From a virus, in IMG/VR virus record IMGVR_UViG_3300027797_000012, positions 66,554-130,553 of that record: a DNA stretch of 64,000 nt; one strand, 5' to 3'. The translations under genes were made by a program, and so were the position numbers. This document shows positions 1 through 64,000 of the stretch, in pieces. Within the stretch, counting starts at the first letter, position 1; every line of letters starts with the position of its first letter. The notes beneath the pieces were generated by a model. That model was not told where the DNA came from and ran no database searches. It worked only from the letters and a program-made list of their open reading frames with translations.

Positions 1-2583
<2,583 letters not shown>

Positions 2584-2601
2584 GGCTAAATACTTAGCAA
2601 G

Positions 2602-2638
2602 AAAGCTGCCCGTCTTCCTACGAAGGCGGGCAGTTTTT
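2602..2638 (+). terminator. Intrinsic terminator hairpin (possibly bidirectional)
   Basis: aagctgcccgtcttc-ctac-gaaggcgggcagttttt: long GC stem followed by T run, just after the stop at 2583. Confidence 0.85.
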
Positions 2639-2692
2639 GCTAGACAATTAAGTAAAAAGCTGAATTTTATAGTATAGTATGCCTATACATTA

Positions 2693-4379
<1,687 letters not shown>

Positions 4380-4398
4380 GCAAAAGAAAAGGATAACC

Positions 4399-4734
4399 AT
4401 GGCAACATACGTTACAAAAGAACTAAAGGCTGTAACAGGGCTGACTACTACCGCAGCGTCTTTGTACTCCGCGCCTGCGTCAACGACTACCCTAGTTAAG
4501 ACTATCCTTCTTGCTAACTACACTGCAGTAGACAGGCTAGCGACTATTCACGTAGTCCCAAGTGCTGGCTCTGTCGCAGGCGCAAACAAGGTATTTGGTG
4601 AGGTGCTAGTAGCAGCAAACACAACGACTACAATTGATACCGCCATAGTTATTCCTACAGGCGCTTCCATCCATGGGCTAGCATCTGCCAATAGCGCAAT
4701 TAACATTCATATTTCAGGAGTAGAGATAGCCTAA
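4399..4734 (+). CDS. Small beta-rich virion/fibre-associated protein
   Basis: RBS (aagga) upstream; LYSAPASTTTLVKTILLAN...HISGVEI pattern recurs in phage fibre clusters; stop overlaps the next ATG. Confidence 0.6.
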   Translation: MATYVTKELKAVTGLTTTAASLYSAPASTTTLVKTILLANYTAVDRLATIHVVPSAGSVAGANKVFGEVLVAANTTTTIDTAIVIPTGASIHGLASANSAINIHISGVEIA

Positions 4735-6938
4735 TGCCTGTCTCATCGTCATCACCTATCGTAGTCGGAACCCGCGTAGGCGGTCTTTTCGCGTACGGCG
4801 AAGGTAGTGACGGCAACGTAACAATATCTACAAACACATCTTTAACTAGAGATATGTATTACAACAACTTAACAATCAACTCTGGAATAAACCTAGACCC
4901 TGCCGGGTATCGCGTATTTGTGAAAAACACCCTTACCTTTGTTGATAACACTTCAAGTATTGCGCGTCTTACAAATACAACTGCCGTAGGCACGGTAGGC
5001 GGCGGAGCAACAGCCGGTAACAATGCGGTGAACTCCCTGGGCGGTAACAGCGGTGATAAGACAGCAGCGCAGATATCAAGTGGAAAAGAATTTTTTTACA
5101 ACATCACTAACCTAATCTCTGGTCTATACGTTGATGCTATCTCAAGCACTGTTGCCGCAGTCTCAGGCGGCGCGGGCGGATCAACCGGTGCGGCAGGAGA
5201 AACGGGCGCGGCAGGAACTGCTAACGCAGGAAGCGCGGGCAGTGCAGGTAGTCACCCGACTAATGCCAACTCAGTAGGAGTTGCAGGCGGTAGAGGCGAA
5301 AGTGGCACTCCAGGAACTGCTGGAACAGGCGGTGCAGGCGGCGCGGGAGGTGCGGGTGGACCTGGTGGCGGAGTAGTAATTGTTCTTGCAAAAACAATTG
5401 TGGGCGCAGGTAAAATTTTAGTAAACGGTGTCGCCGGCTCTTCGGGATCTGCAGGATCTCCTGGTAACGCAGGTACTTCTGGTTCAGCGGGCGCGTCTGC
5501 GCCAACTCTCTTTGTCGCTTCCACTCCCGCGTCTTACAATGCTCCAACAAGTCCGATAGCTTCTTACGCCACTCCTACTTATACTTACACGGCTGGTACA
5601 GGCGCAACTAACAATAACAATGCGCCGACATATGGATTTACAGCTGGCGGAGGCGCGACGAATAATAACAATGCGCCTACCTATGGATTTACTGGTGGCA
5701 CTGGTGCAACTAATAATAACAATGCACCTACCTACGGATTTACTGCTGGCTCAGGCTCAACTGTAAACGCTGCTACTTATACTTACACCGCGGGTTCAGG
5801 CGCAACTACAAACCCTAACAACGCGCCAACGTATACGTACACTGCTGGCAATGCAAACCCTAACAACGCGCCGACATACGGATTTACTGCTGGCTCAGGC
5901 TCAACTGTAAACGCTGCTACTTATACTTACACCGCGGGTTCAGGCGCAACTACAAACCCTAACAACGCGCCAACATACACGTTTACCGCTGGCACTGCAA
6001 ACCCTAACAATGCGCCAACATACACGTTTAGTCCTGGTACGACAGGATATAACGCTCCGTCATCTACGATGGAAGGGCCTGGAAGTCCTCTAAATACATA
6101 CAACTCAGTAGCACCAAAAACTAGAAAATACAACGCGCCTACTTACTCGTACTCTCCAGGTAACGTATTTTACAATGCGGGTAGCTTCACATATTCTGCT
6201 GGCACAGGCTCAACTAATAACGCAGCTAGCTACACATATTCTGCTGGCTCAGGCTCAACTACAAACCCTAACAACGCGCCAAAGTATACGTACACTGCTG
6301 GCAATGCAAACCCTAACAACGCGCCAAAGTATACATATACCGCTGGCTCAGGCTCAACTGTAAACGCTGCTACTTATACTTACACCGCGGGTTCAGGCGC
6401 AACTACAAACCCTAACAACGCGCCAAAGTATACATATACCGCTGGCACTGCAAACCCTAACAACGCGCCAACGTATACGTTTACCGCTGGCACGTACGCT
6501 AGCACAAACCCTAACAACGCGCCAACGTATACGTTTACCGCTGGCACGTACGCTAGCACAAACCCTAACAACGCACCGACATACTCATTTACCGCTGGAA
6601 CTTTTGCAACCGCAAACCCTAACAACGCACCAACATACACGTTTACCGCTGGCTCAGCTTCAACCTTTAATTTCTCCGCGGGCACAGCGTCTACGTACAA
6701 CGCCTCTGCTACGTTCCCTGGAGGCGCGGGTGGCGCAGGAGGAACAGCAACCGCTGGTGCAACAGGGGCTACCGGTGCAAGTGGCTTTGTAGGCGGTGGA
6801 GGCGTTCTTTTCATCATGTCTACAAGCGGTCTTCCTGTTGGGTTTACAACGAGCGCGGCAGCAGGTGCAAGTGGCGCGGCTGGTTCAGCAGGCGCAGGTA
6901 CAGTAGTTATCGTTAACCATGAAGTTATTGCAGCGTAG
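4734..6938 (+). CDS. Gly-rich virion protein (putative adhesin) with about 20 NPNNAP-TYT(Y/F)TAG repeats
   Basis: N-terminal GxGxDGNVT...LTRDMYYNNLT domain, Gly-rich segments, central repeat array at about 5570-6700. Confidence 0.7.
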   Translation: MPVSSSSPIVVGTRVGGLFAYGEGSDGNVTISTNTSLTRDMYYNNLTINSGINLDPAGYRVFVKNTLTFVDNTSSIARLTNTTAVGTVGGGATAGNNAVNSLGGNSGDKTAAQISSGKEFFYNITNLISGLYVDAISSTVAAVSGGAGGSTGAAGETGAAGTANAGSAGSAGSHPTNANSVGVAGGRGESGTPGTAGTGGAGGAGGAGGPGGGVVIVLAKTIVGAGKILVNGVAGSSGSAGSPGNAGTSGSAGASAPTLFVASTPASYNAPTSPIASYATPTYTYTAGTGATNNNNAPTYGFTAGGGATNNNNAPTYGFTGGTGATNNNNAPTYGFTAGSGSTVNAATYTYTAGSGATTNPNNAPTYTYTAGNANPNNAPTYGFTAGSGSTVNAATYTYTAGSGATTNPNNAPTYTFTAGTANPNNAPTYTFSPGTTGYNAPSSTMEGPGSPLNTYNSVAPKTRKYNAPTYSYSPGNVFYNAGSFTYSAGTGSTNNAASYTYSAGSGSTTNPNNAPKYTYTAGNANPNNAPKYTYTAGSGSTVNAATYTYTAGSGATTNPNNAPKYTYTAGTANPNNAPTYTFTAGTYASTNPNNAPTYTFTAGTYASTNPNNAPTYSFTAGTFATANPNNAPTYTFTAGSASTFNFSAGTASTYNASATFPGGAGGAGGTATAGATGATGASGFVGGGGVLFIMSTSGLPVGFTTSAAAGASGAAGSAGAGTVVIVNHEVIAA
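5570..6700 (+). repeat. Coding tandem repeat array of 14-18 aa units (TYTYTAG...NPNNAP)
   Basis: Repeated aaccctaacaacgcgcc units; several near-identical DNA blocks (e.g. around 5740-5830, 5885-5975, 6340-6425). Confidence 0.9.
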
Positions 6939-6951
6939 AGAGTAGAAAACA

Positions 6952-7626
6952 ATGGGAAAATACGGAGTAACATCAATAGGAGCTTCTACAGCTACCTCCT
7001 CTTTTGCCGCCGTTCCCGATGAGATCTACGGCTCAGGGTATGACGGGAACGTAACCGTCTCTGCTAACACAACTCTTACACGCGATATGTACTACAACAA
7101 CTTAACTGTCGCAGATGGAATTCATCTTAACACCGCAGGATATAAGGTATTTGTTAGAAACTCTTTATCCTTCTCTACTAGCTCTGGGAACCAAGCTACT
7201 ACAAGCATAGGGTTAAAGAACGGGTCTTCAGCGGTAGGAACACTTTCTAGCGGAGGTCTTGGATCTGTAACTAACTCGCTAGGCGGGGCAAGCGCCAGCT
7301 ACACTGTTACTGCACCTTCTCCAGCCGAGTACTTTTCTTTAGCGCGAAACGCAGTAACTGGGTATATCTTGTCTGCCTCTCAAACAACTCCTCTATTCTT
7401 AAGAGGAGGAGCTGGGAATAATACGCAGTATGGCGGAGGCGTTGTTATCCTTTGTGCGCGTAGGATCTCGGGGTACGGCACTGTCTACGCAACTGGGTAC
7501 TCTAGCGGCTCGTATGTTACGGGCGGAGGCGTTGTTATTCTCGTATCTCAGGCTGCAAAAACTGCTAGTCTTTCTTTAGATGTTTCAGGCTATGCAAGTG
7601 GCACGACTAAGGAGTTTATAGTATAA
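6952..7626 (+). CDS. Short paralogue of 4734..6938 lacking the repeat inserts
   Basis: Shares GxGxDGNVTxSxNTxLTRDMYYNNLT...AGYxVFVxNxL and GGGVVI motifs with the upstream gene. Confidence 0.75.
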   Translation: MGKYGVTSIGASTATSSFAAVPDEIYGSGYDGNVTVSANTTLTRDMYYNNLTVADGIHLNTAGYKVFVRNSLSFSTSSGNQATTSIGLKNGSSAVGTLSSGGLGSVTNSLGGASASYTVTAPSPAEYFSLARNAVTGYILSASQTTPLFLRGGAGNNTQYGGGVVILCARRISGYGTVYATGYSSGSYVTGGGVVILVSQAAKTASLSLDVSGYASGTTKEFIV

Positions 7627-7665
7627 TATATGTACTAGCACGCACTAGTACAAGGAGAACTATAG

Positions 7666-8895
7666 ATGTCGTACGGAATGATGAGAAATGCCGACAGGGC
7701 ATTTACTAACGAAATGGAAAATGAATATAGATACGATTCTATATTTGACACTAAAAAAGAAGCTAGAAATAGCAAAACTATATTTATTGCCATACCGTGC
7801 TACAGAGACGATGAACTTGTCCCAACCATTGAAAGCGCCCTATTAAACGCTAAAAATCCTGAGCGCTTAGTTTTCGGCGTAGGGCTTATATATAAAGAAG
7901 AAGATGAAAAATACTGGGAAGTTTTTAAAGACAACAAACAAGTAAAGATAAAGGCAAAAGAAGCTACTGCAAAGAACGTAGGACTTGGTAATCAAAGAGC
8001 GGATGCAAATGCGTTCTACAATAAAGAAGATTATTTCCTTCAGATAGACTCCCACATGCGTTTTGATATGCATTGGGATGATTTGCTAATTCATCATTTA
8101 GAAAACATAAGAGCCCTTGGAGAAGAAAAACCACTTGTTACTGGTTATCCTAGAGCGTACGCTCCTGATATCTACCCTTCAGTGGCTGAGCATTTTCCTT
8201 ACTACAACCCTATGTCTAAGGAAATATATTTTAGACAACGAAGAGGCCACAATAACGTTCCCGTTTTTCGTGTAGGCCCAGGGCCAGCTCGATTCTTAAA
8301 GGACTACGGTTTTCCTCGCCATGGAGATAGAATTTTTACTATATTTGAGACGCTTGCCTTCTCGCAAACTCTCTCTCCTGCGCAGATATTTACTGATGGA
8401 GCGTACGTAACAGATGTGCCAGCAAATAGAAATATTAGATTTCTAGAAGAAGAGCAGTATTACTCTATTCTTTCATATATGAAGGGATACAATTTCTACG
8501 TTCCAAGGGTTACTGGTATTATGCATTACTACTCAGAAGCAGGCGGCTGGCAAAAGCTTATGGATAGACATCATCCAATTGAAGATTTCCCAGAAGACTA
8601 CAATTACGAAGGGTATATCGGCGCTAAAGATGCAGGTGTAGAGATATTTAATACACTTAAAAAAATAACAGGGACACCAAGATCGTTTTCTGACTACGAA
8701 AAGTTTGCGGGGGTAGATTACACTGCACGACGATTACTATCACCAGTTAATAAAATAATTCACAATAAAATAACAGAAGCAGTTAATTTTGCATCTGAAA
8801 TTTACAGCTACTCAACTAATGACTACATAGACTGGATGTATGATGCAGAATACCTTTGGTATGATGACGTCAAAAATAATGAAAATCGTCAATAG
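7666..8895 (+). CDS. GT-A glycosyltransferase of the Skp1-hydroxyproline GlcNAc-transferase (Gnt1/GT60-like) type
   Basis: TIFIAIPCYRDDELVPTI...A.NPERL.FG...YFLQIDSHMRF...WD..LI...YP matches the family signature; RBS aaggag. Confidence 0.75.
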   Translation: MSYGMMRNADRAFTNEMENEYRYDSIFDTKKEARNSKTIFIAIPCYRDDELVPTIESALLNAKNPERLVFGVGLIYKEEDEKYWEVFKDNKQVKIKAKEATAKNVGLGNQRADANAFYNKEDYFLQIDSHMRFDMHWDDLLIHHLENIRALGEEKPLVTGYPRAYAPDIYPSVAEHFPYYNPMSKEIYFRQRRGHNNVPVFRVGPGPARFLKDYGFPRHGDRIFTIFETLAFSQTLSPAQIFTDGAYVTDVPANRNIRFLEEEQYYSILSYMKGYNFYVPRVTGIMHYYSEAGGWQKLMDRHHPIEDFPEDYNYEGYIGAKDAGVEIFNTLKKITGTPRSFSDYEKFAGVDYTARRLLSPVNKIIHNKITEAVNFASEIYSYSTNDYIDWMYDAEYLWYDDVKNNENRQ

Positions 8896-9595
8896 AAATT
8901 CTAATACTATAGAATTTATATGCGAAGACGCAGATCTTGACTACTTCTCTAAGCCTTTGCCTTCAAGCAAAAATATACCAGAGTGGTATAAAAAGTTAAC
9001 TACGCATATAGACAATAAAAAAACGTATAGCGATGGTCATGCAAACTCTACTGTAAAAAAATGCATGCCTGTGTTTGATGCTATGACTTCAGGCTACTTA
9101 ATAACGTTCCCCTGCGATGTAGTTGTTACACGAAATCCTGACGGCTCTCCAGCGTTTAGTTGGCCTATTCAGTTTAAGATGGTAAATCAACACAGCTACG
9201 AACAAGCGTCAACTTTAAAAGTGCCTTCTGAGTACGGTCCTGAGTTTTTAAAGTGGTCAAATCCTTGGATCATAAAAATGCCTAAAGGTTGGAGTGTTCT
9301 TTTTGTTCAGCCTATGCATAGAGATGACTTGCCTTTTAGCATACTTCCAGGAATAGTTGATGCTGACGGGTTTAAACTTTCTGTTCAATTTCCATTTTTA
9401 TTAAGAAAAGATTTTGTAGGCGTTATCCCAGCTGGAACGCCTATGGCCCAAATTATACCGATAAAGCGTTCTGATTGGGTAGCAGAGTACTCTTCAATTG
9501 AAAGAAGAGAGAGTCAAAAAAATTTAGAACATCATTCTATATATCTAGAAAATAGGTATAAGAGAACTTTTTGGAACAAGAAAAACTATAAATGA
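8879..9595 (+). CDS. Conserved phage protein, DUF6065-like (paralogue 1)
   Basis: PEWYKKL...TVKKC.P..DAMTSGY...PW.I..PKGWS.LF.QP...PGIVD.D...GTP.AQIIP. Start moved to ATG 8879, which overlaps the upstream gene end. Confidence 0.6.
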   Translation: MKIVNRNSNTIEFICEDADLDYFSKPLPSSKNIPEWYKKLTTHIDNKKTYSDGHANSTVKKCMPVFDAMTSGYLITFPCDVVVTRNPDGSPAFSWPIQFKMVNQHSYEQASTLKVPSEYGPEFLKWSNPWIIKMPKGWSVLFVQPMHRDDLPFSILPGIVDADGFKLSVQFPFLLRKDFVGVIPAGTPMAQIIPIKRSDWVAEYSSIERRESQKNLEHHSIYLENRYKRTFWNKKNYK

Positions 9596-10323
9596 AAATA
9601 AAAAGGCTAACTATAAGTGTAGACAACTACGCTCAACATTTAGGAGACTCTCATTTTCTCAATGAGTATCATCCAACTCCTGCTGAAGAAAATCTTCCTG
9701 ACTGGTTCAAAAAACTAGAAAACGGCGCTCAACCAAGAACTGCAAAAACTTGTAGAGGTCTGTACGATGTAATGACAGTTGGTTACATGGTAGTCTGGCC
9801 TTTTGATGTAACAATAACCAAAGATGAAAATGGAAAACTTTTTATAAAGAAAACGCGTGATGACGATAGAGGCTCTTTATGGCATCCGCATCCGCAATTC
9901 CAACTTGGGATGTATCCAGATGCAAATCTATCTGCGCAAAAACATGGTATTGATAAGGTAGGTTTACCTTACAAAGTAAAGACTCCAAAAGGCACAAGTA
10001 TCATGATGGTCCAACCAGCGTATAGACCAGACTTAAAAACACAGGTTATGCCGGGCATTATAGATACTGATAAATTCTATACTCCATTAAATGTTCTTTA
10101 CACTATTAAAGATACTGATAGAGATATACATATCTCAGCTGGAACGCCGCTAGCGCAGATAATTCCATTTCTTCGCACGGAGTGGGAGATAGAGTACAAT
10201 GCGGTAGATGAAAAGTTAGACCGAATTACCCAAGAAAATACAGACCATATAGACAGATACTACCAAAAAAAGCTATGGACTAGAAAATTCTACAAAAGAA
10301 AAGTAAAGGACGAAAGAAAATGA
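9592..10323 (+). CDS. Conserved phage protein, DUF6065-like (paralogue 2)
   Basis: PDWFKKL...TAKTC.G..D.MT.GY...TPKGTS....QP...PGIIDTD...GTPLAQIIP, colinear with the preceding gene; overlapping stop/start. Confidence 0.6.
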   Translation: MKIKRLTISVDNYAQHLGDSHFLNEYHPTPAEENLPDWFKKLENGAQPRTAKTCRGLYDVMTVGYMVVWPFDVTITKDENGKLFIKKTRDDDRGSLWHPHPQFQLGMYPDANLSAQKHGIDKVGLPYKVKTPKGTSIMMVQPAYRPDLKTQVMPGIIDTDKFYTPLNVLYTIKDTDRDIHISAGTPLAQIIPFLRTEWEIEYNAVDEKLDRITQENTDHIDRYYQKKLWTRKFYKRKVKDERK

Positions 10324-10925
10324 ATTACACACAACTTGCAGTAGGTGTTTATCAGTACGACTTTCCAGAAGATCTAGCGAAAAATCTTGTTGAAGTTGCT
10401 AGACAGGCAAATGACGCAGTCTGGAAAAAAAGTGGCATAGGTTCTGATCAAAACTTGGATCAAGACTACAGAACTAGTCGAGGACTAGAAATGAGATCGG
10501 TGTTTCCTTTCTGGGACGATGAAGTGCGCAAATACACAGTTCCAGCAATAAATCATTACTCTTCTGATTTTGAAGCTTCTATCTCTCAAGATGAAGGCTT
10601 TAATATGCTTCACTACAAAGTAACAAATAAATACGACTACCACTCTGACTCAGACTGGACAACTTACCGAACCGTGTCAATTTTAGTCTACCTAAACCCT
10701 TCAGAATACGAAGGTGGAGAGACGCATTTTAAGAAGTTTGATATAAAGGTTAAACCAGAAAAACCAGCTATTGTAGTTTTTCCTTCTAATCACGCCTACC
10801 TGCATGCCTCCTTGCCAGTGACAGAAGGCGAAAAGTATATTCTTGTAAGCTGGATGAATGACATGCCGACTGGTTTCACGCCGTCTATAATGCACGCGCT
10901 TGCAGGCTTAACAGGGCGACTTTAA
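10320..10925 (+). CDS. 2OG-Fe(II) oxygenase, prolyl-4-hydroxylase-like
   Basis: HxD (YHSD), R..SILVYLN, YEGGETHF, VFPS...H...PV..GEKY...W. Confidence 0.85.
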   Translation: MNYTQLAVGVYQYDFPEDLAKNLVEVARQANDAVWKKSGIGSDQNLDQDYRTSRGLEMRSVFPFWDDEVRKYTVPAINHYSSDFEASISQDEGFNMLHYKVTNKYDYHSDSDWTTYRTVSILVYLNPSEYEGGETHFKKFDIKVKPEKPAIVVFPSNHAYLHASLPVTEGEKYILVSWMNDMPTGFTPSIMHALAGLTGRL

Positions 10926-10952
10926 AGCTCATAAGTAGACTTTGTTGACTAG

Positions 10953-10961
10953 TGATATAGT
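10953..10961 (+). promoter_or_regulatory. Extended -10 promoter (TGA-TATAGT)
   Basis: Intergenic, upstream of RBS aggag and ATG 10995. Confidence 0.5.
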
Positions 10962-10994
10962 TACCTTACGCACGTATCAAGTATTAGGAGAATC

Positions 10995-11267
10995 ATGTCT
11001 GAAGAAGTTACAGTTAAGAAGTACGCTATAGTTAACGCAGGAGTTGTTCTTTCAACCATTTACACAGAAGCAGGGTTTATGGAAATGCTCTCAGCCAACA
11101 CTGTGGTTGATATTACCAACGAGCCTTCTGTTGCGGATATCTCTGACGGTTACACATATGAAAACGGAGTTTTCTCTGCTCCTGTAGAGACTCCTGTAGA
11201 GACTCCTGTAGAGACTCCTGTAGAGACTCCTGTAGAGACTCCTGTAGAGACTCCTGTAGAGGGGTAA
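10995..11267 (+). CDS. Small fibre-associated protein with C-terminal (PVET)n tail
   Basis: RBS aggag; YAIV...GYTYENGVFSAP pattern seen in small tail-fibre-assembly-like proteins. Confidence 0.6.
   Translation: MSEEVTVKKYAIVNAGVVLSTIYTEAGFMEMLSANTVVDITNEPSVADISDGYTYENGVFSAPVETPVETPVETPVETPVETPVETPVEG
11181..11261 (+). repeat. Perfect 12-nt tandem repeat (cctgtagagact) x6 plus a partial unit
   Basis: Read directly; encodes PVET x6 + PVE. Confidence 0.95.
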
Positions 11268-11275
11268 ATTTTGTA

Positions 11276-11947
11276 ATGACAAGTGTTAATACATTTTTTA
11301 ATAAAGTGTATTATATAAATCTTACTAGAAGACCAGACAGGCTAGTTCACATCACTCAGCAACTATCTTCTAATAATATAGTGGCTGAAAAGATAGAAGC
11401 TATAGATGGGTTATTTAGCTCTTTTTCTTGCGTACCTTCCGTAGATACAAATAAAAAAGAAGTAACACTATTGTCACATACCAAAATATCTTCTTTTGAG
11501 GCAGCATTAGTTGCTACACACAAGCTGATACTCATAGATGCCTTAAAAAATAACTATAGTAATATTTTAATATTAGAAGACGACGCGGCGTTTAGTTCTA
11601 GTTTTACAGAAGGATTTAATAATATAGTAAAAGACATACCTACTAACTGGGATGTGCTCTACCTAGGAGCTTTAGGACTGCCTGCTCTATCTAAAAGAGA
11701 GAAATACTCTTATGCGCTGGATAAAGCAGTGTACATACTTGGATGTCACGCTATCGGAATAAACTCGAGCGTGTTTGAAAAACTACTTGCAGTATCTACA
11801 TTCGATAAACCTATAGATGTGTCGTATGCAAATCAATTACAAAGCTTAAATGCTTTTGTTTCTAGCAAACCATTAGTTAATCAAAAAGAAGGATTCTTTT
11901 CTGATCTAAAATTTGCTATGAACACCTCACTTGCATTTCCTTTCTAA
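11276..11947 (+). CDS. Glycosyltransferase family 25
   Basis: YYINL.RRPDR...EAIDG...H..I...ILILEDD...WDVLYLG. Confidence 0.85.
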   Translation: MTSVNTFFNKVYYINLTRRPDRLVHITQQLSSNNIVAEKIEAIDGLFSSFSCVPSVDTNKKEVTLLSHTKISSFEAALVATHKLILIDALKNNYSNILILEDDAAFSSSFTEGFNNIVKDIPTNWDVLYLGALGLPALSKREKYSYALDKAVYILGCHAIGINSSVFEKLLAVSTFDKPIDVSYANQLQSLNAFVSSKPLVNQKEGFFSDLKFAMNTSLAFPF

Positions 11948-11948
11948 T

Positions 11949-12863
11949 ATGAGAATGACTATTAAGTCTTTTAACAAAACACTGCTGTATGTTAGTAAGT
12001 CAGATATATCTATAACGGTAGTTCAAGGCACACCTACTGTGAGAACAAATACTCTTTTTACAAAATATTTTTATACTAAAGAAATACATATATCGTCAGG
12101 GATATTATTTTCTGTGTACAATTGTTGCGCAGAAGATTTAACTGTAGAACTAGAAACAGAAAATTGCACTGTAATTAAAGAGGAGTATGAAAACTGTCAA
12201 TACATCGGGACAGGAAGAATACGAAAAGGGGAAGATAGACTCAATATATTTGATAAGTTCATGCATCACTATTTTTCATTTGGCTACAAAATCTTGACTG
12301 CGGACACCGACCACGAGGAATTTAACAGAGCAGCAAGCAGAAACGTTTTAGCCAGTATTTTTCCAAATAATATTATGGTACTAATAGATGGTGATGCTTT
12401 TTATAGTAAAAAACAAATAGATGACTCAGTAGCGTATGCCAAAAACCATGATGTTATTGTAAAACCAACAAAGTCTATACTAATAGGAAGTAAAAAGATA
12501 AATCTTTACTCTGGCTATTGCTGGGTAGTCAAAACTCAATTGTGGCCAGGTATGGACGAAAGATGCTTGTCTTGGGGCGCTGAAGACATCATATTGTCGA
12601 ATACTAGACTAATACGCACAGAACCATTAAACAATGGAACGGCACAAGTCTACGAGCATCTCCGTGATGAAAAAAAGGGTTCACATAACTTTGAATTAAC
12701 AAAAGACTATGGAGATACTTTAGGATTCCCGCTTAGTAAAGAAAAGGTATTGCCTATTTTTTTACAACATTGCGGGTATGGAACATACGGACACTTTTCT
12801 ACTTATTTTTCTGAGCCCAGAACTGCCAACAATTTTTATCTTCAAGAACAGAAAAATCTGTAA
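11949..12863 (+). CDS. Putative GT-A (GT2/GT7-like) glycosyltransferase
   Basis: FNRAASRN...IDGDA (DxD)...GMDER..SWGAED in the C-terminal half. Start moved to ATG 11949, just after the upstream stop. Confidence 0.6.
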   Translation: MRMTIKSFNKTLLYVSKSDISITVVQGTPTVRTNTLFTKYFYTKEIHISSGILFSVYNCCAEDLTVELETENCTVIKEEYENCQYIGTGRIRKGEDRLNIFDKFMHHYFSFGYKILTADTDHEEFNRAASRNVLASIFPNNIMVLIDGDAFYSKKQIDDSVAYAKNHDVIVKPTKSILIGSKKINLYSGYCWVVKTQLWPGMDERCLSWGAEDIILSNTRLIRTEPLNNGTAQVYEHLRDEKKGSHNFELTKDYGDTLGFPLSKEKVLPIFLQHCGYGTYGHFSTYFSEPRTANNFYLQEQKNL

Positions 12864-13383
12864 AATCTAATCTATTTACTCCATTTTTTACATAAAAAAC
12901 TTTTATCTTTTCTCTAAATGATGCGTAAGTATCTAGCATGTTGTAGTCATCAAAGCTTATAATGCCTTTAGATGAAAGCGCTTTAAGCGCGTTAGTGCCG
13001 TCTTCTACTACAGCCTCTTCACTATGGTCTCCGTCTATATAGATAAAATCAAAAGTATCAGCATTAGTGTTAAAAAAATCAGAGCTGTAGGAGTGTACTT
13101 TAACTACTTTACCTTTTTGAATATGCTCCTGCATTTGTAAGTTGTATTTTTCTTCTACTTCCTTTGAATCTATCCCCGCCACGTGAGGTAAAAAAGTCCA
13201 AGTATCTACATCTACAAGTCTAGACTCAGGGTGTGTAAGTATATTTTCCACCAACCACTTAGAGGCGTTTCCAGTAAACGCTCCTATTTGTAGGAAGTTC
13301 ACTGGCTTGTCTTTAAAATGACTTAAATGCTTTATAAATAGTTTATCTATTTCTAGACTATAAAACCAGTTAGGGTCTCTCAT
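12799..13383 (-). CDS. Class I SAM-dependent methyltransferase (Methyltransf_24-like)
   Basis: LQIGAFTGNAS...VDVDTW...FDFIYIDGDH...GIISFDDY. Confidence 0.85.
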   Translation of the reverse strand: MRDPNWFYSLEIDKLFIKHLSHFKDKPVNFLQIGAFTGNASKWLVENILTHPESRLVDVDTWTFLPHVAGIDSKEVEEKYNLQMQEHIQKGKVVKVHSYSSDFFNTNADTFDFIYIDGDHSEEAVVEDGTNALKALSSKGIISFDDYNMLDTYASFREKIKVFYVKNGVNRLDFTDFSVLEDKNCWQFWAQKNK

Positions 13384-13819
13384 TTTTTACCGATTCTAAA
13401 AACTCTTGCGATCCTGCAAAAAAGGCAACACCGTCTACACTCCACTTAATATTCATATTGTGTTTTTCAGAGTAATCTTTTGCCCAAGCAATAATCTCCT
13501 CAGATGCTGGCCTACCCGCTTCTGCAATCTGAAGATACTCAAAGCCGTTGTATGGTTGTCGAACAAAAATAACATCAGTTTTTGTAGGCGCTAGCCACTC
13601 ATCAAAGTGTGGGTTTCTTCGCCACTCACACTGGAAAAGAACACAAGGGTCGTACGGTCTAGTTTCATATTCTTTACATCCTACTCCTTGCTCGACAAAG
13701 ATGCAAGGCTTACCAGGGAACATCTCGCGGCCATGTATTGTGGCTGATAAGTATCCTTCGCAACATTTAGTGCACCCGTCGCACGATTTTTTATTAAGTA
13801 TCTCTATAAAACTAAGCAC
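13370..13819 (-). CDS. YkgJ-like CxxCxxCC cysteine-cluster protein
   Basis: CDGCTKCC...C.F...C..Y..RP..C..F.C.W. Confidence 0.75.
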   Translation of the reverse strand: MLSFIEILNKKSCDGCTKCCEGYLSATIHGREMFPGKPCIFVEQGVGCKEYETRPYDPCVLFQCEWRRNPHFDEWLAPTKTDVIFVRQPYNGFEYLQIAEAGRPASEEIIAWAKDYSEKHNMNIKWSVDGVAFFAGSQEFLESVKNERP

Positions 13820-13961
13820 TACGTCTAAATATTCTTTTTAGTAGGTTAATTATAAAGTTTTCTACCTTTGCCTCTAACAGTCCTTCTGCAGTTTCGTCCT
13901 TGTAGTGGTAAGTGTGATACCGTCTATTGCAGTAAGTATCGTGAAAATGTCGGCGACTCAT
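13812..13961 (-). CDS. Small hypothetical protein (49 aa), probably leaderless; not in the ORF track
   Basis: Manual translation MSRRHFHDTYCNRRYHTYHYKDETAEGLLEAKVENFIINLLKRIFRRSA; TATAAT 8 nt upstream; stop overlaps the start of the next gene. Confidence 0.45.
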   Translation of the reverse strand: MSRRHFHDTYCNRRYHTYHYKDETAEGLLEAKVENFIINLLKRIFRRSA

Positions 13962-14013
13962 GTTACTATATTATACCTATAACTGCACGTAATACGCTAA
14001 AGATAGGAAAATT

Positions 14014-14823
14014 ATGAAAAAGGTTCTTGTCACAGGTGGCTTGGGGTACATTGGGTGCGCCACAGACGTCGCGCTAAAAGCGCACGGCTACACACCTATC
14101 ATAACTGACAAGAAGATAGGCAGTTCTACAGAGAACATTCTTAAGATGCTTATAGTTTTTTTGCGCGACAGACCTGTAGGTGTTATCCATCTTTCAGCTA
14201 AGAAAAGTATAGGCGAATCTAAAAATCATCCTATTTCATACTACTGGAACAATGTGTCTTCGACTGTGTCCATAGCTATTCTGTGCAGACTTTTTAATCT
14301 ACCTATCGTCTTTGCTTCATCCGCCTCGGTGTACGAACCTACTAACCCTTACGCTAGAAGCAAGTTGTTAGAGGAACAGATACTTTGTAAGGTTAAATCG
14401 CACGTGATTCTGAGATACTTTAATATAGGAGGAAAAGCGCCTGGCGTTTCTGACACCGCAAAGCAGAATATATTTTCTATTCTTGACAACGTGCAAAGAG
14501 AAGGGTTGACATTTATAGTCAATAGCCCTAACTCAACGCGAGACTACACGCACGTTCTTGATATAGCAGAAGCTAACGTACGCGCGCTTGAGTATGCGCT
14601 GGCGGGAAACAAAAGCATTCTAACCGACGTATTTTCTGGAGCTCAGTACTCAGTGCTAGACGTGATAGAAGAGTATAGGAAGAACAATGTAATTATTGCG
14701 TATTCTACTAATAGCGCGGTAGATAAGACTATATACCCTAAACATAACAAGCTAGACTTGCTTCAGTGGGCGCCTACGCGTTCTTTTTTTGATATAGTTC
14801 GGTCAGAGATAGAGATAGATTAG
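14014..14823 (+). CDS. galE: NAD-dependent epimerase, UDP-glucose 4-epimerase-like
   Basis: VLVTGGLGYIG, HLSA.KSIGES, SSASVY, YxxxK (YARSK), LRYFN, RDYTHV.DIA.A. Confidence 0.8.
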   Translation: MKKVLVTGGLGYIGCATDVALKAHGYTPIITDKKIGSSTENILKMLIVFLRDRPVGVIHLSAKKSIGESKNHPISYYWNNVSSTVSIAILCRLFNLPIVFASSASVYEPTNPYARSKLLEEQILCKVKSHVILRYFNIGGKAPGVSDTAKQNIFSILDNVQREGLTFIVNSPNSTRDYTHVLDIAEANVRALEYALAGNKSILTDVFSGAQYSVLDVIEEYRKNNVIIAYSTNSAVDKTIYPKHNKLDLLQWAPTRSFFDIVRSEIEID

Positions 14824-14842
14824 CTGATTTTACAAAGAAAGA

Positions 14843-14857
14843 TGATAAGGTATAACC
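14843..14857 (+). promoter_or_regulatory. Extended -10 promoter for a leaderless transcript (TGA-TAAGGT-6 nt-ATG)
   Basis: -10-like hexamer 6 nt before ATG 14858; same geometry as the promoter of 17391. Confidence 0.5.
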
Positions 14858-16513
14858 ATGAAAGTTGCCGCTTACTCTATTGCCCTTAATGAAGAAAAAC
14901 ACGCCGCGCGCTGGGCCGAAACTACCAAAGGCGCCGACATCCGCGTTGTATGTGACACTGGATCCACAGATCGCACCGTTGAGATCCTGCGCGAGCATGG
15001 CGTCATCGTTTATGAAATTAACGTAAAGCCTTGGCGTTTTGACACCGCGCGAAATGCAGCGCTCGCGCTTATACCATCTGACATAGACGTATGCCTAAGC
15101 CTAGATCTTGATGAGACGTTAGATGAAGACTTCTTTGACAAGGTAAAAGAACACTGGGTGCCTGGCGCAACTCGTGGTTGGTGTGATTTTGACACGGGGC
15201 ACGTCTGGTCTATGTGCAGACTTCATTCACGCGATGGAATGTATTGGAAGTGGCCTATTCATGAAGTGTTTGTTCCTTCATTAGACACTAAGCTAGTTAA
15301 CTGCACGATACCTACAAAGATGTATCATAAGCCGGATAGCTCTAAGCCTCGTAGCCAGTACTTGCCTATGCTTGTTGCAGCATGCGCTGAAGAAGGAAAT
15401 GCAAAAGATCATCGTCTTGTTACGTATCTATGTAGAGAATACACGTATTATCGTGAGTGGGAACTTGTAATATCAACCGCAGAAAGACTTCTAGCGTTTA
15501 GTGATGACTGGGTAGTTGAACGTGCTGCTGTGTGTCGCTGGGCAGCAGAAGCTTGTCGCAACTTAAATCGTTTAGAAGAAGCTATGTCATGGGCGGATCG
15601 CGCTATCGAGCTAGATCCATGCGGAGAAAATTACTATGAAAAAGTTAACTGCTACTACGCCATGAGAGACTGGGGCGGAATGTGGGAAACTTCTAAGCTT
15701 GTAGCCACGTGCGCTCCAACAAATCATTATCTTTCTTCTGGGTCTCTATGGAAGTGGCAGCTCAACGACATGCGCGCCTTGTCAGCGCACAATCTTGGCG
15801 ATAAGAAAAAGGCAGTCCTATACGGGCAAATGGCGTTAGACGCTAATCCTACAGATCAACGCCTTGCAAATAACATCAAATTTTACGAGCAAGGCATTGA
15901 AAACTTAGAAGAAACTAGTATAGCTTCAGGACCAGCAACTTCAATATTTGAAAGTATATACAAGAATAGCCACTGGGGAAAAGGCAGTGGCCCTGGGTCA
16001 ACTGAGGAAGCTACATTAGAGTATCGAAAAATAGTGCAAGAGTGGGTTGACAAGAAAGAGATAAAAACAGTATTAGATCTCGGCTGCGGAGACTGGCAGT
16101 TCTCTAAGCTTCTTGACTTTTCAAGCGTGGACTATACAGGCGTCGACGTTGTGCCAGACGTTATCGCGCAAAACGATATGGCATACGGCAGTAACAACAT
16201 TAAGTTTGTCTTATCTGACGCGCTTAATTTTGACTTCCCTGAAGTAGATTTAATCCTATGTAAGGACGTTCTTCAGCATCTTCCAAATAATGACGTTGAC
16301 GTTATCGTAAAAAGAATACAGAAAGCGGCAAAGTACGCTTTGATATGTAATACGACATACACTCACGACAGTATTAACTACAATATTTCTCCAGGTGGCT
16401 ACCGTGGACTAGACTTAAAGCTCCCACCATTCTCAATGCAGGTTGAGACTGTGCTGCAGTGGGAAACTGCAGGGGCACCTAAAAGAATAGACCTAATAAC
16501 AAGAAAAGACTAA
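14858..16513 (+). CDS. GT2 glycosyltransferase-TPR-class I methyltransferase fusion
   Basis: IALNEE...DTGSTDRT...WRFD.ARN.AL...LDLDE...PIHE; helical TPR-like middle; C-terminal W..GSGPGS...VLDLGCGD...GVDVV...KDVLQHL. Confidence 0.85.
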   Translation: MKVAAYSIALNEEKHAARWAETTKGADIRVVCDTGSTDRTVEILREHGVIVYEINVKPWRFDTARNAALALIPSDIDVCLSLDLDETLDEDFFDKVKEHWVPGATRGWCDFDTGHVWSMCRLHSRDGMYWKWPIHEVFVPSLDTKLVNCTIPTKMYHKPDSSKPRSQYLPMLVAACAEEGNAKDHRLVTYLCREYTYYREWELVISTAERLLAFSDDWVVERAAVCRWAAEACRNLNRLEEAMSWADRAIELDPCGENYYEKVNCYYAMRDWGGMWETSKLVATCAPTNHYLSSGSLWKWQLNDMRALSAHNLGDKKKAVLYGQMALDANPTDQRLANNIKFYEQGIENLEETSIASGPATSIFESIYKNSHWGKGSGPGSTEEATLEYRKIVQEWVDKKEIKTVLDLGCGDWQFSKLLDFSSVDYTGVDVVPDVIAQNDMAYGSNNIKFVLSDALNFDFPEVDLILCKDVLQHLPNNDVDVIVKRIQKAAKYALICNTTYTHDSINYNISPGGYRGLDLKLPPFSMQVETVLQWETAGAPKRIDLITRKD

Positions 16514-17391
16514 AGAACGTCTGGGACGTTTATAGCGTTATACTTAGCTTCTCTAGTCTCCGGATCTGCTAATTCGTTGTACATCCACGTAGACGCGTCT
16601 GCGTTTTCAGTTAACGTAAGTACTCCGTATATCTTTCTATTGTCTAGGTACTGATCTACGTTGTTCTTTCTTGCTGACTCTGAGAATACCATGTATTCCC
16701 AGCGATCAGATTCTTCAAGGTAACTAAGAGTGCCAAGATGCTCTCGCTTAATTAAGTACGTGCAGTGCACGCAGTCAACCTTATGCGGCTTACGCTCTTT
16801 CTGATAAAGAATCTGATAGTAAACTGGTTCAGGTATTACCGATCCGTAGCTATCTACTATATAGTGGTAATTAGAATAGTAGCGTCCTTCATGTCCAGCA
16901 AGACGATCTTTTTGATCTTCGCTGTCTGGGTGCTCTGGTGTAGCTACCGCATACCTAAGCAGAGGCGCAACGATAGGGAGATCAAGCGCAACTAGTTCTT
17001 TAAGTGTTTCAGGGTATATAAAGTTATCAGCGTCAATAACAAAGTAGTAATCGCTACCGGCGCGTACAGCTTGACGCAGACTCTCTTGACGTATTTTACC
17101 GAGAACTCTAAATCGTTCTCCGTTCCATTCGTGCACTCCGTAATTTTCAACTTTAGTAGATACGTTTGAGCAGTCAAACAAGTAGTCTTGATACTTGTTA
17201 CCGTTGGCAGAAAGCCACTCACGAAGAATTTTTTCAGAGTTATCTGTATTGTTATTTGTTCTTACGTACAAAAATATCTTATCTTTAGGGTAGTCAAGCT
17301 CTTCTAAGGTTCTTAGAAACAGAGGAAGAACAGCTTCTTTTTGCTTAACAAGTATGGCTATAAATACCGTAGGAAGATCAATATCATTCAT
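16510..17391 (-). CDS. GT-A protein resembling the N-terminal domain of procollagen galactosyltransferase (COLGALT)/PLOD accessory domain
   Basis: PTVFIAIL.......LP.FL..LE.LDYPKDKI......N.DNS..ILREWL...RQ..L..A....DY.F.IDADN...TL..L......VAPLL...YSN...VH.TYLI. Confidence 0.7.
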   Translation of the reverse strand: MNDIDLPTVFIAILVKQKEAVLPLFLRTLEELDYPKDKIFLYVRTNNNTDNSEKILREWLSANGNKYQDYLFDCSNVSTKVENYGVHEWNGERFRVLGKIRQESLRQAVRAGSDYYFVIDADNFIYPETLKELVALDLPIVAPLLRYAVATPEHPDSEDQKDRLAGHEGRYYSNYHYIVDSYGSVIPEPVYYQILYQKERKPHKVDCVHCTYLIKREHLGTLSYLEESDRWEYMVFSESARKNNVDQYLDNRKIYGVLTLTENADASTWMYNELADPETREAKYNAINVPDVL

Positions 17392-17406
17392 AGGTATAAC
17401 ATATCA
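17392..17406 (-). promoter_or_regulatory. Extended -10 promoter for a leaderless transcript (TGA-TATGTT-6 nt-ATG)
   Basis: No Shine-Dalgarno sequence; hexamer 6 nt before ATG 17391. Confidence 0.5.
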
Positions 17407-17417
17407 TATTTATTTGT

Positions 17418-17930
17418 CTATTCTTTAGTCTTTTTCCTAGTAGGTTTTTTAGTCTTTTCACGTTCTTTCTTAGCGAGCTTTTCTTCCCTCTGAGCGTGGT
17501 ACGCATCAACAGCGTTCGCGCTTGTTCGCGAGCGCCAGGTAAAGTCACATGCCTCGCATTGAACAAGACGCATAGTTGCCCAACGGCCTCCGCCTGGAAC
17601 ATCAACAACTAATGTCTTAAGCTTATTTGGTCGTGCGTTACATGCAGGGCACTGTGGGAAGCGTTGACGACGCGATTCTTGCCCGTTCCATGAAACTGAA
17701 AGAGTACGACGAATTTCACCTTCGTCTTTTCCACCCCAGATTCCCCAGATTTGTCTATGTTCAAGCGCCCACTTTAAGCAGTCACGACGAACAGGACAAG
17801 AAAAACATAAGTTCTTTGCTTGATACTTTTCAGAAGGTTCAGATGAAAAGAAAAAATCTCTTATTCCTTCATTCTCCTTTAGTGCGCAGGCTGAATCTTT
17901 CTGCCAACTTAAATCAATAGAAGCGCTCAC
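17418..17930 (-). CDS. whiB: WhiB-family Fe-S transcription factor with C-terminal zinc ribbon
   Basis: W...AC...FF...AK.LC.SCPVR.DCL.WAL...GIWGG, then CPAC...CEAC and a basic tail. Confidence 0.9.
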   Translation of the reverse strand: MSASIDLSWQKDSACALKENEGIRDFFFSSEPSEKYQAKNLCFSCPVRRDCLKWALEHRQIWGIWGGKDEGEIRRTLSVSWNGQESRRQRFPQCPACNARPNKLKTLVVDVPGGGRWATMRLVQCEACDFTWRSRTSANAVDAYHAQREEKLAKKEREKTKKPTRKKTKE

Positions 17931-18271
17931 TCTGCGTGTACCTCTACCCAGGTGACGGAAAATACTTGATCAACTACGTCACCTTCGCGTGTTTCTCCTT
18001 CTTCATCGCACGCGGTAAGCTCTGTATCTCCGTCAATTTCACCGGCGTAGCCATACGCCAAGTAGGACGACTCTAAAAATTGAAAACCTTTTCCTAATGA
18101 TACGGATACGCCATCGCGCTGTAAGGCAGACGCTAATGCGCGGCGGATAAGCTCGTTCTCTAGGTCTATATGGTCTTCTGTGAAGAACACGATAGATTCA
18201 TCGTTTAGTTGTTCATAACCGTCTCCGGTCCATTCTTTCCACAAAAGTTCGCCTATACGCGAGTCTTTCAC
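17927..18271 (-). CDS. Hypothetical acidic protein
   Basis: RBS gggag before GTG; stop overlaps the whiB start. Confidence 0.6.
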   Translation of the reverse strand: MKDSRIGELLWKEWTGDGYEQLNDESIVFFTEDHIDLENELIRRALASALQRDGVSVSLGKGFQFLESSYLAYGYAGEIDGDTELTACDEEGETREGDVVDQVFSVTWVEVHAE

Positions 18272-18409
18272 TGTCTCTCCCTTACGCCGCCGTAAGAGGA
18301 ATACTACACTGGAAAGTGAGCCATTGCGCGGATAAACGCAGATTATTTTAGAGCAATAAATTACCTCAGGCTAGGCGTGAAAGTGTCTCTAAGAGTCACT
18401 GAGCAATGC

Positions 18410-18937
18410 CTACATATTGTTGTAGGTGCCTAGTTGAAGCACGCCGTTACTATCAGGCCATAGGTACTGATAGTACTCAGGACGATAACCTTTATCCTCT
18501 GGCCAGTTAAATTGAGAATACCAGTCGTACTCTTTGCGTAGTAAAGCAATGCGGTGGGTAGAGGCAATTTGCTCGTATGTATCTTTGTCTTTAAACCAGT
18601 AAGGAAAGGTAAGCTCGTCGCTGATACGCCCTAGCTCAAGCGCGCGGACTAGTGTTCCTTGAATCTTAGGAATCATTGTAGATTTGTAACCGCGAGCTAG
18701 CCACTCGTCACACATTGTAGTTGCGTACATAGACAAAGCTTTTTCGTGGCCTTCCCACATCTTTGCTGCAGGATGATTACGCCAGCCTTTAGGGTCACGG
18801 TGTTCGCCCTGTGGATTTAGCGAGGTAAGCACTAACATAAGTTGCCACGCCTCAAGGACCTGCTTATTAAGGCGCTTGTTGTCTAGTTCTTGAGCAATAT
18901 GCTCGAAGGAGCTAGTCTGAGGTAGAAAGGTTTGCAT
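18410..18937 (-). CDS. Pyrimidine-dimer DNA glycosylase (DenV/MSMEG_6728-like)
   Basis: MQTFLP...LD.KRL.KQ.LE..Q...GW.NHPA..MW.G.E...EW..RGY...SHR-like THR..LLRK...Y.WP. Confidence 0.85.
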   Translation of the reverse strand: MQTFLPQTSSFEHIAQELDNKRLNKQVLEAWQLMLVLTSLNPQGEHRDPKGWRNHPAAKMWEGHEKALSMYATTMCDEWLARGYKSTMIPKIQGTLVRALELGRISDELTFPYWFKDKDTYEQIASTHRIALLRKEYDWYSQFNWPEDKGYRPEYYQYLWPDSNGVLQLGTYNNM

Positions 18938-18963
18938 ATATTCGTCCGTTCGTCATTGTGTAA

Positions 18964-18972
18964 ATTATATCA
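18964..18972 (-). promoter_or_regulatory. Extended -10 promoter (TGA-TATAAT)
   Basis: Consensus hexamer; the TGA doubles as the stop codon of the upstream gene. Confidence 0.6.
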
Positions 18973-19284
18973 GGTAGGCGTGTCCTCTGGCGGTATTTCG
19001 TCAAAAGGAAGAACATTTTCTCCCTCCATGTCCATATCCATTTCTGAGTCAGCTTCTTCTATATCATCAGCTGAAACGTATATACCTACAACTGTAACCT
19101 TACTGCAGATAAAGCATTCGCAGACCGTGCCTGGAGAAAGTTTAATAGGTACATTTACGCTAACTAACCGCGTCAGAATGTTCCCTTCCATGTCTACGCT
19201 TTCTGGTTCCCACACGCTATTTTCCGCAATCCAACACCGCTCACAAAGTGGAACAAGATCATCGTTGTAATCGCGTATACTCAT
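18970..19284 (-). CDS. Hypothetical protein with two CxxC motifs
   Basis: CERC...CFIC, acidic tail; overlapping start/stop with the upstream gene. Confidence 0.6.
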   Translation of the reverse strand: MSIRDYNDDLVPLCERCWIAENSVWEPESVDMEGNILTRLVSVNVPIKLSPGTVCECFICSKVTVVGIYVSADDIEEADSEMDMDMEGENVLPFDEIPPEDTPT

Positions 19285-20546
19285 TTAGCGCTAGTCTCCA
19301 TAGGGCTACTGTACCACTGTTTCTTGGCGTAGTGTCTTGAGAATCCTTTGTCTGAGTCGATTAAGTACTCTCGGTCTCCGATTAGCTCCGCAGGTTCTCC
19401 TTGTGGGTTTCCGTCAAGTGCGTCTTTAAGTGCCTTACCAATCCAGTTGGCCGCTTGCACTGGGACAGCCTTGCCCCATACAGCCGCCAGGTGAGAGTAA
19501 TTGCGCGATTCTTCAATGTTCCAATCGTCAGGCAAACCTTGCATACGAGCAGACTCGCGATGCGTAATAAGGCGCGGTTGCGTCGGATGAATAACGTGGT
19601 CTAGCGCAGAGCCGGTAAGCACGTTGCACCAGTGATCTTCTTTCCAACGGTACGGTTGCGAAAAGCCAAGCTTAAAATTTTTACGAATAACACGAGGAGA
19701 AATGTCAATCCACTTCTGAGGAAACTTACCGTCATTTAAGTCTACGGCTTTCTTAAGCGCACCGCCGGTGTCACCGTTGCCTTCCCAGCCGTCGTTGCCG
19801 ATGATGCTAAAGATCTCTTCAATTCGTTGCGCATGGATGTTTGTTTTACCGATGTGACCGTCAACCATTCCATTTTTTGTGCGTAGGTGCTTAACCCACT
19901 TAGAAGGAGAAGGCGCGGTATACTTTTGCTTATTCCAAGTCTGAGGCATCTCCGCAAGATCACCGATGATGTCCATGATACGTGGAAGTTCTTTAGGTTC
20001 TGGAGTTACCGCGCTAAACTTAAGTCCTGACTCAACAGCAACCCAGAAGTAACGCGGGCGATATGAAAATCCGCCAACCTGTAGGTTATTTTCCTTAACG
20101 TGATACAAATCGTATTTTTTACCGGAGACTTGCTCGACCATGTCGCGATACTTAACCATTACGTCGCGCCCTTGCGTGTACGCTTGCTGAACACACTCGA
20201 ACACTATAGCGCGTGGTTTTACGCGTCCAGCGTATTTCATAAAGGCTACGGTATGCTCGTGTGCCTTAGAGTCAGGTCCACGATTTGCAGGGCCAGACCA
20301 TACAGACCAACCGGAGCATGGCGGGCAACCCATGACGATGTCTGCTTTTTGCACGCGCCATTCGTTAGGATCGTCTGAAAACTCTGAGGTCCAGTCATCT
20401 CCAAGAAGATGACGGTTGCTTTCTGCAACTACGTTTCCAAAGTTTAATGTTCCGGTGCGTTGAATCATCTTCATGTCGTTTTGGATAAAGCCAAGACTCA
20501 TAAAAGCTGCAAGCCCGTTGCAGTCGATAAAGGTATGTTGTGACAA
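19281..20546 (-). CDS. DNA cytosine-C5 methyltransferase-fold enzyme with atypical cofactor motifs
   Basis: Motif IV GCPPCSG, VI FECV, VIII YRPRYF, IX RE.ARMQGLPD, X WGKAVP; motif I degenerate (DCNGLAAFMSLGF). Confidence 0.85.
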   Translation of the reverse strand: MSQHTFIDCNGLAAFMSLGFIQNDMKMIQRTGTLNFGNVVAESNRHLLGDDWTSEFSDDPNEWRVQKADIVMGCPPCSGWSVWSGPANRGPDSKAHEHTVAFMKYAGRVKPRAIVFECVQQAYTQGRDVMVKYRDMVEQVSGKKYDLYHVKENNLQVGGFSYRPRYFWVAVESGLKFSAVTPEPKELPRIMDIIGDLAEMPQTWNKQKYTAPSPSKWVKHLRTKNGMVDGHIGKTNIHAQRIEEIFSIIGNDGWEGNGDTGGALKKAVDLNDGKFPQKWIDISPRVIRKNFKLGFSQPYRWKEDHWCNVLTGSALDHVIHPTQPRLITHRESARMQGLPDDWNIEESRNYSHLAAVWGKAVPVQAANWIGKALKDALDGNPQGEPAELIGDREYLIDSDKGFSRHYAKKQWYSSPMETSAK

Positions 20547-20609
20547 GGTGTAGCCCTTCGTAGTTCCTAGGTAGGACCTTATACCGACATCGCACTTATG
20601 GCATGCTAT

Positions 20610-20933
20610 TTACTCAGAAAGATTTGCTTTTTTCTCTAGATCAATCATGCCTACCTCATAGCCGCAACCTGCGTATCCCGCGATATCAATCCAGGTATCT
20701 CCCTGGAACCCAGATTTAGACGCGTATCGAGCGACTTTAAGACCTACCATCATCATGGCAACGTCTTCTTGTGATAAGTCTATACCTAGTATGACTGACC
20801 AGATCTTGCCTATTCTAGCAAAGTTTTCTTCAGGAGCGCCGTACTGCGCATCTCTATCTCCAGAGATAATTTTAGCAGCTTCGCGTAGAGCTTCTACTCG
20901 GTACTGCAGAGGCTCATTTGATGAATCAGCCAT
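20610..20933 (-). CDS. DUF6378-like all-alpha protein (nucleotide-metabolism associated)
   Basis: EA..II.GDR...YG.P..NF.RI...WS...DVA.MM..LK.AR...D.W.DIAGYA. Confidence 0.75.
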   Translation of the reverse strand: MADSSNEPLQYRVEALREAAKIISGDRDAQYGAPEENFARIGKIWSVILGIDLSQEDVAMMMVGLKVARYASKSGFQGDTWIDIAGYAGCGYEVGMIDLEKKANLSE

Positions 20934-21144
20934 GCTTAGTCTCTATCTTAGTGCGTATTGTTATGTAGGCAATTAGCATTCCGTCATTGTTAGGATCTTC
21001 ATTAAAGTCCCTAGCCTTTAGTTCAGAATCAGGCGGCAACTCCGCAGAGTCGTTATTTACAAATCCTTGCCAACTTTTCTTTGCATTGGCAAGAATTTCA
21101 TCGATGTTTCTACCACGAACAATAAGCTCTACTGTAGATCGCAT
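20926..21144 (-). CDS. Hypothetical protein
   Basis: Tightly coupled to both neighbours in the operon. Confidence 0.55.
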   Translation of the reverse strand: MRSTVELIVRGRNIDEILANAKKSWQGFVNNDSAELPPDSELKARDFNEDPNNDGMLIAYITIRTKIETKHG

Positions 21145-21563
21145 TAGCGAACTCTCTTCTCTAGTTGGTGCGGTGAATAGTGTGCCCCGTCTAAGATAGG
21201 TTCTTTATCATCTGTAGACTTAAATATAATGTCGCCGTAACGGATTCCTACAACCTTACCGCGTCTCCCGTTGTGAATACCGCCGGTTGCGCCGTCGTAC
21301 GCGTCAGCCTTGACACGCACGTCGTCACCTAGACTAATTGCGCCTGGTTGCGCATCAACCCATAGCTCATCAGGATTATTTTTTACTGCGGCATGCCCAA
21401 GAGAAAGACGGCTAAATAGCGCTATAACTTCCTTTTGCTGGTTTACTGATAGGGTAATATCTTTCCAAGTTGCAAGAAGTTTAAGTGTAGCATTACCGAT
21501 ACCTACTTTAGTCTTTGCATCTTGCATTTCAGATCTGACCCATTCATCGTTGACTTCAGGCAC
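21144..21563 (-). CDS. Hypothetical protein with C-terminal SH3/KOW-like barrel
   Basis: GDDVRV...HNGRRGKVVGIRYGDIIF; RBS aggagg. Confidence 0.6.
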   Translation of the reverse strand: MPEVNDEWVRSEMQDAKTKVGIGNATLKLLATWKDITLSVNQQKEVIALFSRLSLGHAAVKNNPDELWVDAQPGAISLGDDVRVKADAYDGATGGIHNGRRGKVVGIRYGDIIFKSTDDKEPILDGAHYSPHQLEKRVR

Positions 21564-22041
21564 TGTAGTCTACCTCCTTAGGTAAGCACTTTGCGCACAT
21601 GTCTGGGCTAGCGCCTCTACCAACGTCGTCGATAGCTCTAGTGCACAATGCACATTTTACGCCTTCTTCTTTAACTTTGTACCCTTTTAGCTGTCTTTCT
21701 TTATTGCGCTCCATTTTTTCAAGATAGAACTTGTCAAGCATTTCGTCAGTTCCGCCAGCTGCAACAATGATATTAGCCACAAAGTGTAGAACATCAACAG
21801 CTTCTTTGATTACTTCTTCTCTATCAGCGTAAGGTTGGTCGTGTTGCCAAGGCTTCCACGAGATTGCTTGGCGCATCTCTGCAAGTTCATCGTCTACCGC
21901 AAGCATGTTCCAGCGCAGGTACTCAACGAACCGACGTATATTCTGAGGCTTATCGCCTTCCATATCTTCGTAGTTAATAAAGTACACGTCTTTTTGTAGA
22001 TCTTTTGTTCTTTTTAGCCATGAATTAAACAGAATAGTCAT
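21556..22041 (-). CDS. All-alpha dNTP pyrophosphatase, T4 gp56 dCTPase/dimeric dUTPase type
   Basis: E..E.....WKPW...E.VD.LHF.......G......Y..K...N..RQ..GY; short C-terminal CxxC...CxxC. Confidence 0.8.
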   Translation of the reverse strand: MTILFNSWLKRTKDLQKDVYFINYEDMEGDKPQNIRRFVEYLRWNMLAVDDELAEMRQAISWKPWQHDQPYADREEVIKEAVDVLHFVANIIVAAGGTDEMLDKFYLEKMERNKERQLKGYKVKEEGVKCALCTRAIDDVGRGASPDMCAKCLPKEVDYSA

Positions 22042-22044
22042 ATA

Positions 22045-23064
22045 CTAACCTTTCTTAGAATATAGTTTAAGTGCACTTGACAGCGCGATTGCTGCATCGG
22101 TGCGAGTTGGTATTGCGTTTACATAGTCCTTACGTTGTTCTTTAGCAAGTGCGTTTCTTTCTTCTTGAGACATATCTTCTATCTTTGAAGCTAGATGCGC
22201 CCATGAACTGCCAATAGCGCTACTCTCTCGCCAATCTGTAGCTACAGGGGTTAACGTATTTATACATTGTATAAGTCTGTATGACCACCACGTGCCGTTT
22301 AGGTGCGGATTGAACAAGGCTCCTACGCCGGCAGCAATTTGATTTTCTACCTGCATGTCTGTCCAACCTTTATGCCACTTCATAGGAACCGTAGGTCTTT
22401 GTAAAGTAGCAGTTGTTGATTTTACCCACGATGATGAATAGTTTTCAACTACCCACTTTTCACGGCGTTCTAGCTCGATAACATCTTGATTGTTTATAAG
22501 ATAGGAATCTAAACTTATAGGAATTAGTGAAGCAGCAGCGCCTTTCGGCAGTTGAGCAGCCACCTTACTTACGTCCTGCCACGGAAGGGAAGGATAGAGC
22601 GTTGTTGGCCATTCTTTAGTAAGTAGGTGCTCTACTACGTCTAATAAGTTTTGAAGCATGTTTGGCTGCGACGCTGTGTCATATCCTTTTCTATACGAAT
22701 AGAAAGGTTTAGTTAAGTTATCCGGTGTCTTTACTATTGCACGAAGGCTAGACGTAATCCGGTTTGGCTCCGGCGCGTCTAAGAAAAGAACTAGCTTATC
22801 GGTGTCAAGCAATACGTCTATAACGCTTAATGCGCCATAGACTCTGTTTGCGCTTAAGCTTGTCAAAGGGCTTAGCCCAACTAAAACGGAGTCGTACTCA
22901 TTTAAGTCTTTAGTGTTCCATGAGACTTCAGGATCTAGTTGCACTACGTCATGTCCTTGAAGAACTAGCACAGTCCTTATTACACTTGCAAACGACGCAG
23001 ATCTGGCATTTGCAGTTTCGGATGCGTGCGAAGCTGACATACCAGTTATAAGAATTTTGCTCAT
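22045..23064 (-). CDS. Putative GT-B (beta-glucosyltransferase-like) DNA glycosyltransferase, paralogue B
   Basis: KILITG...L...GHDV...YD.VLV...FLD...WWSYR; colinear with the upstream paralogue; sits beside the dCTPase-like gene. Confidence 0.5.
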   Translation of the reverse strand: MSKILITGMSASHASETANARSASFASVIRTVLVLQGHDVVQLDPEVSWNTKDLNEYDSVLVGLSPLTSLSANRVYGALSVIDVLLDTDKLVLFLDAPEPNRITSSLRAIVKTPDNLTKPFYSYRKGYDTASQPNMLQNLLDVVEHLLTKEWPTTLYPSLPWQDVSKVAAQLPKGAAASLIPISLDSYLINNQDVIELERREKWVVENYSSSWVKSTTATLQRPTVPMKWHKGWTDMQVENQIAAGVGALFNPHLNGTWWSYRLIQCINTLTPVATDWRESSAIGSSWAHLASKIEDMSQEERNALAKEQRKDYVNAIPTRTDAAIALSSALKLYSKKG

Positions 23065-24278
23065 GCTGGCGTCCCGTCAGCGTTACGCTTAACGCCTTTG
23101 TCCTCTGCAACAGCGCGCTCGATGATGCGATTGCAATGTTCTACAAACGCGGAGTACTCCGGGATATATGGAGCAAGTGCGGCGCGTTGAGCCATAGCCG
23201 CTTCATGTAGCTCTGTATCAGACATTTTCTCGACATCTGTAATCTTTAACTTATACGCATCGCCAAGTGGATCCCCTTCACCCTTATCGGTGACAAGTAT
23301 AGAACCCACATGCGCTGCGTATAGGAAGCGGCTGCGCCACCAGCCAGAGCCCGCGTGCGGATACGGCGGAGAAAGAATACCCCAGTGATGATTATAGAAT
23401 TCAATAACGTCTTGTTCAGTGTCAAAGCGTTGTCCGCCAAGTTTTTTAATAAGCTTACGACTTCCAACAATTTCAACCGGCCAGTCTGGATTTTTCTTTT
23501 CTAACCAAGTATCATGTGGCATAAGAGCTCCAAGCACCCATGCACGCTTCTTGCTTGTCGGTGGCAGAGGAGTAACTGGTTGCAACGTTGGGACAATAGT
23601 TGCCGTAGGGTCTAGAGCTTCGATAGGGCCAACTTCATCAGGCATACGCTTACGTACACTAGATCTATCTCCGAAAGCGTACATAGGGCACACTGGAACC
23701 ATACCAGCAGCCCATCTATCAGCAAGTAAGTCGCGAGCAGCTTCAACTAAACGCTTCTCGTAAGGCTTAATGTTTTCGTCGTTGTCCATCATATAGTAGC
23801 GTTCGATGTAGCACTTTTTTGCCGCCGCAGGATTTAATTCTTTAACTCGCTCGAGCGCTGCCTCGATGTCTGCGCGACTAAAATAAGTTGCGCCTTCTTC
23901 ACCGCGATGCTCAGTTCCTACAAGCAGATGCTTATACAACATCTCCGGTTTACGAATAAGCGCACGTGCACCGTTAAACACTGTGTTAAACTGCCAATCA
24001 TCAAAAAATCCTACACAAGGAATACCAGATGACAGTGCGTATAGCGCGCCCATCGCACCTTGACGACCATTCAACGAGTTAAGTGGTGCAAGATTTATCC
24101 ACAGTACATCATAACTAGAAAGATCTTCGCCTGGAGTAATTTTACGCCAGTCAACATCATGTCCAGCTTCGCGCAGTGCTTTAGCGACAGACGCAGGTAC
24201 GTCAATCTTTTGTATTGTGCGTTTTTCTGTGTTGATCTGCAACGCAGTGAAACCACTCATCAATACCTTCATGTCCAC
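23061..24278 (-). CDS. Putative GT-B (beta-glucosyltransferase-like) DNA glycosyltransferase, paralogue A
   Basis: MKVLMSG...ALREAGHDV...YDVLWI...FFDDW...GILSPPY...GWWRSRFLYA...GSILV, a GT-B-like pattern. Confidence 0.55.
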   Translation of the reverse strand: MDMKVLMSGFTALQINTEKRTIQKIDVPASVAKALREAGHDVDWRKITPGEDLSSYDVLWINLAPLNSLNGRQGAMGALYALSSGIPCVGFFDDWQFNTVFNGARALIRKPEMLYKHLLVGTEHRGEEGATYFSRADIEAALERVKELNPAAAKKCYIERYYMMDNDENIKPYEKRLVEAARDLLADRWAAGMVPVCPMYAFGDRSSVRKRMPDEVGPIEALDPTATIVPTLQPVTPLPPTSKKRAWVLGALMPHDTWLEKKNPDWPVEIVGSRKLIKKLGGQRFDTEQDVIEFYNHHWGILSPPYPHAGSGWWRSRFLYAAHVGSILVTDKGEGDPLGDAYKLKITDVEKMSDTELHEAAMAQRAALAPYIPEYSAFVEHCNRIIERAVAEDKGVKRNADGTPA

Positions 24279-24301
24279 TACCTTTCTAAGTAGATTTGGA
24301 A

Positions 24302-24335
24302 TATCATCTACGCACTGTACCAGGAATAGATGATA
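24302..24335 (-). promoter_or_regulatory. Extended -10 (TGG-TACAGT, 24314-24322) bracketed by a perfect 9-bp inverted repeat
   Basis: tatcatcta (24302-24310) and tagatgata (24327-24335) are reverse complements; located upstream of the modification operon. Confidence 0.5.
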
Positions 24336-24354
24336 GACCAGACTTACTTAGTCT

Positions 24355-24915
24355 TTAGAATGGAGCAGCCGGCGGAGCTGCAACGACTGGAGCTTCTGCT
24401 ACAGCCGGCGCAGGTGCAGGCGCCGGAGCTGGCGCGGCTGCCGGTGAAGGTGCAGGTGCAGGTGCCGGAGCTGGCGCGGCTGCTGCCGGTGTAGCGCCAG
24501 GTGTTGTAGCAGAAGGATAGTACTGCTTAATTTCGTTTTTCTTCTGACCTTGCCAGGTACGTGATGTTACCTGTGCACGGAAAGAACGTCCACGAATTGC
24601 TTGCTCGATTTGAGCGTTTGAAGGGTTGGTTGCAAAAAATTCACGACCAAGACCTAGAGCGTACATCTTACGAAAGAACATGCCTAGTGCAGCATTGTTG
24701 TCTGGAGTAACTACGAGGTTATCCCAAACAAGACGCTTAGCATGCGCTCCGTTTTGTACTTGTGCCTTAACGGCAAACATAGTCTTGCCTGATTGCGAGA
24801 CCTTTGCGGTAGCTTCTACAACTAGTAAGTCGTAATCGCCATCTGGTAGTGGATCATAGCCAGTTGAAACTTCGCCGGCATCTTTAACTAAATCGCCCCA
24901 GTTAAGAGTACTCAT
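24355..24915 (-). CDS. Single-stranded DNA-binding protein (DUF669-like)
   Basis: YDPLPDGDY...SGK.M......G....R.VWDN...NEIK; Pro/Ala tail ending in PF; follows the Sak4-like gene. Confidence 0.75.
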   Translation of the reverse strand: MSTLNWGDLVKDAGEVSTGYDPLPDGDYDLLVVEATAKVSQSGKTMFAVKAQVQNGAHAKRLVWDNLVVTPDNNAALGMFFRKMYALGLGREFFATNPSNAQIEQAIRGRSFRAQVTSRTWQGQKKNEIKQYYPSATTPGATPAAAAPAPAPAPAPSPAAAPAPAPAPAPAVAEAPVVAAPPAAPF

Positions 24916-24917
24916 CT

Positions 24918-25691
24918 TTAGTCATTTCCTTTCGTTGTTGGAGTTGCTTGTGGTGTTGGCCCGAAGATCATGTCTAGCATGCGCTCGATTCCAAGGTTTT
25001 CTTGTTCAACGATCTTTCCAAGTCGACCTTGTACTCGCTCGCCTGCTTCGTATTCGTCTGTGCGTTCTACGTACATACGACGTGCCTTAAACGGTGATTG
25101 CAGTGGATCTGGATTTGGAAAAGTTTCCACTGTAATTGCGCCAAGGATGTCATAGAAGTAAGGTGCTTGAATTGCGAGCTGACCCTGTAGGTACGGACGT
25201 GAACGTCCGTCTGCTCCAGGACGCGCCATAGCAGTCAATACAACAGCTTCTAGGGGCTGTGTAGGGTGCATTGTTAAGTCACGCAGGTCACGCAGTAGCG
25301 CACCCATGTGACGAAGCAACTCGCCCCATTGTTGCATTTTCATCTGTTCAGTACCCGCAATTGAATCCATGCACTTCACTTGAAGTTCAGAGATGGAGTC
25401 AATGATGAGTGACTTGAACTGATGCTTTCCAGTTTGTAACCACTGGAATGTTTTGAGAACAACATCGTAATCGCGAACGTTAACGACTACAGTATCCCAA
25501 GTGCCATCGGCAACTGGTGGTTCTTCTCGGATAGGGTCCCAATACTTAACGGTGATAGGTAGGAACCGATGCCCACCTTCAACATCAAGCATGAGACGTG
25601 GATACGGCGCGGTTACGGCGAAGGTTGATTTACCAACCTTTGATTCTCCGTAAACCATGATAGTCAGCGAACGTTGTACGTCAGACATCAT
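24918..25691 (-). CDS. AAA_24 / Sak4-like ATPase recombinase
   Basis: YGESKVGKST Walker A, LDVEGG, IIDSISE, QQWG. Confidence 0.8.
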   Translation of the reverse strand: MMSDVQRSLTIMVYGESKVGKSTFAVTAPYPRLMLDVEGGHRFLPITVKYWDPIREEPPVADGTWDTVVVNVRDYDVVLKTFQWLQTGKHQFKSLIIDSISELQVKCMDSIAGTEQMKMQQWGELLRHMGALLRDLRDLTMHPTQPLEAVVLTAMARPGADGRSRPYLQGQLAIQAPYFYDILGAITVETFPNPDPLQSPFKARRMYVERTDEYEAGERVQGRLGKIVEQENLGIERMLDMIFGPTPQATPTTKGND

Positions 25692-25721
25692 TGTTTCCTT
25701 TCATCTCTTGTTTGTGTAACA

Positions 25722-26648
25722 TTAGTCTGTTGTCTTTTCTTCTACGCCATAGTAAGCATATGGATTAGAAACTTCAAATGCGTCTTCTAACGCGGCCTCA
25801 GCAGCACTTCCATCGTCAAACATAGGACATATAGAGAAGAATGTACATTTCCATTTGCAATCGCGTGAAGGACTTGGGTACGCCGTAAAGCGGTGATCTG
25901 TGCCTTCGTCTAGCGCCTTACGTGTTGCAAGCATATCGGTAAGTGTTCCATGGATACGTTGCCAGAATGATCTTAAAGCAAAGACGTTATGTCGAACTTC
26001 CATCTGCTCGTAGAAGGGAGGGCGCGCATTAGCCGAACGCTTAACTTTCTTAAGCATAGTAAACAGTCCGCCTTCAGAGCGTTCACCTTCTTTGTTCTGT
26101 GCTGTCTCAAGAAGCATATAGGTAAGAATCTGTTCGTTCATGTGCGCCATTGCTGTAAAGTCGGTAAATGACCCACCTACTGTCTTAAAGTCACGGAACA
26201 TACGCACACCGTCAGCCTTACGACGAACACGCATATCAATCTTACCTTGCAGGATAACCTTGCCGTCAAAGAGTGGCATTTCAATAATCTCTTCTGTAGA
26301 GATCATTTCAAGCTCGGCATCAATGCCGTTTTCTTCAACCCATTGTAGGTAACCTTCAAGCATAATGCGCCCTAGCTCGGCTTCTGAATCTAAATCGAAA
26401 GTATCTCGGCCTTCGTTCTCTAGTAGAATTTTGTCCTGTTCGACTAGTTGCGCATGAGCTTCTTGTAGAGGTATCTGCTTAGAGTAGTACATGTCCAGCG
26501 CTTCATGGACGCGTGAACCTAAGGCAAGTGCGCCTGTGAATGACTTTTGTTTTGGCTGTAGGCGACGATAGTAACTTAACCACCAGCGTCTCTTACAATC
26601 TTTGTAAGTTTGAATCTCGGAGTTAGAGATTCTTATAGGTTGTGTCAT
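25722..26648 (-). CDS. PD-(D/E)XK RecB/Cas4-like exonuclease
   Basis: SNSEI..Y..C.RRW...G..VH..L...E...GKID...DFKT...Q...Y...C.W.C.F..IC. Confidence 0.85.
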   Translation of the reverse strand: MTQPIRISNSEIQTYKDCKRRWWLSYYRRLQPKQKSFTGALALGSRVHEALDMYYSKQIPLQEAHAQLVEQDKILLENEGRDTFDLDSEAELGRIMLEGYLQWVEENGIDAELEMISTEEIIEMPLFDGKVILQGKIDMRVRRKADGVRMFRDFKTVGGSFTDFTAMAHMNEQILTYMLLETAQNKEGERSEGGLFTMLKKVKRSANARPPFYEQMEVRHNVFALRSFWQRIHGTLTDMLATRKALDEGTDHRFTAYPSPSRDCKWKCTFFSICPMFDDGSAAEAALEDAFEVSNPYAYYGVEEKTTD

Positions 26649-28447
26649 AGCTTTCCTGCCTTATCGTCTTTGAGTAGTGAGAGAAGCTTGTCTTTATCTT
26701 TTACGATTTGTTCAAAGTTATCAGCCTTAGTTGATAGAACTTGGATAACACGTTCTTCAATTGAGCCGTCTGTAACGTAATCTGTAACAATAATCGAGTC
26801 GTGGATCTCAGAACCGATACGGTGCACGCGGTCAAGCGCTTGTTTGTGGTCAACAAGTGACCATGGACGTTGCAGCATTACTAAACGACGAGCTGCAGTT
26901 AAAGTAATTCCAACTCCGCCAGCCTGCGCGGTAAATAGAATCCACTTTAGCTTGCCCGACTGAAAATCATCAACCGCTTGCTGACGTTCATCTTCGTTCT
27001 GTGCTCCGGTTATCAAACCGTGAGGGATCTTAGCCTTTGTCATTTCCGCGCTTAATAACTCAATTAACTGACGCGATACTGCGCAGACTGCGACAGAATC
27101 ATCGCCAAAATCTCCGCTGTTTATGTCGCTCATTAAAGAATCTACCTTGCAAGAAGGCTCAGCAAGTATGGCGCGCATCTCGCCGGTGTCTTCGTTTACG
27201 TCCATGGTTGCATATGAACTTGCAAACTGGAGTAGGCGAATAGTTTGAGTAAGCGCTGAAGGTGCGGTAATCGCATCTCCAGACTCTAACTCTGCAATCA
27301 TGGTGTCGCGCATCTGGTCATAAGCCTTCTTTTGCTTAGTCGACATCTCTATATCGCGACGTTCAAACATCATTTCAGGTAACCATGGCAAAACTTTTGC
27401 CTTAAGCATACGACGCATACGTGGATTGACAGTTGCGTAGAACTCTTGTTCCATGTGTGGCTTTACGCCTAAAACCATCATGCCACCGAAGGCATTTAAC
27501 ATTACGTTAACCATACGATCAACCCAACGGGTCTTGCTTGGCCACTCTTCAGGTGATAGCCAGTGAAGGATAGACCATAGATCTAAAACGTTGTTTGCGA
27601 TAGGTGTTCCCGTTAACGCAAAGCGAATATCCGCGTCGCCTGTTGCAGCCCACAAAGCACGAGATTGCTTTGACTTTGGCTCTTTAGAGCGGTGTATCTC
27701 ATCAGCAATCACTGCCTTAAAGTCGATTTCGTTAAGTTCCCGCTTGTGAACCTCGCAACGATTTATTGTTGTTTTATCATCGTGCCCGCCGCAGTCTGTA
27801 CAACGAGCTAAGGCAACCGAGCCATAAGGTGCAAGACGCGAGTGAGAGCGCAAGGACTCCCAGTTAATAACGTATACGTCAGCCTCGCCCTCGAAGATCT
27901 TCCTACGCTGAGTTGCAGAGCCTTTGATAACTTCAACATCAACACCAGGCCACCACATATCAAACTCGCGCTTCCAGTTTTTCTTTAATGTGTTAGGGCA
28001 AACGATAAGAGCAGGGAAAACATCTTCGCCGTTGTCTTGTAGTTGCTTTAATGCTCTAATTGCCTGGGCTGTTTTACCTAAACCAGGCTCATCTGCTAAT
28101 AATGCTCTACGGGCTACCGATAGGAATTTAACGCCCGCACGCTGGTGCGGGAACAGGTCCTCGTTACCCTCTTCAAGGGTTTCTAGGTCACGAAGTTCAT
28201 TGGCTGGGGTAATACGTGTAGTCACTTCGTTGGTTGCCCAGGAGGCCAATCTAGGGCCAATCTCAAGGTCAGTCTTAAAGGTAGATCGCAACGCTAAGCA
28301 TGTTGCCCATGACGTAGGGACAGCCCACACCTGAGTCTTTGCGTCCCACTTCGCTCCTGGAATACTCTTGCAAAGCTCCTTGAGACGCCACTCGGTGTTT
28401 ATTATTACGTGCTTGCCCGATTCATCGAGCTCTACGTTTACTGGCAC
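26645..28447 (-). CDS. SNF2-family helicase
   Basis: LADEPGLGKT, DEIH, LTGTP..N, AGGVGITLT, QA.DRVHRIG. Confidence 0.9.
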   Translation of the reverse strand: MPVNVELDESGKHVIINTEWRLKELCKSIPGAKWDAKTQVWAVPTSWATCLALRSTFKTDLEIGPRLASWATNEVTTRITPANELRDLETLEEGNEDLFPHQRAGVKFLSVARRALLADEPGLGKTAQAIRALKQLQDNGEDVFPALIVCPNTLKKNWKREFDMWWPGVDVEVIKGSATQRRKIFEGEADVYVINWESLRSHSRLAPYGSVALARCTDCGGHDDKTTINRCEVHKRELNEIDFKAVIADEIHRSKEPKSKQSRALWAATGDADIRFALTGTPIANNVLDLWSILHWLSPEEWPSKTRWVDRMVNVMLNAFGGMMVLGVKPHMEQEFYATVNPRMRRMLKAKVLPWLPEMMFERRDIEMSTKQKKAYDQMRDTMIAELESGDAITAPSALTQTIRLLQFASSYATMDVNEDTGEMRAILAEPSCKVDSLMSDINSGDFGDDSVAVCAVSRQLIELLSAEMTKAKIPHGLITGAQNEDERQQAVDDFQSGKLKWILFTAQAGGVGITLTAARRLVMLQRPWSLVDHKQALDRVHRIGSEIHDSIIVTDYVTDGSIEERVIQVLSTKADNFEQIVKDKDKLLSLLKDDKAGKL

Positions 28448-28464
28448 CTTTTACTTATCCTTTC

Positions 28465-28487
28465 GTCGTTATGTCGCTATACTAACA
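28465..28487 (-). promoter_or_regulatory. Extended -10 (TGT-TAGTAT) followed by a 15-nt box shared with 33859-33873
   Basis: + strand gtcgttatgtcgcta vs gtcggtatgtcgcta (14/15 identical), both immediately before an RBS. Confidence 0.5.
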
Positions 28488-28535
28488 GGAAACTACAGAA
28501 ATGTTATTACATTTTCACTTAGTATGTAGTTTTTA

Positions 28536-28988
28536 TCATTGAAGCAGTCTTCTAGGAATCCAACCGAGCTTTACGCACTGTAGCAAGGCGTGTCGTATCG
28601 CATCAAGAGCGTGTCCTTCGCCGCCTACATACCAATACTCAAGCTTCTTAAGTTTAGAATTATCAAACATTGCCTTGGCGTCGGAAGGTGACTGAAGGAT
28701 GATGTCATCTGCCTTTCTTCCCGCGTCCATAAGACATTGCTTGAGAATACCAATTTGCTCGAGGCTGTACGGAGCCTGCGACTTTTTTGCCGTCTGAGCG
28801 TTAATGATAAAGCGCTCGCAGACAATAATTACGTCAGGGTACTCAACAAGAGTGTCACGAATAGGCTTAGCGTACTCTTCTTGTTGATACTCTCCAGCCC
28901 AGAGCAAGACAGGTTCTTCACCGCGCTCAAACGAGAACAATGTCATGCCTGTTGCCTTGCCTGGATCTACTGATAAGATTACCTTCAT
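28536..28988 (-). CDS. RuvC-like Holliday junction resolvase
   Basis: SVDPGKATG...VCERF...PS.AK...HALDA. Confidence 0.75.
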   Translation of the reverse strand: MKVILSVDPGKATGMTLFSFERGEEPVLLWAGEYQQEEYAKPIRDTLVEYPDVIIVCERFIINAQTAKKSQAPYSLEQIGILKQCLMDAGRKADDIILQSPSDAKAMFDNSKLKKLEYWYVGGEGHALDAIRHALLQCVKLGWIPRRLLQ

Positions 28989-30820
28989 CGATACTTTTCT
29001 CCCCAGTTCTCCATAGGTCCGTCAATTCCAGATGTCAAAGGTACAGCCCAGCCTTCGGTTGTAGTCATGCACTGCTTTACAATTTTCATAATCTCCTGCG
29101 CGTCCTCGCGCGGAGCATTGAGTACAATTTCATCGTGCACTGGGACGATAAGCAGTTCAGTTAATTCTGCCTGATCTAGCTTTATTAAGTTAGACTTAAA
29201 TACCTCGGCAGCTCCACCTTGAATTAAATAGTTAACAAGTGTGTATACTCGATCTTCATCGCAAGGCAAGCGTCTGCCAGTCCATGTGTAGACGTAGCCT
29301 TGGCCTTCTGCTTTAAGTCTACGCATACCGGCGTCTTCAATTTGTTTTTGAAAGAGTGACATACCAGGGAAGCGCATGTCGAACGCGTCTGAAACAGTTC
29401 TCATCTGACCTTCTGCTACACCAGCTGTAAGTGCTTGTTTTGCGACGCCTGCGCCGTAGAGACGGCCGTAGACAGTTCCTTTGATGAGATTACGACGCTT
29501 GTCCGACCGTTGCATCGTAGGGTCGTTGTAAATTTCACGACCAATTTCAGTGAACGGATCTGACCCTGTTGCATCTGCACGGTTAAATAGCGTGATGAGG
29601 TTTGGGTCTTGTGAGAGGGATGCGAACATTCTAAATTCGACCTGGTCAAGGTCTGATGTGATAATGACATGATCTTCATCCTTTGGAATAAACGCAGTAC
29701 GGACTGTATCGTCACCCTTAGGCAAAGTCTGTAGTGCTGGGTTCTGAATTGACATACGACTTGTTCGTGCGCCAAGTGTTTTTACAGATGGGTGGACAAA
29801 ACCATTCACATTGTCATTGATAAAGTTTGCAAAGTACGTGTTAGCGAGCTTGTCTGCCTTGCGCTGTTTGAGCACGATCTCGGCAAGTTCTTTTACCTCA
29901 GAGTTACCCGCAATAGCTAAGAATTGCAATTGGTCCTTAGATGCGGATTTTTGTCCTGAAGGCGTATACTCGTTAATCTCTGCGCCAAGTGACTCTAGCA
30001 AGCGCACTAGTTGAATGTTACTAGTTATAGAAACGCCAGCGTACTTTTGCTGCGCCCACGACTTGACTTGCTCCGTGTACGAAGTAAGCTCGTCAAACTT
30101 CTTTCTAGAGTAGTCTAGGTCAATTCGTGCGCCGTTGAGCTCCATACGTGTAACAATGCGGCGAGTCTGCATTTCAAGTTCGTACGCTTTATGGTACGGC
30201 TGTCCTGGACCACACTTCTCGTAAAACTGTTCCCATAAGCGCATAGTTAAGATGCAGTCTAGCGCACCGTATGACCAGTAAGGTTGAAAATTAGTAGGAA
30301 CAGTTCCCCATGTCCAACCGTTCTTAACAAGCTCTTCATCAAGTGTACCCTGCAGTGCAACCGCACGGCCGTCAACGTGTAGAGCAGCAAGACGCTTAAG
30401 CGCACCGGTGCCAAGTGGATCTATGATGTGCGCCATAATCATTGTGTCGTGCACTCTGTGCCAAGGTATTTTCCAACGCGACTGTATGTCAAACCATCGA
30501 GCTTCAAAAGCTACGTTGTGACAAACGATAGGTCCATCAAACTTATCCATAGCCTCATAGAAAACTCCGGCCCATTCATCCCACGGCATAGCCCAGGACT
30601 GTTTACCATCGCCAACTTGAACTAAACGTAGTCTGCCGTGCCATGGAGAAAGTGCATGGTCACGTGGATTGCCTGGAAGTTCTCCAGTTTCAGTGTCAAT
30701 TGCAATCGCGTTGTGAGGTCGTCGTTCACCTAGCCAAGTTATAAACTGACCTGCTTTTTCTACGCTGTCAATTAAGTGAAGCTGAACTCCTTCTAAGTTA
30801 TCAACCATTAGCTTCCTCAA
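28985..30820 (-). CDS. polA: DNA polymerase family A with 3'-5' exonuclease domain
   Basis: Exo DTET, HN..F, Y...D; TSRMS..NP.LQ; motif A DLDQVEFR; motif B R...K...YG..YG; motif C VHDE. Confidence 0.95.
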   Translation of the reverse strand: MRKLMVDNLEGVQLHLIDSVEKAGQFITWLGERRPHNAIAIDTETGELPGNPRDHALSPWHGRLRLVQVGDGKQSWAMPWDEWAGVFYEAMDKFDGPIVCHNVAFEARWFDIQSRWKIPWHRVHDTMIMAHIIDPLGTGALKRLAALHVDGRAVALQGTLDEELVKNGWTWGTVPTNFQPYWSYGALDCILTMRLWEQFYEKCGPGQPYHKAYELEMQTRRIVTRMELNGARIDLDYSRKKFDELTSYTEQVKSWAQQKYAGVSITSNIQLVRLLESLGAEINEYTPSGQKSASKDQLQFLAIAGNSEVKELAEIVLKQRKADKLANTYFANFINDNVNGFVHPSVKTLGARTSRMSIQNPALQTLPKGDDTVRTAFIPKDEDHVIITSDLDQVEFRMFASLSQDPNLITLFNRADATGSDPFTEIGREIYNDPTMQRSDKRRNLIKGTVYGRLYGAGVAKQALTAGVAEGQMRTVSDAFDMRFPGMSLFQKQIEDAGMRRLKAEGQGYVYTWTGRRLPCDEDRVYTLVNYLIQGGAAEVFKSNLIKLDQAELTELLIVPVHDEIVLNAPREDAQEIMKIVKQCMTTTEGWAVPLTSGIDGPMENWGEKYR

Positions 30821-31280
30821 ATATTGTCATTTCAATGTTGCACTTAATAAAGTACTCCATAACTTTTTCTGGCTGCCTGTGCTCTGCCTTTGATTGTATA
30901 CGCATAACTACTCTAGATACACCAGAATTGGATACTAACTTTGCGCATTGCATACACGCAGCGTCTGTTATGTATATGGTTCCGCCTTCAGTGCGCGATC
31001 TATCGACGTACAGTAGCGCGTTTGCCTCCGCATGTATGGACGGGCATGCGTCATACATATTGTCTAATGGGGCAGTGCCTTGTGCACGTGGGCACCAGTT
31101 AACACATTCGCCTTCATTTGGAAAAGAAGCAGCTGGCCCGTTGTAACCTGTAGAACTAACACGTTGATCTTTAGAAACTACAACCGCGCCAATTTGAGCG
31201 CGGCTACAACGAGAACGTAAGGCTACAGTGTCTGCAACCTGCATCCAGACTTCATCCCACGAAGGACGAGTGTTTGTCAT
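30801..31280 (-). CDS. dCMP deaminase
   Basis: RPSWDE...RSRC.R..IGAV...TGYNG...HAEANA...C..C. Confidence 0.9.
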   Translation of the reverse strand: MTNTRPSWDEVWMQVADTVALRSRCSRAQIGAVVVSKDQRVSSTGYNGPAASFPNEGECVNWCPRAQGTAPLDNMYDACPSIHAEANALLYVDRSRTEGGTIYITDAACMQCAKLVSNSGVSRVVMRIQSKAEHRQPEKVMEYFIKCNIEMTIFEEANG

Positions 31281-31462
31281 TCTGATAAGTCTCCCATGCC
31301 TTCTGTGACTGACGCGGCAAGTACTTTTGCAACTAACGAAAGAGCTTCCTTACGAGAAAAGCCTGCGCGCTTTAGCTCTTCAAACATCTCATGAAGCTGG
31401 ATTACCGCATCTCTTAGAGGGCTATCATCTTCTTCGTACTTCTTCATATCGTCATTACCCAT
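31277..31462 (-). CDS. Small hypothetical protein
   Basis: LHEMF..L..AGFSR.EAL helical motif; coupled to both neighbours. Confidence 0.6.
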   Translation of the reverse strand: MGNDDMKKYEEDDSPLRDAVIQLHEMFEELKRAGFSRKEALSLVAKVLAASVTEGMGDLSE

Positions 31463-32324
31463 TTGTCTTTTCCTCGTTCTTTTTTACTGCCTTAATCATA
31501 GCGTTTGCGTACCATTGCTCAAAAGGGTGAAGACCGTACAAAAGCATCTGCTCTTCGTGATGTATGGCAGCGGTTAACGCGTCCATGGCAAAATCTGAAA
31601 CTTGTTCCCATGTATTACCTACCATCGCGGGGATCGTTTCGTATGGTTCATACGTATGCTTTAGATTTTCAGCAGAGTCATAATGCTGCTCGTAGATGTG
31701 CAAAGACCCGACATGATGATGGTACGTGCCTGGCTCAATTCCTAAGATAGACGCTATAGCAAGTTGAACACGCGTAAACTGGAAAAAGTCATACGCCGCT
31801 CCTAGCCATACATCGTTTGAGCGCATGTACACGCTCATGTTAAGTTTGTTGTTGCGAATTCTAAATTGATGCAGGATAGTGCACGGGTAGTCTCGCTTAT
31901 TTGCAAGAAGATCTAGCTCCGGATTCCAAATAGTAACGACCGCCTGTCGTGTATCTGGGTCTGCCTTAAGTCTTTCAACTACAGGAGCGTACTGCGATTG
32001 CGTGCGAACTCCGTATGCCCCGTGAAATAATCCATTGTCCTCGGTGTAGTTAGTAAACTGTGGGCCGATAGCAATAACAAGTTTAGGTGTGCTTGCGCCT
32101 GCGATAAGCTGGCAAGCTTCAACCGCACCGATACCTGCAACAGTCCCGCGTCCTACACCCAACGGTAAGGTGTTATAAACATCATCAATACGAATAATTG
32201 CGTCCTCGATCTCGCGTGTTTTCATACCGCGAGGAGCGACCTCCTTGCCGTGCTTAAGAACATGCTGAACAAGATCAACGTATCCGTTAACTCCGTCAGG
32301 AATATTTATTATCGCAGTATCCAT
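31455..32324 (-). CDS. Thymidylate-synthase homologue, predicted dCMP hydroxymethylase/methylase
   Basis: GAYG.R, D.DTRQAV..IW, catalytic PC, MRSND.WLG..YD (Asp at the specificity position), GSLHIY. Confidence 0.8.
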   Translation of the reverse strand: MDTAIINIPDGVNGYVDLVQHVLKHGKEVAPRGMKTREIEDAIIRIDDVYNTLPLGVGRGTVAGIGAVEACQLIAGASTPKLVIAIGPQFTNYTEDNGLFHGAYGVRTQSQYAPVVERLKADPDTRQAVVTIWNPELDLLANKRDYPCTILHQFRIRNNKLNMSVYMRSNDVWLGAAYDFFQFTRVQLAIASILGIEPGTYHHHVGSLHIYEQHYDSAENLKHTYEPYETIPAMVGNTWEQVSDFAMDALTAAIHHEEQMLLYGLHPFEQWYANAMIKAVKKNEEKTNG

Positions 32325-33325
32325 TTGTCTCCCCTGTCTTTTCCGTGCGCTAGTCTTGTTATTGCCTTACCGTACTCTTCTTTTTGTGAGTTAAAAAATC
32401 GTTTAACGTGCTGCGGGTGTGAGGTTACGGTGTATAGATAGTCAGGGATATTTGCATGGCGTATTCCACGTTCTGCGAGACGCCCTAAAGCTAAAACCGG
32501 TGGACGGCGTAACGTACACCATAGATCCTCAAAACGCTCTGAAGACATATCGTTTACGTTAACGATACCCATAGATTTCCAGCTGTCTGACTGAAGTGCG
32601 GTAAGCAGAAACTCACCTGAGTTGCCATCAACAGGCATGAAAGGTAGAATAGTTTCCTCGCCATATTTCTTAGTAATATTTCGTCTGTCACCTACAAGTA
32701 AAACTCGAGGGAAGCGCGAGCCGATGTACTCCGGGAACTTAGCAAGTTCCTGCGTGTCATCTTGTATTGAATCAGCCCTGTTAATGATATGCGAAGCAAG
32801 ATGACCTATAGTGTCTAGTGAGTCAGCCGCAGGAGTTAGGCGTCCTGCAAGTCCTGCGGAGTTTGCCGCCGCGACTTCATATAACCCTAAGATCTGTTCA
32901 AGCTCGTGCGCTTGTATGTAATCGTCACCGCGAGCATTTAGACGACGAGTAATAACATCAAGAGGTTGATACAACCAAAATTGAGCAACACCACGTGATT
33001 TAAGGAAGAGCTCTGTCCATCGCCAACCTGCTCTACCGAGGAGACCATATCCGTCACCTGTACCCGTCTCAGGGCGTTTTACCGCGGCGTAAGTTACCTC
33101 GCCCCAGTGCCAACGGTCTGCTACGGCTATGCGCTTTGACCAGTCGATATTCTCAATAGACGTAACATAATCCTGCAGGACCCAGCGGCGCGTCATCTCT
33201 TCGGGCTTAGACTTATGGTAAAACTCGATTTCTTTTTTAGGGAACTTTTCAGCAAGTTGTTTTTGCACTTCAGACACAAGGGTAGACTTGCCTGAGGCGT
33301 CTGTACCTTCAATTACTATAAACAT
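32309..33325 (-). CDS. dNMP (thymidylate-like) kinase fused to a uracil-DNA-glycosylase-superfamily domain
   Basis: IEGTDASGKST, DRW...E..Y, RL..RGD; C-terminal VLLVGD...PF....SG.FL...N...P.VLALG..A...HPQ...RF. Confidence 0.75.
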   Translation of the reverse strand: MFIVIEGTDASGKSTLVSEVQKQLAEKFPKKEIEFYHKSKPEEMTRRWVLQDYVTSIENIDWSKRIAVADRWHWGEVTYAAVKRPETGTGDGYGLLGRAGWRWTELFLKSRGVAQFWLYQPLDVITRRLNARGDDYIQAHELEQILGLYEVAAANSAGLAGRLTPAADSLDTIGHLASHIINRADSIQDDTQELAKFPEYIGSRFPRVLLVGDRRNITKKYGEETILPFMPVDGNSGEFLLTALQSDSWKSMGIVNVNDMSSERFEDLWCTLRRPPVLALGRLAERGIRHANIPDYLYTVTSHPQHVKRFFNSQKEEYGKAITRLAHGKDRGDKWILR

Positions 33326-33351
33326 TCGCTGCGTCCTTTGTCTCTAAGAAA

Positions 33352-33360
33352 ATTATAACA
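33352..33360 (-). promoter_or_regulatory. Extended -10 promoter (TGT-TATAAT) of the kinase/synthase/deaminase/polA operon
   Basis: Consensus element upstream of RBS aagga and ATG 33325. Confidence 0.65.
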
Positions 33361-33372
33361 CTAAAACTTGAT

Positions 33373-33843
33373 TTACGGAATAAGCTCTATCCTGTAGATT
33401 GACTCGATTCCTTTATCAATATCCGCAGCAACCTGGAGTAGACGCTCGGCTACCTTGGTTAGGTACCTTGCGCCACCTTGGTCGTATTTGTACAACGCCT
33501 CAAGGACCGCATTAGGGTCATCACTTACCTGTGCCCAGTAGCGATGCTTCTCTGGGAAAACCATCACCGCAGAGCGAGATGGTAGGCACTCTTCGCACGG
33601 AAGAGCTCTATCATCTAGTTCATCTGCGCTTATTTCATTAAGACCATAACGCTTTACAAGAGGACAGGCTGCACCATGAAAGACGATAGATACGCCTATG
33701 CGGGAAAGAACATAGGAGCCGTTGTCTGTCTTATAGAGTGCAAACTCGATCCAACGTGTAGAGTCACGACGCCAGGAAGATGATTCACTTAGGAGACGTC
33801 CATTGAACTGTAAAGTTCTAGCGTTATCCTTAACTTCAAACAC
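33373..33843 (-). CDS. Conserved hypothetical protein with a possible His/Cys metal site
   Basis: RBS gggag, GTG start, own extended -10 (33880-33888); H...C...CxxC. Confidence 0.6.
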   Translation of the reverse strand: MFEVKDNARTLQFNGRLLSESSSWRRDSTRWIEFALYKTDNGSYVLSRIGVSIVFHGAACPLVKRYGLNEISADELDDRALPCEECLPSRSAVMVFPEKHRYWAQVSDDPNAVLEALYKYDQGGARYLTKVAERLLQVAADIDKGIESIYRIELIP

Positions 33844-33926
33844 TATATCTCTCCCTGTGTCGGTATGTCGCTAGGCAACATATTATCAAACTTATATGAA
33901 AAAATCATGACATTTGCACTTTATTA

Positions 33927-34133
33927 CTAAATATCTTCTGCTCTAGCAACTTTTATTTTTCGTGGGACATCTTGCTCTGGTTCTAGTTCTTCCTCAGGTG
34001 CGTTTAGCCTTGCAGTAAGAGCAATAATCGTTGCCTTTTGAACAGCGATCTCTTGCGCCAACTCGCCGATGTTAGTGCGTAGCGCGGCAAGTACATGCTC
34101 GATCTTTATGTCTTGTTCTTGGTTATTTGTCAT
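33927..34133 (-). CDS. Small coiled-coil protein downstream of the tail fibre
   Basis: Start overlaps the fibre stop; heptad pattern. Confidence 0.6.
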   Translation of the reverse strand: MTNNQEQDIKIEHVLAALRTNIGELAQEIAVQKATIIALTARLNAPEEELEPEQDVPRKIKVARAEDI

Positions 34134-37100
34134 TATGCCTCCAGTGTAGTTATTCGGTTTTCTAGCTCTTCTACCTTAAGAATTGTCTCCTTTAGAGCTC
34201 CTACTACGTACGGTAGTATATTTGTAGTAAGAATAGACTGGTACTCTGGATTTCCGTCTTTATCAACGGCGTCCTTTTCTCCCATGACAAGTTCAGATGA
34301 ACTTTCTCCAAACTCATGCGCAATAAAACCAATAACCTCGGTCTTGTCAGGGTCATCTTTTAGATTGAAAACTCGAATTCGTTTTGATTTTATTACGTCA
34401 ATGGACCCCGAGTAGTCTCGTATATTTTCCTTAATTCTGTAATCAGAGGTGTTTCTAAACGAAGGGCTTATTGCAGATGTTGGTGCGTTAACTCCGCCAC
34501 GGTCAACCCCGTTTACTATAAAACGAATCATTTCAGTAGGGCTTGATGTAACAGAGTACTTATGTAAAAACAAAGGTATAGCGTCATAACGTCTAGCGAT
34601 GATACCGCCAGAAGCTGTTAAGAATGTTCCGTCAGTTTGATCTGTCGAAGTAGAAGAGTACGTACCCGTATAGATACTGTTCAAGGGATTACCAGCAACT
34701 CCGGTAAAAATGATCTGGCGGGACGTGTTTGAAGTCGCAGTACCACCGTTAGCTACGAGGTTTAAAGCGTAGCCGGAGGCGGCGACAACTTCTAGCCCGC
34801 GGCTGCGACCTGCATTTTCGTCGTTCATATAAACTGTTCCGGTAGCAGCGCCGCGGTTAAGAGTAATACCACCTGCACCCATCTGCACAGAAACCGCTTC
34901 ACTATATATGTTTAACGCTGAAACAGCGAACGCACCAAAGCCACCAAAAAAAGTACTAGTATCAGTCATAGTTACAGAGCCTGTTGTAGAGCTAATCGTA
35001 GTTGAGACGGTACCTACACCAATTGAAAGAGATCCTTTAAAGGTAGCAGCGCCTGTAGATGTAACTATGTCAAGAACGTTAACGCCGCTTACGTTTGTAA
35101 AGCGCATGCCGGCGGTGTCCATTTGCACCTTAGGGTTTGATGAACCAGTTCTTACTGTAGCGCCTGTAATAACTTTACCGTCAATCGCGTCTGCTGAGAT
35201 CTTTGTTCCAGTAATCGCTCCTGCGTTGATCGCATCTGCGTCAATGGCGTTAGCTGCGATCTTACCCGCCGAAATTGCGTTAGCTGCAATTGTATTTGCA
35301 GTTATCGCATCTGCGCCAATTTTACCCGCAATAATTGCTCCTGCTGCAATTTGGTTAGCGCCGATTGCGTTAGCTGCAATCTTGTCACTGCTTATAGCGT
35401 TAGCTGCAATTTCTGTAGCGCTAATTGTTCCTGCAACTATTTTAGCTGCGGTGATAGCGTTCGCTGCGATCTGATTAGCTGTTACCGCGCCTGCAGCAAT
35501 AGAACCTGCAACAACAGCGTTTGCGGCAATCTTACCCGCGGTAATAGCGTTAGCGTCAATCGTCGTTGCAGTTACCGCGTTAGCTGCAATTGATCCTGCA
35601 GTAATCGCATTAGCCGCAACGGTTGCAGCAGTCACCGCTCCTGCGTCAATTTTACCAGTTGTAATTGCATTTGCCGCAATCGTTGCAGCGGTTACCGCGT
35701 TAGCAGCTAATTTGCCTGCCGTAATCGCATTAGCCTCAATAGTTGCGGCGGTTACCGCGTTAGCTGCAATTGACCCAGCGGTTACTGCGCCTGCGTCAAT
35801 TTTGCCAGTTGTAATTGCATTTGCCGCAATCGTTGCAGCGGTTACCGCGTTAGCTGCTAATTTGCCTGCCGTAATCGCATTAGCCTCAATAGTTGCGGCG
35901 GTTACCGCGTTAGCTGCAATCTTACCTGCTTCAATAGAACCTGCAGAGATCGTCGCGGCAGTTACTGCATTTGCATCAATCTTTCCAGCTGTAATTGCAT
36001 TCGCGGCGATCTTTACCGCTGTAATTGCGTTAGCTGCAAGCTCGTTAGCTGTAATTGCATTCGCATCAATTTTACCTGCGGTAATTGCGCCTGCTTGAAT
36101 TGTTGCGGCGGTTACCGCGTTAGCTGCTATCTTAGTATTAGTAATTGCAGCTGCGGCAATTGCAGTTGCATCTACCGCGTTTGCAGCGATAGAACCAAGA
36201 GTTACCGCATTTGCAGCTATTGCTCCAGCCGCAACTGCGTTAGGTCCAATTTTTCCAAGAATAACTGCGTTTGCGGCAAGTGCATTAGCATCTACAGCGT
36301 TAGCGGCAATTGCACCAGCAGCTACAGCTGCAGGTCCAATTTTTCCAAGAATAACTGCGTTTGCGGCAAGTGCATTAGCATCTACCGCATTTGCGGCAAT
36401 CTTTCCAGCTTCAACTGCGTTAGCGCCAATTTTTGCAGCTGAGATTGCAGCGTCAGCAATTTTTGCCTGTGTAACTGCGTTAGGACCTAATTGAGACGAG
36501 GTAACCGCGTTAACTTGAATCATTGCAGATGTTACAGCGTTAGCCGCAATTGCTAGCTCTGTTACCGCGTTAGCAAGAATTTTTTCTGCGTTAACCGCGC
36601 CGTTAGCTATCTTATAGACGTCAATTGAGCCATCGGCAATTGCCGAAGCAGATACTATCTGTCCAGCAAAAGGCCAAGTTGCAAGCGTGTTAGCAATAAG
36701 GTCTGTGTCTACTAGTCTGTTTACAGATGTAGATGACTGGGTAGAGGCTGTAGTTACTCCGCCGGCTAAGTTTACGGCTATAAACTTGTAGTAATACGTA
36801 GTAGCATACGTTAGATCTGTGTCTACGTACAGCTCTGGAGCGGCAAAAAGTTTTCCAATAGCGGTAGCTGTGCTAGGTGTAAATCCGCTTGTAGTAGACC
36901 TGTGAATCTCAATATACGCGAAGGTATCGCCCATAACGTTGCCAAGATAGTCAAGACCGTTCCAACGAACAGTAACGGTGCCAAGACGGGTCGTTAGCTG
37001 AGGAGCGCTAGGACGATTTACAACTACAACAGATACTGGAGTTGTTAAAAATATCTCAGCAGAGTAGTCAGATCTATTGTCTGATTTATCGTAAGCTTTC

Positions 37101-38236
37101 ACCGCATAACGAATTGCTACATTCTGCTTTAAGCCTTCGTGTGTGTACGTAAGATCTGTTACAGAGATTAAGAACTTCCAGTCATCTGTTACCAAGGTGC
37201 GATAAAAAATATCGTAACCAACAAGATCTTCTATAGCTGTATCGTCAACGTTTAGCGTAGGCGCAACCCAGGTAAGCACTACCCGTGCTCGAGGATCTCG
37301 TACGTCGTAGTACGCTGTGCCTACTCCGGCTAAACTTGTTGGAATTTTTGGCGCTATGTCATCTGGAATAAATGCGCCTGCTGCATCTATAGTGGCATTT
37401 ACCTGCTCCCATTTAAGACCAGTCCATGAGTACAGCCCGCCATCTGTAGGATCTGACCAGGTGTCGCCAACCTGTACGTACTTAATTAGCGTAGGATACA
37501 CTCCACCATCGCCGGCCACGGCAGAGATGTTTGCTTGGTCATTTGCAGTCTTGTACGAGACAGTCGTAGCAGTTTTTGCGGTAATCGTGTAGTTACCGTC
37601 AAACTCTTCACCTACGCCATCTACGTTTACCCTGTCACCGACAATAAAAGTGTGCCCGCTGCCTATAGTAAGAGTTACAACGTTACTTGTTATAGCCTTA
37701 GTAGTTACAGCTTTCCATGCAACAGTGTCTGCAGCTATATTTAATGTAGCGCTATCTTTTCCTTCCCACTCACGAGTAAATACGATCTGATAGTCACTTG
37801 GAACTTCTGTAACTACCCAGTAGGTATGATTTAGCGAGGTATAGTAGTTAGGTGGGTAAGTTCCAGGAGCGGTGAGATCAAACTGCGAGTTTAATCCACT
37901 AACTAATATGTTGTCGCCAACTACTAGCTCGTGCGCGATGTCTGTAGTAAGAGTTGCCTTGTCACGCTTTATAAAGCTCTTAAAAGTCTTGTACTGTTTA
38001 GCAATAACTCTTTTGTAGGTGGCAGGAGGGACTGTTTTAATCGTGCCTGTAGTTGCGTTAACCGCCGCAGCTGTTACAGGAACGTCCTCTGCAAGTTGAG
38101 CTACCGTAATACTTGCTGGCCCGGGGACAACCCTTCTAGGTGCACGACGGCGCTCTACCTCACGCAGACGTCTGTCAACGTTTGTAAGAGTAGTAGTAAG
38201 CTTACGTCGTCTTCTTCTAAGAGCCACGTTTATCAA
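34133..38236 (-). CDS. Tail fibre/spike: FN3-like domains, long (I/V)TAxKIAANA decapeptide array, C-terminal peptidase S74 chaperone
   Basis: LTWVAP...GYDIFYR...Y.VKAYD; Y.YKFIAVN; repeats about 35150-36650; SDYRIKENI...GFIAHE...coiled coil. Confidence 0.85.
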   Translation of the reverse strand: MINVALRRRRRKLTTTLTNVDRRLREVERRRAPRRVVPGPASITVAQLAEDVPVTAAAVNATTGTIKTVPPATYKRVIAKQYKTFKSFIKRDKATLTTDIAHELVVGDNILVSGLNSQFDLTAPGTYPPNYYTSLNHTYWVVTEVPSDYQIVFTREWEGKDSATLNIAADTVAWKAVTTKAITSNVVTLTIGSGHTFIVGDRVNVDGVGEEFDGNYTITAKTATTVSYKTANDQANISAVAGDGGVYPTLIKYVQVGDTWSDPTDGGLYSWTGLKWEQVNATIDAAGAFIPDDIAPKIPTSLAGVGTAYYDVRDPRARVVLTWVAPTLNVDDTAIEDLVGYDIFYRTLVTDDWKFLISVTDLTYTHEGLKQNVAIRYAVKAYDKSDNRSDYSAEIFLTTPVSVVVVNRPSAPQLTTRLGTVTVRWNGLDYLGNVMGDTFAYIEIHRSTTSGFTPSTATAIGKLFAAPELYVDTDLTYATTYYYKFIAVNLAGGVTTASTQSSTSVNRLVDTDLIANTLATWPFAGQIVSASAIADGSIDVYKIANGAVNAEKILANAVTELAIAANAVTSAMIQVNAVTSSQLGPNAVTQAKIADAAISAAKIGANAVEAGKIAANAVDANALAANAVILGKIGPAAVAAGAIAANAVDANALAANAVILGKIGPNAVAAGAIAANAVTLGSIAANAVDATAIAAAAITNTKIAANAVTAATIQAGAITAGKIDANAITANELAANAITAVKIAANAITAGKIDANAVTAATISAGSIEAGKIAANAVTAATIEANAITAGKLAANAVTAATIAANAITTGKIDAGAVTAGSIAANAVTAATIEANAITAGKLAANAVTAATIAANAITTGKIDAGAVTAATVAANAITAGSIAANAVTATTIDANAITAGKIAANAVVAGSIAAGAVTANQIAANAITAAKIVAGTISATEIAANAISSDKIAANAIGANQIAAGAIIAGKIGADAITANTIAANAISAGKIAANAIDADAINAGAITGTKISADAIDGKVITGATVRTGSSNPKVQMDTAGMRFTNVSGVNVLDIVTSTGAATFKGSLSIGVGTVSTTISSTTGSVTMTDTSTFFGGFGAFAVSALNIYSEAVSVQMGAGGITLNRGAATGTVYMNDENAGRSRGLEVVAASGYALNLVANGGTATSNTSRQIIFTGVAGNPLNSIYTGTYSSTSTDQTDGTFLTASGGIIARRYDAIPLFLHKYSVTSSPTEMIRFIVNGVDRGGVNAPTSAISPSFRNTSDYRIKENIRDYSGSIDVIKSKRIRVFNLKDDPDKTEVIGFIAHEFGESSSELVMGEKDAVDKDGNPEYQSILTTNILPYVVGALKETILKVEELENRITTLEA
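35150..36650 (-). repeat. Coding 10-aa (5+5) repeat array in the tail fibre
   Basis: Dozens of ANAVTA/ITAGKIA units, including near-exact DNA duplications (about 35640-35900 and 36250-36400). Confidence 0.9.
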
Positions 38237-40250
38237 CTCCTGGTTCTGTTACTAAGACCAGTGAAACAGTTTCTGGAAACGCTGGGCTGTCTGGCACCGA
38301 CACAGAGAACCCGTCAATTTTTCTAACTAAAACAGTGCGCTCGCCCTCGCCAGGCTCAAGATCGCTTGCTAAGCGTAGTCTAACAAACTCGTCGTTAAGC
38401 ACAATTACGCACCAGTCACCGGGGTTATAGCTTCCAATCTTAGGCTCCATTGAGCCGTTAACTTGTATTTCAATATTAGATTGTGGAGGCCGTGATTCGT
38501 TTAAGTACGTTTCTGCAAAGAGCGCTAAAGTCTCTTCATCTCCTACGTCTTTCTGAGACTCCACCTCTTCTAGTATGGGCCAGCCGGCATCTAATAGATC
38601 GTACGCAGTCGCGGCAGAATATGGCTGACTTGACTCTGGACCTATATCTCCTATATCACCAATCACCCAGAAACGTGTTGCAGCAGACTCGGCAGACTCC
38701 TCCATCGTTGCACTAGAAATACTTCCAGGATACTCGAACACAAGTACGTCTGCACCAAAATCAGAAGGTTCCGCCCAAGCGCCTGGTGCTAGCGATGGGA
38801 AACCTGCAGGAGTAATCGGCATAAGAACAAACGTACGAGAAAAAGAAGATGTCGCGCCATCATACGAGCAGTCTATACGATACTCGAAGCCGTCAACCGT
38901 GTTAGAGTAAGTTTCTAGTGCTTCACCGATATTCTGTAGTTCGTATCCTCGATATGTTTTATTAGGCACGTTCTTGCCACTGTACTCTTCTTCTGAAAGA
39001 GCAATACCTACATCAGTGTTGTACGTGTATCCACCCCAGGAAGTATACGTTACAGAAGGGCTAACAGTGGCAGTTGCAGTTCCGACCACGCCGCCTTCTA
39101 ATATGTTTCCAACGTACAAGCCGTATGTAAATTGAGTAACGCTTGGGGTTGCAGTTATCACAAAAGTGCCGTCAACAGCCGTATCTACTCCGGTAACAAC
39201 AACAACGTCATTTATCTCAAAGCCGTGCGAAGAAGCTGTAGTAATAGTTACAACGTTAGTTGTTAGACTTCTAAGAATAACAGTCTGCGAATTAGGAGAA
39301 AGTGCGGTCGTGCTTTGGGTAGTTCCAATGGATGCGTACGTAAATGTAGTCGCAGTAGGCGTGGCAGTAACTACATGTGCCCCGTCAAACGACGCTCCTA
39401 CGTTTGCGATAGTCACCATCTGACCTGCGATAAGAGAGTGTGGAGCGTCAGTTGTCATCGTCGCAACGTTGGACGCGCGAGCTGAGCTAACTAGGTTAAA
39501 AAAGTATGCGGTGCCAGGCTCAATCTCGTCATTAGGGAAGTCAACATTTGAAAAGTCAACATTTAAAGATTGAAGAAGCTGCCGTGTGTAGTCATACGTG
39601 TCGGCGCGTACTGTAACTGTTGCAATACCATCATCACTTGGAAAAGTGCCGTTTATCTCTGTAACTGGGATAACGATTGAAAGTGTGGAGCTGGTTGACC
39701 CACTTAATAGCGGGTAGTACCCGCCAAACTTATATCTAATATCTTTCGACGCGCCAGATAAGAACGAAATGTACACGTCTTGTCCTGTAGTGAATTCGCT
39801 GTAGGTTTGGCTGTTCTGTAGCGTAAAGGTTAAAGTCTTGTCTGTGGTGCCGGTCACCGTGTAGTCCGCACCAAAATCATGTGACCATGTTTTCCACGCA
39901 ACGCGATGGTGAAGGTAACTCTGGAATTCAGATGCATTTACCGTAAGGTTCCTCGAGATAACGTCGTACGTCCTAGTCCAGATGATTCCGCCCCAGACGC
40001 ACTCGTCATCTCGCATGACATACAACGCAGTCTTACCAGGCATAGTGCTGTCGTACAGGTTCATTGACTCTGTGCCTGCCGCTCCGCCGGTAGCTGGGAT
40101 AACTGGAATACTTCCAGAAAACGCTCCCGCGGTCTTAATAGAGCGCTCGTAGGAAACACCCTTGAAAGGTATTTCTGCAAGAACAGAGTTACTTAAAATG
40201 TCAGTTGTGAAGTAACGGTACTTGACTGCAGTTAGGTCTGAAACAGCCAT
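38217..40250 (-). CDS. Minor tail / baseplate-hub protein with two inserted beta-barrel modules
   Basis: YRY..TD......AE.P......AG.FSG...WGGIIW.R; position between the distal tail protein and the fibre. Confidence 0.75.
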   Translation of the reverse strand: MAVSDLTAVKYRYFTTDILSNSVLAEIPFKGVSYERSIKTAGAFSGSIPVIPATGGAAGTESMNLYDSTMPGKTALYVMRDDECVWGGIIWTRTYDVISRNLTVNASEFQSYLHHRVAWKTWSHDFGADYTVTGTTDKTLTFTLQNSQTYSEFTTGQDVYISFLSGASKDIRYKFGGYYPLLSGSTSSTLSIVIPVTEINGTFPSDDGIATVTVRADTYDYTRQLLQSLNVDFSNVDFPNDEIEPGTAYFFNLVSSARASNVATMTTDAPHSLIAGQMVTIANVGASFDGAHVVTATPTATTFTYASIGTTQSTTALSPNSQTVILRSLTTNVVTITTASSHGFEINDVVVVTGVDTAVDGTFVITATPSVTQFTYGLYVGNILEGGVVGTATATVSPSVTYTSWGGYTYNTDVGIALSEEEYSGKNVPNKTYRGYELQNIGEALETYSNTVDGFEYRIDCSYDGATSSFSRTFVLMPITPAGFPSLAPGAWAEPSDFGADVLVFEYPGSISSATMEESAESAATRFWVIGDIGDIGPESSQPYSAATAYDLLDAGWPILEEVESQKDVGDEETLALFAETYLNESRPPQSNIEIQVNGSMEPKIGSYNPGDWCVIVLNDEFVRLRLASDLEPGEGERTVLVRKIDGFSVSVPDSPAFPETVSLVLVTEPGVDKRGS

Positions 40251-40294
40251 GTTATCCTCCGTTTTTCGTATAAGTCGTTGTTATCATTGTATCA

Positions 40295-41704
40295 TTAACC
40301 TAGCCAGGCTGACCTGTAATACACGTTTATATAAGCGCTAGAGTTGTTAGGGTTTCCGGAGTCTGAAAAACTTATGACGTTATTTCCAGGAGCAAGATAG
40401 AACCACTCCGCAAGAACATCAACATAGTTACGCTTTCCTACAGCGTCTCCGTCGTATGCTACCTCGTGCTCCTTCGTGTCAATCTCAAGGACATGCCCGC
40501 TAGGGATCGGCAGCACGGTTGTAATTAACTCGCTTGTAGTTACGTTCTGTATCGCGCCCTGTCCGTTGACAGCTCCAAATATTTCTAAAACTACCGGAGT
40601 GTAGGCGTTGCCGGTATTGTTAATAGTCACGGAGCCGGTGCCTGGGCTTAGCGCGTTAGCGCAGGTTAAGACAGACATGCGGTACCCTAGCTCGTCGTCT
40701 TCATACCACTCGTACTTGAGCGGGTCAGGCGCACGCAGCCCGATAGAGAACTCAGTGCGTCCACGAGCATTGACAGTTTCTATGGATGGTGCACCATTAA
40801 GTCTTACCCAAGAAGCCTTTAGAGGCTGCTCATTAGTCTTTAACCAGCCGCCAAAGTGAACTAGGTCCGCAGCTTTAATTAGCTTATCTCTAGCTGCTTG
40901 CACGTACGAAGAGTCAGGAGTAAGGAATACTCCATTTAGGGTAATTTGACGTGATTGGTAGCGACCACGTATATCATAAGAGCCATCTCCGTATCCGCGT
41001 GGGATATCCGCAATGTCTGGCTCGGGATGATTCCACCAACCGTCAATGCCGGTACATACCCAGATAACGCCGTCTTCATCGATTGTATTAAGGATAAGTC
41101 CGTTAAGGTTAATGTCAGCGTTAAGCTGCATACCTGTGATCTTTGGCGCAGGTACAGGTGTGAGTGACTTATCAACTTTAGTATTTTCGTACGCCTGTGT
41201 TACGTCATCGTAGTACTCGTTGATGTAGCTTGCGGCCTCAAAGAGAACTGCGTCTAAGTAGAATGTCTTGCTAGCAGTTCCGGCCGTAGGCTGAATAACG
41301 TATATTAAGGCTGCTGCCGCGTTAGACGGAGAGGTGATTACATCGGTAAGTCGTACCCATGGATCACCTACCGTAATTTCAATAGCGTTTGAAGAAGACG
41401 TAGAGATAAGTGATCCGCCAGAAACAGCGGTGTACCACGCAACGTTAATTTGAAAGGTGCCAGTTTGAGAGCCAAGCGGGACCTTTACGTAAGCTGATAC
41501 TGCGTACGACGTGCTGCCTGTGACTGCTATGCGTGAGGAGGTAACAACTCCAGAGTTTGAAGCGGCTTGCTTTGTCACCTGCAAGGATGACGTGCCAAAG
41601 AACCCATCGGTAGTTATTCGAGCGATAGAGCTAGAAGATGAGGTTGACCACCCTGTCGTGTTAGTCTTAAACGAAGGGTTAGTGACTAAGTTATTTTTTG
41701 CCAT
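40295..41704 (-). CDS. Distal tail protein with N-terminal carbohydrate-binding (CBM4/9-like) domain
   Basis: NLVTNPSF....GW...Y..SAYVK...W.RL...YLDAV.FE, then GIDGW...R.ITL.G...APDP.KY...N.GN...LAPG.N...RSAW; follows the tape measure gene. Confidence 0.75.
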   Translation of the reverse strand: MAKNNLVTNPSFKTNTTGWSTSSSSSIARITTDGFFGTSSLQVTKQAASNSGVVTSSRIAVTGSTSYAVSAYVKVPLGSQTGTFQINVAWYTAVSGGSLISTSSSNAIEITVGDPWVRLTDVITSPSNAAAALIYVIQPTAGTASKTFYLDAVLFEAASYINEYYDDVTQAYENTKVDKSLTPVPAPKITGMQLNADINLNGLILNTIDEDGVIWVCTGIDGWWNHPEPDIADIPRGYGDGSYDIRGRYQSRQITLNGVFLTPDSSYVQAARDKLIKAADLVHFGGWLKTNEQPLKASWVRLNGAPSIETVNARGRTEFSIGLRAPDPLKYEWYEDDELGYRMSVLTCANALSPGTGSVTINNTGNAYTPVVLEIFGAVNGQGAIQNVTTSELITTVLPIPSGHVLEIDTKEHEVAYDGDAVGKRNYVDVLAEWFYLAPGNNVISFSDSGNPNNSSAYINVYYRSAWLG

Positions 41705-41707
41705 TTA

Positions 41708-44700
41708 TTACACGCCACCCTTACGAATCATGAAACCAACTTGACGAGATATCGCCGCCGCAAGATCAGCTTCGCTCATCTTCTCAGAAGGATAAACCTT
41801 AAACGTTAAATTCGTGCCTTCACCTTGTTTTCCTGCAAGGAACTTTATGATCGCACGATCTCGCACAGACAAGCCTTGCGCGTCAAGAGGCTCAACGCGC
41901 TCTGTGCGACCAGCTTCTGCTATCATCGCGAGAGTTCCACCATTTTTTGGACGAACAATTCCGCCTTCAGCTAGCTTAGGGATAAGAGGAATGTTAATAC
42001 CAAACTTAGTTCCACGCCCAGGCAATCCTGGAATATCAGGAATATTAAATGAAATTCTGTTTAGAGCTCCGATAATGTCGTTTAATAGTCCAATTACTAA
42101 GTTTACAGCACCTCTAAGGCCATCTGTTAGCCAACCCCATATATTTCCTGCGCCTCTAAGAAGTCTTGCTCCTAAGCCAGTAACAAATGAAACAATTGTA
42201 TTAAAAATTCTAACTGCGCCATCCCAAGCATTCTGCAAGCCAGTCCGAATAAAGTCCCATATTACGCGAAGAATGCGAGTTACGGTGCTTATGTATGCCC
42301 GAACACCTGCGACAATAAGATCCCAAACAAATTGAATACCATTCCAGACTGCTTCAAGACCAGTTCTTAGGACGTTCCAAACAAAGCCAACTACAGCAGT
42401 AACAGCATCTATGTATATCCGAACACCTGCGACAATAAGATCCCAAACAAATTGAATACCATTCCAGACTGCTTCAAGACCAGTTCTTAGGACGTTCCAA
42501 ACAAAGCCAACTACAGCAGTAACAGCATCTATGTATATTCTGACTCCTGCAATTATAAGATCCCAGACTACTTGAATAGCATTCCATGCTGCTTCTAAGC
42601 CTGTTCTTATCGCGTTCCAGACTGCAAGAACTACTTCTTTAATTCTTGCCCACATCCGTTGAACAAAGTCGCGGAATGCCTTATTTCTGTTATACAGTGT
42701 GACAAATATGGCAACTAACGCAACTATTGCAAGTATAACAAGACCAATTGGATTTGTAGCCCACATTGCCTTCATCATATACATAAAAATTCTGCCGTAG
42801 AACGTTAACACCTTCCAAGCAAATGCAAGTTTTTTAAGCACAAATCCAAAGTAAAGTACTGCCTTGCTGCCTATCATAAATAGCGTGCCAAGGGCAAGTA
42901 CAAAGCCGTGCAGCGGGCCTATAACTGCTAAAAACGCCTTCACTGGAGCGGTATTGAATAATGCAACTGCTGCCTTGGCTGCAACATTGAGCGTCTTGAA
43001 GAACGCCTTCACGCCACCAGACTCGGTAAAAATCTCAGTTAGCTTAGTTAAAGTAACAAGAAGCTCTGCCATAGCAGGGCCACCTTCATTTAAGTTCTTA
43101 AATATCTTTCCTATATCTGGAACTGCCTCTGCTAAAGTGTCCCAGAACTTTTTAGTGTTAGGGTCTCCAGCTAATTTTATAAACTCTTTTGTTAGTGGAC
43201 CTAAAAACCCAAGAATTGACTTTACGTTTATTGCCGCGTCTCTAAAGAATTCGCGCAAGGAGCCGGGGCCGTCGCCTGTGTATTCGGTTGTTGCTTTCCA
43301 CCGCGCTGTGACATCTTCTAAGTAGTCAAGAAGTATTTGACCGCCGCTGCCTGGGCCTGTATTTGCCTTTACTAAATTTCCAATAAATCCAAAGGTGTTG
43401 CCAAATATATCTCCAAGTTGAGCTGCAACCTTTCCGGCAGTATTAAAAAACTCTTTAAGACTTCCGTCTGCGTTCTTTGTGTTAAGCATCGTATCCCAGC
43501 CGGCGGTGGTCTTTTCTATCCAACCAAAGAAGCGCTTAGTAAGAGGCTCGGCAGCTTGAAGAATAGATAGCAGCGAGCCCCAAAGACTACCAACGCTTTT
43601 TCCAAGACTTTCAAGCACTCCGCCCGATGACGCAAATAAACTGTTAAGCTTTTTAAGATTTTCTCCGTTTACAATTGCATCTGACACCGACTTTGAGGCT
43701 GTGCCCATAGCCTTTCCGACAAGGAAAAGACCGTCTTTAAATACAGGGAATCCCTTATCAACGATCTGCTCTATGCCAGTCTGCAGTAGTGGGAGGAACC
43801 CGGCAGCTGCTGCTTCTTTTAGCTCGTTAAGTTTAGGTTTTAAAGTTGCTAGGTATTTAGCAAATACTTTTTGCGATGCGGTAAGTCCCGCAAGAGGGTC
43901 TGATCCCGCAGAACTTTTTGCAGCGCGTTCTTTTGCGTCAAGAACAGCTTGAAGTGCGTCGCGCTCGGCCTTAGCCTTGGCGTCAACCGCATCCATGTAA
44001 CCTTCTTCAGCGCTTGTGAGATTGTCTGTTGCAGATATAACAGCGTTAGTTCCAGCAACACCTTCTTTAGCAAGACGATCCTGCTCTGCCTGTAGATCTT
44101 TATTTCTATCCATCGCCATACGAAGATTTAGATCAGCTTCTTCGTACGCAAGTTCTGCTTCTCTTCGTGCACGAGAGTTGGGTGGTAAATCTTGAACGCG
44201 CGCTAATGTTTCACGCGCAGCTTCAAGCTCTAGCGCTGCTTTTTTCTCAGCAATAGCAGCGTCTTCTGCGTCAAAACCAAGTTGCTGAATTTCTTCAGCG
44301 CCTTCTTTGAGCGCTTTATTAAATGCGATCTGCGCCTTAGTTAGCTCAAGCTTAGATTTAAGTAATTTCTTATCCGCGGCTGCTAGATTTTCTGCGTTCC
44401 TTTGCGCTATCTTAGCAAGTTCTTTTGACAGGTCTTGTTTAGAATTTCCTGCGCCAGGCATTTTTTTCTTATTTAGCGCGCTAACTGCAGCGCCAATTCC
44501 ACCCAACGCCATTTTGGCAGCGATGCCTCCGGTCACAATTGCAGCTAGCCCACTGCCAAGCACGACGAGAGACGGAGCCGCAGAAAGAACCGCGCCACCT
44601 AAGGAGACAACACCAACGACAAGAGAGCTTAAGCTAGAGATAAGAACTCCAATAGCAGTTCCTACAGAGTATCCAGTTCTTTGAAGAGAGTTAAAAGCTT

Positions 44701-44926
44701 TACCAACTTTATCTGCTTCACGCCCTAATTGCTTAAAAGTCTTAGTGTCTCTAGCAAAAAAGTCGCCTATGCTTCCGCGCCCAGCGCCTTTCTTCATCGA
44801 ACGCGAAAGTCTTCTTCCAGCGTCTTCGCCAATCTTGTCAACGCCTTTTACAGAGTCTCTAAGTTGCTTGTCAAAGCCAGTACTGACCGTGCGGACAATG
44901 ATAATTGCCTCGCCTACTACTGCCAT
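41708..44926 (-). CDS. Tape measure protein
   Basis: Long helical Ala-rich protein, coiled coil, NPIGLVI motif, Trp-periodic repeats, C-terminal LAEGG...AEAG..E.V.PL. Confidence 0.9.
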   Translation of the reverse strand: MAVVGEAIIIVRTVSTGFDKQLRDSVKGVDKIGEDAGRRLSRSMKKGAGRGSIGDFFARDTKTFKQLGREADKVGKAFNSLQRTGYSVGTAIGVLISSLSSLVVGVVSLGGAVLSAAPSLVVLGSGLAAIVTGGIAAKMALGGIGAAVSALNKKKMPGAGNSKQDLSKELAKIAQRNAENLAAADKKLLKSKLELTKAQIAFNKALKEGAEEIQQLGFDAEDAAIAEKKAALELEAARETLARVQDLPPNSRARREAELAYEEADLNLRMAMDRNKDLQAEQDRLAKEGVAGTNAVISATDNLTSAEEGYMDAVDAKAKAERDALQAVLDAKERAAKSSAGSDPLAGLTASQKVFAKYLATLKPKLNELKEAAAAGFLPLLQTGIEQIVDKGFPVFKDGLFLVGKAMGTASKSVSDAIVNGENLKKLNSLFASSGGVLESLGKSVGSLWGSLLSILQAAEPLTKRFFGWIEKTTAGWDTMLNTKNADGSLKEFFNTAGKVAAQLGDIFGNTFGFIGNLVKANTGPGSGGQILLDYLEDVTARWKATTEYTGDGPGSLREFFRDAAINVKSILGFLGPLTKEFIKLAGDPNTKKFWDTLAEAVPDIGKIFKNLNEGGPAMAELLVTLTKLTEIFTESGGVKAFFKTLNVAAKAAVALFNTAPVKAFLAVIGPLHGFVLALGTLFMIGSKAVLYFGFVLKKLAFAWKVLTFYGRIFMYMMKAMWATNPIGLVILAIVALVAIFVTLYNRNKAFRDFVQRMWARIKEVVLAVWNAIRTGLEAAWNAIQVVWDLIIAGVRIYIDAVTAVVGFVWNVLRTGLEAVWNGIQFVWDLIVAGVRIYIDAVTAVVGFVWNVLRTGLEAVWNGIQFVWDLIVAGVRAYISTVTRILRVIWDFIRTGLQNAWDGAVRIFNTIVSFVTGLGARLLRGAGNIWGWLTDGLRGAVNLVIGLLNDIIGALNRISFNIPDIPGLPGRGTKFGINIPLIPKLAEGGIVRPKNGGTLAMIAEAGRTERVEPLDAQGLSVRDRAIIKFLAGKQGEGTNLTFKVYPSEKMSEADLAAAISRQVGFMIRKGGV
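42301..42540 (-). repeat. Near-perfect 120-nt tandem duplication (40 aa) within the tape measure gene
   Basis: 42301-42420 and 42421-42540 differ only near their last bases; degenerate copies flank them. Confidence 0.95.
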
Positions 44927-44961
44927 GATGTCACCTCCTTTCCTGTGTTAACGTTTATTTA

Positions 44962-45707
44962 CTAGTGGCCCATTGGTTCGTCAAGTACTTTTCCAAAAGG
45001 TTTTGAAGAAGCAGCGTTAACTGGAGTTGCACTTATAAAAGGTTTTACCGGCTGCCTTACTGGGCTGAAAGGCACTATAGTAGCTTCCCGTGATTCTTCA
45101 GGCGCGTCATACTCCGCACTGTTGTAGTCCGGGTGGGACGCTCCTGAAGTGTCTACAACGTACTTATACTCGCGACCATAAAGATCTCTGTAGATAGTAA
45201 CTCTAGCCTTAGAGCGAGCCTCGGCTTGCTCCGCGGTACTAGCACTGAGGTCGTCTTCAAAAAGGTAGTGAAGAACGTCAACCATGTCATTAGCTGGCAT
45301 GGTCCTAAGATCTAAACCGTTCATCAGTGCCCTTCCGTTAACATATGGCCAGAGATCAACTCCCCAGTCTAGGAGACTTCTGGCTGCTCTAAAGGGCGGT
45401 CTGTGTACTCCTCAATGAGCCAGCCTGTAATTTCCGCCAAGGTATCAACAGTTACGATTTTTTCCTTGTGAACAAGAAGCGCTTGAAAACGCTCATAGCT
45501 CTCATCTACCAGAACCTGTGAAAAGAACCTCTCAATCATCTCGGCGTTCTTTACTGGATCTTCTGAGCCTGATTCTTTAACCATGTCAAGCATGATCTTT
45601 CCTTGCACGGCCTTTACACAGTGAAACTCTTCTTCGTGAAGTTTGAATGATAAAGGGGCAGCATCATTAGCTCCGCCTGAACCAAAGTCCTTATATCTAG
45701 CACTCAT
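44962..45707 (-). CDS. Tail assembly chaperone pair (G 45369..45707; GT via -1 frameshift into the 44962..45324 frame)
   Basis: Between tail genes and tape measure; in-frame slippery C CCT TTA; the -1 frame reads RAARSLLDWGVDLWPYVNGRAL straight into MNGLDLRT. Confidence 0.85.
45390..45396 (-). other. Programmed -1 ribosomal frameshift heptamer CCCTTTA
   Basis: X XXY YYZ in correct phase (CGC CCT TTA), shortly before the G stop codon. Confidence 0.85.
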
Positions 45708-45786
45708 CTTTCTTTCCTCCGTATTATGTTAGTGTCTTTAATAAGACTTTTGTCTTATTTTTGATTATTTTACACTAAATACCAAG

Positions 45787-46176
45787 CTATGATCTGAATA
45801 TGTGCAGATTATCAGCAAGGTATTTATTTGGTTTTGTCCCTGGATGTTTTACGGCTCTCGCGTACACGATACGAGTCCCAGACGTAAATCTAAGTGCTCC
45901 ACCATTTTTAGCCATGATTACATGTGGCTTAGTGCCTTCGTGATGCGCAAGCGCGTAACTCAACGTCGAGCCAATACGCAATTCTTGATGGCGTGCGCCT
46001 CGCGAGTGGCGCATATGTATAGATCCAGCAAGAAGTCCAGTTCTTTTCCCTACCTGAGCTCTTGCGGCCGCGACGAACTTAGTTCCTTGAGCAGAAAGCC
46101 ATCGGCCAACTTCTCCAGTCGGACCGTTAAGCATATTGTCAATCACAGGCTTATTCCAAATTACTTTTACGGCCAT
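45787..46176 (-). CDS. HK97 gp10-like neck/tail completion protein
   Basis: RTG.L..SI...YA...HEGT.PH.I...V.HPGTKPN.YL. Confidence 0.75.
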   Translation of the reverse strand: MAVKVIWNKPVIDNMLNGPTGEVGRWLSAQGTKFVAAARAQVGKRTGLLAGSIHMRHSRGARHQELRIGSTLSYALAHHEGTKPHVIMAKNGGALRFTSGTRIVYARAVKHPGTKPNKYLADNLHIFRS

Positions 46177-46177
46177 C

Positions 46178-46681
46178 TTAAGGTATCGCCATCGTTACCT
46201 GCATCGTTGTAGTTTGGATTCCGCCTTCAGCACCGCTAACGTCCGCGGTAGCTATAACGCCAAGGCCAAATTCGCCTGGTTCCCATTGATCAAGTCTATT
46301 TAGAAGTCTCATAAACACCCATGCGTCAACTGCCGCAATTTCAGAGCCTTCTTGTATTTTTTCTCCTGTAGGCGGACGCCCGTTTACGCCAACAACAGGT
46401 ACCTCACGGGAGATACCTATAGATAGCACTGCGCTGCGCGGGCTGGTTGTGCGTAAAGGTTGGCCTGCCTGGTCGCCTGGAGTTCCTAAATATATTTGAA
46501 TGAATGATACGGCAACCTGCTCGCAGTCAACAGGCGCAGTTCCTACCGTCCAGTAACGTCGTGCAGGTAGAGGCACGTTATACTCGGTAAAAACGTCAAC
46601 AGTCTTTGAAAGAACTCCGTCAAGTAAATATTTTAAGCTAAGCGCGTCTTCGTCAACGCCAGATATACTAGTAATAGGCAT
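46178..46681 (-). CDS. Putative tail terminator/head-tail joining protein
   Basis: Size and synteny between the adaptor and the gp10-like gene. Confidence 0.5.
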   Translation of the reverse strand: MPITSISGVDEDALSLKYLLDGVLSKTVDVFTEYNVPLPARRYWTVGTAPVDCEQVAVSFIQIYLGTPGDQAGQPLRTTSPRSAVLSIGISREVPVVGVNGRPPTGEKIQEGSEIAAVDAWVFMRLLNRLDQWEPGEFGLGVIATADVSGAEGGIQTTTMQVTMAIP

Positions 46682-46684
46682 ATG

Positions 46685-48052
46685 CTACTCACCTAGCGAG
46701 TACGTGCGTGTAGGAGCTGTTCCAAGACGTAGAACTAAGTTACCTGAGGCAATATAGACTGTTTCTGCCCCGCGTGTAGCGTATAGATCCCAGGTCCCAG
46801 GATCTAAGAAACCCGCGTAGGCATATGCGTCCTTATACGAAACTGTAAGAGTTAAGGTGTCGCGTGACTCGTTAGTTACAACCGCTGTGCCGGTGTCAGC
46901 CCCGTATACAACGTCGGACGCAACCTTGGCGTATCTAAACTGTGTCGTAGTTGGCACGTCTGAGATGTAGTAAGCGCCGTTAAACGTGGCGTTTATACCG
47001 GAGATAGTAACTAGATCACCCTCAGAGAAACCGTGCGCGGCAGAAGTAGTTAAGGTGACAATATTATCTGTAAGCTGCTTGTGCGAAATGCTCTTAGTGA
47101 TATCTGCGTAGATAGAGTTTACAGAAACCGCGCCCGAGCCGATTTCCTTGCTCTTTGTACCAGAATAATTAGATATTTTAAGTGAAGGTATCCACGTAGG
47201 ATCGAGCACTAAAAAGGTAGCGTTAATGTACTCGATGTTTACATCAACTGTTCCGCCGCCAGCGCCTGTTATAAACATATCAAGAGCAGTTGCAGGTAGT
47301 GGATACGGTTTTGCTACATGGCGTCGAGCACGTGGAAGGTCTGGTGAAAATACCCTTGCCTTTGTGCGAGCCTTGTCTGGGTTTGAAGACTTTAAGAACA
47401 GATCTACGATGTATAAACCTGTTCGCATGTCATCAATAAAGTCTTGGTTGTCAAGGATTGTGTATGAGACGCCTTGGCGGGCAACAGACGTAATACGTGA
47501 AGGTAGCGCGCAATCGTCAGAGCCACTCCATAGCTTAATAAACTCTGTTGCAAGAATTCGAGCAGCTGCTACACCAGTCGCAGGTGGCATTGAGCCATAG
47601 GTATACGTTACTTCAATATTGCAAGGTGCCCACGCAACTCCAGCACGTGCTTGGATCGTAGAGTGATCAACTAGGTAGTAGTTAGATGGGTCAATGATGT
47701 TTCCAGCTCTATCACGAATAGCGTCGATCTTGACTACAGGGCCTCCGCGTAGGCGTAAACGTGTAGAAGGTGACATACCGTCGGTTGTTAGCTCCGCGTA
47801 GTCATCAAATTCATCAAGAGGGATGTTGTATAGGTCTCCGCCGACAAGCTCAGGAGAGTAGTTACGTGAAGACGCGCCTAAACGATAAGCGCGGGAAGCG
47901 CAGACATACTTTTCTGTTACAGTTGTGATCCCACCGTATTTTCTGCCAGACATAGACCAAAGAAGTTGTGAAGCAACCTTAACGGCCTCATACGCGTATT
48001 CGCTATCTGCATAGTTGTCAAGTTCTTCTACCGAAATCCAAAGATTTGACAC
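46685..48052 (-). CDS. Head-to-tail adaptor with C-terminal extension
   Basis: AS.LLW.MSGR.Y...VTYTYG..PP..G..AA..LA.E...C.LP.R.TSV.RQGVS...TGL..VD.F....NP, plus an extra beta-barrel module. Confidence 0.75.
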   Translation of the reverse strand: MSNLWISVEELDNYADSEYAYEAVKVASQLLWSMSGRKYGGITTVTEKYVCASRAYRLGASSRNYSPELVGGDLYNIPLDEFDDYAELTTDGMSPSTRLRLRGGPVVKIDAIRDRAGNIIDPSNYYLVDHSTIQARAGVAWAPCNIEVTYTYGSMPPATGVAAARILATEFIKLWSGSDDCALPSRITSVARQGVSYTILDNQDFIDDMRTGLYIVDLFLKSSNPDKARTKARVFSPDLPRARRHVAKPYPLPATALDMFITGAGGGTVDVNIEYINATFLVLDPTWIPSLKISNYSGTKSKEIGSGAVSVNSIYADITKSISHKQLTDNIVTLTTSAAHGFSEGDLVTISGINATFNGAYYISDVPTTTQFRYAKVASDVVYGADTGTAVVTNESRDTLTLTVSYKDAYAYAGFLDPGTWDLYATRGAETVYIASGNLVLRLGTAPTRTYSLGE

Positions 48053-48091
48053 TTAACCGTCCTGTCTAGTCGTCGTTAATACTTGTTGTAA

Positions 48092-48140
48092 TAAAGGAGC
48101 GGCATGCCTGTGTTTATTTTTACACATTGGCATGCCGCTC
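48092..48140 (-). terminator. Hairpin/terminator after the major tail gene
   Basis: gagcggcatgcc...ggcatgccgctc 12-bp stem followed on the - strand by ctttatt. Confidence 0.7.
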
Positions 48141-48151
48141 ACTTCTATCTA

Positions 48152-49198
48152 TTAAGAGGTTGGATCCTCTGATGAAGCAATGATGAAGTCAACTTCATTG
48201 TCCTCATTAAAGTCTTGTGATCCAGGAACGTTGTACGCTGTGGTTGAGCCTTCAGATAGGAAGTCTGTCACCGCACGTGAGTTTGCACCAACAACTGCTG
48301 TGCCAGAGTCCGCTGTAGACGCAATAGTACCAGAAGTAGAAGTGGTGTAAGTGAATGTTGTTGATGTTGGCACTGACACGATGGTGTATGTACCGTTAAG
48401 AGCAGAGTTAGTTAGACCAGCAACAACAACTGAGTCACCGGCAGCAAGTGTATGAGCTGTAGATGTAGTAATTGTGGCTGTAGCGCTTGCACGGGCAACG
48501 TTTGAAATAGTCTTTGAGATCTCGCCGTGCCATGTGTAGAAGCCCTTGCGTCCTGTAGGAGCCCAAGAGCTACGAGCGTATGAGTATGGGCGCTCTGTTG
48601 CAACTGGGAACTCCCAGCGCTCGTCAAGACCTGTATCAAAGTTTACGTTGCCAAGACCGTAGCCTTGGAAAGTATTCGCGAGCAAGCCGTTTTCAATAAC
48701 ACGGTCACCTGAAAGGCGTAGCTTGCAATATGGGAAAATCCAGTGGAAGTAAGGAAGTGTTGAAGCCTTCTTGCCTTCAATAATTGCGTGAGACCATGTC
48801 TCAATCGCAACGCCGTAGCCTGCAGGATCATCACCAGTTGCTGGAGAAGACCAACCGATTGACTTACGGTTTGCTGCTGCGTATGTTCCAAGGTTCTTAC
48901 GTAGCAAAAGACCACCGGACATTAGCTGTGTTAGCTCTGGGTCTGGCTCTGCGATTGCAATTTCCATTGAGATACGCTTTAGTGTATCTGGTGCTTTGTA
49001 GGTAACGTGAACTGTTCCGTCCGCGCCCTTTTCTGTAATTTCATCGCCTTCTTCGTACTCAGGCGTAAACGACAAGCGCATGAAGCCTGAAGTTGTGTAG
49101 CTGTCGCCTTCTGTATTCAGGAGATTACCAGATGCGTCAAGACGAGTTACTCGAATCGACACACCTTGAATACTCGCGGCGTATTCTTGAGTTGCCAT
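48152..49198 (-). CDS. Major tail protein with C-terminal beta-barrel module
   Basis: G..IRVTRLD..G...EEG.EI..K.A.G...DP.L...IE.WS...Y.HWIFP...IENG; strong RBS aaggag and biased codon usage. Confidence 0.8.
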   Translation of the reverse strand: MATQEYAASIQGVSIRVTRLDASGNLLNTEGDSYTTSGFMRLSFTPEYEEGDEITEKGADGTVHVTYKAPDTLKRISMEIAIAEPDPELTQLMSGGLLLRKNLGTYAAANRKSIGWSSPATGDDPAGYGVAIETWSHAIIEGKKASTLPYFHWIFPYCKLRLSGDRVIENGLLANTFQGYGLGNVNFDTGLDERWEFPVATERPYSYARSSWAPTGRKGFYTWHGEISKTISNVARASATATITTSTAHTLAAGDSVVVAGLTNSALNGTYTIVSVPTSTTFTYTTSTSGTIASTADSGTAVVGANSRAVTDFLSEGSTTAYNVPGSQDFNEDNEVDFIIASSEDPTS

Positions 49199-49247
49199 TG
49201 TTTATATTTCTCCTTATTATTTAGAAGCGGCTGCTAATACGTATATT

Positions 49248-50126
49248 TTACGCGGTTAAGTCAACTCTGACTGCTGCGTGTACAGATGAGTCAAAGTACA
49301 CTGCCGCTGGGCGAATTGCCTTAAGAAGCATGTTGTTCGCGTTGCCTGATACATCGTAGCCCTGTGCTAGACTATCATTAACAACGTCAATATCACCAAG
49401 AATGACTCTAACGTCGCCCGTGGCGTACATCCATTTATTTGTTGCTGTAGGTGTCTCTGCATCTCCAGCAGCGTCAGTCGGGCCTGCTCCTGAGTAACCA
49501 GAACCGATTACTACCGGAGTTCCACCAACAGTTCTAAGGAAGGTGTCGCCGCTTTCTGCGGAAGGATAAATTAGGCTTGAGCTTGCAACAAGCGTAGCAA
49601 CGTCACGTGTCATATGAATGACTCCTTGAATTCCACACGCTGAGGTATCTCCAATTGTCTGCTCAAGAAGCGCAAGTGCGCGACGAGCTGATAGTGCTGT
49701 ACCTGAGTTAAGTATCGTAGCGGCAGGGTCTACTAGTGCTCGATTTGCATGGCTAGCGCCAATGCGAACTGCACCGTCCCACAGCTCTGTTTCAAGAGCT
49801 TTTTGAGTAATACACTCTAGCTGACGTTTAATTCTTTCAATGTGGTCTATACCAAGTAGACCTAATGTTGAGCGGTAGTCTTCAACTTCAACAAAAAATG
49901 GTTTAACTTCTAGATAACGAGCCGGTGTTGCGTTATTTGCAATTGTGTATGACGTTGTGTCTGTATCATCCCAGTTTTTAGCAGAGTATACTCCGCTGTC
50001 CCAGTACTGAGAGAAGCCACGTACCCACTGGTCTTCGTCTAAGTTAGTGTCAGGTTTAACACAGCCAAGTAGACCAAAATTAGCACCCATAACCATAGGT
50101 GCTTCAAATACTCCCGTAAAGGCCAT
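49248..50126 (-). CDS. Second capsid protein (major capsid pentamer-like)
   Basis: Directly after the large capsid gene; E.ELW.G...GVIH...RT..GTPVV.G.GY...WMYATG.V pattern, as I recall from actinophage hexamer/pentamer pairs. Confidence 0.6.
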   Translation of the reverse strand: MAFTGVFEAPMVMGANFGLLGCVKPDTNLDEDQWVRGFSQYWDSGVYSAKNWDDTDTTSYTIANNATPARYLEVKPFFVEVEDYRSTLGLLGIDHIERIKRQLECITQKALETELWDGAVRIGASHANRALVDPAATILNSGTALSARRALALLEQTIGDTSACGIQGVIHMTRDVATLVASSSLIYPSAESGDTFLRTVGGTPVVIGSGYSGAGPTDAAGDAETPTATNKWMYATGDVRVILGDIDVVNDSLAQGYDVSGNANNMLLKAIRPAAVYFDSSVHAAVRVDLTA

Positions 50127-50180
50127 CTTTAATCTACTTCCTAACTTAAAAGTTTGTTTTACGTTTACTTACTTCGTATC

Positions 50181-50206
50181 GGGAGCGCCCATTGCTGAGC
50201 GCTCCC
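50181..50206 (-). other. GNRA-capped hairpin between the two capsid genes
   Basis: - strand gggagcgctca-GCAA-tgggcgctccc (one G-U pair), with no U-tract after it. Confidence 0.7.
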
Positions 50207-50224
50207 TCTACGACTGATCGAATT

Positions 50225-52234
50225 TTAGTATTCGACTGTTGCCGCTGTTGCGCCACCAAGTAGGTCGCGTAGAGCAGAGGCTGTACCATTTACGTTGATT
50301 GTTGATGTCACCTTAAGTGATTCAATACCAACCTTGGCAACGTTCTCGAAGGTTTCAACGAACATCTTGTAATCGTTTGTGCCAACAAGTGTTGAGTCAC
50401 GGATAATTCCGAGATCCATTGTACCGCCGTCAAGGAACAAGAATGAACCTTCAGCGAACATGTACCAGATGAATGTATCTGGGAACTCGTTCATTGCGCC
50501 AGTATCTTGAGCAGCAAATGCTGCTGTTCCACCAGCGATGTCGAGTGAGTAGCATACGTTGATACCGCGTGAAGCAATGTATCCTTCGATCTCTGCAGAA
50601 GCGTTCAATGTTGAATCGCCAGGCATTGATAGAGTTAGGTCAGCAACCATAGCGTCCTTGATCCACGCTGGCATGATAACGCGAAGTGGCGCATCTGCTT
50701 CTAGGCGGTGACGTGAACGGTAAGCTGTTGCAGCGCGGCCAAGCTGGACTAGGAAGTCACGAGCAAGACCAACAACAGATGTTGATGTAACAGCTGTTGA
50801 TGCTGCGCCGATCTTTGTTAGAAGGTTGCCTTCAGCTTCGCGTGCGTGCTGGATTAGACCAAGCTCGTTGTGACGAGCGATCAATTCAGGATATGCACGA
50901 GTTAGAAGGTTACCAAACTGTAGCTGTAGTGTTACAGCGTCAGTTGAGACTGTTGTCTCAGATGCTGCTGCTACAGTTAAGCTTAGCTTAGCTGCTGGTG
51001 ATGGTGTTTCTGCTGAATCGTTTGCAGCAGTCCAGATGCCCACAGCGCCGCTGTAGTCTGCTAGAACTGGTGGAACGATGTAGCGGATACCGCCACGGTC
51101 TGCTTGGAAGCGAGGTAGGCAATCGCGGACTGGGCGTACTGCTGTGCCAAGACCGAAGATATCGTACTTAACTTCGAATGGAGCCTGGTGGCCACCAGAT
51201 GCAACAAGTGCTTCTGGGCCGGTTACTGCTTGGATCTTGTTCCAGTTTGATTCTGCATCTGTTGTAAGAGTGCGAGCCTCTGGGAAATTAGTGGTGACAG
51301 AAGCAACGATGTGTTGTTCTCCATCTCCACCATTTACACGACGAAGTGTATGAATGCGCTTTGCCATTGCTTCTGCAACGCCATTCATGTCGTCGATTGC
51401 GCTTCCGGCTGTGTAACCAGGGATGTCAGCGCCAGCAGTGATTGCCACTGTAGCAGCTGCAGCCTGAGTTACTGGGCGACGGTCAGCTGGAGCTTCGAAA
51501 GCTCCGTCTTGAGTTGCGGCGGCGGTCACTGGTGCCTCCTGATCTTCCTGCGCTTCTTGCGCATCTGTTGGGGTTGGTTCTGTTGTAATTTCTTCTTCTG
51601 CAGCTTCAGCAGATGCGACGACTGTCTCAACTGCTTCTGTTGCAGGTACTTCTTCAACAGAAAGTTCAGCTGCAGGTTCTGCAACTACCTCTGTTGTTAC
51701 TTCTGTTACTGCTTCTGCAGTATCGTTTGAAAGCTCAGATGCTTCTTCAACTGTGTTTGACGCTTCTGTCATAGGGTTTGCCTTTTCCTTTTTCTTGTCC
51801 TCGTCGTCTTCAGCAGGCATTTCTTTAGCTTCTTCTTCAGGAGCTTCTTCTGCTGGAGGCATTGGCTCTTCGTCAGCTGGTGCCATATCGGCAGCAGCTT
51901 CTTTCTTAGGATCAGCTTCTTCAGCAATAATTTCTACTACTTCTTCAGCTGGGGCTTCACCGTCTTCAGGCATTGCAACATCCTCGCCTTTAACGCGCAT
52001 AGTGGCTTCTGCAGCACGAGCGGTAAGCTCCTGTGCGTTTGCCTCGCGTTGTTTGATCTCACCGCGAACGGTGTCAAGCATATCGGCTAGGGCTGTCATG
52101 GCGTCTACTGTTTGTGGAGTAGGATCTTCCTTTTCAACCGTCTCGAACTCGCTTACGATGACACTTTGCAGCTCGACGACTTGTTCGTCGCTAAGCTCGC
52201 TAAGCGTATCTAGCATTCCTTTAATACGGTCCAC
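50225..52234 (-). CDS. Major capsid (hexamer-like) protein with acidic N-terminal scaffold region
   Basis: About 240 aa Glu/Ala-rich N-terminus, then ALVASGG..AP....YD...LP.....RGGIRY...GN...R.YPE...LDLG-like MDLGIIRDSTL..TNDY..F.E.FE. Confidence 0.8.
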   Translation of the reverse strand: MDRIKGMLDTLSELSDEQVVELQSVIVSEFETVEKEDPTPQTVDAMTALADMLDTVRGEIKQREANAQELTARAAEATMRVKGEDVAMPEDGEAPAEEVVEIIAEEADPKKEAAADMAPADEEPMPPAEEAPEEEAKEMPAEDDEDKKKEKANPMTEASNTVEEASELSNDTAEAVTEVTTEVVAEPAAELSVEEVPATEAVETVVASAEAAEEEITTEPTPTDAQEAQEDQEAPVTAAATQDGAFEAPADRRPVTQAAAATVAITAGADIPGYTAGSAIDDMNGVAEAMAKRIHTLRRVNGGDGEQHIVASVTTNFPEARTLTTDAESNWNKIQAVTGPEALVASGGHQAPFEVKYDIFGLGTAVRPVRDCLPRFQADRGGIRYIVPPVLADYSGAVGIWTAANDSAETPSPAAKLSLTVAAASETTVSTDAVTLQLQFGNLLTRAYPELIARHNELGLIQHAREAEGNLLTKIGAASTAVTSTSVVGLARDFLVQLGRAATAYRSRHRLEADAPLRVIMPAWIKDAMVADLTLSMPGDSTLNASAEIEGYIASRGINVCYSLDIAGGTAAFAAQDTGAMNEFPDTFIWYMFAEGSFLFLDGGTMDLGIIRDSTLVGTNDYKMFVETFENVAKVGIESLKVTSTINVNGTASALRDLLGGATAATVEY

Positions 52235-52378
52235 TCTGTCCCTCCTTCGGGCCAGTCATGATGAACAAGATTAGTTAGTTCATCTCGCTTATCAGTCCAA
52301 GGCCGAGGGACTCTTTGACGCTATTTGCGTAGAGGCACTCCACCTGAATTGAATAATACATTATTTTTACTATTATTA

Positions 52379-55300
52379 TTAAGTTAATAGTCGAAGAAGT
52401 TTACTTAACTCAGAAGAAATCTCTTGTTGAGTATAGTAGTCTCCCCCGGACATAAACGACCTTAAACCGCTGGTCGCTTCTTGAGCGTCCTTCTTGCCTA
52501 TCTTATCTTCCACTCTAGAAAGCATGTTATCTAGAAGGGACTTTAAAGCTGGAGGTAGATCACTATAGCGTACCTTCTCCGTATCGCTCCCGAAATCAAA
52601 AGGCAGGTTGGCAATTACCTTGCCAAGCTCTCTTGATGAAGAGCGAATATTCTCTAGCGCGTCTTTGTTGAGCGATCCCGCATCAAGTCGATCAATAATC
52701 GAAATAAGTTCCGTTCCTGCCTTAGCAGCTTCCACATAATTTCCAGCGTTGTCAAGACTCTCTGCTTCCTCTAATTTATCCATTACTCCTTGAGAGCCAG
52801 ACGTGCCTAGATTACTCTTAATGCGCGCTAAAACATCGCGGAATTTGCCTTTTTCATCGCGCGGTTGATTCCCAGGGGTATAAATACCCTTGTTTTCTGA
52901 ATCAACCGCTAATGCTTTTCCCAAGTCACCATCAACTTTGGTTGAAAATTCGGTAACTCTTATACGAAGATCGTTTAAGTCTTCCTCTGCAATAGCGCTA
53001 GATAAACTCTTCCACTCTTCTGGAATTAAATCTGAGCTGTCAAGTTTGCGTGCCATTTTCATAATGTGGCGACGAACAGCTGCTCGCTTGCCAGGCTTAG
53101 AGCGGCCGTACGCTTGGATTGAATCCTTTAGAGAATCAATGTTAGTAATAGGGAATGAACCGTCTGGAAGAGCCTTACCTTCCTGGGCTAGCTTCTGACG
53201 CTTTTCACGAGAGATGTAACCAAACTGGTCATCGTAGCGAGGCTCGCCGTGGATTCGGAAATACAGGTCGTCAGCCTGCGCTGAAAGCTGGGCAGCCTGT
53301 TCCTCGCGTACTTCTTCAAAGCGAGACTTTGCTGCGTTTACTTTTACTGAAAGTTGCGCGTTTTCTAACTGCTCCAACTTTTCAATTCTAGAGCTTAATT
53401 CTGCGACAGGATCTGACTTCATGCGTGCAAGTACCTGGGCACCTGCTGCAACCAGCGCCATAACCGCGCCTGAAGCTACACGAGCCCGTGCGATAGGGAA
53501 CCCTGGGACATTTACCTGGCATACAGCTACTAGCTCAAGATTTCCCTTGATTGGACGCCAGTCGCCAGATGGCGCAGAAGCGCGAAGGGCACGAACTTGC
53601 TCTGGAGTTGCACCTGGGCGTAGCGCTCCAGATACCCAGATACCAAATGCATCTTCTCCTGCGTGTACGTCTGCGATAGCTGACGCTGTATCGTCGTAGT
53701 GACGAGCTGCTGCAAAGGCGTCTGCGTCTAGCGATGCGTGACCTCCAGCTAATGTTAACTGACCGACAGGAATGTCTGTTCCATCGTCAGAACGAACAAC
53801 ACCCGTGTGGAAATACGCGTACTTGCTCTTAGAGCGAGGTGGGCGTGTTCCAAAGGACATTCCGATATGATCTACATGCCATGCTGCGATATGACCAAAC
53901 ACTCGACCGTCGTCATCCACAGTTAAAGGCGTTGCCTTTCGTAACTCTGGATTACTGAACCATTCGCGAGGAGGCGTGACTGGTACAGAACCAGCGACAA
54001 GTCCGCACGCAACTAGCGCAGAAGCTTCTACGGGATCCATATCGTCCGCGTACACTCCGTCTTCAACCACTACATCCTCCTTATTGTTACTCTCGTCTGT
54101 GACGAGGTAGATCTGGCACTCTTGGAACGCTGGTTTAGGAACAAGCGTGACTGCCATCACTCGCGCATGAGTAATCATGAGCTTTTCTTTTCCTATTTTA
54201 CCAGCATCTTCTTCTGGGTCATTATCAGATAATTCAGGTTCTACCTGGTTTGCTTCAAACTGATCTAGGTCCGCAGAAATTCCACGGATAAAACCTTCAC
54301 GTACTAGGCGCTCAGCTTCTCTGCCATACGCGCCTGAATCAAATACTCCGCGGGCATTTCCAATTCCGCCAGGGATACGCTCCATATGGTCAATACGCCC
54401 TACTACAACTGAACCGTTATGACCTTCGTCAGATTTAATCTGCCACATAAGAGGAAGAGGAAGATCTCTAATTTCTATAGCTTCCTTCTTAAAGCTACGG
54501 CCATCGCCTGATTCTGCAGCCTCTGGCAGAACCAAAGGAATACGGAACCATGCTCCAGAAGGCTCGGTCTCTACCGACGCAGTCAACACGCGATTACGTG
54601 CGTCGTTGGCCTTGGCTGAAAGCACTGAAGCTTCCATTACCTTGTCGTACGAAAGTAGTTCATCCACTGAGAATTCTCCTTTTTTCATTCCTGGATTTCT
54701 TTGATCTCCAGGCCACATTCCAGTCATTTCTTTATGACGTAATGAGCAGTAGCCCTTAGCGCGTGGACCCATGTACTTCTTTAAGTTACGGTAGCAACGC
54801 GTCCAATCGCCAGGAGAGTTCCAGCGAATCTTTAGTCCACCTTTACCGACTGTCCAATAACGACGAAGTCCTTCTGCGTTGCCACGATTGCGGTCTGCAC
54901 CACCGGCCGCGGTCATTACCATAACGTTTCCGCTAGGTCCCCAAAGAATAGTAATAAGCTCTTCATCAAAAGTTAACGATGCCACTACTGGAATTGTTCC
55001 ATCAACTTGTTGAATTACTGACTTTAATGATTCTCCGTCTAAAGGAACTACAGGAGGAGGAGTTGGCGAGTGCAGGTCATTTAAGATCGCCTCGTTACGT
55101 TTCCATGTGCCATCTACACGCGAGTATGTCATCGGTGCATTTGAAGTAGAGCTTGCGGGGACTAACGCGACTAAGTCAAGAACTGCCGCGACATCATCTG
55201 AAGAGACAATAGCAAAGAACAAAGGCTGAACGTCACTTGTACCAGGAGTAACTTCTTTAGACTTTCCAGGCTTAGCGTTAGACTTTGTCTTTTTAATTTC

Positions 55301-57064
55301 CTTAACTTCAGAAGCTAACTCTGCTTCAGCACTTCCACGAATAATTGGTTGGTAGTACCGCTTGTTTGGGTAGTAGTACTTGCCGTCTGAGCCTTTAACC
55401 TTCTTATTTAAGAAGCCTTTAAGGAGAGGATTTTCGTAAGGGTCTACGATAAGTTTAGCGCCTACAATTTTTTCAAGCTCTAGCAGATAATCAGATTTCT
55501 TGTACGCTGGAGTTTGACCAGGACCTGTTACAGGTTTTGGTCCCGCGTAACTTGGCATCTTTCCAACCTCTACAGGCGCAGGAGAATTACCTAAAGGGGT
55601 AAATCCTTTTCGTTGGTCGTCAACGTAACCAGGGAAGTTAAAAAGTATGCCTCCTACATCAGCAGGCGAGAACGCTGGAAGAGTTCCAGGGATCTTTGCT
55701 CCTGCCCTATCACGAGGAACACGAGGCTCACCTAAGATACCAGTAGTGTCTAGCGGAGTGACGTGAATAGTAGACTTAGGAGCTGTGTAGGGGCCTTCTG
55801 GCTCTGTCTGATTGGCAGGCACATCAATTTCATCGCCACTGTCTAGTTTAACACGCACTGAAGAAGTTGCTGGGTTGATAGAAACGATACTGCCCGCGCC
55901 TCTTGCAGAATCTCCGCCAACTACTACGCGTGATCCATTTTTAGTAAATCGTCCAGTCTTATCTCTTACCTGAGATGAAGCGTTTTCAGAACGCTCGTCG
56001 GGAGTGTATACTCCGTCTCCTGGTTTACCAGTGGTAGGAGTTTCACCGGCCGCAGTTAGGGTTCTGTCAATAAGTTCTAGGTCTAGCTCAGAGGCTGCAT
56101 TCAAAAACATGCTTGCTTCTTCTTCGTTAACTGCAAATAATGAAACAGGAGTATTTGGTGATTCTTGGAAGCATGCTGAAAGAAACAGTGCTGACTCTGG
56201 GTCTATCTCAACGTGGTTAACGTCATTAGCAGAGAACACTTCGTCAAGCTCAACGTCGTAGCTTGCAAAATCATTATCAACGCCGGCAAGGCTGTGCCAG
56301 TGCCCAGCATCCCACACGGAAACTGAAAGATCGCTATCTTTCTTGTAGAGTCGATCAATGCCTGAACCGTCCATGCGAATTCTAGCTACAAACTCTGTGT
56401 CTGTTAGACTATTTGAAATTGCCTCTTCAAAAGAAGAAAGATCTGCGCTATATTCTTTACCAGTCGCATAATCAAACTCGTCTTCTTTATACGTAGAGTC
56501 AACGTAGCCGTCAGCTCTTACGGCTTTCTTATTTTCTCTAGTGACGATTGCTTGCGCCCAACGCCATGCGGTGTCGCCGCCCCAGAGAGCCCACGCAATA
56601 CGCCCACGAGAAGGAAAGCCCTTCTCGCCCGGCTGATAGCCCGTCGCCTTCTTATCAATCTCGTGACGAGGAAAATACTTAGCAATATGACGAACTTTTT
56701 CAATTCCAATTTGACCACCTTTAGCAAGTGTACGCGCGGTGTTTACTCCAACAGGCGTTCCACCACGGTCGTGTTCCTTACGCCACTCTAAACCGCGCTT
56801 AGCTTCCTCTTGAGCGCCTTTAGGAATAGTGTACATGCGACCTGCCGCGGCAACTACGCTTACATCTAGTGTCGTCAAAGCTCCATGAGCTAGGTCTGTC
56901 ATCGATTCAGTTATCTCGATGTGTTCGTTATTCCACTCTCGCGCTGAAGCTAAGGAAGACAGCAGCCCAGAAGCTACGATAACATTTCTTCTTGACTCAA
57001 TTACAACAGCGTTAATGCCGTCTGCAAAGAGAACCTTAGTGCCGTTCTTTCCAACAATCTTCAC
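52379..57064 (-). CDS. Capsid maturation protease polyprotein with several accessory head domains
   Basis: E...SGDGR...PLPLMWQ.....GH....VVGRI...G.S.DLD...T.V..PAF; GRVFGH.A.W...HYD...GED..GIW..G...SGDWR...VNVPGFP. Start moved to GTG 57064, which follows the upstream stop and an RBS. Confidence 0.8.
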   Translation of the reverse strand: MKIVGKNGTKVLFADGINAVVIESRRNVIVASGLLSSLASAREWNNEHIEITESMTDLAHGALTTLDVSVVAAAGRMYTIPKGAQEEAKRGLEWRKEHDRGGTPVGVNTARTLAKGGQIGIEKVRHIAKYFPRHEIDKKATGYQPGEKGFPSRGRIAWALWGGDTAWRWAQAIVTRENKKAVRADGYVDSTYKEDEFDYATGKEYSADLSSFEEAISNSLTDTEFVARIRMDGSGIDRLYKKDSDLSVSVWDAGHWHSLAGVDNDFASYDVELDEVFSANDVNHVEIDPESALFLSACFQESPNTPVSLFAVNEEEASMFLNAASELDLELIDRTLTAAGETPTTGKPGDGVYTPDERSENASSQVRDKTGRFTKNGSRVVVGGDSARGAGSIVSINPATSSVRVKLDSGDEIDVPANQTEPEGPYTAPKSTIHVTPLDTTGILGEPRVPRDRAGAKIPGTLPAFSPADVGGILFNFPGYVDDQRKGFTPLGNSPAPVEVGKMPSYAGPKPVTGPGQTPAYKKSDYLLELEKIVGAKLIVDPYENPLLKGFLNKKVKGSDGKYYYPNKRYYQPIIRGSAEAELASEVKEIKKTKSNAKPGKSKEVTPGTSDVQPLFFAIVSSDDVAAVLDLVALVPASSTSNAPMTYSRVDGTWKRNEAILNDLHSPTPPPVVPLDGESLKSVIQQVDGTIPVVASLTFDEELITILWGPSGNVMVMTAAGGADRNRGNAEGLRRYWTVGKGGLKIRWNSPGDWTRCYRNLKKYMGPRAKGYCSLRHKEMTGMWPGDQRNPGMKKGEFSVDELLSYDKVMEASVLSAKANDARNRVLTASVETEPSGAWFRIPLVLPEAAESGDGRSFKKEAIEIRDLPLPLMWQIKSDEGHNGSVVVGRIDHMERIPGGIGNARGVFDSGAYGREAERLVREGFIRGISADLDQFEANQVEPELSDNDPEEDAGKIGKEKLMITHARVMAVTLVPKPAFQECQIYLVTDESNNKEDVVVEDGVYADDMDPVEASALVACGLVAGSVPVTPPREWFSNPELRKATPLTVDDDGRVFGHIAAWHVDHIGMSFGTRPPRSKSKYAYFHTGVVRSDDGTDIPVGQLTLAGGHASLDADAFAAARHYDDTASAIADVHAGEDAFGIWVSGALRPGATPEQVRALRASAPSGDWRPIKGNLELVAVCQVNVPGFPIARARVASGAVMALVAAGAQVLARMKSDPVAELSSRIEKLEQLENAQLSVKVNAAKSRFEEVREEQAAQLSAQADDLYFRIHGEPRYDDQFGYISREKRQKLAQEGKALPDGSFPITNIDSLKDSIQAYGRSKPGKRAAVRRHIMKMARKLDSSDLIPEEWKSLSSAIAEEDLNDLRIRVTEFSTKVDGDLGKALAVDSENKGIYTPGNQPRDEKGKFRDVLARIKSNLGTSGSQGVMDKLEEAESLDNAGNYVEAAKAGTELISIIDRLDAGSLNKDALENIRSSSRELGKVIANLPFDFGSDTEKVRYSDLPPALKSLLDNMLSRVEDKIGKKDAQEATSGLRSFMSGGDYYTQQEISSELSKLLRLLT

Positions 57065-57065
57065 G

Positions 57066-57659
57066 CTATTCTTTTCCTGTCTCTTTGTTGGTAGGTTGCA
57101 GATCAAAAACAAGATCTCCAACGTACCCATCGGCGGTTTGACCGTCCATGTAATCTAAGAGCCAGGCATTAGGGCCATTAGGGTCTACTCCGCCTAGTGC
57201 TGCAAAGACAAGTTCAATCATACCACTAGCTGTGATCTCTTGATCAGGATCCTCGCTAGACAATTGGTCGTGCAGCTCAGGGAAGTCATAAAAGACCTGG
57301 TCAGTGTCATCGGCCGCTACAGCCATGGCAGCGCCTTTAGCCTTACCGTTAGCTGCAATTGCTGCACGAGTCAATGCGATCTTTTCTGTCTTAACTGCGA
57401 TTTTTGCATTAGGCTCATCAAACGCATTAGAAAAGTAGAAGTTTGACAGGCCTAGAGTAGATATCCCTAGGTAGTCATCTACCTTAAGTTTCTTAGGGTC
57501 TGCACCTATTCTTTCCATAATCATTGCTTGACGTTTTTCGGTATTAAACATCGGACGCTTATCATCACTGAAGACGTAGGTATAGCCTTTGTCTGTAGCT
57601 ACTACAGAGAAGGCGTGCCTATTACTATATATGTCGTACGCGCGGATTACTTTTATCAT
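57066..57659 (-). CDS. Hypothetical protein between the polyvalent protein and the protease
   Basis: Clean ORF tightly packed in the operon, RBS aggt. Confidence 0.65.
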   Translation of the reverse strand: MIKVIRAYDIYSNRHAFSVVATDKGYTYVFSDDKRPMFNTEKRQAMIMERIGADPKKLKVDDYLGISTLGLSNFYFSNAFDEPNAKIAVKTEKIALTRAAIAANGKAKGAAMAVAADDTDQVFYDFPELHDQLSSEDPDQEITASGMIELVFAALGGVDPNGPNAWLLDYMDGQTADGYVGDLVFDLQPTNKETGKE

Positions 57660-57669
57660 TGTGTATTAC

Positions 57670-60600
57670 CTATCTCCAGTATCCAGGTGTTAGGACTTCT
57701 TTAAATCCTTCAAAGGCTCTAGTTCCGGGAGTGAGAAGCGCTGCGGTGCGTTTCTCGATAGCATCTCGGTACGCGTTCAAACTACCGTATCTGTCAATAA
57801 TCATTCTAAGCTCATTTCCGCTAGGAGAAAACGTATTGGATCTTAACGCGGCATTTAGCTTGTTTGCTTCATTTCTAAATGCCTGAATAAGAGCATCTTG
57901 TCCCATTCTTTCTAGAAGCACAGGTAAAGTGCTTGTATATACGTTCTCGTCATCAGCAGTCAGAACTCCTTCAAAGTTAAAGTTCGTGAGATTTGATTCC
58001 ATTTGAGCGAGAGAATGATCTACAGGGAGCATACGCAGTCGCGAAGGATCTGTTCCGTCAACCGCAAGAAGAACGTTTCCATTATGGCGATCTTGATTGT
58101 TTATAAGAAGATCGAGAAGCGCGATGCGGATAGCATCTTCAGGAGTTGCAAGAGAATCTAATAAATTATCAGGGGTGACAAAGACTGCACCGTCAGATCC
58201 TTGAATTCCTCCATTCTCAAAAACATCTGATAACATATAAGGTGAGCTAGCGAGCGGAATGGATGAGCCTGCCTGCTGCATCACAAGAACTTCTCCAGAG
58301 GTATCCTTAGTGTTTGCCCGCGTCTCGTACATACCTTGGAAGCCGAGCGCGCGAGTAAGCATTCCTGCTTCAACTTCTGCGCGAACCGGATCAATTCTGT
58401 ACTGCTTTGCAAGTTCATCTTTCTTGACGTAGAATAACTGCCCGGAGTCAATATGCTTTACCAAGTACGTGTCGTTGTATCCAGACTCTTGTGTTCCGAG
58501 TCTGCGAACGTCAAAGCCGGCAAGTCTATTTCTTGAGATGTCCTCAAAATTAGCCGAGGTAAGAAAATCGCCAACACCAAAGTCAGTTATTCCATTTCGA
58601 GGATTGTCTGCCGCAGCCTCTCCGTCTAATGCGGTACGCAACTTAAATGCATCTTCAAGAGGTAGACTTCTGCTATCTCCCGTCATAATCTGTTCTCCTA
58701 CCCAGCGGGAGAGAACTGTCTTAGCTGCAGGAGACAGTGTAGCTAGAGAGCTGTTATTTTGGAACGCAAATCTAATCTCTTCTATATAAGGCGTAAGCAT
58801 TTGGTTTTCTGCTAAGAACTGGTCACTGTTCGCTTTGAGAACAAACTCACGAGATACTCCAGGACGATTAACCTTGTCCTTAATACGTGAACGAGCTCTA
58901 CGAATTTGATCGTAGTTTATCGCTTGAATCTGCTCTTTTGCCACAGGGTCAAGACGCTTAATTCCCGACCAACTATTTTCAGTCATAAACTTCTTACCTA
59001 GCCAATTAGTAGCGCCAGGGTACCAGCCAACTAGTGCCAACTCCATAGGAGTTGGCGCCTTGTCTAGATCTACGCCACCTCCAGTGATCCTTGCCTGATT
59101 TGTCTTTTGCAGCAGTCTATCAATAGTAGCTCGCTCTTTGTCTGTATTTGCACTGCGGCGCATACGCTGAAGTCGCGACATTAGCTCACTTTCTGCATCA
59201 CCTGGCGTTTCCCAGTTGAAGCCGTTTAGAGCCCAAACAAACGCACCTTGGAAAGATCCTCCGCCTGCAGCACGTACGTGAATTTCTTTAACGCCGTTTG
59301 CTATGTACCAGTCTTCCATATAGCGGTTGTACGCTGTCGCAAAACCAGATTTCTTATCTCCGGCATTGTTAATATTCAGGTAGTCATTTTTGACTTTCCA
59401 GTATCCTGGAGTGCCATCACCACGACTTACATATGAAAGTGTTCGGTTAACTGTTCCAAGTACACGACCATCTTTATCTTTAATGCCCATTGCAACTGTA
59501 AAAGCCATAGGGACATGATCTCTAGTTATGCTTTCTTCATCTCTTCCAGTTAAGCTAACGCTTATACCTCTGTTATCAAGAGTGTAACCGTTATTTCCAA
59601 AAGTTACGCCGTCTCTAACTCCAAAGGTGTCAAAAATTGCCTTATCTAAGCGCGCTTTTATCTCATCAGCTTCAGCTCGTTTTGATCTACGTTCGTCGCC
59701 GTCCAGTGTAGTTGCAGCGAGCGTCGCAAGGTTCCACTCTACATTTAGTTTTCTTATGTTATCGAGAGAGACTCTGTTACGGCCAGCAAACGCTATTTCG
59801 TCAGCTCTGTCTCCCCATGCGCCAAAGTCTTTCTGTCTTGCATCTGGATTTCCAAGACCTTCTAGTTCTTGTGGAAGTTCTCCAAGATTAGATACGCCGG
59901 TAATGCTTCCGTCGCCAGCAACTACTCCAGGATTACGTACTGGAGCGTCAAGTCTCTCTCCAATGTCTGTTGGAATTGGCGGAGTAGCTGGTGGTTCGCG
60001 ATCTGGGACAACTTGAACTGCATCTCCAATTGCACGAACCTTAAGCGCAGAGCGAACAGCGACTGTTCCGTCATCAAAACGCACGCGAACATAAGGAATT
60101 CTGTCCCCTGTGCGATTGTCAATGTTCTGCACCGCAATAACTGTTCCAGTGCGCCCATCACGTGACGCACGGATACGTGTGCCCTTACCCATAACTTTTC
60201 CAGCTCTATCGAGAACTGTATTGTCTGGGTGGTATCCACGATTTTCTGGTCCTGGGTAGACTAAGGCTGGAGTTTCAGGAGCTTCTGGCTCAGGCGCATC
60301 GGCGCTAGGGTCTCTAGGAGTATCCGCTGAGTCAGGAACAAGATTGTCGTTGCTAACGAAAGAACGAAGTGTAGCTTGCTGCTCATCAGTAGGAGCGCGC
60401 CAGCCAAGTACTCGTGCGCCTTCACCAGTGAACCAATCTTCAGTATTTTGAGGCGTGAAAGAAAACAGTCCTGCTCGCTCTTGCCATCTAAACAGAATTG
60501 GCTCTGTGCCTTCTCCACGAGAAATAAGCATCATAGATTCATTGCCTGAATTACTCTCCCAGACAGCTACGAGCTTATTGTCGTCAGTAAAACCTCTAGG

Positions 60601-63600
60601 GAACGTGGTTCTAATTAAATTACTGATGTTGTTAAATCCTTCTGAGTCAAAAGGACCACTTGGGGCAGGAGGGTTTACTGGAGCTTCTGGAGCTTGACGA
60701 TCTCCAGTTGTAGGAGGGAATCTGCGTGGCTCTGGCTGCTGTGCTTGCTGACGAAGTATGTCAGGGCCTGCAACTTCAGTGATTGCTTCAATGATCTCTG
60801 CGTCATCAGCTTCGGACCAGTCAAGAAGTCCTTTCTCATTTATAACATCACGAATCTTGTCAGCTGTCTCATCGTCGACAGTTCCGCCAGTTTGCTCTAT
60901 AAGATCTCTAATCATCTGAGAGTGCGCTTGAAGAGTTGGCTGCTCTACGCTATCTAAGTTAGGAATGACTCCGTCATCCATAGCTTCATCGCCATTAGCT
61001 GCCTGCTTGATATGCGCGCCAGCGTCTTTAAGAGCTTTTTTAACTACTCTTTCATCTCTGTCTCTAGCGACTATCTGAACACGGCCATTGTCCTTGTTGA
61101 TAAGAGCGCCTTCGTACATGTCATCAATTTTTATTAAGTTAAGCTCAAACTCTCCATCATTTTTATCTTTGATTTTTTGATTAGAGATTTGCTCAGGCAT
61201 ACCGTCGGACATATCATTTGATTCTTTTTTAAGCTGTGCAAGAATTACGTTTGTGTTAATGTTCTGAAGTTGAATAGCATCACGCAAAGCTTCGACTGGG
61301 ACTTCAACTGTAATATCATCGAAGGATAGAAGAGCAGCGCCTGATCCGTCAGTGATACCGGTAATCATCTGATCGATAAGATCTGCAGTCTCATAGTCAC
61401 GGGAAAGAATCTCTGGATTATCTGTAAATCCATTTTCATCAACCTCTGGCTGAGAAGGAATGTACGCATTTGAGTCTGGAATATAGTAGTCAGGGTTCTC
61501 AAAATCAATTGGTACGTTTTCAATAAGTTGACCAGGAAGTGGATCTTCTTCTGGTAGAGGCTTATCTTTTTTGTTAACCGATGAAACGCTATCTGGTGAT
61601 GAGCTTTTAATCTGACGAATTTCTGCTGTAATGTCATCAACAAGCTGCGCTTCCTCTGGAGAAGGAACTCCGCCCTGCGCCTCGATAAGACGATTAAGGT
61701 TATTGTTATTTCCATTTACAGAGTCATAGATATTTGCAACTACACGGTTAGGGTCTAGTCCAGCTTCCCACACCGCGTTATACAACGCTTCCATTGGGAC
61801 ATACTCTTCGCCTGCGTTAAACTCTAAGCGACCAGCGCCTGAAGGCTGACCCATGTTGGCGCGAGGAATATCTACGCTGTCCATGTCTTCAGCTCCAGGA
61901 ATGTCTCCTGCGTCATCTACGTTTGCATTTAAGATCTCTGCGATTGCAGCATCGTCTGATGTTCCTACCAATGCTTCACTCAAAGCAGCAACTAGATCTT
62001 GTGGTGTAAAGCGAGTAGCTAACTTCTTAGGGTCATCTGTAAAGTTTGTGCTTGCTTCATCTACGCGACCTTCTGGCTCGTAGTCTACAGTACGAAGTTG
62101 AAACGCACCGTTAGGCACATCAAAGTTATTAAATAGACCAGGCGTTGAAGGTTGTGAAGGTGTAGGAGTCTTTGGTGGAGTTCCGCCTGTTGGAGGAGTT
62201 GGTGGCTCGCCTGGGCCGTCTTCATCTTCACCCATATTGTCTAGCTCTTCACGAAGGAGCTCTTCAAAACGCTTTGCACCAGCGTCAATGAACGCGTCCT
62301 TGTCGAAATCAATGTCGTCTGCTTCATCGTCTCCTAAAGAACGACGCTCATCAATAGCAGAGTCTACGATATCTGAAAGTTGTTTGCGCATTTTAGCAAC
62401 AGCGTCTCGCACAAACTCGTCATTGGACATGCCTTCTGGCTTGTTATCTGCAATGTCATCTGCTAGCTCGTAGCGTCTTGACGCGTCATCGTAGATCTGA
62501 TCCATAAGCTCAGCGCCGACGTCTGCTGCATCATCTTCAAGTCGCTCTTCTAGGTCCTTGCCTAGATCTGAGTTGTCTTCTGCAAGATCAATAACGTAAT
62601 CAGTGAAACCGCCGCCTGGTGTGTTATCGCCACCGCCTGTTGGAGGAGTTGGTGGCTCGTCGCCACCGTCATCGTCTTCGCCTTCAGTTGCTTTACCTGG
62701 TTTACGCTCAGACGTCATCTCATCCTCATCGGGCATCTGATCTTGAATTAAATCTGTTGCCTTAACCATGATGTTATTGCGTTGTTCAAGCGTGATCTTG
62801 TCGTTCTCGTACAGATCATCAACAGCTGACTCGATGTCGTCAAAACCAATTTGGCGTTCTTCATCTTGCATAATGTCAGAAAATTTCTGCATCATGCTAT
62901 TTCTGTCGTCAAGACTTAGTAGATCTTGTTCATAAAGGGAATCTAAAATAGTTTCTGTCTCAGCGAAACCAAGGCCTTCTCCGCCGTCACCCATGTTGTC
63001 TAGTTCTTCGCGGAGAAGCTCTTCAAAACGCTTTGCACCAGCGTTGACAAATGCTTCTTTGTCAAAGTCAACTTCAAGCTCTTCGTCGTCTTCTAGTGAA
63101 CGACGTTCTTCAATTGCTGAATCTACAACGTCTGAAAGCTGCTTACGCATTCTAGCAACTGCATCATCGACAAATTCATTGTCAGACATTCCTTCTGGCT
63201 TATTGTCTGCAATATCTTGTGATAGTTCATAACGGTCTGACGCATCCTCGTAGATTTGATTCATAAGATCAAAACCAGCTTCTTCAGCATCATCGTCTAA
63301 TTTTTCTTCTAGATCTTTACCTAGATCTGAGTTGTCTTCTGCAAGATCAATAACATAGTCTGTAAATCCAGAACCTGGAGTGTTTCCGCCTGTTGGAGGA
63401 GTTGGAGGCTCGTCTGGGCCGGAGCCGCCTGAGCTGCTTCTTGCTATTTCTCCTTGGCGAGCGTCATCGATAAATCCACCGCGAGCGTACATAAGACTGT
63501 TGATGTCAAGTAAGTCTTTTAGTACCTTATCATTAACACCTTCAGCGTCATACGCGCTGACTGGGTCAGCAGTAATTAAGCCATTATCACTAGTGGCGCC

Positions 63601-64000
63601 TGTATCAAGGTAGTGGTATGTACCGTCAGGGTAGCGTAGAGTTAGATTCTGCCCATCGCCATCTGCAAATACTACTTCTGTTCCTTCAGGTATAGAAGGA
63701 TCTAACTCACTGCGCTCAACACCAGAGTCAGCTGCGTACTTGAAGAAGTCTCTGCCTTTAGCTCCGTCAAAGATTGCTGCGTAGCGTTCTTGCGCAGGCT
63801 TGCTTGAGTCTAGCGCAGTTTTCTTTGCCTTATCATAAGAGAACGCACGAGAGGTAATGTCGCTCTGACGACTGTCATCAATAAACGCACCGCGATAGTA
63901 GGGAAGTCCGTCTCCTTCAAAAAGTCCACCGAGGAACTTGTCATGAACAGAAGAATCAAAATTGTTAACGTTATCTACAGAGATAAATCCATCTGGTGTT
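57670..64000 (-). CDS. Giant polyvalent protein (>2100 aa, 5'-truncated): acidic repeats, SH3-like, GNAT-like and C-terminal HipA/PI3-4-kinase-like domains
   Basis: Frame stays open from 63492 to the window edge. Kinase: FYVK...AEV.A..L...LLD.LI.N.DRH.GN.L...P.DHSL. GNAT-like: KKSGFATAY......Y...GV..I...A...G..VWA..GF. Confidence 0.8.
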   Translation of the reverse strand, partial: TPDGFISVDNVNNFDSSVHDKFLGGLFEGDGLPYYRGAFIDDSRQSDITSRAFSYDKAKKTALDSSKPAQERYAAIFDGAKGRDFFKYAADSGVERSELDPSIPEGTEVVFADGDGQNLTLRYPDGTYHYLDTGATSDNGLITADPVSAYDAEGVNDKVLKDLLDINSLMYARGGFIDDARQGEIARSSSGGSGPDEPPTPPTGGNTPGSGFTDYVIDLAEDNSDLGKDLEEKLDDDAEEAGFDLMNQIYEDASDRYELSQDIADNKPEGMSDNEFVDDAVARMRKQLSDVVDSAIEERRSLEDDEELEVDFDKEAFVNAGAKRFEELLREELDNMGDGGEGLGFAETETILDSLYEQDLLSLDDRNSMMQKFSDIMQDEERQIGFDDIESAVDDLYENDKITLEQRNNIMVKATDLIQDQMPDEDEMTSERKPGKATEGEDDDGGDEPPTPPTGGGDNTPGGGFTDYVIDLAEDNSDLGKDLEERLEDDAADVGAELMDQIYDDASRRYELADDIADNKPEGMSNDEFVRDAVAKMRKQLSDIVDSAIDERRSLGDDEADDIDFDKDAFIDAGAKRFEELLREELDNMGEDEDGPGEPPTPPTGGTPPKTPTPSQPSTPGLFNNFDVPNGAFQLRTVDYEPEGRVDEASTNFTDDPKKLATRFTPQDLVAALSEALVGTSDDAAIAEILNANVDDAGDIPGAEDMDSVDIPRANMGQPSGAGRLEFNAGEEYVPMEALYNAVWEAGLDPNRVVANIYDSVNGNNNNLNRLIEAQGGVPSPEEAQLVDDITAEIRQIKSSSPDSVSSVNKKDKPLPEEDPLPGQLIENVPIDFENPDYYIPDSNAYIPSQPEVDENGFTDNPEILSRDYETADLIDQMITGITDGSGAALLSFDDITVEVPVEALRDAIQLQNINTNVILAQLKKESNDMSDGMPEQISNQKIKDKNDGEFELNLIKIDDMYEGALINKDNGRVQIVARDRDERVVKKALKDAGAHIKQAANGDEAMDDGVIPNLDSVEQPTLQAHSQMIRDLIEQTGGTVDDETADKIRDVINEKGLLDWSEADDAEIIEAITEVAGPDILRQQAQQPEPRRFPPTTGDRQAPEAPVNPPAPSGPFDSEGFNNISNLIRTTFPRGFTDDNKLVAVWESNSGNESMMLISRGEGTEPILFRWQERAGLFSFTPQNTEDWFTGEGARVLGWRAPTDEQQATLRSFVSNDNLVPDSADTPRDPSADAPEPEAPETPALVYPGPENRGYHPDNTVLDRAGKVMGKGTRIRASRDGRTGTVIAVQNIDNRTGDRIPYVRVRFDDGTVAVRSALKVRAIGDAVQVVPDREPPATPPIPTDIGERLDAPVRNPGVVAGDGSITGVSNLGELPQELEGLGNPDARQKDFGAWGDRADEIAFAGRNRVSLDNIRKLNVEWNLATLAATTLDGDERRSKRAEADEIKARLDKAIFDTFGVRDGVTFGNNGYTLDNRGISVSLTGRDEESITRDHVPMAFTVAMGIKDKDGRVLGTVNRTLSYVSRGDGTPGYWKVKNDYLNINNAGDKKSGFATAYNRYMEDWYIANGVKEIHVRAAGGGSFQGAFVWALNGFNWETPGDAESELMSRLQRMRRSANTDKERATIDRLLQKTNQARITGGGVDLDKAPTPMELALVGWYPGATNWLGKKFMTENSWSGIKRLDPVAKEQIQAINYDQIRRARSRIKDKVNRPGVSREFVLKANSDQFLAENQMLTPYIEEIRFAFQNNSSLATLSPAAKTVLSRWVGEQIMTGDSRSLPLEDAFKLRTALDGEAAADNPRNGITDFGVGDFLTSANFEDISRNRLAGFDVRRLGTQESGYNDTYLVKHIDSGQLFYVKKDELAKQYRIDPVRAEVEAGMLTRALGFQGMYETRANTKDTSGEVLVMQQAGSSIPLASSPYMLSDVFENGGIQGSDGAVFVTPDNLLDSLATPEDAIRIALLDLLINNQDRHNGNVLLAVDGTDPSRLRMLPVDHSLAQMESNLTNFNFEGVLTADDENVYTSTLPVLLERMGQDALIQAFRNEANKLNAALRSNTFSPSGNELRMIIDRYGSLNAYRDAIEKRTAALLTPGTRAFEGFKEVLTPGYWR
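62231..63414 (-). repeat. Internal duplication of a roughly 140-aa acidic domain, with EPPTPPTGG linkers
   Basis: Copies at about 62231-62661 and 62990-63414 (FTDYVIDLAEDNSDLGKDLEE...AGAKRFEELLREELDNMG); third linker copy near 62185-62210. Confidence 0.9.

Follow-up and report, generated by a model that had tools for sequence, protein, structure and literature searches.

The locus at 19281-33325, on the minus strand of the 64,000-nt window (the whole stretch of DNA analyzed here), raises the question of whether its phage replaces the cytosine in its DNA, and how a C5-methyltransferase (MTase)-fold gene fits beside the genes that would do so. The source is an uncultured freshwater phage of actinobacteria with a 130.5-kb genome. 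We consider it probable that 5-hydroxymethylcytosine (5hmC), made at the nucleotide level as in T4, takes the place of cytosine and receives its sugar once it is in DNA. Gene content, folds, diagnostic residues, and co-occurrence were computed, and from these we infer every chemical step. Each gene named in an earlier note on this DNA was found in place on the minus strand, as follows.

32309..33325, minus strand: nucleotide kinase-like protein, 338 aa; P-loop GTDASGKST (GxxxxGKS/T), phrog_761 'thymidylate kinase' at 2e-12, PDB YorR 2axp at 2e-5
31455..32324, minus strand: thymidylate synthase (TS)-superfamily enzyme, 289 aa, predicted dCMP hydroxymethylase (5hm-dCMP synthase); PF00303 at 8.7e-29
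31277..31462, minus strand: small ORF, 61 aa, between the TS homologue and the deaminase; from the ORF list, with only a sub-threshold Pfam match
30801..31280, minus strand: dCMP deaminase, 159 aa; PF00383 at 3e-18, HAE and C..C zinc motifs
28985..30820, minus strand: family A DNA polymerase (PolA) with a 3'-5' exonuclease domain; PF00476 at 3.2e-54, 83% identity to DSL-LC01 PolA
24355..28988, minus strand: intervening RuvC-like (150 aa), SNF2 helicase, PD-(D/E)XK exonuclease, AAA_24 RecA/Sak4-like, and DUF669 genes; from Pfam and syntenic annotation in DSL-LC01
23061..24278, minus strand: GT-B glycosyltransferase (GT), 405 aa, predicted DNA 5hmC glycosyltransferase; from an AF2 model and structure searches, no Pfam match
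22045..23064, minus strand: second GT-B glycosyltransferase, 339 aa, paralogue of the 405-aa GT; from an AF2 model and hhalign, no Pfam match
21556..22041, minus strand: all-alpha NTP pyrophosphatase, 161 aa, gp56-like, dUTPase_2/MazG-like, predicted dCTPase/dUTPase; PF08761 at 8.7e-11
20926..21563, minus strand: two small ORFs, 139 aa and 72 aa, inside the cassette
20610..20933, minus strand: DUF6378 protein, 107 aa; PF19905 at 5.2e-29
19281..20546, minus strand: C5-cytosine-methyltransferase-fold enzyme whose cofactor pocket is rebuilt, 421 aa; PF00145 at 8.8e-21

The genes form two blocks. The first holds the YorR-like kinase, the TS homologue, the dCMP deaminase, and PolA, with overlapping stops and starts (16 nt between the kinase stop and the TS homologue start). 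The second holds the two GT genes, the gp56-like pyrophosphatase, the two small ORFs, the DUF6378 gene, and the MTase-fold gene, which is the conserved last gene of the cassette. The genes are co-oriented and most overlap by 1–20 nt or abut, an arrangement compatible with operons. Co-transcription as two operons had been proposed, and orientation and overlaps agree with it, but scanning for promoters and terminators showed no enrichment (21 versus 23.6 expected and 19 versus 16.6), and with five recombination/replication genes lying between the blocks on the same strand, the two operons stay a proposal. These five genes are context, outside the modification chemistry. The actinophage label is supported by the closest record, Actinomycetia phage DSL-LC01, to which PolA has the identity listed above, and by a WhiB gene at 17418-17930.

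Gene order in the second block (405-aa GT, 339-aa GT, pyrophosphatase, 139-aa ORF, DUF6378, MTase) is kept in 43/43 of the IMG/VR loci that could accommodate the whole set. Among related loci with room, the 139-aa ORF is present in 72/72 and DUF6378 in 77/77; neither the 139-aa nor the 72-aa ORF has a Pfam, PHROG, or NCBIfam match. Co-occurrence of the gene set, a check proposed in the earlier note, is seen in cultured actinophages, and the set recurs in Gordonia phages, Micrococcus phages, and DSL-LC01. GodonK, GMA2, Forza, and Kurnik carry GT genes, a MazG/dUTPase-type gene, and an MTase-like gene in the same relative order, with a hydroxymethylase-signature TS homologue elsewhere in each genome and extra GTs that vary among them. 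Only the 339-aa protein mapped fully in Forza, and Kurnik has annotated GT genes at that position that neither GT query matched by tblastn. The kinase adjoins the TS homologue in DSL-LC01, GodonK (with one small ORF between them), Forza, and RB69. The TS homologues of the relatives are all annotated 'thymidylate synthase'. The literature consulted yielded no data on nucleoside chemistry, restriction, or signal level for the phage or its relatives.

The best PDB sequence match of the TS homologue is the CMP hydroxymethylase MilA (7.9e-24). In alignment the catalytic Cys is present and, in E. coli ThyA numbering, the enzyme has L143D and N177D and keeps D169. The meaning of these positions is taken from a 2026 paper (PMC13326640), where Asp at 143, in place of the water-excluding Leu of ThyA, fits the hydroxymethylases T4 gp42 and SPO1 gp29, and D169N is tied to 5-hydroxy-dCMP synthases. 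The hydroxymethylase signature occurs in six of six actinophage homologues examined (the window, DSL-LC01, GodonK, Forza, GMA2, and Kurnik). As a sequence feature, this three-residue signature is a published correlation with product, short of proof.

The MTase-fold protein had been described as altered, and its alignment bears this out. PF00145 matches only from profile position 58 onward, and the family's PPCS, E(C/S)VQQ, RxR, and THRE..R.QG.PD.W motifs are invariant. Judged from its motifs, the protein is still equipped to attack cytosine C6 covalently but is without canonical SAM contacts, motifs I, II, and III being non-canonical. It is possible, though rather unlikely, that this is an ordinary SAM-dependent, sequence-specific C5 MTase with drifted N-terminal motifs that targets unreplaced cytosines or other DNA. 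Its Pfam DNA_methylase score is well over the cut-off, catalytic motifs IV, VI, VIII, IX, and X are intact, and the Gordonia homologues retain NGLGGG at motif I. Alignment with M.HaeIII nevertheless places the motif II Glu on the Gly of the family's conserved R-T-G, shows no conservation in the motif III Asp column, and has Cys or Val for the motif I Phe. Motif X reads GK(A/G)V, with Lys for Asn, in 7/7 diverse homologues and in 79/79 close relatives covering the motif, and the score is far under the NCBIfam dcm cut-off (TIGR00675, 38.6 bits versus 100.65). An ordinary MTase would also need a free C5, absent if the genome is, as predicted, fully 5hmC. With a C5 substituent on all cytosines, a conserved C5-directed enzyme would be left without its ordinary substrate, a clash that could mean partial replacement. 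Our best guess is that ordinary methylation is not what this enzyme performs.

Both GT genes proved to be paralogues with the predicted fold. The AF2 models of the 405-aa (pLDDT 93.8, pTM 0.92) and 339-aa (pLDDT 93.0) proteins are GT-B; the two match each other by BLASTP (E 2e-8), and their families align by hhalign (probability 100%, E 2e-41, 329 columns). The 405-aa family has 617 cluster representatives at E<=1e-3, and a Pfam scan found no family in 84/85 members and one weak DUF4884 match. T4 BGT ranks first in all three structure searches, with T4 AGT near the top. For the 405-aa GT, the best Foldseek match was BGT 1qkj (E 4.2e-7), and VIA gave Z 19.8 to BGT (rmsd 3.8, 306 aligned) and Z 17.4 to AGT; for the 339-aa GT, a search of 48,161 chains placed BGT 1c3j first (Z 16.9, rmsd 3.5, 277 aligned). 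Unrelated GT-B enzymes score only 1–3 Z units lower (PimA, SenB, and BshA closely follow BGT), so the DNA acceptor is taken from context. The breadth of the fold and the non-significant sequence similarity to BGT (hhalign probability 16% and 0.8%; BLASTP E 0.16) would also suit a phage that makes 5hmC DNA while both GTs glycosylate something else, for example virion protein, cell-wall polymer, or a small molecule. A separate glycosylation island adjoining collagen-like fibre genes indicates that this genome does encode GTs whose targets are not DNA. We find such targets for these two enzymes improbable, given the ranking of the T4 enzymes and the location of the GT genes in 43/43 related loci, with recombination genes on one side and the dCTPase-like gene on the other. 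GodonK and GMA2 have homologues of both GTs in the corresponding position, and the 405-aa GT has tblastn matches in T4-like Aeromonas phages; phiAS4, the one inspected, has a second TS homologue bearing the gp42 signature.

An engineered MTase with an Asn-to-Lys change reportedly uses carboxy-SAM, which counts toward the MTase-fold protein being a CmoX-like carboxymethyltransferase that uses this donor. According to PMC12783734, CmoX has an SPPC motif and, in place of the motif X Asn (HhaI N304), Arg350, whose role is to bind the carboxylate of the donor; the family here has a basic Lys at the Arg350 position and a (C/N)PPC motif. This reading is nonetheless quite improbable, because the family is without the canonical SAM contacts retained in CmoX (Phe25, Glu47, and Asp69; PMC12783734), CmoA was not found in the genome, CmoX 8yf3 is matched weakly (E 1.7e-7) and only in part, and the reaction likewise requires a free C5.

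By a route published in 2026 and absent from the earlier note, the TS homologue could instead make 5-hydroxy-dCMP (5hoC), as in RB69, DLP3, and RL38JI, with the GTs glycosylating the C5 oxygen directly. RB69 has the same superfamily and kinase-next-to-TS arrangement, and 5hodCMP synthases likewise match MilA best (Table 1 of PMC13326640); the DSL-LC01 cassette contains an additional UDP-galactopyranose mutase, as does RL38JI. We do not favour this very unlikely scheme, since the diagnostic D169N is missing and Asp169 is kept in all six actinophage homologues, including that of the window, whereas RB69 gp48 has Asn in the same alignment. An XP-12-type dCMP methylase making 5-methyl-dCMP, or else an ordinary thymidylate synthase, giving DNA with 5mC or no replacement, would agree with the annotation of the relatives and, for the methylase, with N177D by itself, but has very little probability given that Asp143 matches the hydroxymethylases (PMC13326640), that Asp177 rules out dUMP specificity, that the score is under the cut-off of all eight ThyA equivalogs, and that a 5mC scheme leaves the dCTPase-like enzyme and the two DNA-GT-like ones without a role. 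The TS homologue thus carries the hydroxymethylase signature and neither the 5hoC nor the ThyA one.

In the favoured route, replacement by 5hmC followed by glycosylation, the gp56-like pyrophosphatase (PF08761, 42.8 bits versus a cut-off of 22.9; phrog_18650 dUTPase at 4.3e-17) would convert dCTP, and dUTP, to the monophosphate, keeping dCTP out of DNA and supplying dCMP. The TS homologue would hydroxymethylate C5 of dCMP with methylene-tetrahydrofolate. The adjacent kinase, composed of a dNMP/dTMP-kinase-like P-loop domain at the N terminus and a C-terminal domain of ~150 aa, would phosphorylate 5hm-dCMP and, with host NDP kinase, yield 5hm-dCTP. Incorporation would fall to the phage PolA, which must accept a modified dNTP if the pathway is true. 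The deaminase would turn some of the dCMP into dUMP, on which host thymidylate synthesis would draw. The TS homologue is the sole TS-family match in the 130.5-kb genome, and ThyX was looked for there and is absent; the phage is without its own ThyA or ThyX. After replication, the two GT-B enzymes would put a sugar on the 5-CH2OH, probably from a host NDP-sugar; no NDP-sugar gene is present in the cassette, where GLF was searched for. Of the earlier note's proposals, the T4-like hydroxymethylation and glycosylation draw support from the signature, the gp56-like enzyme, the BGT-like folds, and co-occurrence, with the chemical steps staying predictions; a disaccharide, a non-sugar adduct, and 'new chemistry' are possibilities.

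Comparison with known systems shows this gene set to be T4-like. The pyrophosphatase matches T4 gp56 by BLASTP (E 1e-9, 28% over 115 aa). The TS homologue is identical to T4 gp42 at ThyA positions 143, 169, and 177 (Asp at each), whereas ThyA and SPO1 gp29 have Asn at 177. The two GTs may serve different contexts or anomeric forms, in the manner of the T4 alpha- and beta-GT, or they may act in sequence to give a disaccharide.

The source record (130,553 nt, rated 100% complete by IMG/VR) contributes its second half as the window, in which every long ORF in the ORF list from 38236 down to 16510 lies on the minus strand. The 14-kb region at 19281–33325 had no nucleotide-level match to the phage collection by megablast, so protein-level searches were needed. 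The label of actinophage, attached to this virus in an earlier note, is well supported by PolA, by synteny, and by a WhiB gene at 17418–17930. PolA shares 83% identity with that of Actinomycetia phage DSL-LC01 (OQ999401), which is syntenic with the window over the whole block, and its next matches are from Microbacterium, Arthrobacter, and Gordonia phages.

In the direction of transcription, the upstream part of the region encodes a kinase-like protein (338 aa), a thymidylate synthase (TS) homologue (289 aa), a 61-aa ORF, a dCMP deaminase, and PolA. A RuvC-like protein, an SNF2 helicase, a PD-(D/E)XK nuclease, an AAA_24 recombinase-like protein, and DUF669 follow in that order. The downstream part contains two GT-B-like proteins of 405 and 339 aa (GT405 and GT339), a dUTPase_2/MazG-like pyrophosphatase (161 aa), 139-aa and 72-aa ORFs, DUF6378, and a cytosine C5-methyltransferase-like (MTase-like) protein (421 aa). 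Adjacent genes overlap by 1–20 nt or abut in most cases, an arrangement that would fit operons. A consensus scan for promoters and terminators found no enrichment over shuffles and is therefore uninformative on operon limits. A public run filed as metatranscriptomic and kept as contigs only (X2) covers 17000–36000 evenly (30 of 30 bins), and several of its contig ends are identical to those of a DNA run (X1). The proteins central to the analysis are as follows.

31455–32324, minus strand, TS homologue, predicted dCMP hydroxymethylase
23061–24278, minus strand, GT405
22045–23064, minus strand, GT339
19281–20546, minus strand, MTase-like protein with a C5-MTase fold

Flanking the MTase-like gene on its 3' side (17418–19284) are a 104-aa ORF rich in Cys, which shares its first 4 nt with the end of the MTase-like gene, a T4 DenV-like pyrimidine-dimer DNA glycosylase (18410–18937), a 114-aa ORF, and the WhiB-domain protein (17418–17930). 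A pyrimidine-dimer glycosylase and a WhiB-family gene occur in the same order in DSL-LC01. Elsewhere on the minus strand (34133–38236 and 52379–63999) are three very large ORFs: one of 1367 aa bears a Peptidase_S74 chaperone domain at its C terminus, another has 1583 aa, and the third leaves the window after at least 2109 aa. They presumably encode tail/fibre and structural proteins.

We consider it likely that glycosylated 5-hydroxymethylcytosine (5hmC) replaces cytosine in this phage, made by a T4-like nucleotide route and then glycosylated in DNA. The TS homologue is the sole TS-family gene of the genome; it matches PF00303 (8.7e-29) with a thymidylate-synthase fold, and its closest solved relative by sequence is the CMP hydroxymethylase MilA (7.9e-24). 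The window protein was aligned with Escherichia coli ThyA, T4 gp42, SPO1 gp29 (a dUMP hydroxymethylase), and RB69 gp48, using sequences from annotated records and ThyA numbering. The catalytic Cys (ThyA C146) is invariant in the TS homologue alignments. Lee et al. (NAR 2026, PMC13326640) associate N177D with a dCMP substrate, L143D/E with a hydroxymethyl instead of a methyl product because the acidic residue admits water, and D169N with newly found 5-hydroxy-dCMP synthases. The window protein has Asp143, Asp169, and Asp177, exactly the pattern of T4 gp42. At position 177 (AAYDF in the window), Asp is shared with T4 gp42, and Asn is found in ThyA and SPO1 gp29. At position 143 the window motif K-RDYPC places an Asp as in T4 (SDFMC). 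The hydroxymethylase signature was present in all six actinophage TS homologues examined. These residues are the strongest single argument for a predicted 5hm-dCMP product, and they speak against dTMP, 5m-dCMP, and 5ho-dCMP as likely products.

A canonical ThyA is disfavoured by the Asp, not Asn, at 177 and by all eight NCBIfam ThyA equivalog models, each of which left the protein under its cut-off (best 87.1 bits vs 174.55). The genome has no ThyX and no phage ThyA either. A 5-hydroxy-dCMP synthase of the RB69 gp48 type is disfavoured at position 169, where the window keeps Asp (RSND); in the same alignment RB69 gp48 reads RSQN and carries Glu143, Asn169, and Asp177. An XP-12-type enzyme producing 5mC was judged on the position 143 criterion alone.

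Other proteins of the region would correspond to further steps of a nucleotide route. The pyrophosphatase matches PF08761 (dUTPase_2; 42.8 bits, cut-off 22.9) and aligns to T4 gp56 by BLASTP (E 1e-9), which identifies it as a gp56-type dUTPase_2/MazG-like protein and predicted dCTPase/dUTPase. Zinc motifs are present in the deaminase and a P-loop in the kinase, which resembles SPbeta YorR. Table 1 of PMC13326640 reports that kinases beside the DLP3 and RB69 TS homologues match the same YorR or thymidylate-kinase structures. The C-terminal domain of the kinase (~residues 190–338; 32312–32758; ~150 aa) returned nothing significant from Pfam at E ≤ 5 or from PDB phmmer. Features from a language-model atlas point weakly (0.86) from this domain to phage clusters with UDG in 19%–36% of members, and are taken as a lead only. 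No family was found for the 139-aa and 72-aa ORFs at E ≤ 5.

The similarity between GT405 and GT339 is weak, but it identifies them as true paralogues (BLASTP E 2e-8; hhalign probability 100%, E 2e-41, 329 columns). At E ≤ 1e-3, a 50% library contains 617 cluster representatives of the GT405 family. Searches of Pfam, PHROGs, and NCBIfam gave neither protein a functional name, and no significant match came from phmmer or profile searches of the PDB. Pfam had no meaningful match in any of the 85 GT405 family members scanned; PF09198 in particular matched neither GT protein and none of the 85. Comparison with the T4 beta-glucosyltransferase (BGT) sequence was not significant by BLASTP or by hhalign of each GT family (probability 16% and 0.8%). 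Language-model atlas features pointed to PF09198 clusters at a score of 0.95, which is taken as a lead only.

An AF2 model of GT405 built from an 85-row alignment has a pLDDT of 93.8 and a pTM of 0.92, and its first Foldseek match in the PDB is T4 BGT (1qkj, E 4.2e-7). By VIA-align it superposes on T4 BGT with Z 19.8 (rmsd 3.8, 306 of 351 aligned), followed by SenB (Z 17.8) and T4 alpha-glucosyltransferase (AGT; 17.4). The GT339 model (54 rows, pLDDT 93.0) was compared with 48,161 chains independently of Foldseek, and T4 BGT again ranked first (Z 16.9, rmsd 3.5, 277 of 333 aligned), with T4 AGT (Z 15.3) and a phage HY126 glycosyltransferase (Z 14.5) among further matches. Unrelated GT-B enzymes trail T4 BGT by 1–3 Z units. 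Both models are BGT-like with two Rossmann domains, and the GT-B fold proposed for the pair in the earlier note, a point on which that proposal could have failed, was borne out. Since the sequence searches were all null, the link to BGT is drawn entirely from predicted structure. From their genomic context, we infer that GT405 and GT339 transfer sugar to 5hmC in duplex DNA.

Relatives of GT405 were found by tblastn in T4-like Aeromonas phages. In phiAS4, the only Aeromonas phage inspected, a second TS homologue carries the gp42 signature, a context that adds weight to the DNA glycosyltransferase reading. The phiAS4 match is the middle one of three successive unannotated ORFs of ~350 aa that follow a motA-like gene (4895–8167). 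The gp42-signature homologue of that phage lies at 151959–152642 and is preceded by a 356-aa ORF that is unrelated to the GT family.

To assess linkage we compared 80 related IMG/VR loci, each encoding the MTase-like protein at 71%–98% identity. The order GT405, GT339, pyrophosphatase, 139-aa ORF, DUF6378, and MTase was preserved in all 43 loci with room for every gene; the 80 loci are close relatives, so this conservation indicates constraint and not independence. Distant cultured phages are more telling. The MTase-like proteins of GodonK, GMA2, Forza, and Kurnik are 33%–37% identical to that of the window, and these phages keep the relative order of the window, in which GT genes are followed by a MazG/dUTPase-type gene and then the MTase-like gene. 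Elsewhere in each genome is a TS homologue bearing the hydroxymethylase signature, adjoined by a kinase gene in GodonK and Forza. Co-occurrence of the gene set across actinophages, proposed as a check in the earlier note, was thus found in Gordonia and Micrococcus phages and in DSL-LC01. Additional GTs differ in number and kind among the cultured relatives, and in DSL-LC01 the two GT genes flank one for a UDP-galactopyranose mutase; no such mutase was found in the present genome. A constant core with variable sugar genes is the pattern expected of a DNA modification that diversifies its glycan. The MTase-like protein is encoded by 215 IMG/VR stretches, and 20 public runs from 16 studies contain the stretch or part of it.

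Identity to the window across the 80 loci ranged over 38%–97% for GT339, 75%–99% for GT405, 72%–99% for the pyrophosphatase, and 71%–98% for the MTase-like protein, with one exception for GT405, a partial match of 28% in a truncated locus (L064). GT339 has thus changed much more quickly than the other three proteins and may be the part under diversifying pressure. The 72-aa ORF was often undetectable in these loci.

The MTase-like protein is a potentially new element of the system. Its match to PF00145 begins only at profile position 58, and it scores 38.6 bits against the dcm superfamily model (cut-off 100.65). Motifs IV (PC), VI (E), VIII (RxR), and IX/X of PF00145 are present on the catalytic side. 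PPCS, the motif VI Glu (E(C/S)VQQ), RxR, and THRE..R.QG.PD.W are invariant in seven of seven homologues at 33%–71% identity, and the first three each occur in 80 of 80 close relatives. On the cofactor side, motif I (FxGxG) has Cys or Val in place of Phe, and the window protein also has Ala for the second Gly. The family profile alignment places a Gly of a conserved R-T-G opposite the motif II Glu that binds the SAM ribose in M.HaeIII, and the column of the motif III Asp, an adenine contact, is unconserved (D/K/E/D/D/N/K). Motif X reads GK(A/G)V in place of GN(A/S)V in all seven diverse homologues and in all 79 close relatives that cover the motif. Judged by SAM motifs I–III and the motif X Asn, the protein does not appear to have the cofactor side of an ordinary C5-MTase. 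Strong homologues in the phage collection were confined to DSL-LC01, 13 Gordonia records, and Kurnik; five cyanophage matches were weak.

Three reactions are possible for this protein: ordinary methylation, a carboxymethyl-type transfer, or covalent chemistry on 5hmC itself. PMC12783734 describes CmoX, a DNA C5-carboxymethyltransferase and natural C5-MTase homologue in which a motif X Asn to Arg change lets the enzyme bind the carboxylate of carboxy-SAM, and which has an SPPC motif, canonical SAM contacts, and CmoA as a partner. Identity with CmoX is disfavoured: the window family has (C/N)PPC rather than SPPC, Lys rather than Arg, and non-canonical SAM contacts, and a search of the genome found no CmoA. 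We rate non-methyl chemistry at better than even odds. A bolder proposal, which we put forward tentatively and regard as rather unlikely, is that the protein is a new DNA hypermodification enzyme applying the Cys-at-C6 covalent mechanism to 5hmC or its glycoside in phage DNA, without methyl transfer from SAM. The 5-CH2-OR group would be activated and its substituent exchanged or extended, the motif X Lys and R-T-G pocket would hold a non-SAM cosubstrate or the leaving group, and the final base would be other than simple glycosyl-5hmC. A genome search for Tet_JBP (PF12851) gave no match, and control genomes were equally silent, which leaves this null result uninformative.

Two phages provide side observations on this family. 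In cyanophage S-TIM5 (619–1455, 3839–5056), the MTase-like protein has a remote homologue (22% identity) that has no recognisable motif I and keeps the motif X Asn. At a distance of 2.4 kb, adjoining the polymerase gene, is a TS homologue with Asp at ThyA position 177; cytosine may be modified in this cyanophage lineage too. In DSL-LC01 (23285–29619), a 170-aa protein annotated as a class I SAM-dependent methyltransferase, with no Pfam match, directly precedes the MTase-like gene; the locus suggests a galactofuranose-type sugar in that lineage and perhaps a cofactor-related partner.

A separate glycosylation and hydroxylation island occupies 2712–17391 beside collagen-repeat genes, on both strands, with GC falling to ~0.37 at 8000–14000. 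This island probably decorates virion fibres and not DNA. Its features are as follows.

2712–4379, collagen-repeat protein
7666–8895, GlcNAc-transferase-like protein
10320–10925, 2OG-Fe(II) oxygenase of the prolyl-hydroxylase type
11276–11947, GT25
12799–13383, Methyltransf_24
14014–14823, NAD-dependent epimerase
14858–16513, GT2-TPR-methyltransferase fusion
16510–17391, GT2-like protein

T-even phages of enterobacteria are known to have glycosylated hydroxymethylcytosine in their DNA. In the literature searched there was no report of hydroxymethylcytosine or its glycosides in actinophage DNA, and nothing on modified DNA in the cultured relatives; the term "actinobacteriophage" is absent from the text of PMC13326640, which covers dCMP hydroxymethylase. 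The phage type is common in lakes, and the presence of the module in cultured Gordonia and Micrococcus phages makes the prediction directly testable. If it is correct, the GT405 family, which has no Pfam model, becomes a new DNA glycosyltransferase family. Why a genome predicted to offer no free C5 should encode an enzyme of the MTase fold is a concrete, testable puzzle in cytosine chemistry, the solution of which could yield a new DNA-labelling enzyme.

The T4 pathway to glucosyl-5hmC has the same logical parts list (gp56 dCTPase/dUTPase, gp42 dCMP hydroxymethylase, gp1 dNMP kinase, the Cd dCMP deaminase, and alpha/beta-GT). The window TS homologue has the three residues of gp42, its pyrophosphatase aligns to gp56, and its GT folds are nearest to BGT and near AGT. 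Unlike T4, the window phage has an actinobacterial host and a PolA-based siphovirus-type replication module, a YorR-like kinase, and neither ThyA nor ThyX. Its GTs lie outside the BGT and AGT sequence families, and the two are paralogous, which alpha-GT and beta-GT are not. It also adds the conserved MTase-like enzyme, DUF6378, and two small ORFs, for which we know of no counterpart in the T4 pathway.

The glycosylated 5-hydroxycytosine systems of RB69, DLP3, and RL38JI (PMC13326640) likewise pair a dCMP-directed enzyme of the TS superfamily with a YorR-like kinase gene next to it, and they too include a dCTPase and more than one GT-B DNA glycosyltransferase; DSL-LC01 additionally shares UDP-galactopyranose mutase with RL38JI. 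In contrast to these phages, the window cassette has no sugar-nucleotide synthesis genes, and without D169N the predicted handle is a hydroxymethyl, not a hydroxyl. Closest to this phage, and carrying the module in unchanged order, are DSL-LC01 and the Gordonia/Micrococcus phages GodonK, Phendrix, Sixama, GMA2, Forza, and Kurnik. In their records the genes appear as thymidylate synthase, methyltransferase, and hypothetical proteins, and accessory GTs vary by lineage. The part of the DSL-LC01 paper covered here makes no mention of base replacement in DNA; its authors class the mutase and MTase as auxiliary metabolic genes with roles in the cell wall and in anti-restriction methylation.

The MTase-like protein has the fold and motifs IV, VI, VIII, IX, and X in common with M.HaeIII, M.HhaI, and DNMT1; it differs from canonical C5-MTases in its non-canonical motifs I–III and in its occurrence in genomes predicted to lack unmodified cytosine. 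Replacement of the motif X Asn by a basic residue is shared with CmoX (PMC12783734; Arg in CmoX, Lys here). The system is most likely, in functional terms, the T4 scheme in another virus lineage and host phylum, with a new GT-B family replacing alpha/beta-GT and one extra conserved enzyme.

Follow-up and report, generated by a model that had tools for sequence, protein, structure and literature searches.

A lysine-type, almost purely viral branch of the DNA cytosine-C5 methyltransferase fold, with a probable non-methyl function, in phages carrying a 5-hydroxymethyl-dCMP synthase-type gene

The window, i.e., the whole stretch of DNA that was analysed, comprises 64,000 nt and corresponds to positions 66,554 to 130,553 of the IMG/VR record IMGVR_UViG_3300027797_000012. 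Its minus strand carries a gene for a protein with the fold of cytosine-C5 methyltransferases, together with several genes of putative nucleotide metabolism and glycosyl transfer:

19281..20546, minus strand, Lys-type C5-methyltransferase-fold gene (421 aa, TTG start)
20610..20933, minus strand, DUF6378 protein (E 5.2e-29) encoded directly upstream of the enzyme; 9 of 66 loci hold a member of its cluster
21556..22041, minus strand, dUTPase_2/MazG-like NTP pyrophosphatase, a candidate dCTPase (PF08761, E 8.7e-11)
22045..23064, minus strand, GT-B fold glycosyltransferase, a candidate DNA glycosyltransferase (model pLDDT 88.4)
23061..24278, minus strand, diverged paralogue of the GT-B gene (same cluster; 20% identity, alignment A3)
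30801..31280, minus strand, dCMP deaminase (PF00383, E 3e-18)
31455..32324, minus strand, thymidylate-synthase (TS) homologue bearing the signature of 5-hydroxymethyl-dCMP synthases (Asp at L143 and N177, Asp169 kept)
32309..33325, minus strand, P-loop kinase-like protein, a candidate dNMP kinase (weak dTMP kinase match; phrog_761 thymidylate kinase, E 2e-12)

The enzyme matched Pfam family PF00145 over residues 65-374 and profile positions 58-323 (E 8.8e-21; 75.1 bits, the cut-off being 22); profile positions 1-57 remained unmatched, and with them the part of the model that holds motifs I-III. Its AF2 model (pLDDT 94.7, pTM 0.93) has the class I methyltransferase fold plus the target-recognition domain of PF00145 proteins, and in Foldseek it matched DNMT1, 3G7U (prophage CP-933R), M.HaeIII and M.HhaI. 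A look-up of the enzyme in a protein atlas returned generic "DNA methylase" clusters only, and the phage records and metagenome source names examined annotate the family as "methyltransferase"; the paper on Gordonia phage GMA2 names orf51 a putative methylase and nothing further. The motifs of the enzyme are located as follows:

20499..20525, minus strand, motif I-like DCNGLAAFM (residues 8-16), Phe and Gly-rich SAM loop replaced by Asn10, Leu12, Ala14 and Phe15
20436..20462, minus strand, motif II-like QRTGTLNFG (residues 29-37), Gly32 at the Glu position of M.HaeIII
20304..20330, minus strand, motif IV GCPPCSGWS (residues 73-81), catalytic Cys77 (TGC at 20316-20318) and Ser78 in place of the Gln of M.HaeIII
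20247..20282, minus strand, motif V-like RGPDSKAHEHTV (residues 89-100), His96-Glu97-His98 against G-K-L in M.HaeIII
20190..20201, minus strand, motif VI FECV (residues 116-119), Glu117 retained and the Asn of ENV changed to Cys118
20046..20060, minus strand, motif VIII RPRYF (Arg163, Arg165), from the phmmer alignment
19596..20030, minus strand, target-recognition region (residues 173-317), best aligned to DNMT1/MET1
19461..19475, minus strand, motif X GKAVP (residues 358-362), Lys359 codon AAG at 19470-19472

All strings quoted in the initial annotation lie in this ORF (DCNGLAAF at residues 8-15, QRTGTLNF at 29-36, PPCSG at 75-79, ECV at 117-119, RPR at 163-165 and GKAVP at 358-362). The proposed retention of the catalytic Cys, the motif VI Glu and the motif VIII Arg-x-Arg agrees with the phmmer alignments to PDB chains, which placed PPCSGWS on PPCQSWS, FECV on AENV/LENV and RPRYFWV on RKRVFYI. 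The same alignments put GKAVP on the GNAVP of both M.HaeIII and DNMT1, so that Lys359 is the equivalent of the motif X Asn and the natural Asn-to-Lys replacement stands. Among the PF00145 hallmarks, the motif IV Pro-Cys, motif VI Glu and motif VIII Arg-x-Arg are thus present, and the motif X Gly-Asn and motif VI Glu-Asn-Val read GKAVP and FECV. Judging from the alignments, the machinery for flipping the cytosine and attacking its C6 (Cys77, Glu117, Arg163/Arg165 and the target-recognition domain) is retained, and three side chains around the C5 substituent are altered: Ser78 replaces Gln, and Cys118 and Lys359 each replace Asn. The presumed placement of Lys359, as well as of His96 and His98, relative to C5 follows sequence equivalence to M.HhaI and M.MpeI.

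The N-terminus was aligned to motifs I-III of M.HaeIII through a family profile. Here DCNGLAAFM lies on ISLFSGAGGL of M.HaeIII, with Asn10 at the motif I Phe, Leu12, Ala14 and Phe15 at the Gly-rich loop and Gly32 at the motif II Glu; neither the SAM-binding F-x-G-x-G of motif I nor the acidic residue of motif II found in PF00145 enzymes is there, and both losses claimed at the outset are upheld. Nor do the 121 sequences of the query subfamily retain the motif III Asp. The changes in the pocket are not decay, since the 121 close homologues show little or no variation at Asn10, Leu12, Phe15 (kept in 108 of the 110 with the N-terminus present), Arg30, Gly32, His96, His98 and Lys359; as aligned, the canonical SAM-binding residues of motifs I, II and V are swapped for other conserved residues.

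To assess conservation in the wider family, the best 150 of 905 matches were taken, among which 124 representatives had a length of 340 aa or more. In this set, motif X has Lys in 118 of 124 and Arg in 3, Cys77 is found in 119, Glu117 in 123 and Arg165 in all 124, and 116 have Ser at the Asn position of ENV; moreover, Lys359, Cys77, Ser78, Glu117 and Arg163/165 are present in each of the 62 ORFs of the fetched loci. The motif II Glu occurs in 78 of the same 124 representatives, 51 have Asp or Glu in motif III, most wider-family members keep the motif I Gly-Gly, the motif V position reads N-x-C-M, and the catalytic motif is GNPPC as against GCPPC in the query. With the SAM site thus partly preserved, some members may still bind SAM or a nucleoside cofactor. 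IMG/VR holds 337 relatives of the enzyme, and a cellular set of 185,579 species (one genome per species) yielded 1 only; on sequence grounds, the enzyme belongs to a "lysine-type" branch of the DNA cytosine-C5 methyltransferase fold that is large and almost confined to viruses. Literature searches, aimed at this family and at methylase homologues linked to hmC, returned nothing specific (the supplements of PMC12783734 may list Lys variants), and the family appears not to have been described before, as far as these searches reach.

The Lys-type enzyme shares with canonical C5-methyltransferases (M.HaeIII 1DCT/3UBT, M.HhaI, 3G7U and DNMT1/MET1) the fold, the motif order, motif IX, the Pro-Cys, the motif VI Glu, the motif VIII Arg-x-Arg and the target-recognition domain. 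It differs from them by the changes PCQ to PCS, ENV to ECV (ESV in the family) and GN to GK, by the replacement of the motif I Phe/Gly loop, motif II Glu, motif III Asp and motif V Leu, by the near absence of its family from cellular genomes and by the tie of the family to 5hmdCMP synthase-type genes (see below). It might still be an ordinary SAM-dependent cytosine-C5 methyltransferase with odd motifs, acting on residual unmodified phage cytosines or on host DNA; PF00145 membership, the intact catalytic residues, the motif I Gly-Gly and motif II Glu (78/124) of the wider family (best 150 of 905) and the public annotations would fit such an enzyme. This is unlikely, however, considering the SAM-site residues replaced in the subfamily and the rarity of the family in cellular genomes, where ordinary C5 methylases abound. 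Its confinement to phages with a 5hmdCMP synthase-type gene, in whose DNA little free C5 is expected, speaks against it as well, and the engineered M.MpeI N374K was a poor methylator (28%) according to PMC12015181.

The TS homologue at 31455..32324 has the CMP hydroxymethylase MilA as its best PDB match (E 7.9e-24). According to PMC13326640, Asp at ThyA position N177, an acidic residue at L143 and Asp169 characterize a 5hmdCMP synthase, and Asn169 a 5-hydroxy-dCMP synthase. Asp at L143 and N177, Cys146 and Asp169 were present in 35 of 35 TS homologues examined by these criteria. One TS-family gene was found in the phage's own genome, in 4/4 cultured relatives and in 38 of 50 distant IMG/VR records, including 17/17 of those at least 90% complete; the 12 distant records in which it was not found are all fragments. 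A single TS homologue is therefore present in 22 of 22 complete or near-complete records (5/5 and 17/17), these cases not being independent, since the same replication module recurs in most loci and several of the records nearly duplicate others. The co-occurrence with dCMP hydroxymethylases that the initial annotation had raised is thus borne out, and the family occurs in phages carrying a 5-hydroxymethyl-dCMP synthase-type gene. Two other routes were considered and rejected: the 5-hydroxycytosine route of PMC13326640, as Asp169 is kept in every TS homologue, and a route through 5mC and then TET, as a search of 5 records for PF12851 gave no match in any of them.

Because the donor pocket is rebuilt around a conserved Lys and the family travels with hmC genes, the enzyme probably performs a non-methyl reaction on DNA, and the annotation of the Lys-type family as "methyltransferase" probably misstates its function. 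One such reaction would be that of a SAM-independent DNA cytosine hydroxymethylase, "patching" unmodified phage cytosines after replication by means of formaldehyde or methylene-tetrahydrofolate. C5 methylases are able to add formaldehyde to cytosine, the catalytic apparatus is intact beside a rebuilt pocket, and the conserved new Trp, Arg, His and Asn (N44-R-H, W52, W63) could suit a pterin or anionic ligand. Yet a nucleotide-level route and a candidate dCTPase are already present in these phages, and a patching enzyme should also occur where the TS homologue, found in all the complete or near-complete records, is absent. Together with a kinase fusion (see below), which fits acting on hmC better than making it, this leaves patching quite unlikely.

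The MazG-like gene is the most constant neighbour of the family: it accompanies the enzyme gene in 43 of 66 loci, where it lies upstream at a median distance of 1063 bp. A complex prediction for the enzyme with the adjacent MazG-like protein scored 0.00 and was counted neither for nor against binding. Usually, the enzyme gene is placed directly after the MazG/dUTPase-like gene and after glycosyltransferase genes, and distant loci hold sugar-nucleotide enzymes along with glycosyltransferases. The GT-B protein at 22045..23064 gave its best TM-scores (0.57-0.58) to T4 beta-glucosyltransferase and its best E-value to SenB, at an identity of 11-12%. The atlas look-up of a 449-aa neighbour produced a glycosyltransferase lead only, and a PHROGs search of the neighbours gave no match for most. 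A gene of the pyrimidine-dimer glycosylase/AP lyase family lies downstream of the enzyme here and in DSL-LC01 and was seen in 5 of 66 loci. Two complete phages with small genomes, of 32.6 and 36.4 kb, carry the nucleotide genes and the Lys-type enzyme, with no glycosyltransferase recognised in their annotated parts. The gene set of the window (TS homologue with the hydroxymethylase signature, dUTPase_2/MazG-like, kinase-like, dCMP deaminase and GT-B genes) resembles the T4 hmC pathway, i.e., dCMP hydroxymethylase, dCTPase, dNMP kinase and DNA glucosyltransferases, the difference being the Lys-type enzyme as a constant extra component; we know of no C5-methyltransferase-fold partner in T-even phages.

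Of 10 long relatives of the enzyme, seven are fused to class I methyltransferases and one to the helical domain of 5-hmdU DNA kinase (E 5e-40). A separate HMUDK_hel gene was detected in 2 of 50 distant records; no 5-hmdU DNA kinase-type gene was found in the own phage, and a scan of viral contigs with the fusion protein P0244 as the sole query found no relative. In thymidine hypermodification, the 5-hmdU DNA kinase (PF18723)/pyrophosphorylase route activates the 5-hydroxymethyl group on DNA and then substitutes it. The fused kinase domain and the separate genes are a likeness to this route, which differs in acting on hydroxymethyluracil, in employing an unrelated transferase and in requiring a kinase that the own phage is without. 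DNA targeting alone could also explain the fusion partners.

An enzyme attacking unmodified host cytosine, with the phage DNA shielded by hmC, would depend on hmC just as much. In this case, Lys359 would protonate C5, leading to deamination, or a covalent complex would be trapped; SAM-free C5 methylases do deaminate cytosine. Such an anti-host role would account for the restriction of the family to phages with a 5hmdCMP synthase-type gene and for a lost SAM site with the nucleophile retained, and the pyrimidine-dimer glycosylase/AP lyase family gene would suit it too. It is nonetheless rather improbable, as the tailoring of phage DNA is what the fusion partners (a hydroxymethyl-pyrimidine DNA kinase domain and class I methyltransferases) and the place of the gene inside glycosylation cassettes point to. 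Tailoring could, in principle, be assisted by a non-catalytic or simply base-flipping adaptor that recognises hmC and presents it to glycosyltransferases, a kinase or O-methyltransferases: the enzymes found as fusion partners would have the C5 substituent or its sugar as their target, and tailoring genes are constantly adjacent. But Cys77, Glu117 and Arg163/165 are conserved (62/62 ORFs, and 119 to 124 of the 124 representatives), as expected of a catalyst, T4 beta-glucosyltransferase needs no helper to flip its base, and the two small complete phages show no recognised partner in their annotated parts, all of which makes an adaptor very unlikely.

The motif X lysine invites comparison with carboxy-SAM-dependent enzymes. 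In the engineered M.MpeI N374K and M.MedI N377K, the Lys introduced at the same Asn position forms a salt bridge with the carboxylate of carboxy-SAM (PMC12015181). In the natural CmoX, the DNA cytosine C5-carboxymethyltransferase of Synechococcus phage S-B43 (PDB 8YF3), an Arg at this position (Arg350) touches the carboxymethyl group, and the enzyme further has an SPPC motif and adenine/ribose contacts through Phe25, Glu47, Phe48 and Asp69 (PMC12783734). Both CmoX and the Lys-type enzyme are phage-encoded C5-methyltransferase homologues with a basic residue at the motif X Asn, Arg also occurs in 3 of the 124 representatives (best 150 of 905 matches), and the role of CmoX as an entry point to DNA hypermodification can be counted as a further likeness. 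The published screen for CmoX demanded Arg and SPPC and, as described in PMC12783734, would therefore miss the Lys-type family. Cyanophage S-TIM5 encodes a methylase-like protein with Q-N in motif X, which is not a CmoX.

That the enzyme is a natural carboxy-SAM-dependent carboxymethyltransferase making 5-carboxymethylcytosine, as a Lys version of CmoX or M.MpeI N374K, is nevertheless extremely unlikely. CmoX contigs mostly carry CmoA (4257 CmoA for 5615 CmoX in PMC12783734). In comparison, a TIGR00740 search, with E. coli CmoA scoring above the cut-off as the control, found CmoA in none of the 55 phage records (own genome 0/1, cultured relatives 0/4, distant records 0/50), and the co-occurrence with CmoA-like genes contemplated in the initial annotation did not materialise. 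For this reason, carboxy-SAM was rejected as the main reading. Instead of Arg350 and SPPC, the Lys-type enzyme has Lys359 and GCPPC, and the residues equivalent to the CmoX contacts (motif I Phe, motif II Glu and motif III Asp, matched via M.HaeIII) are lacking or unconserved in its subfamily. Gly32 takes the place of the ribose-binding motif II Glu (E45 in M.MpeI, Glu47 in CmoX), which according to the M.MedI paper (PMC12015181) is crucial to how M.MpeI binds carboxy-SAM; the engineered M.MpeI and M.MedI variants keep the full SAM site including this Glu, and the natural enzyme does not. The family profile matched 8YF3 less well (E 2.8e-14) than M.HaeIII (E 6.6e-25), i.e., the family is no closer to CmoX. 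Moreover, C5 is probably already taken by a hydroxymethyl group if hmC replaces cytosine. The original proposal of a non-SAM donor or action on hmC, as opposed to an ordinary methylase, is therefore supported by the genomic context and the rebuilt pocket, with the hmC branch favoured; its carboxy-SAM analogy is not supported.

The best explanation, which we favour at somewhat less than even confidence, would be covalent C6 chemistry on 5-hydroxymethylcytosine (5hmC), or a derivative of it, in phage DNA, the rebuilt pocket holding a co-substrate. The genes suggest that the phage swaps cytosine for 5hmC; the substrate would then be 5hmC or its derivative in phage DNA, not cytosine. Cys77 would attack C6 of the base, and Lys359, predicted to lie at the site of the SAM methyl group, might serve as an acid on the exocyclic oxygen or as a binder of phosphate or another anionic leaving group. 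The resulting 5-methylene intermediate would be trapped by the co-substrate in the rebuilt pocket, giving a further-modified cytosine that is neither 5-methylcytosine nor 5-carboxymethylcytosine. More tentatively, this may be the first natural family with a covalent Cys-C6 mechanism that derivatises 5hmC already in DNA, replacing or extending the hydroxymethyl group with a non-SAM co-substrate, and its product may be an undescribed hypermodification with a wide distribution among the actinobacterial phages of lake, soil and sludge habitats.

If so, the C5-methyltransferase fold would have been recruited by phages for a third job, the tailoring of a base already substituted at C5, after methyl transfer and the recently shown carboxymethyl transfer. 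To our knowledge, the rewriting of 5hmC has so far been obtained only by forcing ordinary methylases to act without SAM, and enzymes able to do so in a sequence-directed manner would help in mapping 5hmC and labelling DNA. Through the Lys-type family, cytosine hypermodification would gain a further step and probably a base not seen before. The phages that carry this family are abundant, as the 337 IMG/VR relatives indicate, and include cultivable Gordonia and Micrococcus phages.

The window makes up the later half of a virus record of 130,553 bp that is rated as complete, and the gene under study lies in it as follows:

19281..20546, minus strand: C5-methyltransferase-fold enzyme gene, TTG start, 421 aa

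The encoded protein was matched to the C-5 cytosine DNA methylase family of Pfam (PF00145, E 8.8e-21) and to phrog_116, "DNA methyltransferase," of PHROGs (E 1.8e-31). Since the Pfam match is limited to enzyme residues 65–374 (profile positions 58–323), the motif I–III part of the profile remained unmatched. The AlphaFold2 model, made from a 53-sequence alignment, had a mean pLDDT of 94.7 and a pTM of 0.93, and Foldseek placed it with the catalytic domains of DNMT1, MET1, and ZMET2 (best E 1.0e-19), with matches also to the prophage CP-933R methylase 3G7U, M.HaeIII, and M.HhaI. The target-recognition region (residues 173–317, window 19596–20030) aligned best with eukaryotic DNMT1/MET1 and not with bacterial methylases, a likeness found in the sequence (E about 1e-9 to 1e-23) as well as in the fold.

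The initial annotation had described a C5-methyltransferase fold with lost motifs I and II and a Lys in place of the motif X Asn. All motif strings it quoted are present at their positions in 19281..20546, and the Lys codon is AAG at 19470–19472. In phmmer alignments with PDB chains, GKAVP of the enzyme is paired with GNAVP of M.HaeIII and DNMT1, which makes the Lys the equivalent of the motif X Asn, and PPCSGWS is paired with PPCQSWS, FECV with AENV/LENV, and RPRYFWV with RKRVFYI. The N-terminal equivalences come from the family profile aligned to M.HaeIII, which also covers the N-terminus: the motif I Phe is replaced by Asn10, the Gly-rich loop by Leu12, Ala14, and Phe15, the motif II Glu by Gly32, and the motif V G-x-L by His96-Glu97-His98. 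As judged from these alignments, the first observation is correct and can be extended to all three residues surrounding C5, whereby the Gln of PCQ became Ser78, the Asn of ENV became Cys118, and the motif X Asn became Lys359. From the work on M.HhaI, we take these three positions to line the transferred group. They do so in M.MpeI and in the carboxymethyltransferase CmoX, according to PMC12015181 and PMC12783734.

HMMER found 905 matches at E <= 0.001 (137 at E <= 1e-30) in a full search of 1.84 billion representatives, and the family alignment was composed of the 124 sequences of at least 340 aa among the best 150 of these 905. In this set, motif X has Lys in 118 of 124 sequences (Arg in three; Ser, Gln, and a gap in one each), the Asn of ENV is replaced by Ser in 116 and by Cys in five, and the nucleophile and the cytosine-binding residues are kept (Cys in 119, Glu117 in 123, Arg163 in 121, and Arg165 in all 124). 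Moreover, Lys359, Cys77, Ser78, Glu117, Arg163, and Arg165 were each found in 62 of 62 ORFs from the fetched phage loci. By these counts, the Lys at motif X is a family trait and not a mutation. In the wider family, motif I reads D-[CV]-Q-G-F-A-G-G-F, the motif II residue is Glu in 78 of the same 124 sequences, and N-x-C-M replaces the canonical G-x-L-F. The query subfamily (121 sequences with at least 60% identity) has no variation at Gly32, His96, His98, Cys74, and Arg30, carries Cys118 in 107 members, and shows no conservation of the motif III Asp; the 110 sequences containing the N-terminus vary little or not at all at Asn10, Leu12, and Phe15. Because the wider family is partly altered and the query subfamily further, with the residues kept, the donor pocket as read from the alignments has been rebuilt, seemingly in two steps, and kept under strong constraint since.

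Several residues belong to the query subfamily alone: Cys-Pro-Pro-Cys at the nucleophile (with the invariant Cys74), His96-Glu-His98, and Cys118, the wider family having Asn74, Asn96, Cys98, and Ser118 at those positions. Cys74/Cys77, His96/His98, and Cys118 might bind a metal or serve as a redox pair. An intein containing a LAGLIDADG domain (Hint_2, LAGLIDADG_3, Intein_splicing) splits a 752-aa relative (P0236).

The range of the family is almost wholly viral. IMG/VR holds 337 relatives, and a scan of one genome per species in 185,579 bacterial and archaeal species, with patterns of the main-family type and not of the query-subfamily motif IV, gave a single one (L190, positions 8001–9209 of a 17.6-kb contig of a Coriobacteriia MAG). 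Among named records, Actinomycetia phage DSL-LC01 comes closest at 65% identity, ahead of thirteen Gordonia phage records at about 35% and Micrococcus phage Kurnik at 33%.

It had further been proposed that the enzyme uses a non-SAM donor or acts on hydroxymethylcytosine. The candidate donor, carboxy-SAM, found no backing. According to PMC12015181, the Lys of M.MpeI N374K forms a salt bridge to the carboxylate, and Glu45, the motif II Glu, is crucial to carboxy-SAM binding; the query has Gly32 where M.MpeI keeps this residue. The natural CmoX of Synechococcus phage S-B43, as described in PMC12783734, has Arg350 at the motif X Asn, touching the carboxymethyl group, along with an SPPC motif; its contacts to adenine and ribose are intact, and it is usually accompanied by the carboxy-SAM synthase CmoA (4257 CmoA genes per 5615 CmoX contigs). 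In contrast, the lysine-type family has Lys359, and CmoA (TIGR00740) was found in 0 of 55 records, that is, neither in the enzyme's own genome nor in four cultured relatives and 50 distant IMG/VR records; the only positive control was E. coli CmoA, which scored above the cut-off. The ten long relatives scanned for fusions likewise gave no CmoA match at E <= 0.01 (NCBIfam). The family profile matched CmoX (8YF3) with an E-value of 2.8e-14, weaker than M.HaeIII (6.6e-25) or M.HhaI. Because of the lack of CmoA, the Gly32 at the Glu45 position, and the weaker 8YF3 match, the basic motif X residue is concluded to have arisen independently of that in CmoX, and carboxymethyl transfer is extremely improbable. 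The family proteins are named methyltransferases in the public records examined. Since the published CmoX screen (PMC12783734) required both the Arg and SPPC, it would have missed the lysine-type family. No paper on this family was found in the literature searches made.

The suggested link to hydroxymethylcytosine, on the other hand, stood up when co-occurring dCMP hydroxymethylases were searched for. It rests on the following gene:

31455..32324, minus strand: thymidylate-synthase (TS) homologue, the only one in the genome

ThyX was not found in this genome, and the best solved relative of the TS homologue is MilA, a CMP 5-hydroxymethylase (E 7.9e-24). According to PMC13326640, Asp at ThyA N177 leads to dCMP selection, an acidic residue at L143 accompanies hydroxymethylation, and Asn at D169 is the mark of newly found 5-hydroxy-dCMP synthases; the window homologue has Asp at all three positions. 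A single TS-family gene is present in each of the cultured relatives DSL-LC01, GMA2, Kurnik, and Phendrix, in 38 of the 50 distant records (drawn from 61 distant loci, with an enzyme 30–44% identical to the long relative P0244), and in 17 of 17 among those at least 90% complete. All 35 TS homologues examined (the window, four phages, and 30 of the 38 loci with a match) have Asp at the positions of L143 and N177 and retain Asp169 along with the catalytic Cys. On gene content, all complete genomes checked thus combine the enzyme with a nucleotide-level route to 5hmC. These cases are not independent, as one replication module is common to most loci and several records are near-duplicates. A second architecture is represented by small 32–36 kb phages with a primase-polymerase. 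Two other routes were rejected: 5-hydroxy-dCMP synthases, given Asp169 in 35 of 35, and a 5mC-then-TET route, given TET/JBP in 0 of 5 records. Cyanophage S-TIM5 (L191; 2619–3455 and 5839–7056) has a distant methylase-like protein with LPPC, ENA, and Q-N in motif X near a TS homologue with Asp at the N177 position and, by eye, an apparently non-acidic L143; this pair may represent a different cytosine modification route.

We infer that the phage DNA contains 5hmC. If so, C5 would already be occupied, and neither methyl nor carboxymethyl could be added. An ordinary SAM-dependent methylase would agree with the part of the SAM site kept in the wider family, but is unlikely in view of the losses in the query, the viral range, and the hydroxymethylcytosine link. 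An anti-host enzyme acting on unmodified cytosine would equally account for the gene being carried by hydroxymethylcytosine phages only, albeit we consider it quite improbable; the same low weight is given to a DNA-level hydroxymethylase patching stray cytosines.

The neighborhood ties the enzyme to DNA-tailoring genes as well. Neighborhood clusters were built from the ORFs of 66 loci, 62 of them with the enzyme. A dUTPase_2/MazG-like gene (window 21556..22041) occurs in 43 of 66, at a median of 1063 bp upstream of the enzyme, and variable tailoring genes lie between it and the replication genes: a 449-aa protein with glycosyltransferase as its Atlas lead (34 loci), a STELLO/RGP-like glycosyltransferase (21), GT1 (14), a sugar epimerase (12), and a nucleotidyltransferase (10). 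Their counterparts in the window are two paralogues:

22045..23064: GT-B fold gene, pLDDT 88.4
23061..24278: paralogue of the preceding gene

The product of 22045..23064 has top TM-scores of 0.57–0.58 to T4 beta-glucosyltransferase and best E-values to SenB. The complete small phages G034 and G041 have a dCMP deaminase, the MazG-like gene, a kinase, the TS homologue, and the enzyme, with no glycosyltransferase recognized in their annotated parts. A metallophosphoesterase adjoins the enzyme gene in 6 of 66 loci; a calcineurin-like one of 390–440 aa directly follows the enzyme gene in the distant phage loci L094, L096, L104, L109, and L127. After it, L104 and L109 have an epimerase and a Methyltransf_23 gene, and they carry an HMUDK_hel gene on the same contig.

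Fusions were scanned in ten long relatives. P0244 (919 aa) is joined to the helical domain of a 5-hmdU DNA kinase (PF18723, E 5e-40). Seven others bear a domain of the class I methyltransferases (three Methyltransf_23 and four of the FkbM family), one has an intein, and one has no recognizable addition. Standalone HMUDK_hel genes, absent from the window and the four cultured relatives, were present in two of the 50 distant records, in both of which genes for a metallophosphoesterase, a sugar epimerase, and a Methyltransf_23 protein come after the enzyme gene.

Other features of the region were also recorded. Two genes downstream of the enzyme is a gene of the pyrimidine-dimer DNA glycosylase family (window 18410–18937, PF03013, E 1.8e-19), placed identically in DSL-LC01, with its cluster in 5 of 66 loci. 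DSL-LC01 (L001), the closest cultured relative, has, immediately upstream of the enzyme gene, an additional gene for a class I SAM methyltransferase of 170 aa (11428–11940) and, in the cassette, a UDP-galactopyranose mutase (7944–9041), both missing at the corresponding places of the window. Window 7666–17391 is a low-GC island (0.37 at 8–14 kb) with a GlcNAc-transferase (PF11397), two DUF6065, a 2OG-Fe(II) oxygenase, GT25, class I methyltransferases, an epimerase, a GT2-TPR-methyltransferase fusion, and an Anp1/GT2-like gene; the set resembles a cluster for tailoring proteins or glycans, separate from the DNA genes. Very long minus-strand ORFs are at 52379–57130 (1583 aa) and 57670–63999 (at least 2109 aa, running off the window).

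In the absence of SAM, C5 methylases can replace the 5hmC hydroxyl with thiols or take off the hydroxymethyl group altogether. For the lysine-type enzyme, the simplest reading is a covalent mechanism: 5hmC or its derivative would be flipped out, Cys77 would add to C6, and Lys359, at the SAM-methyl position, would protonate the exocyclic oxygen or hold an anionic leaving group. The 5-methylene intermediate would then be captured by a co-substrate in the new pocket (Asn44-Arg-His, Trp52, Trp63, and residues 96–99), and the smaller Ser78 and Ser/Cys118 would give room for the C5 substituent. Taken as a whole, we rate this mechanism at slightly below an even chance, and an alternative role as a non-catalytic base-flipping adaptor as very improbable. 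The specific chemistry is put forward less firmly than the general claim that the lysine-type protein would be a non-methyl enzyme of the hydroxymethylcytosine pathway.
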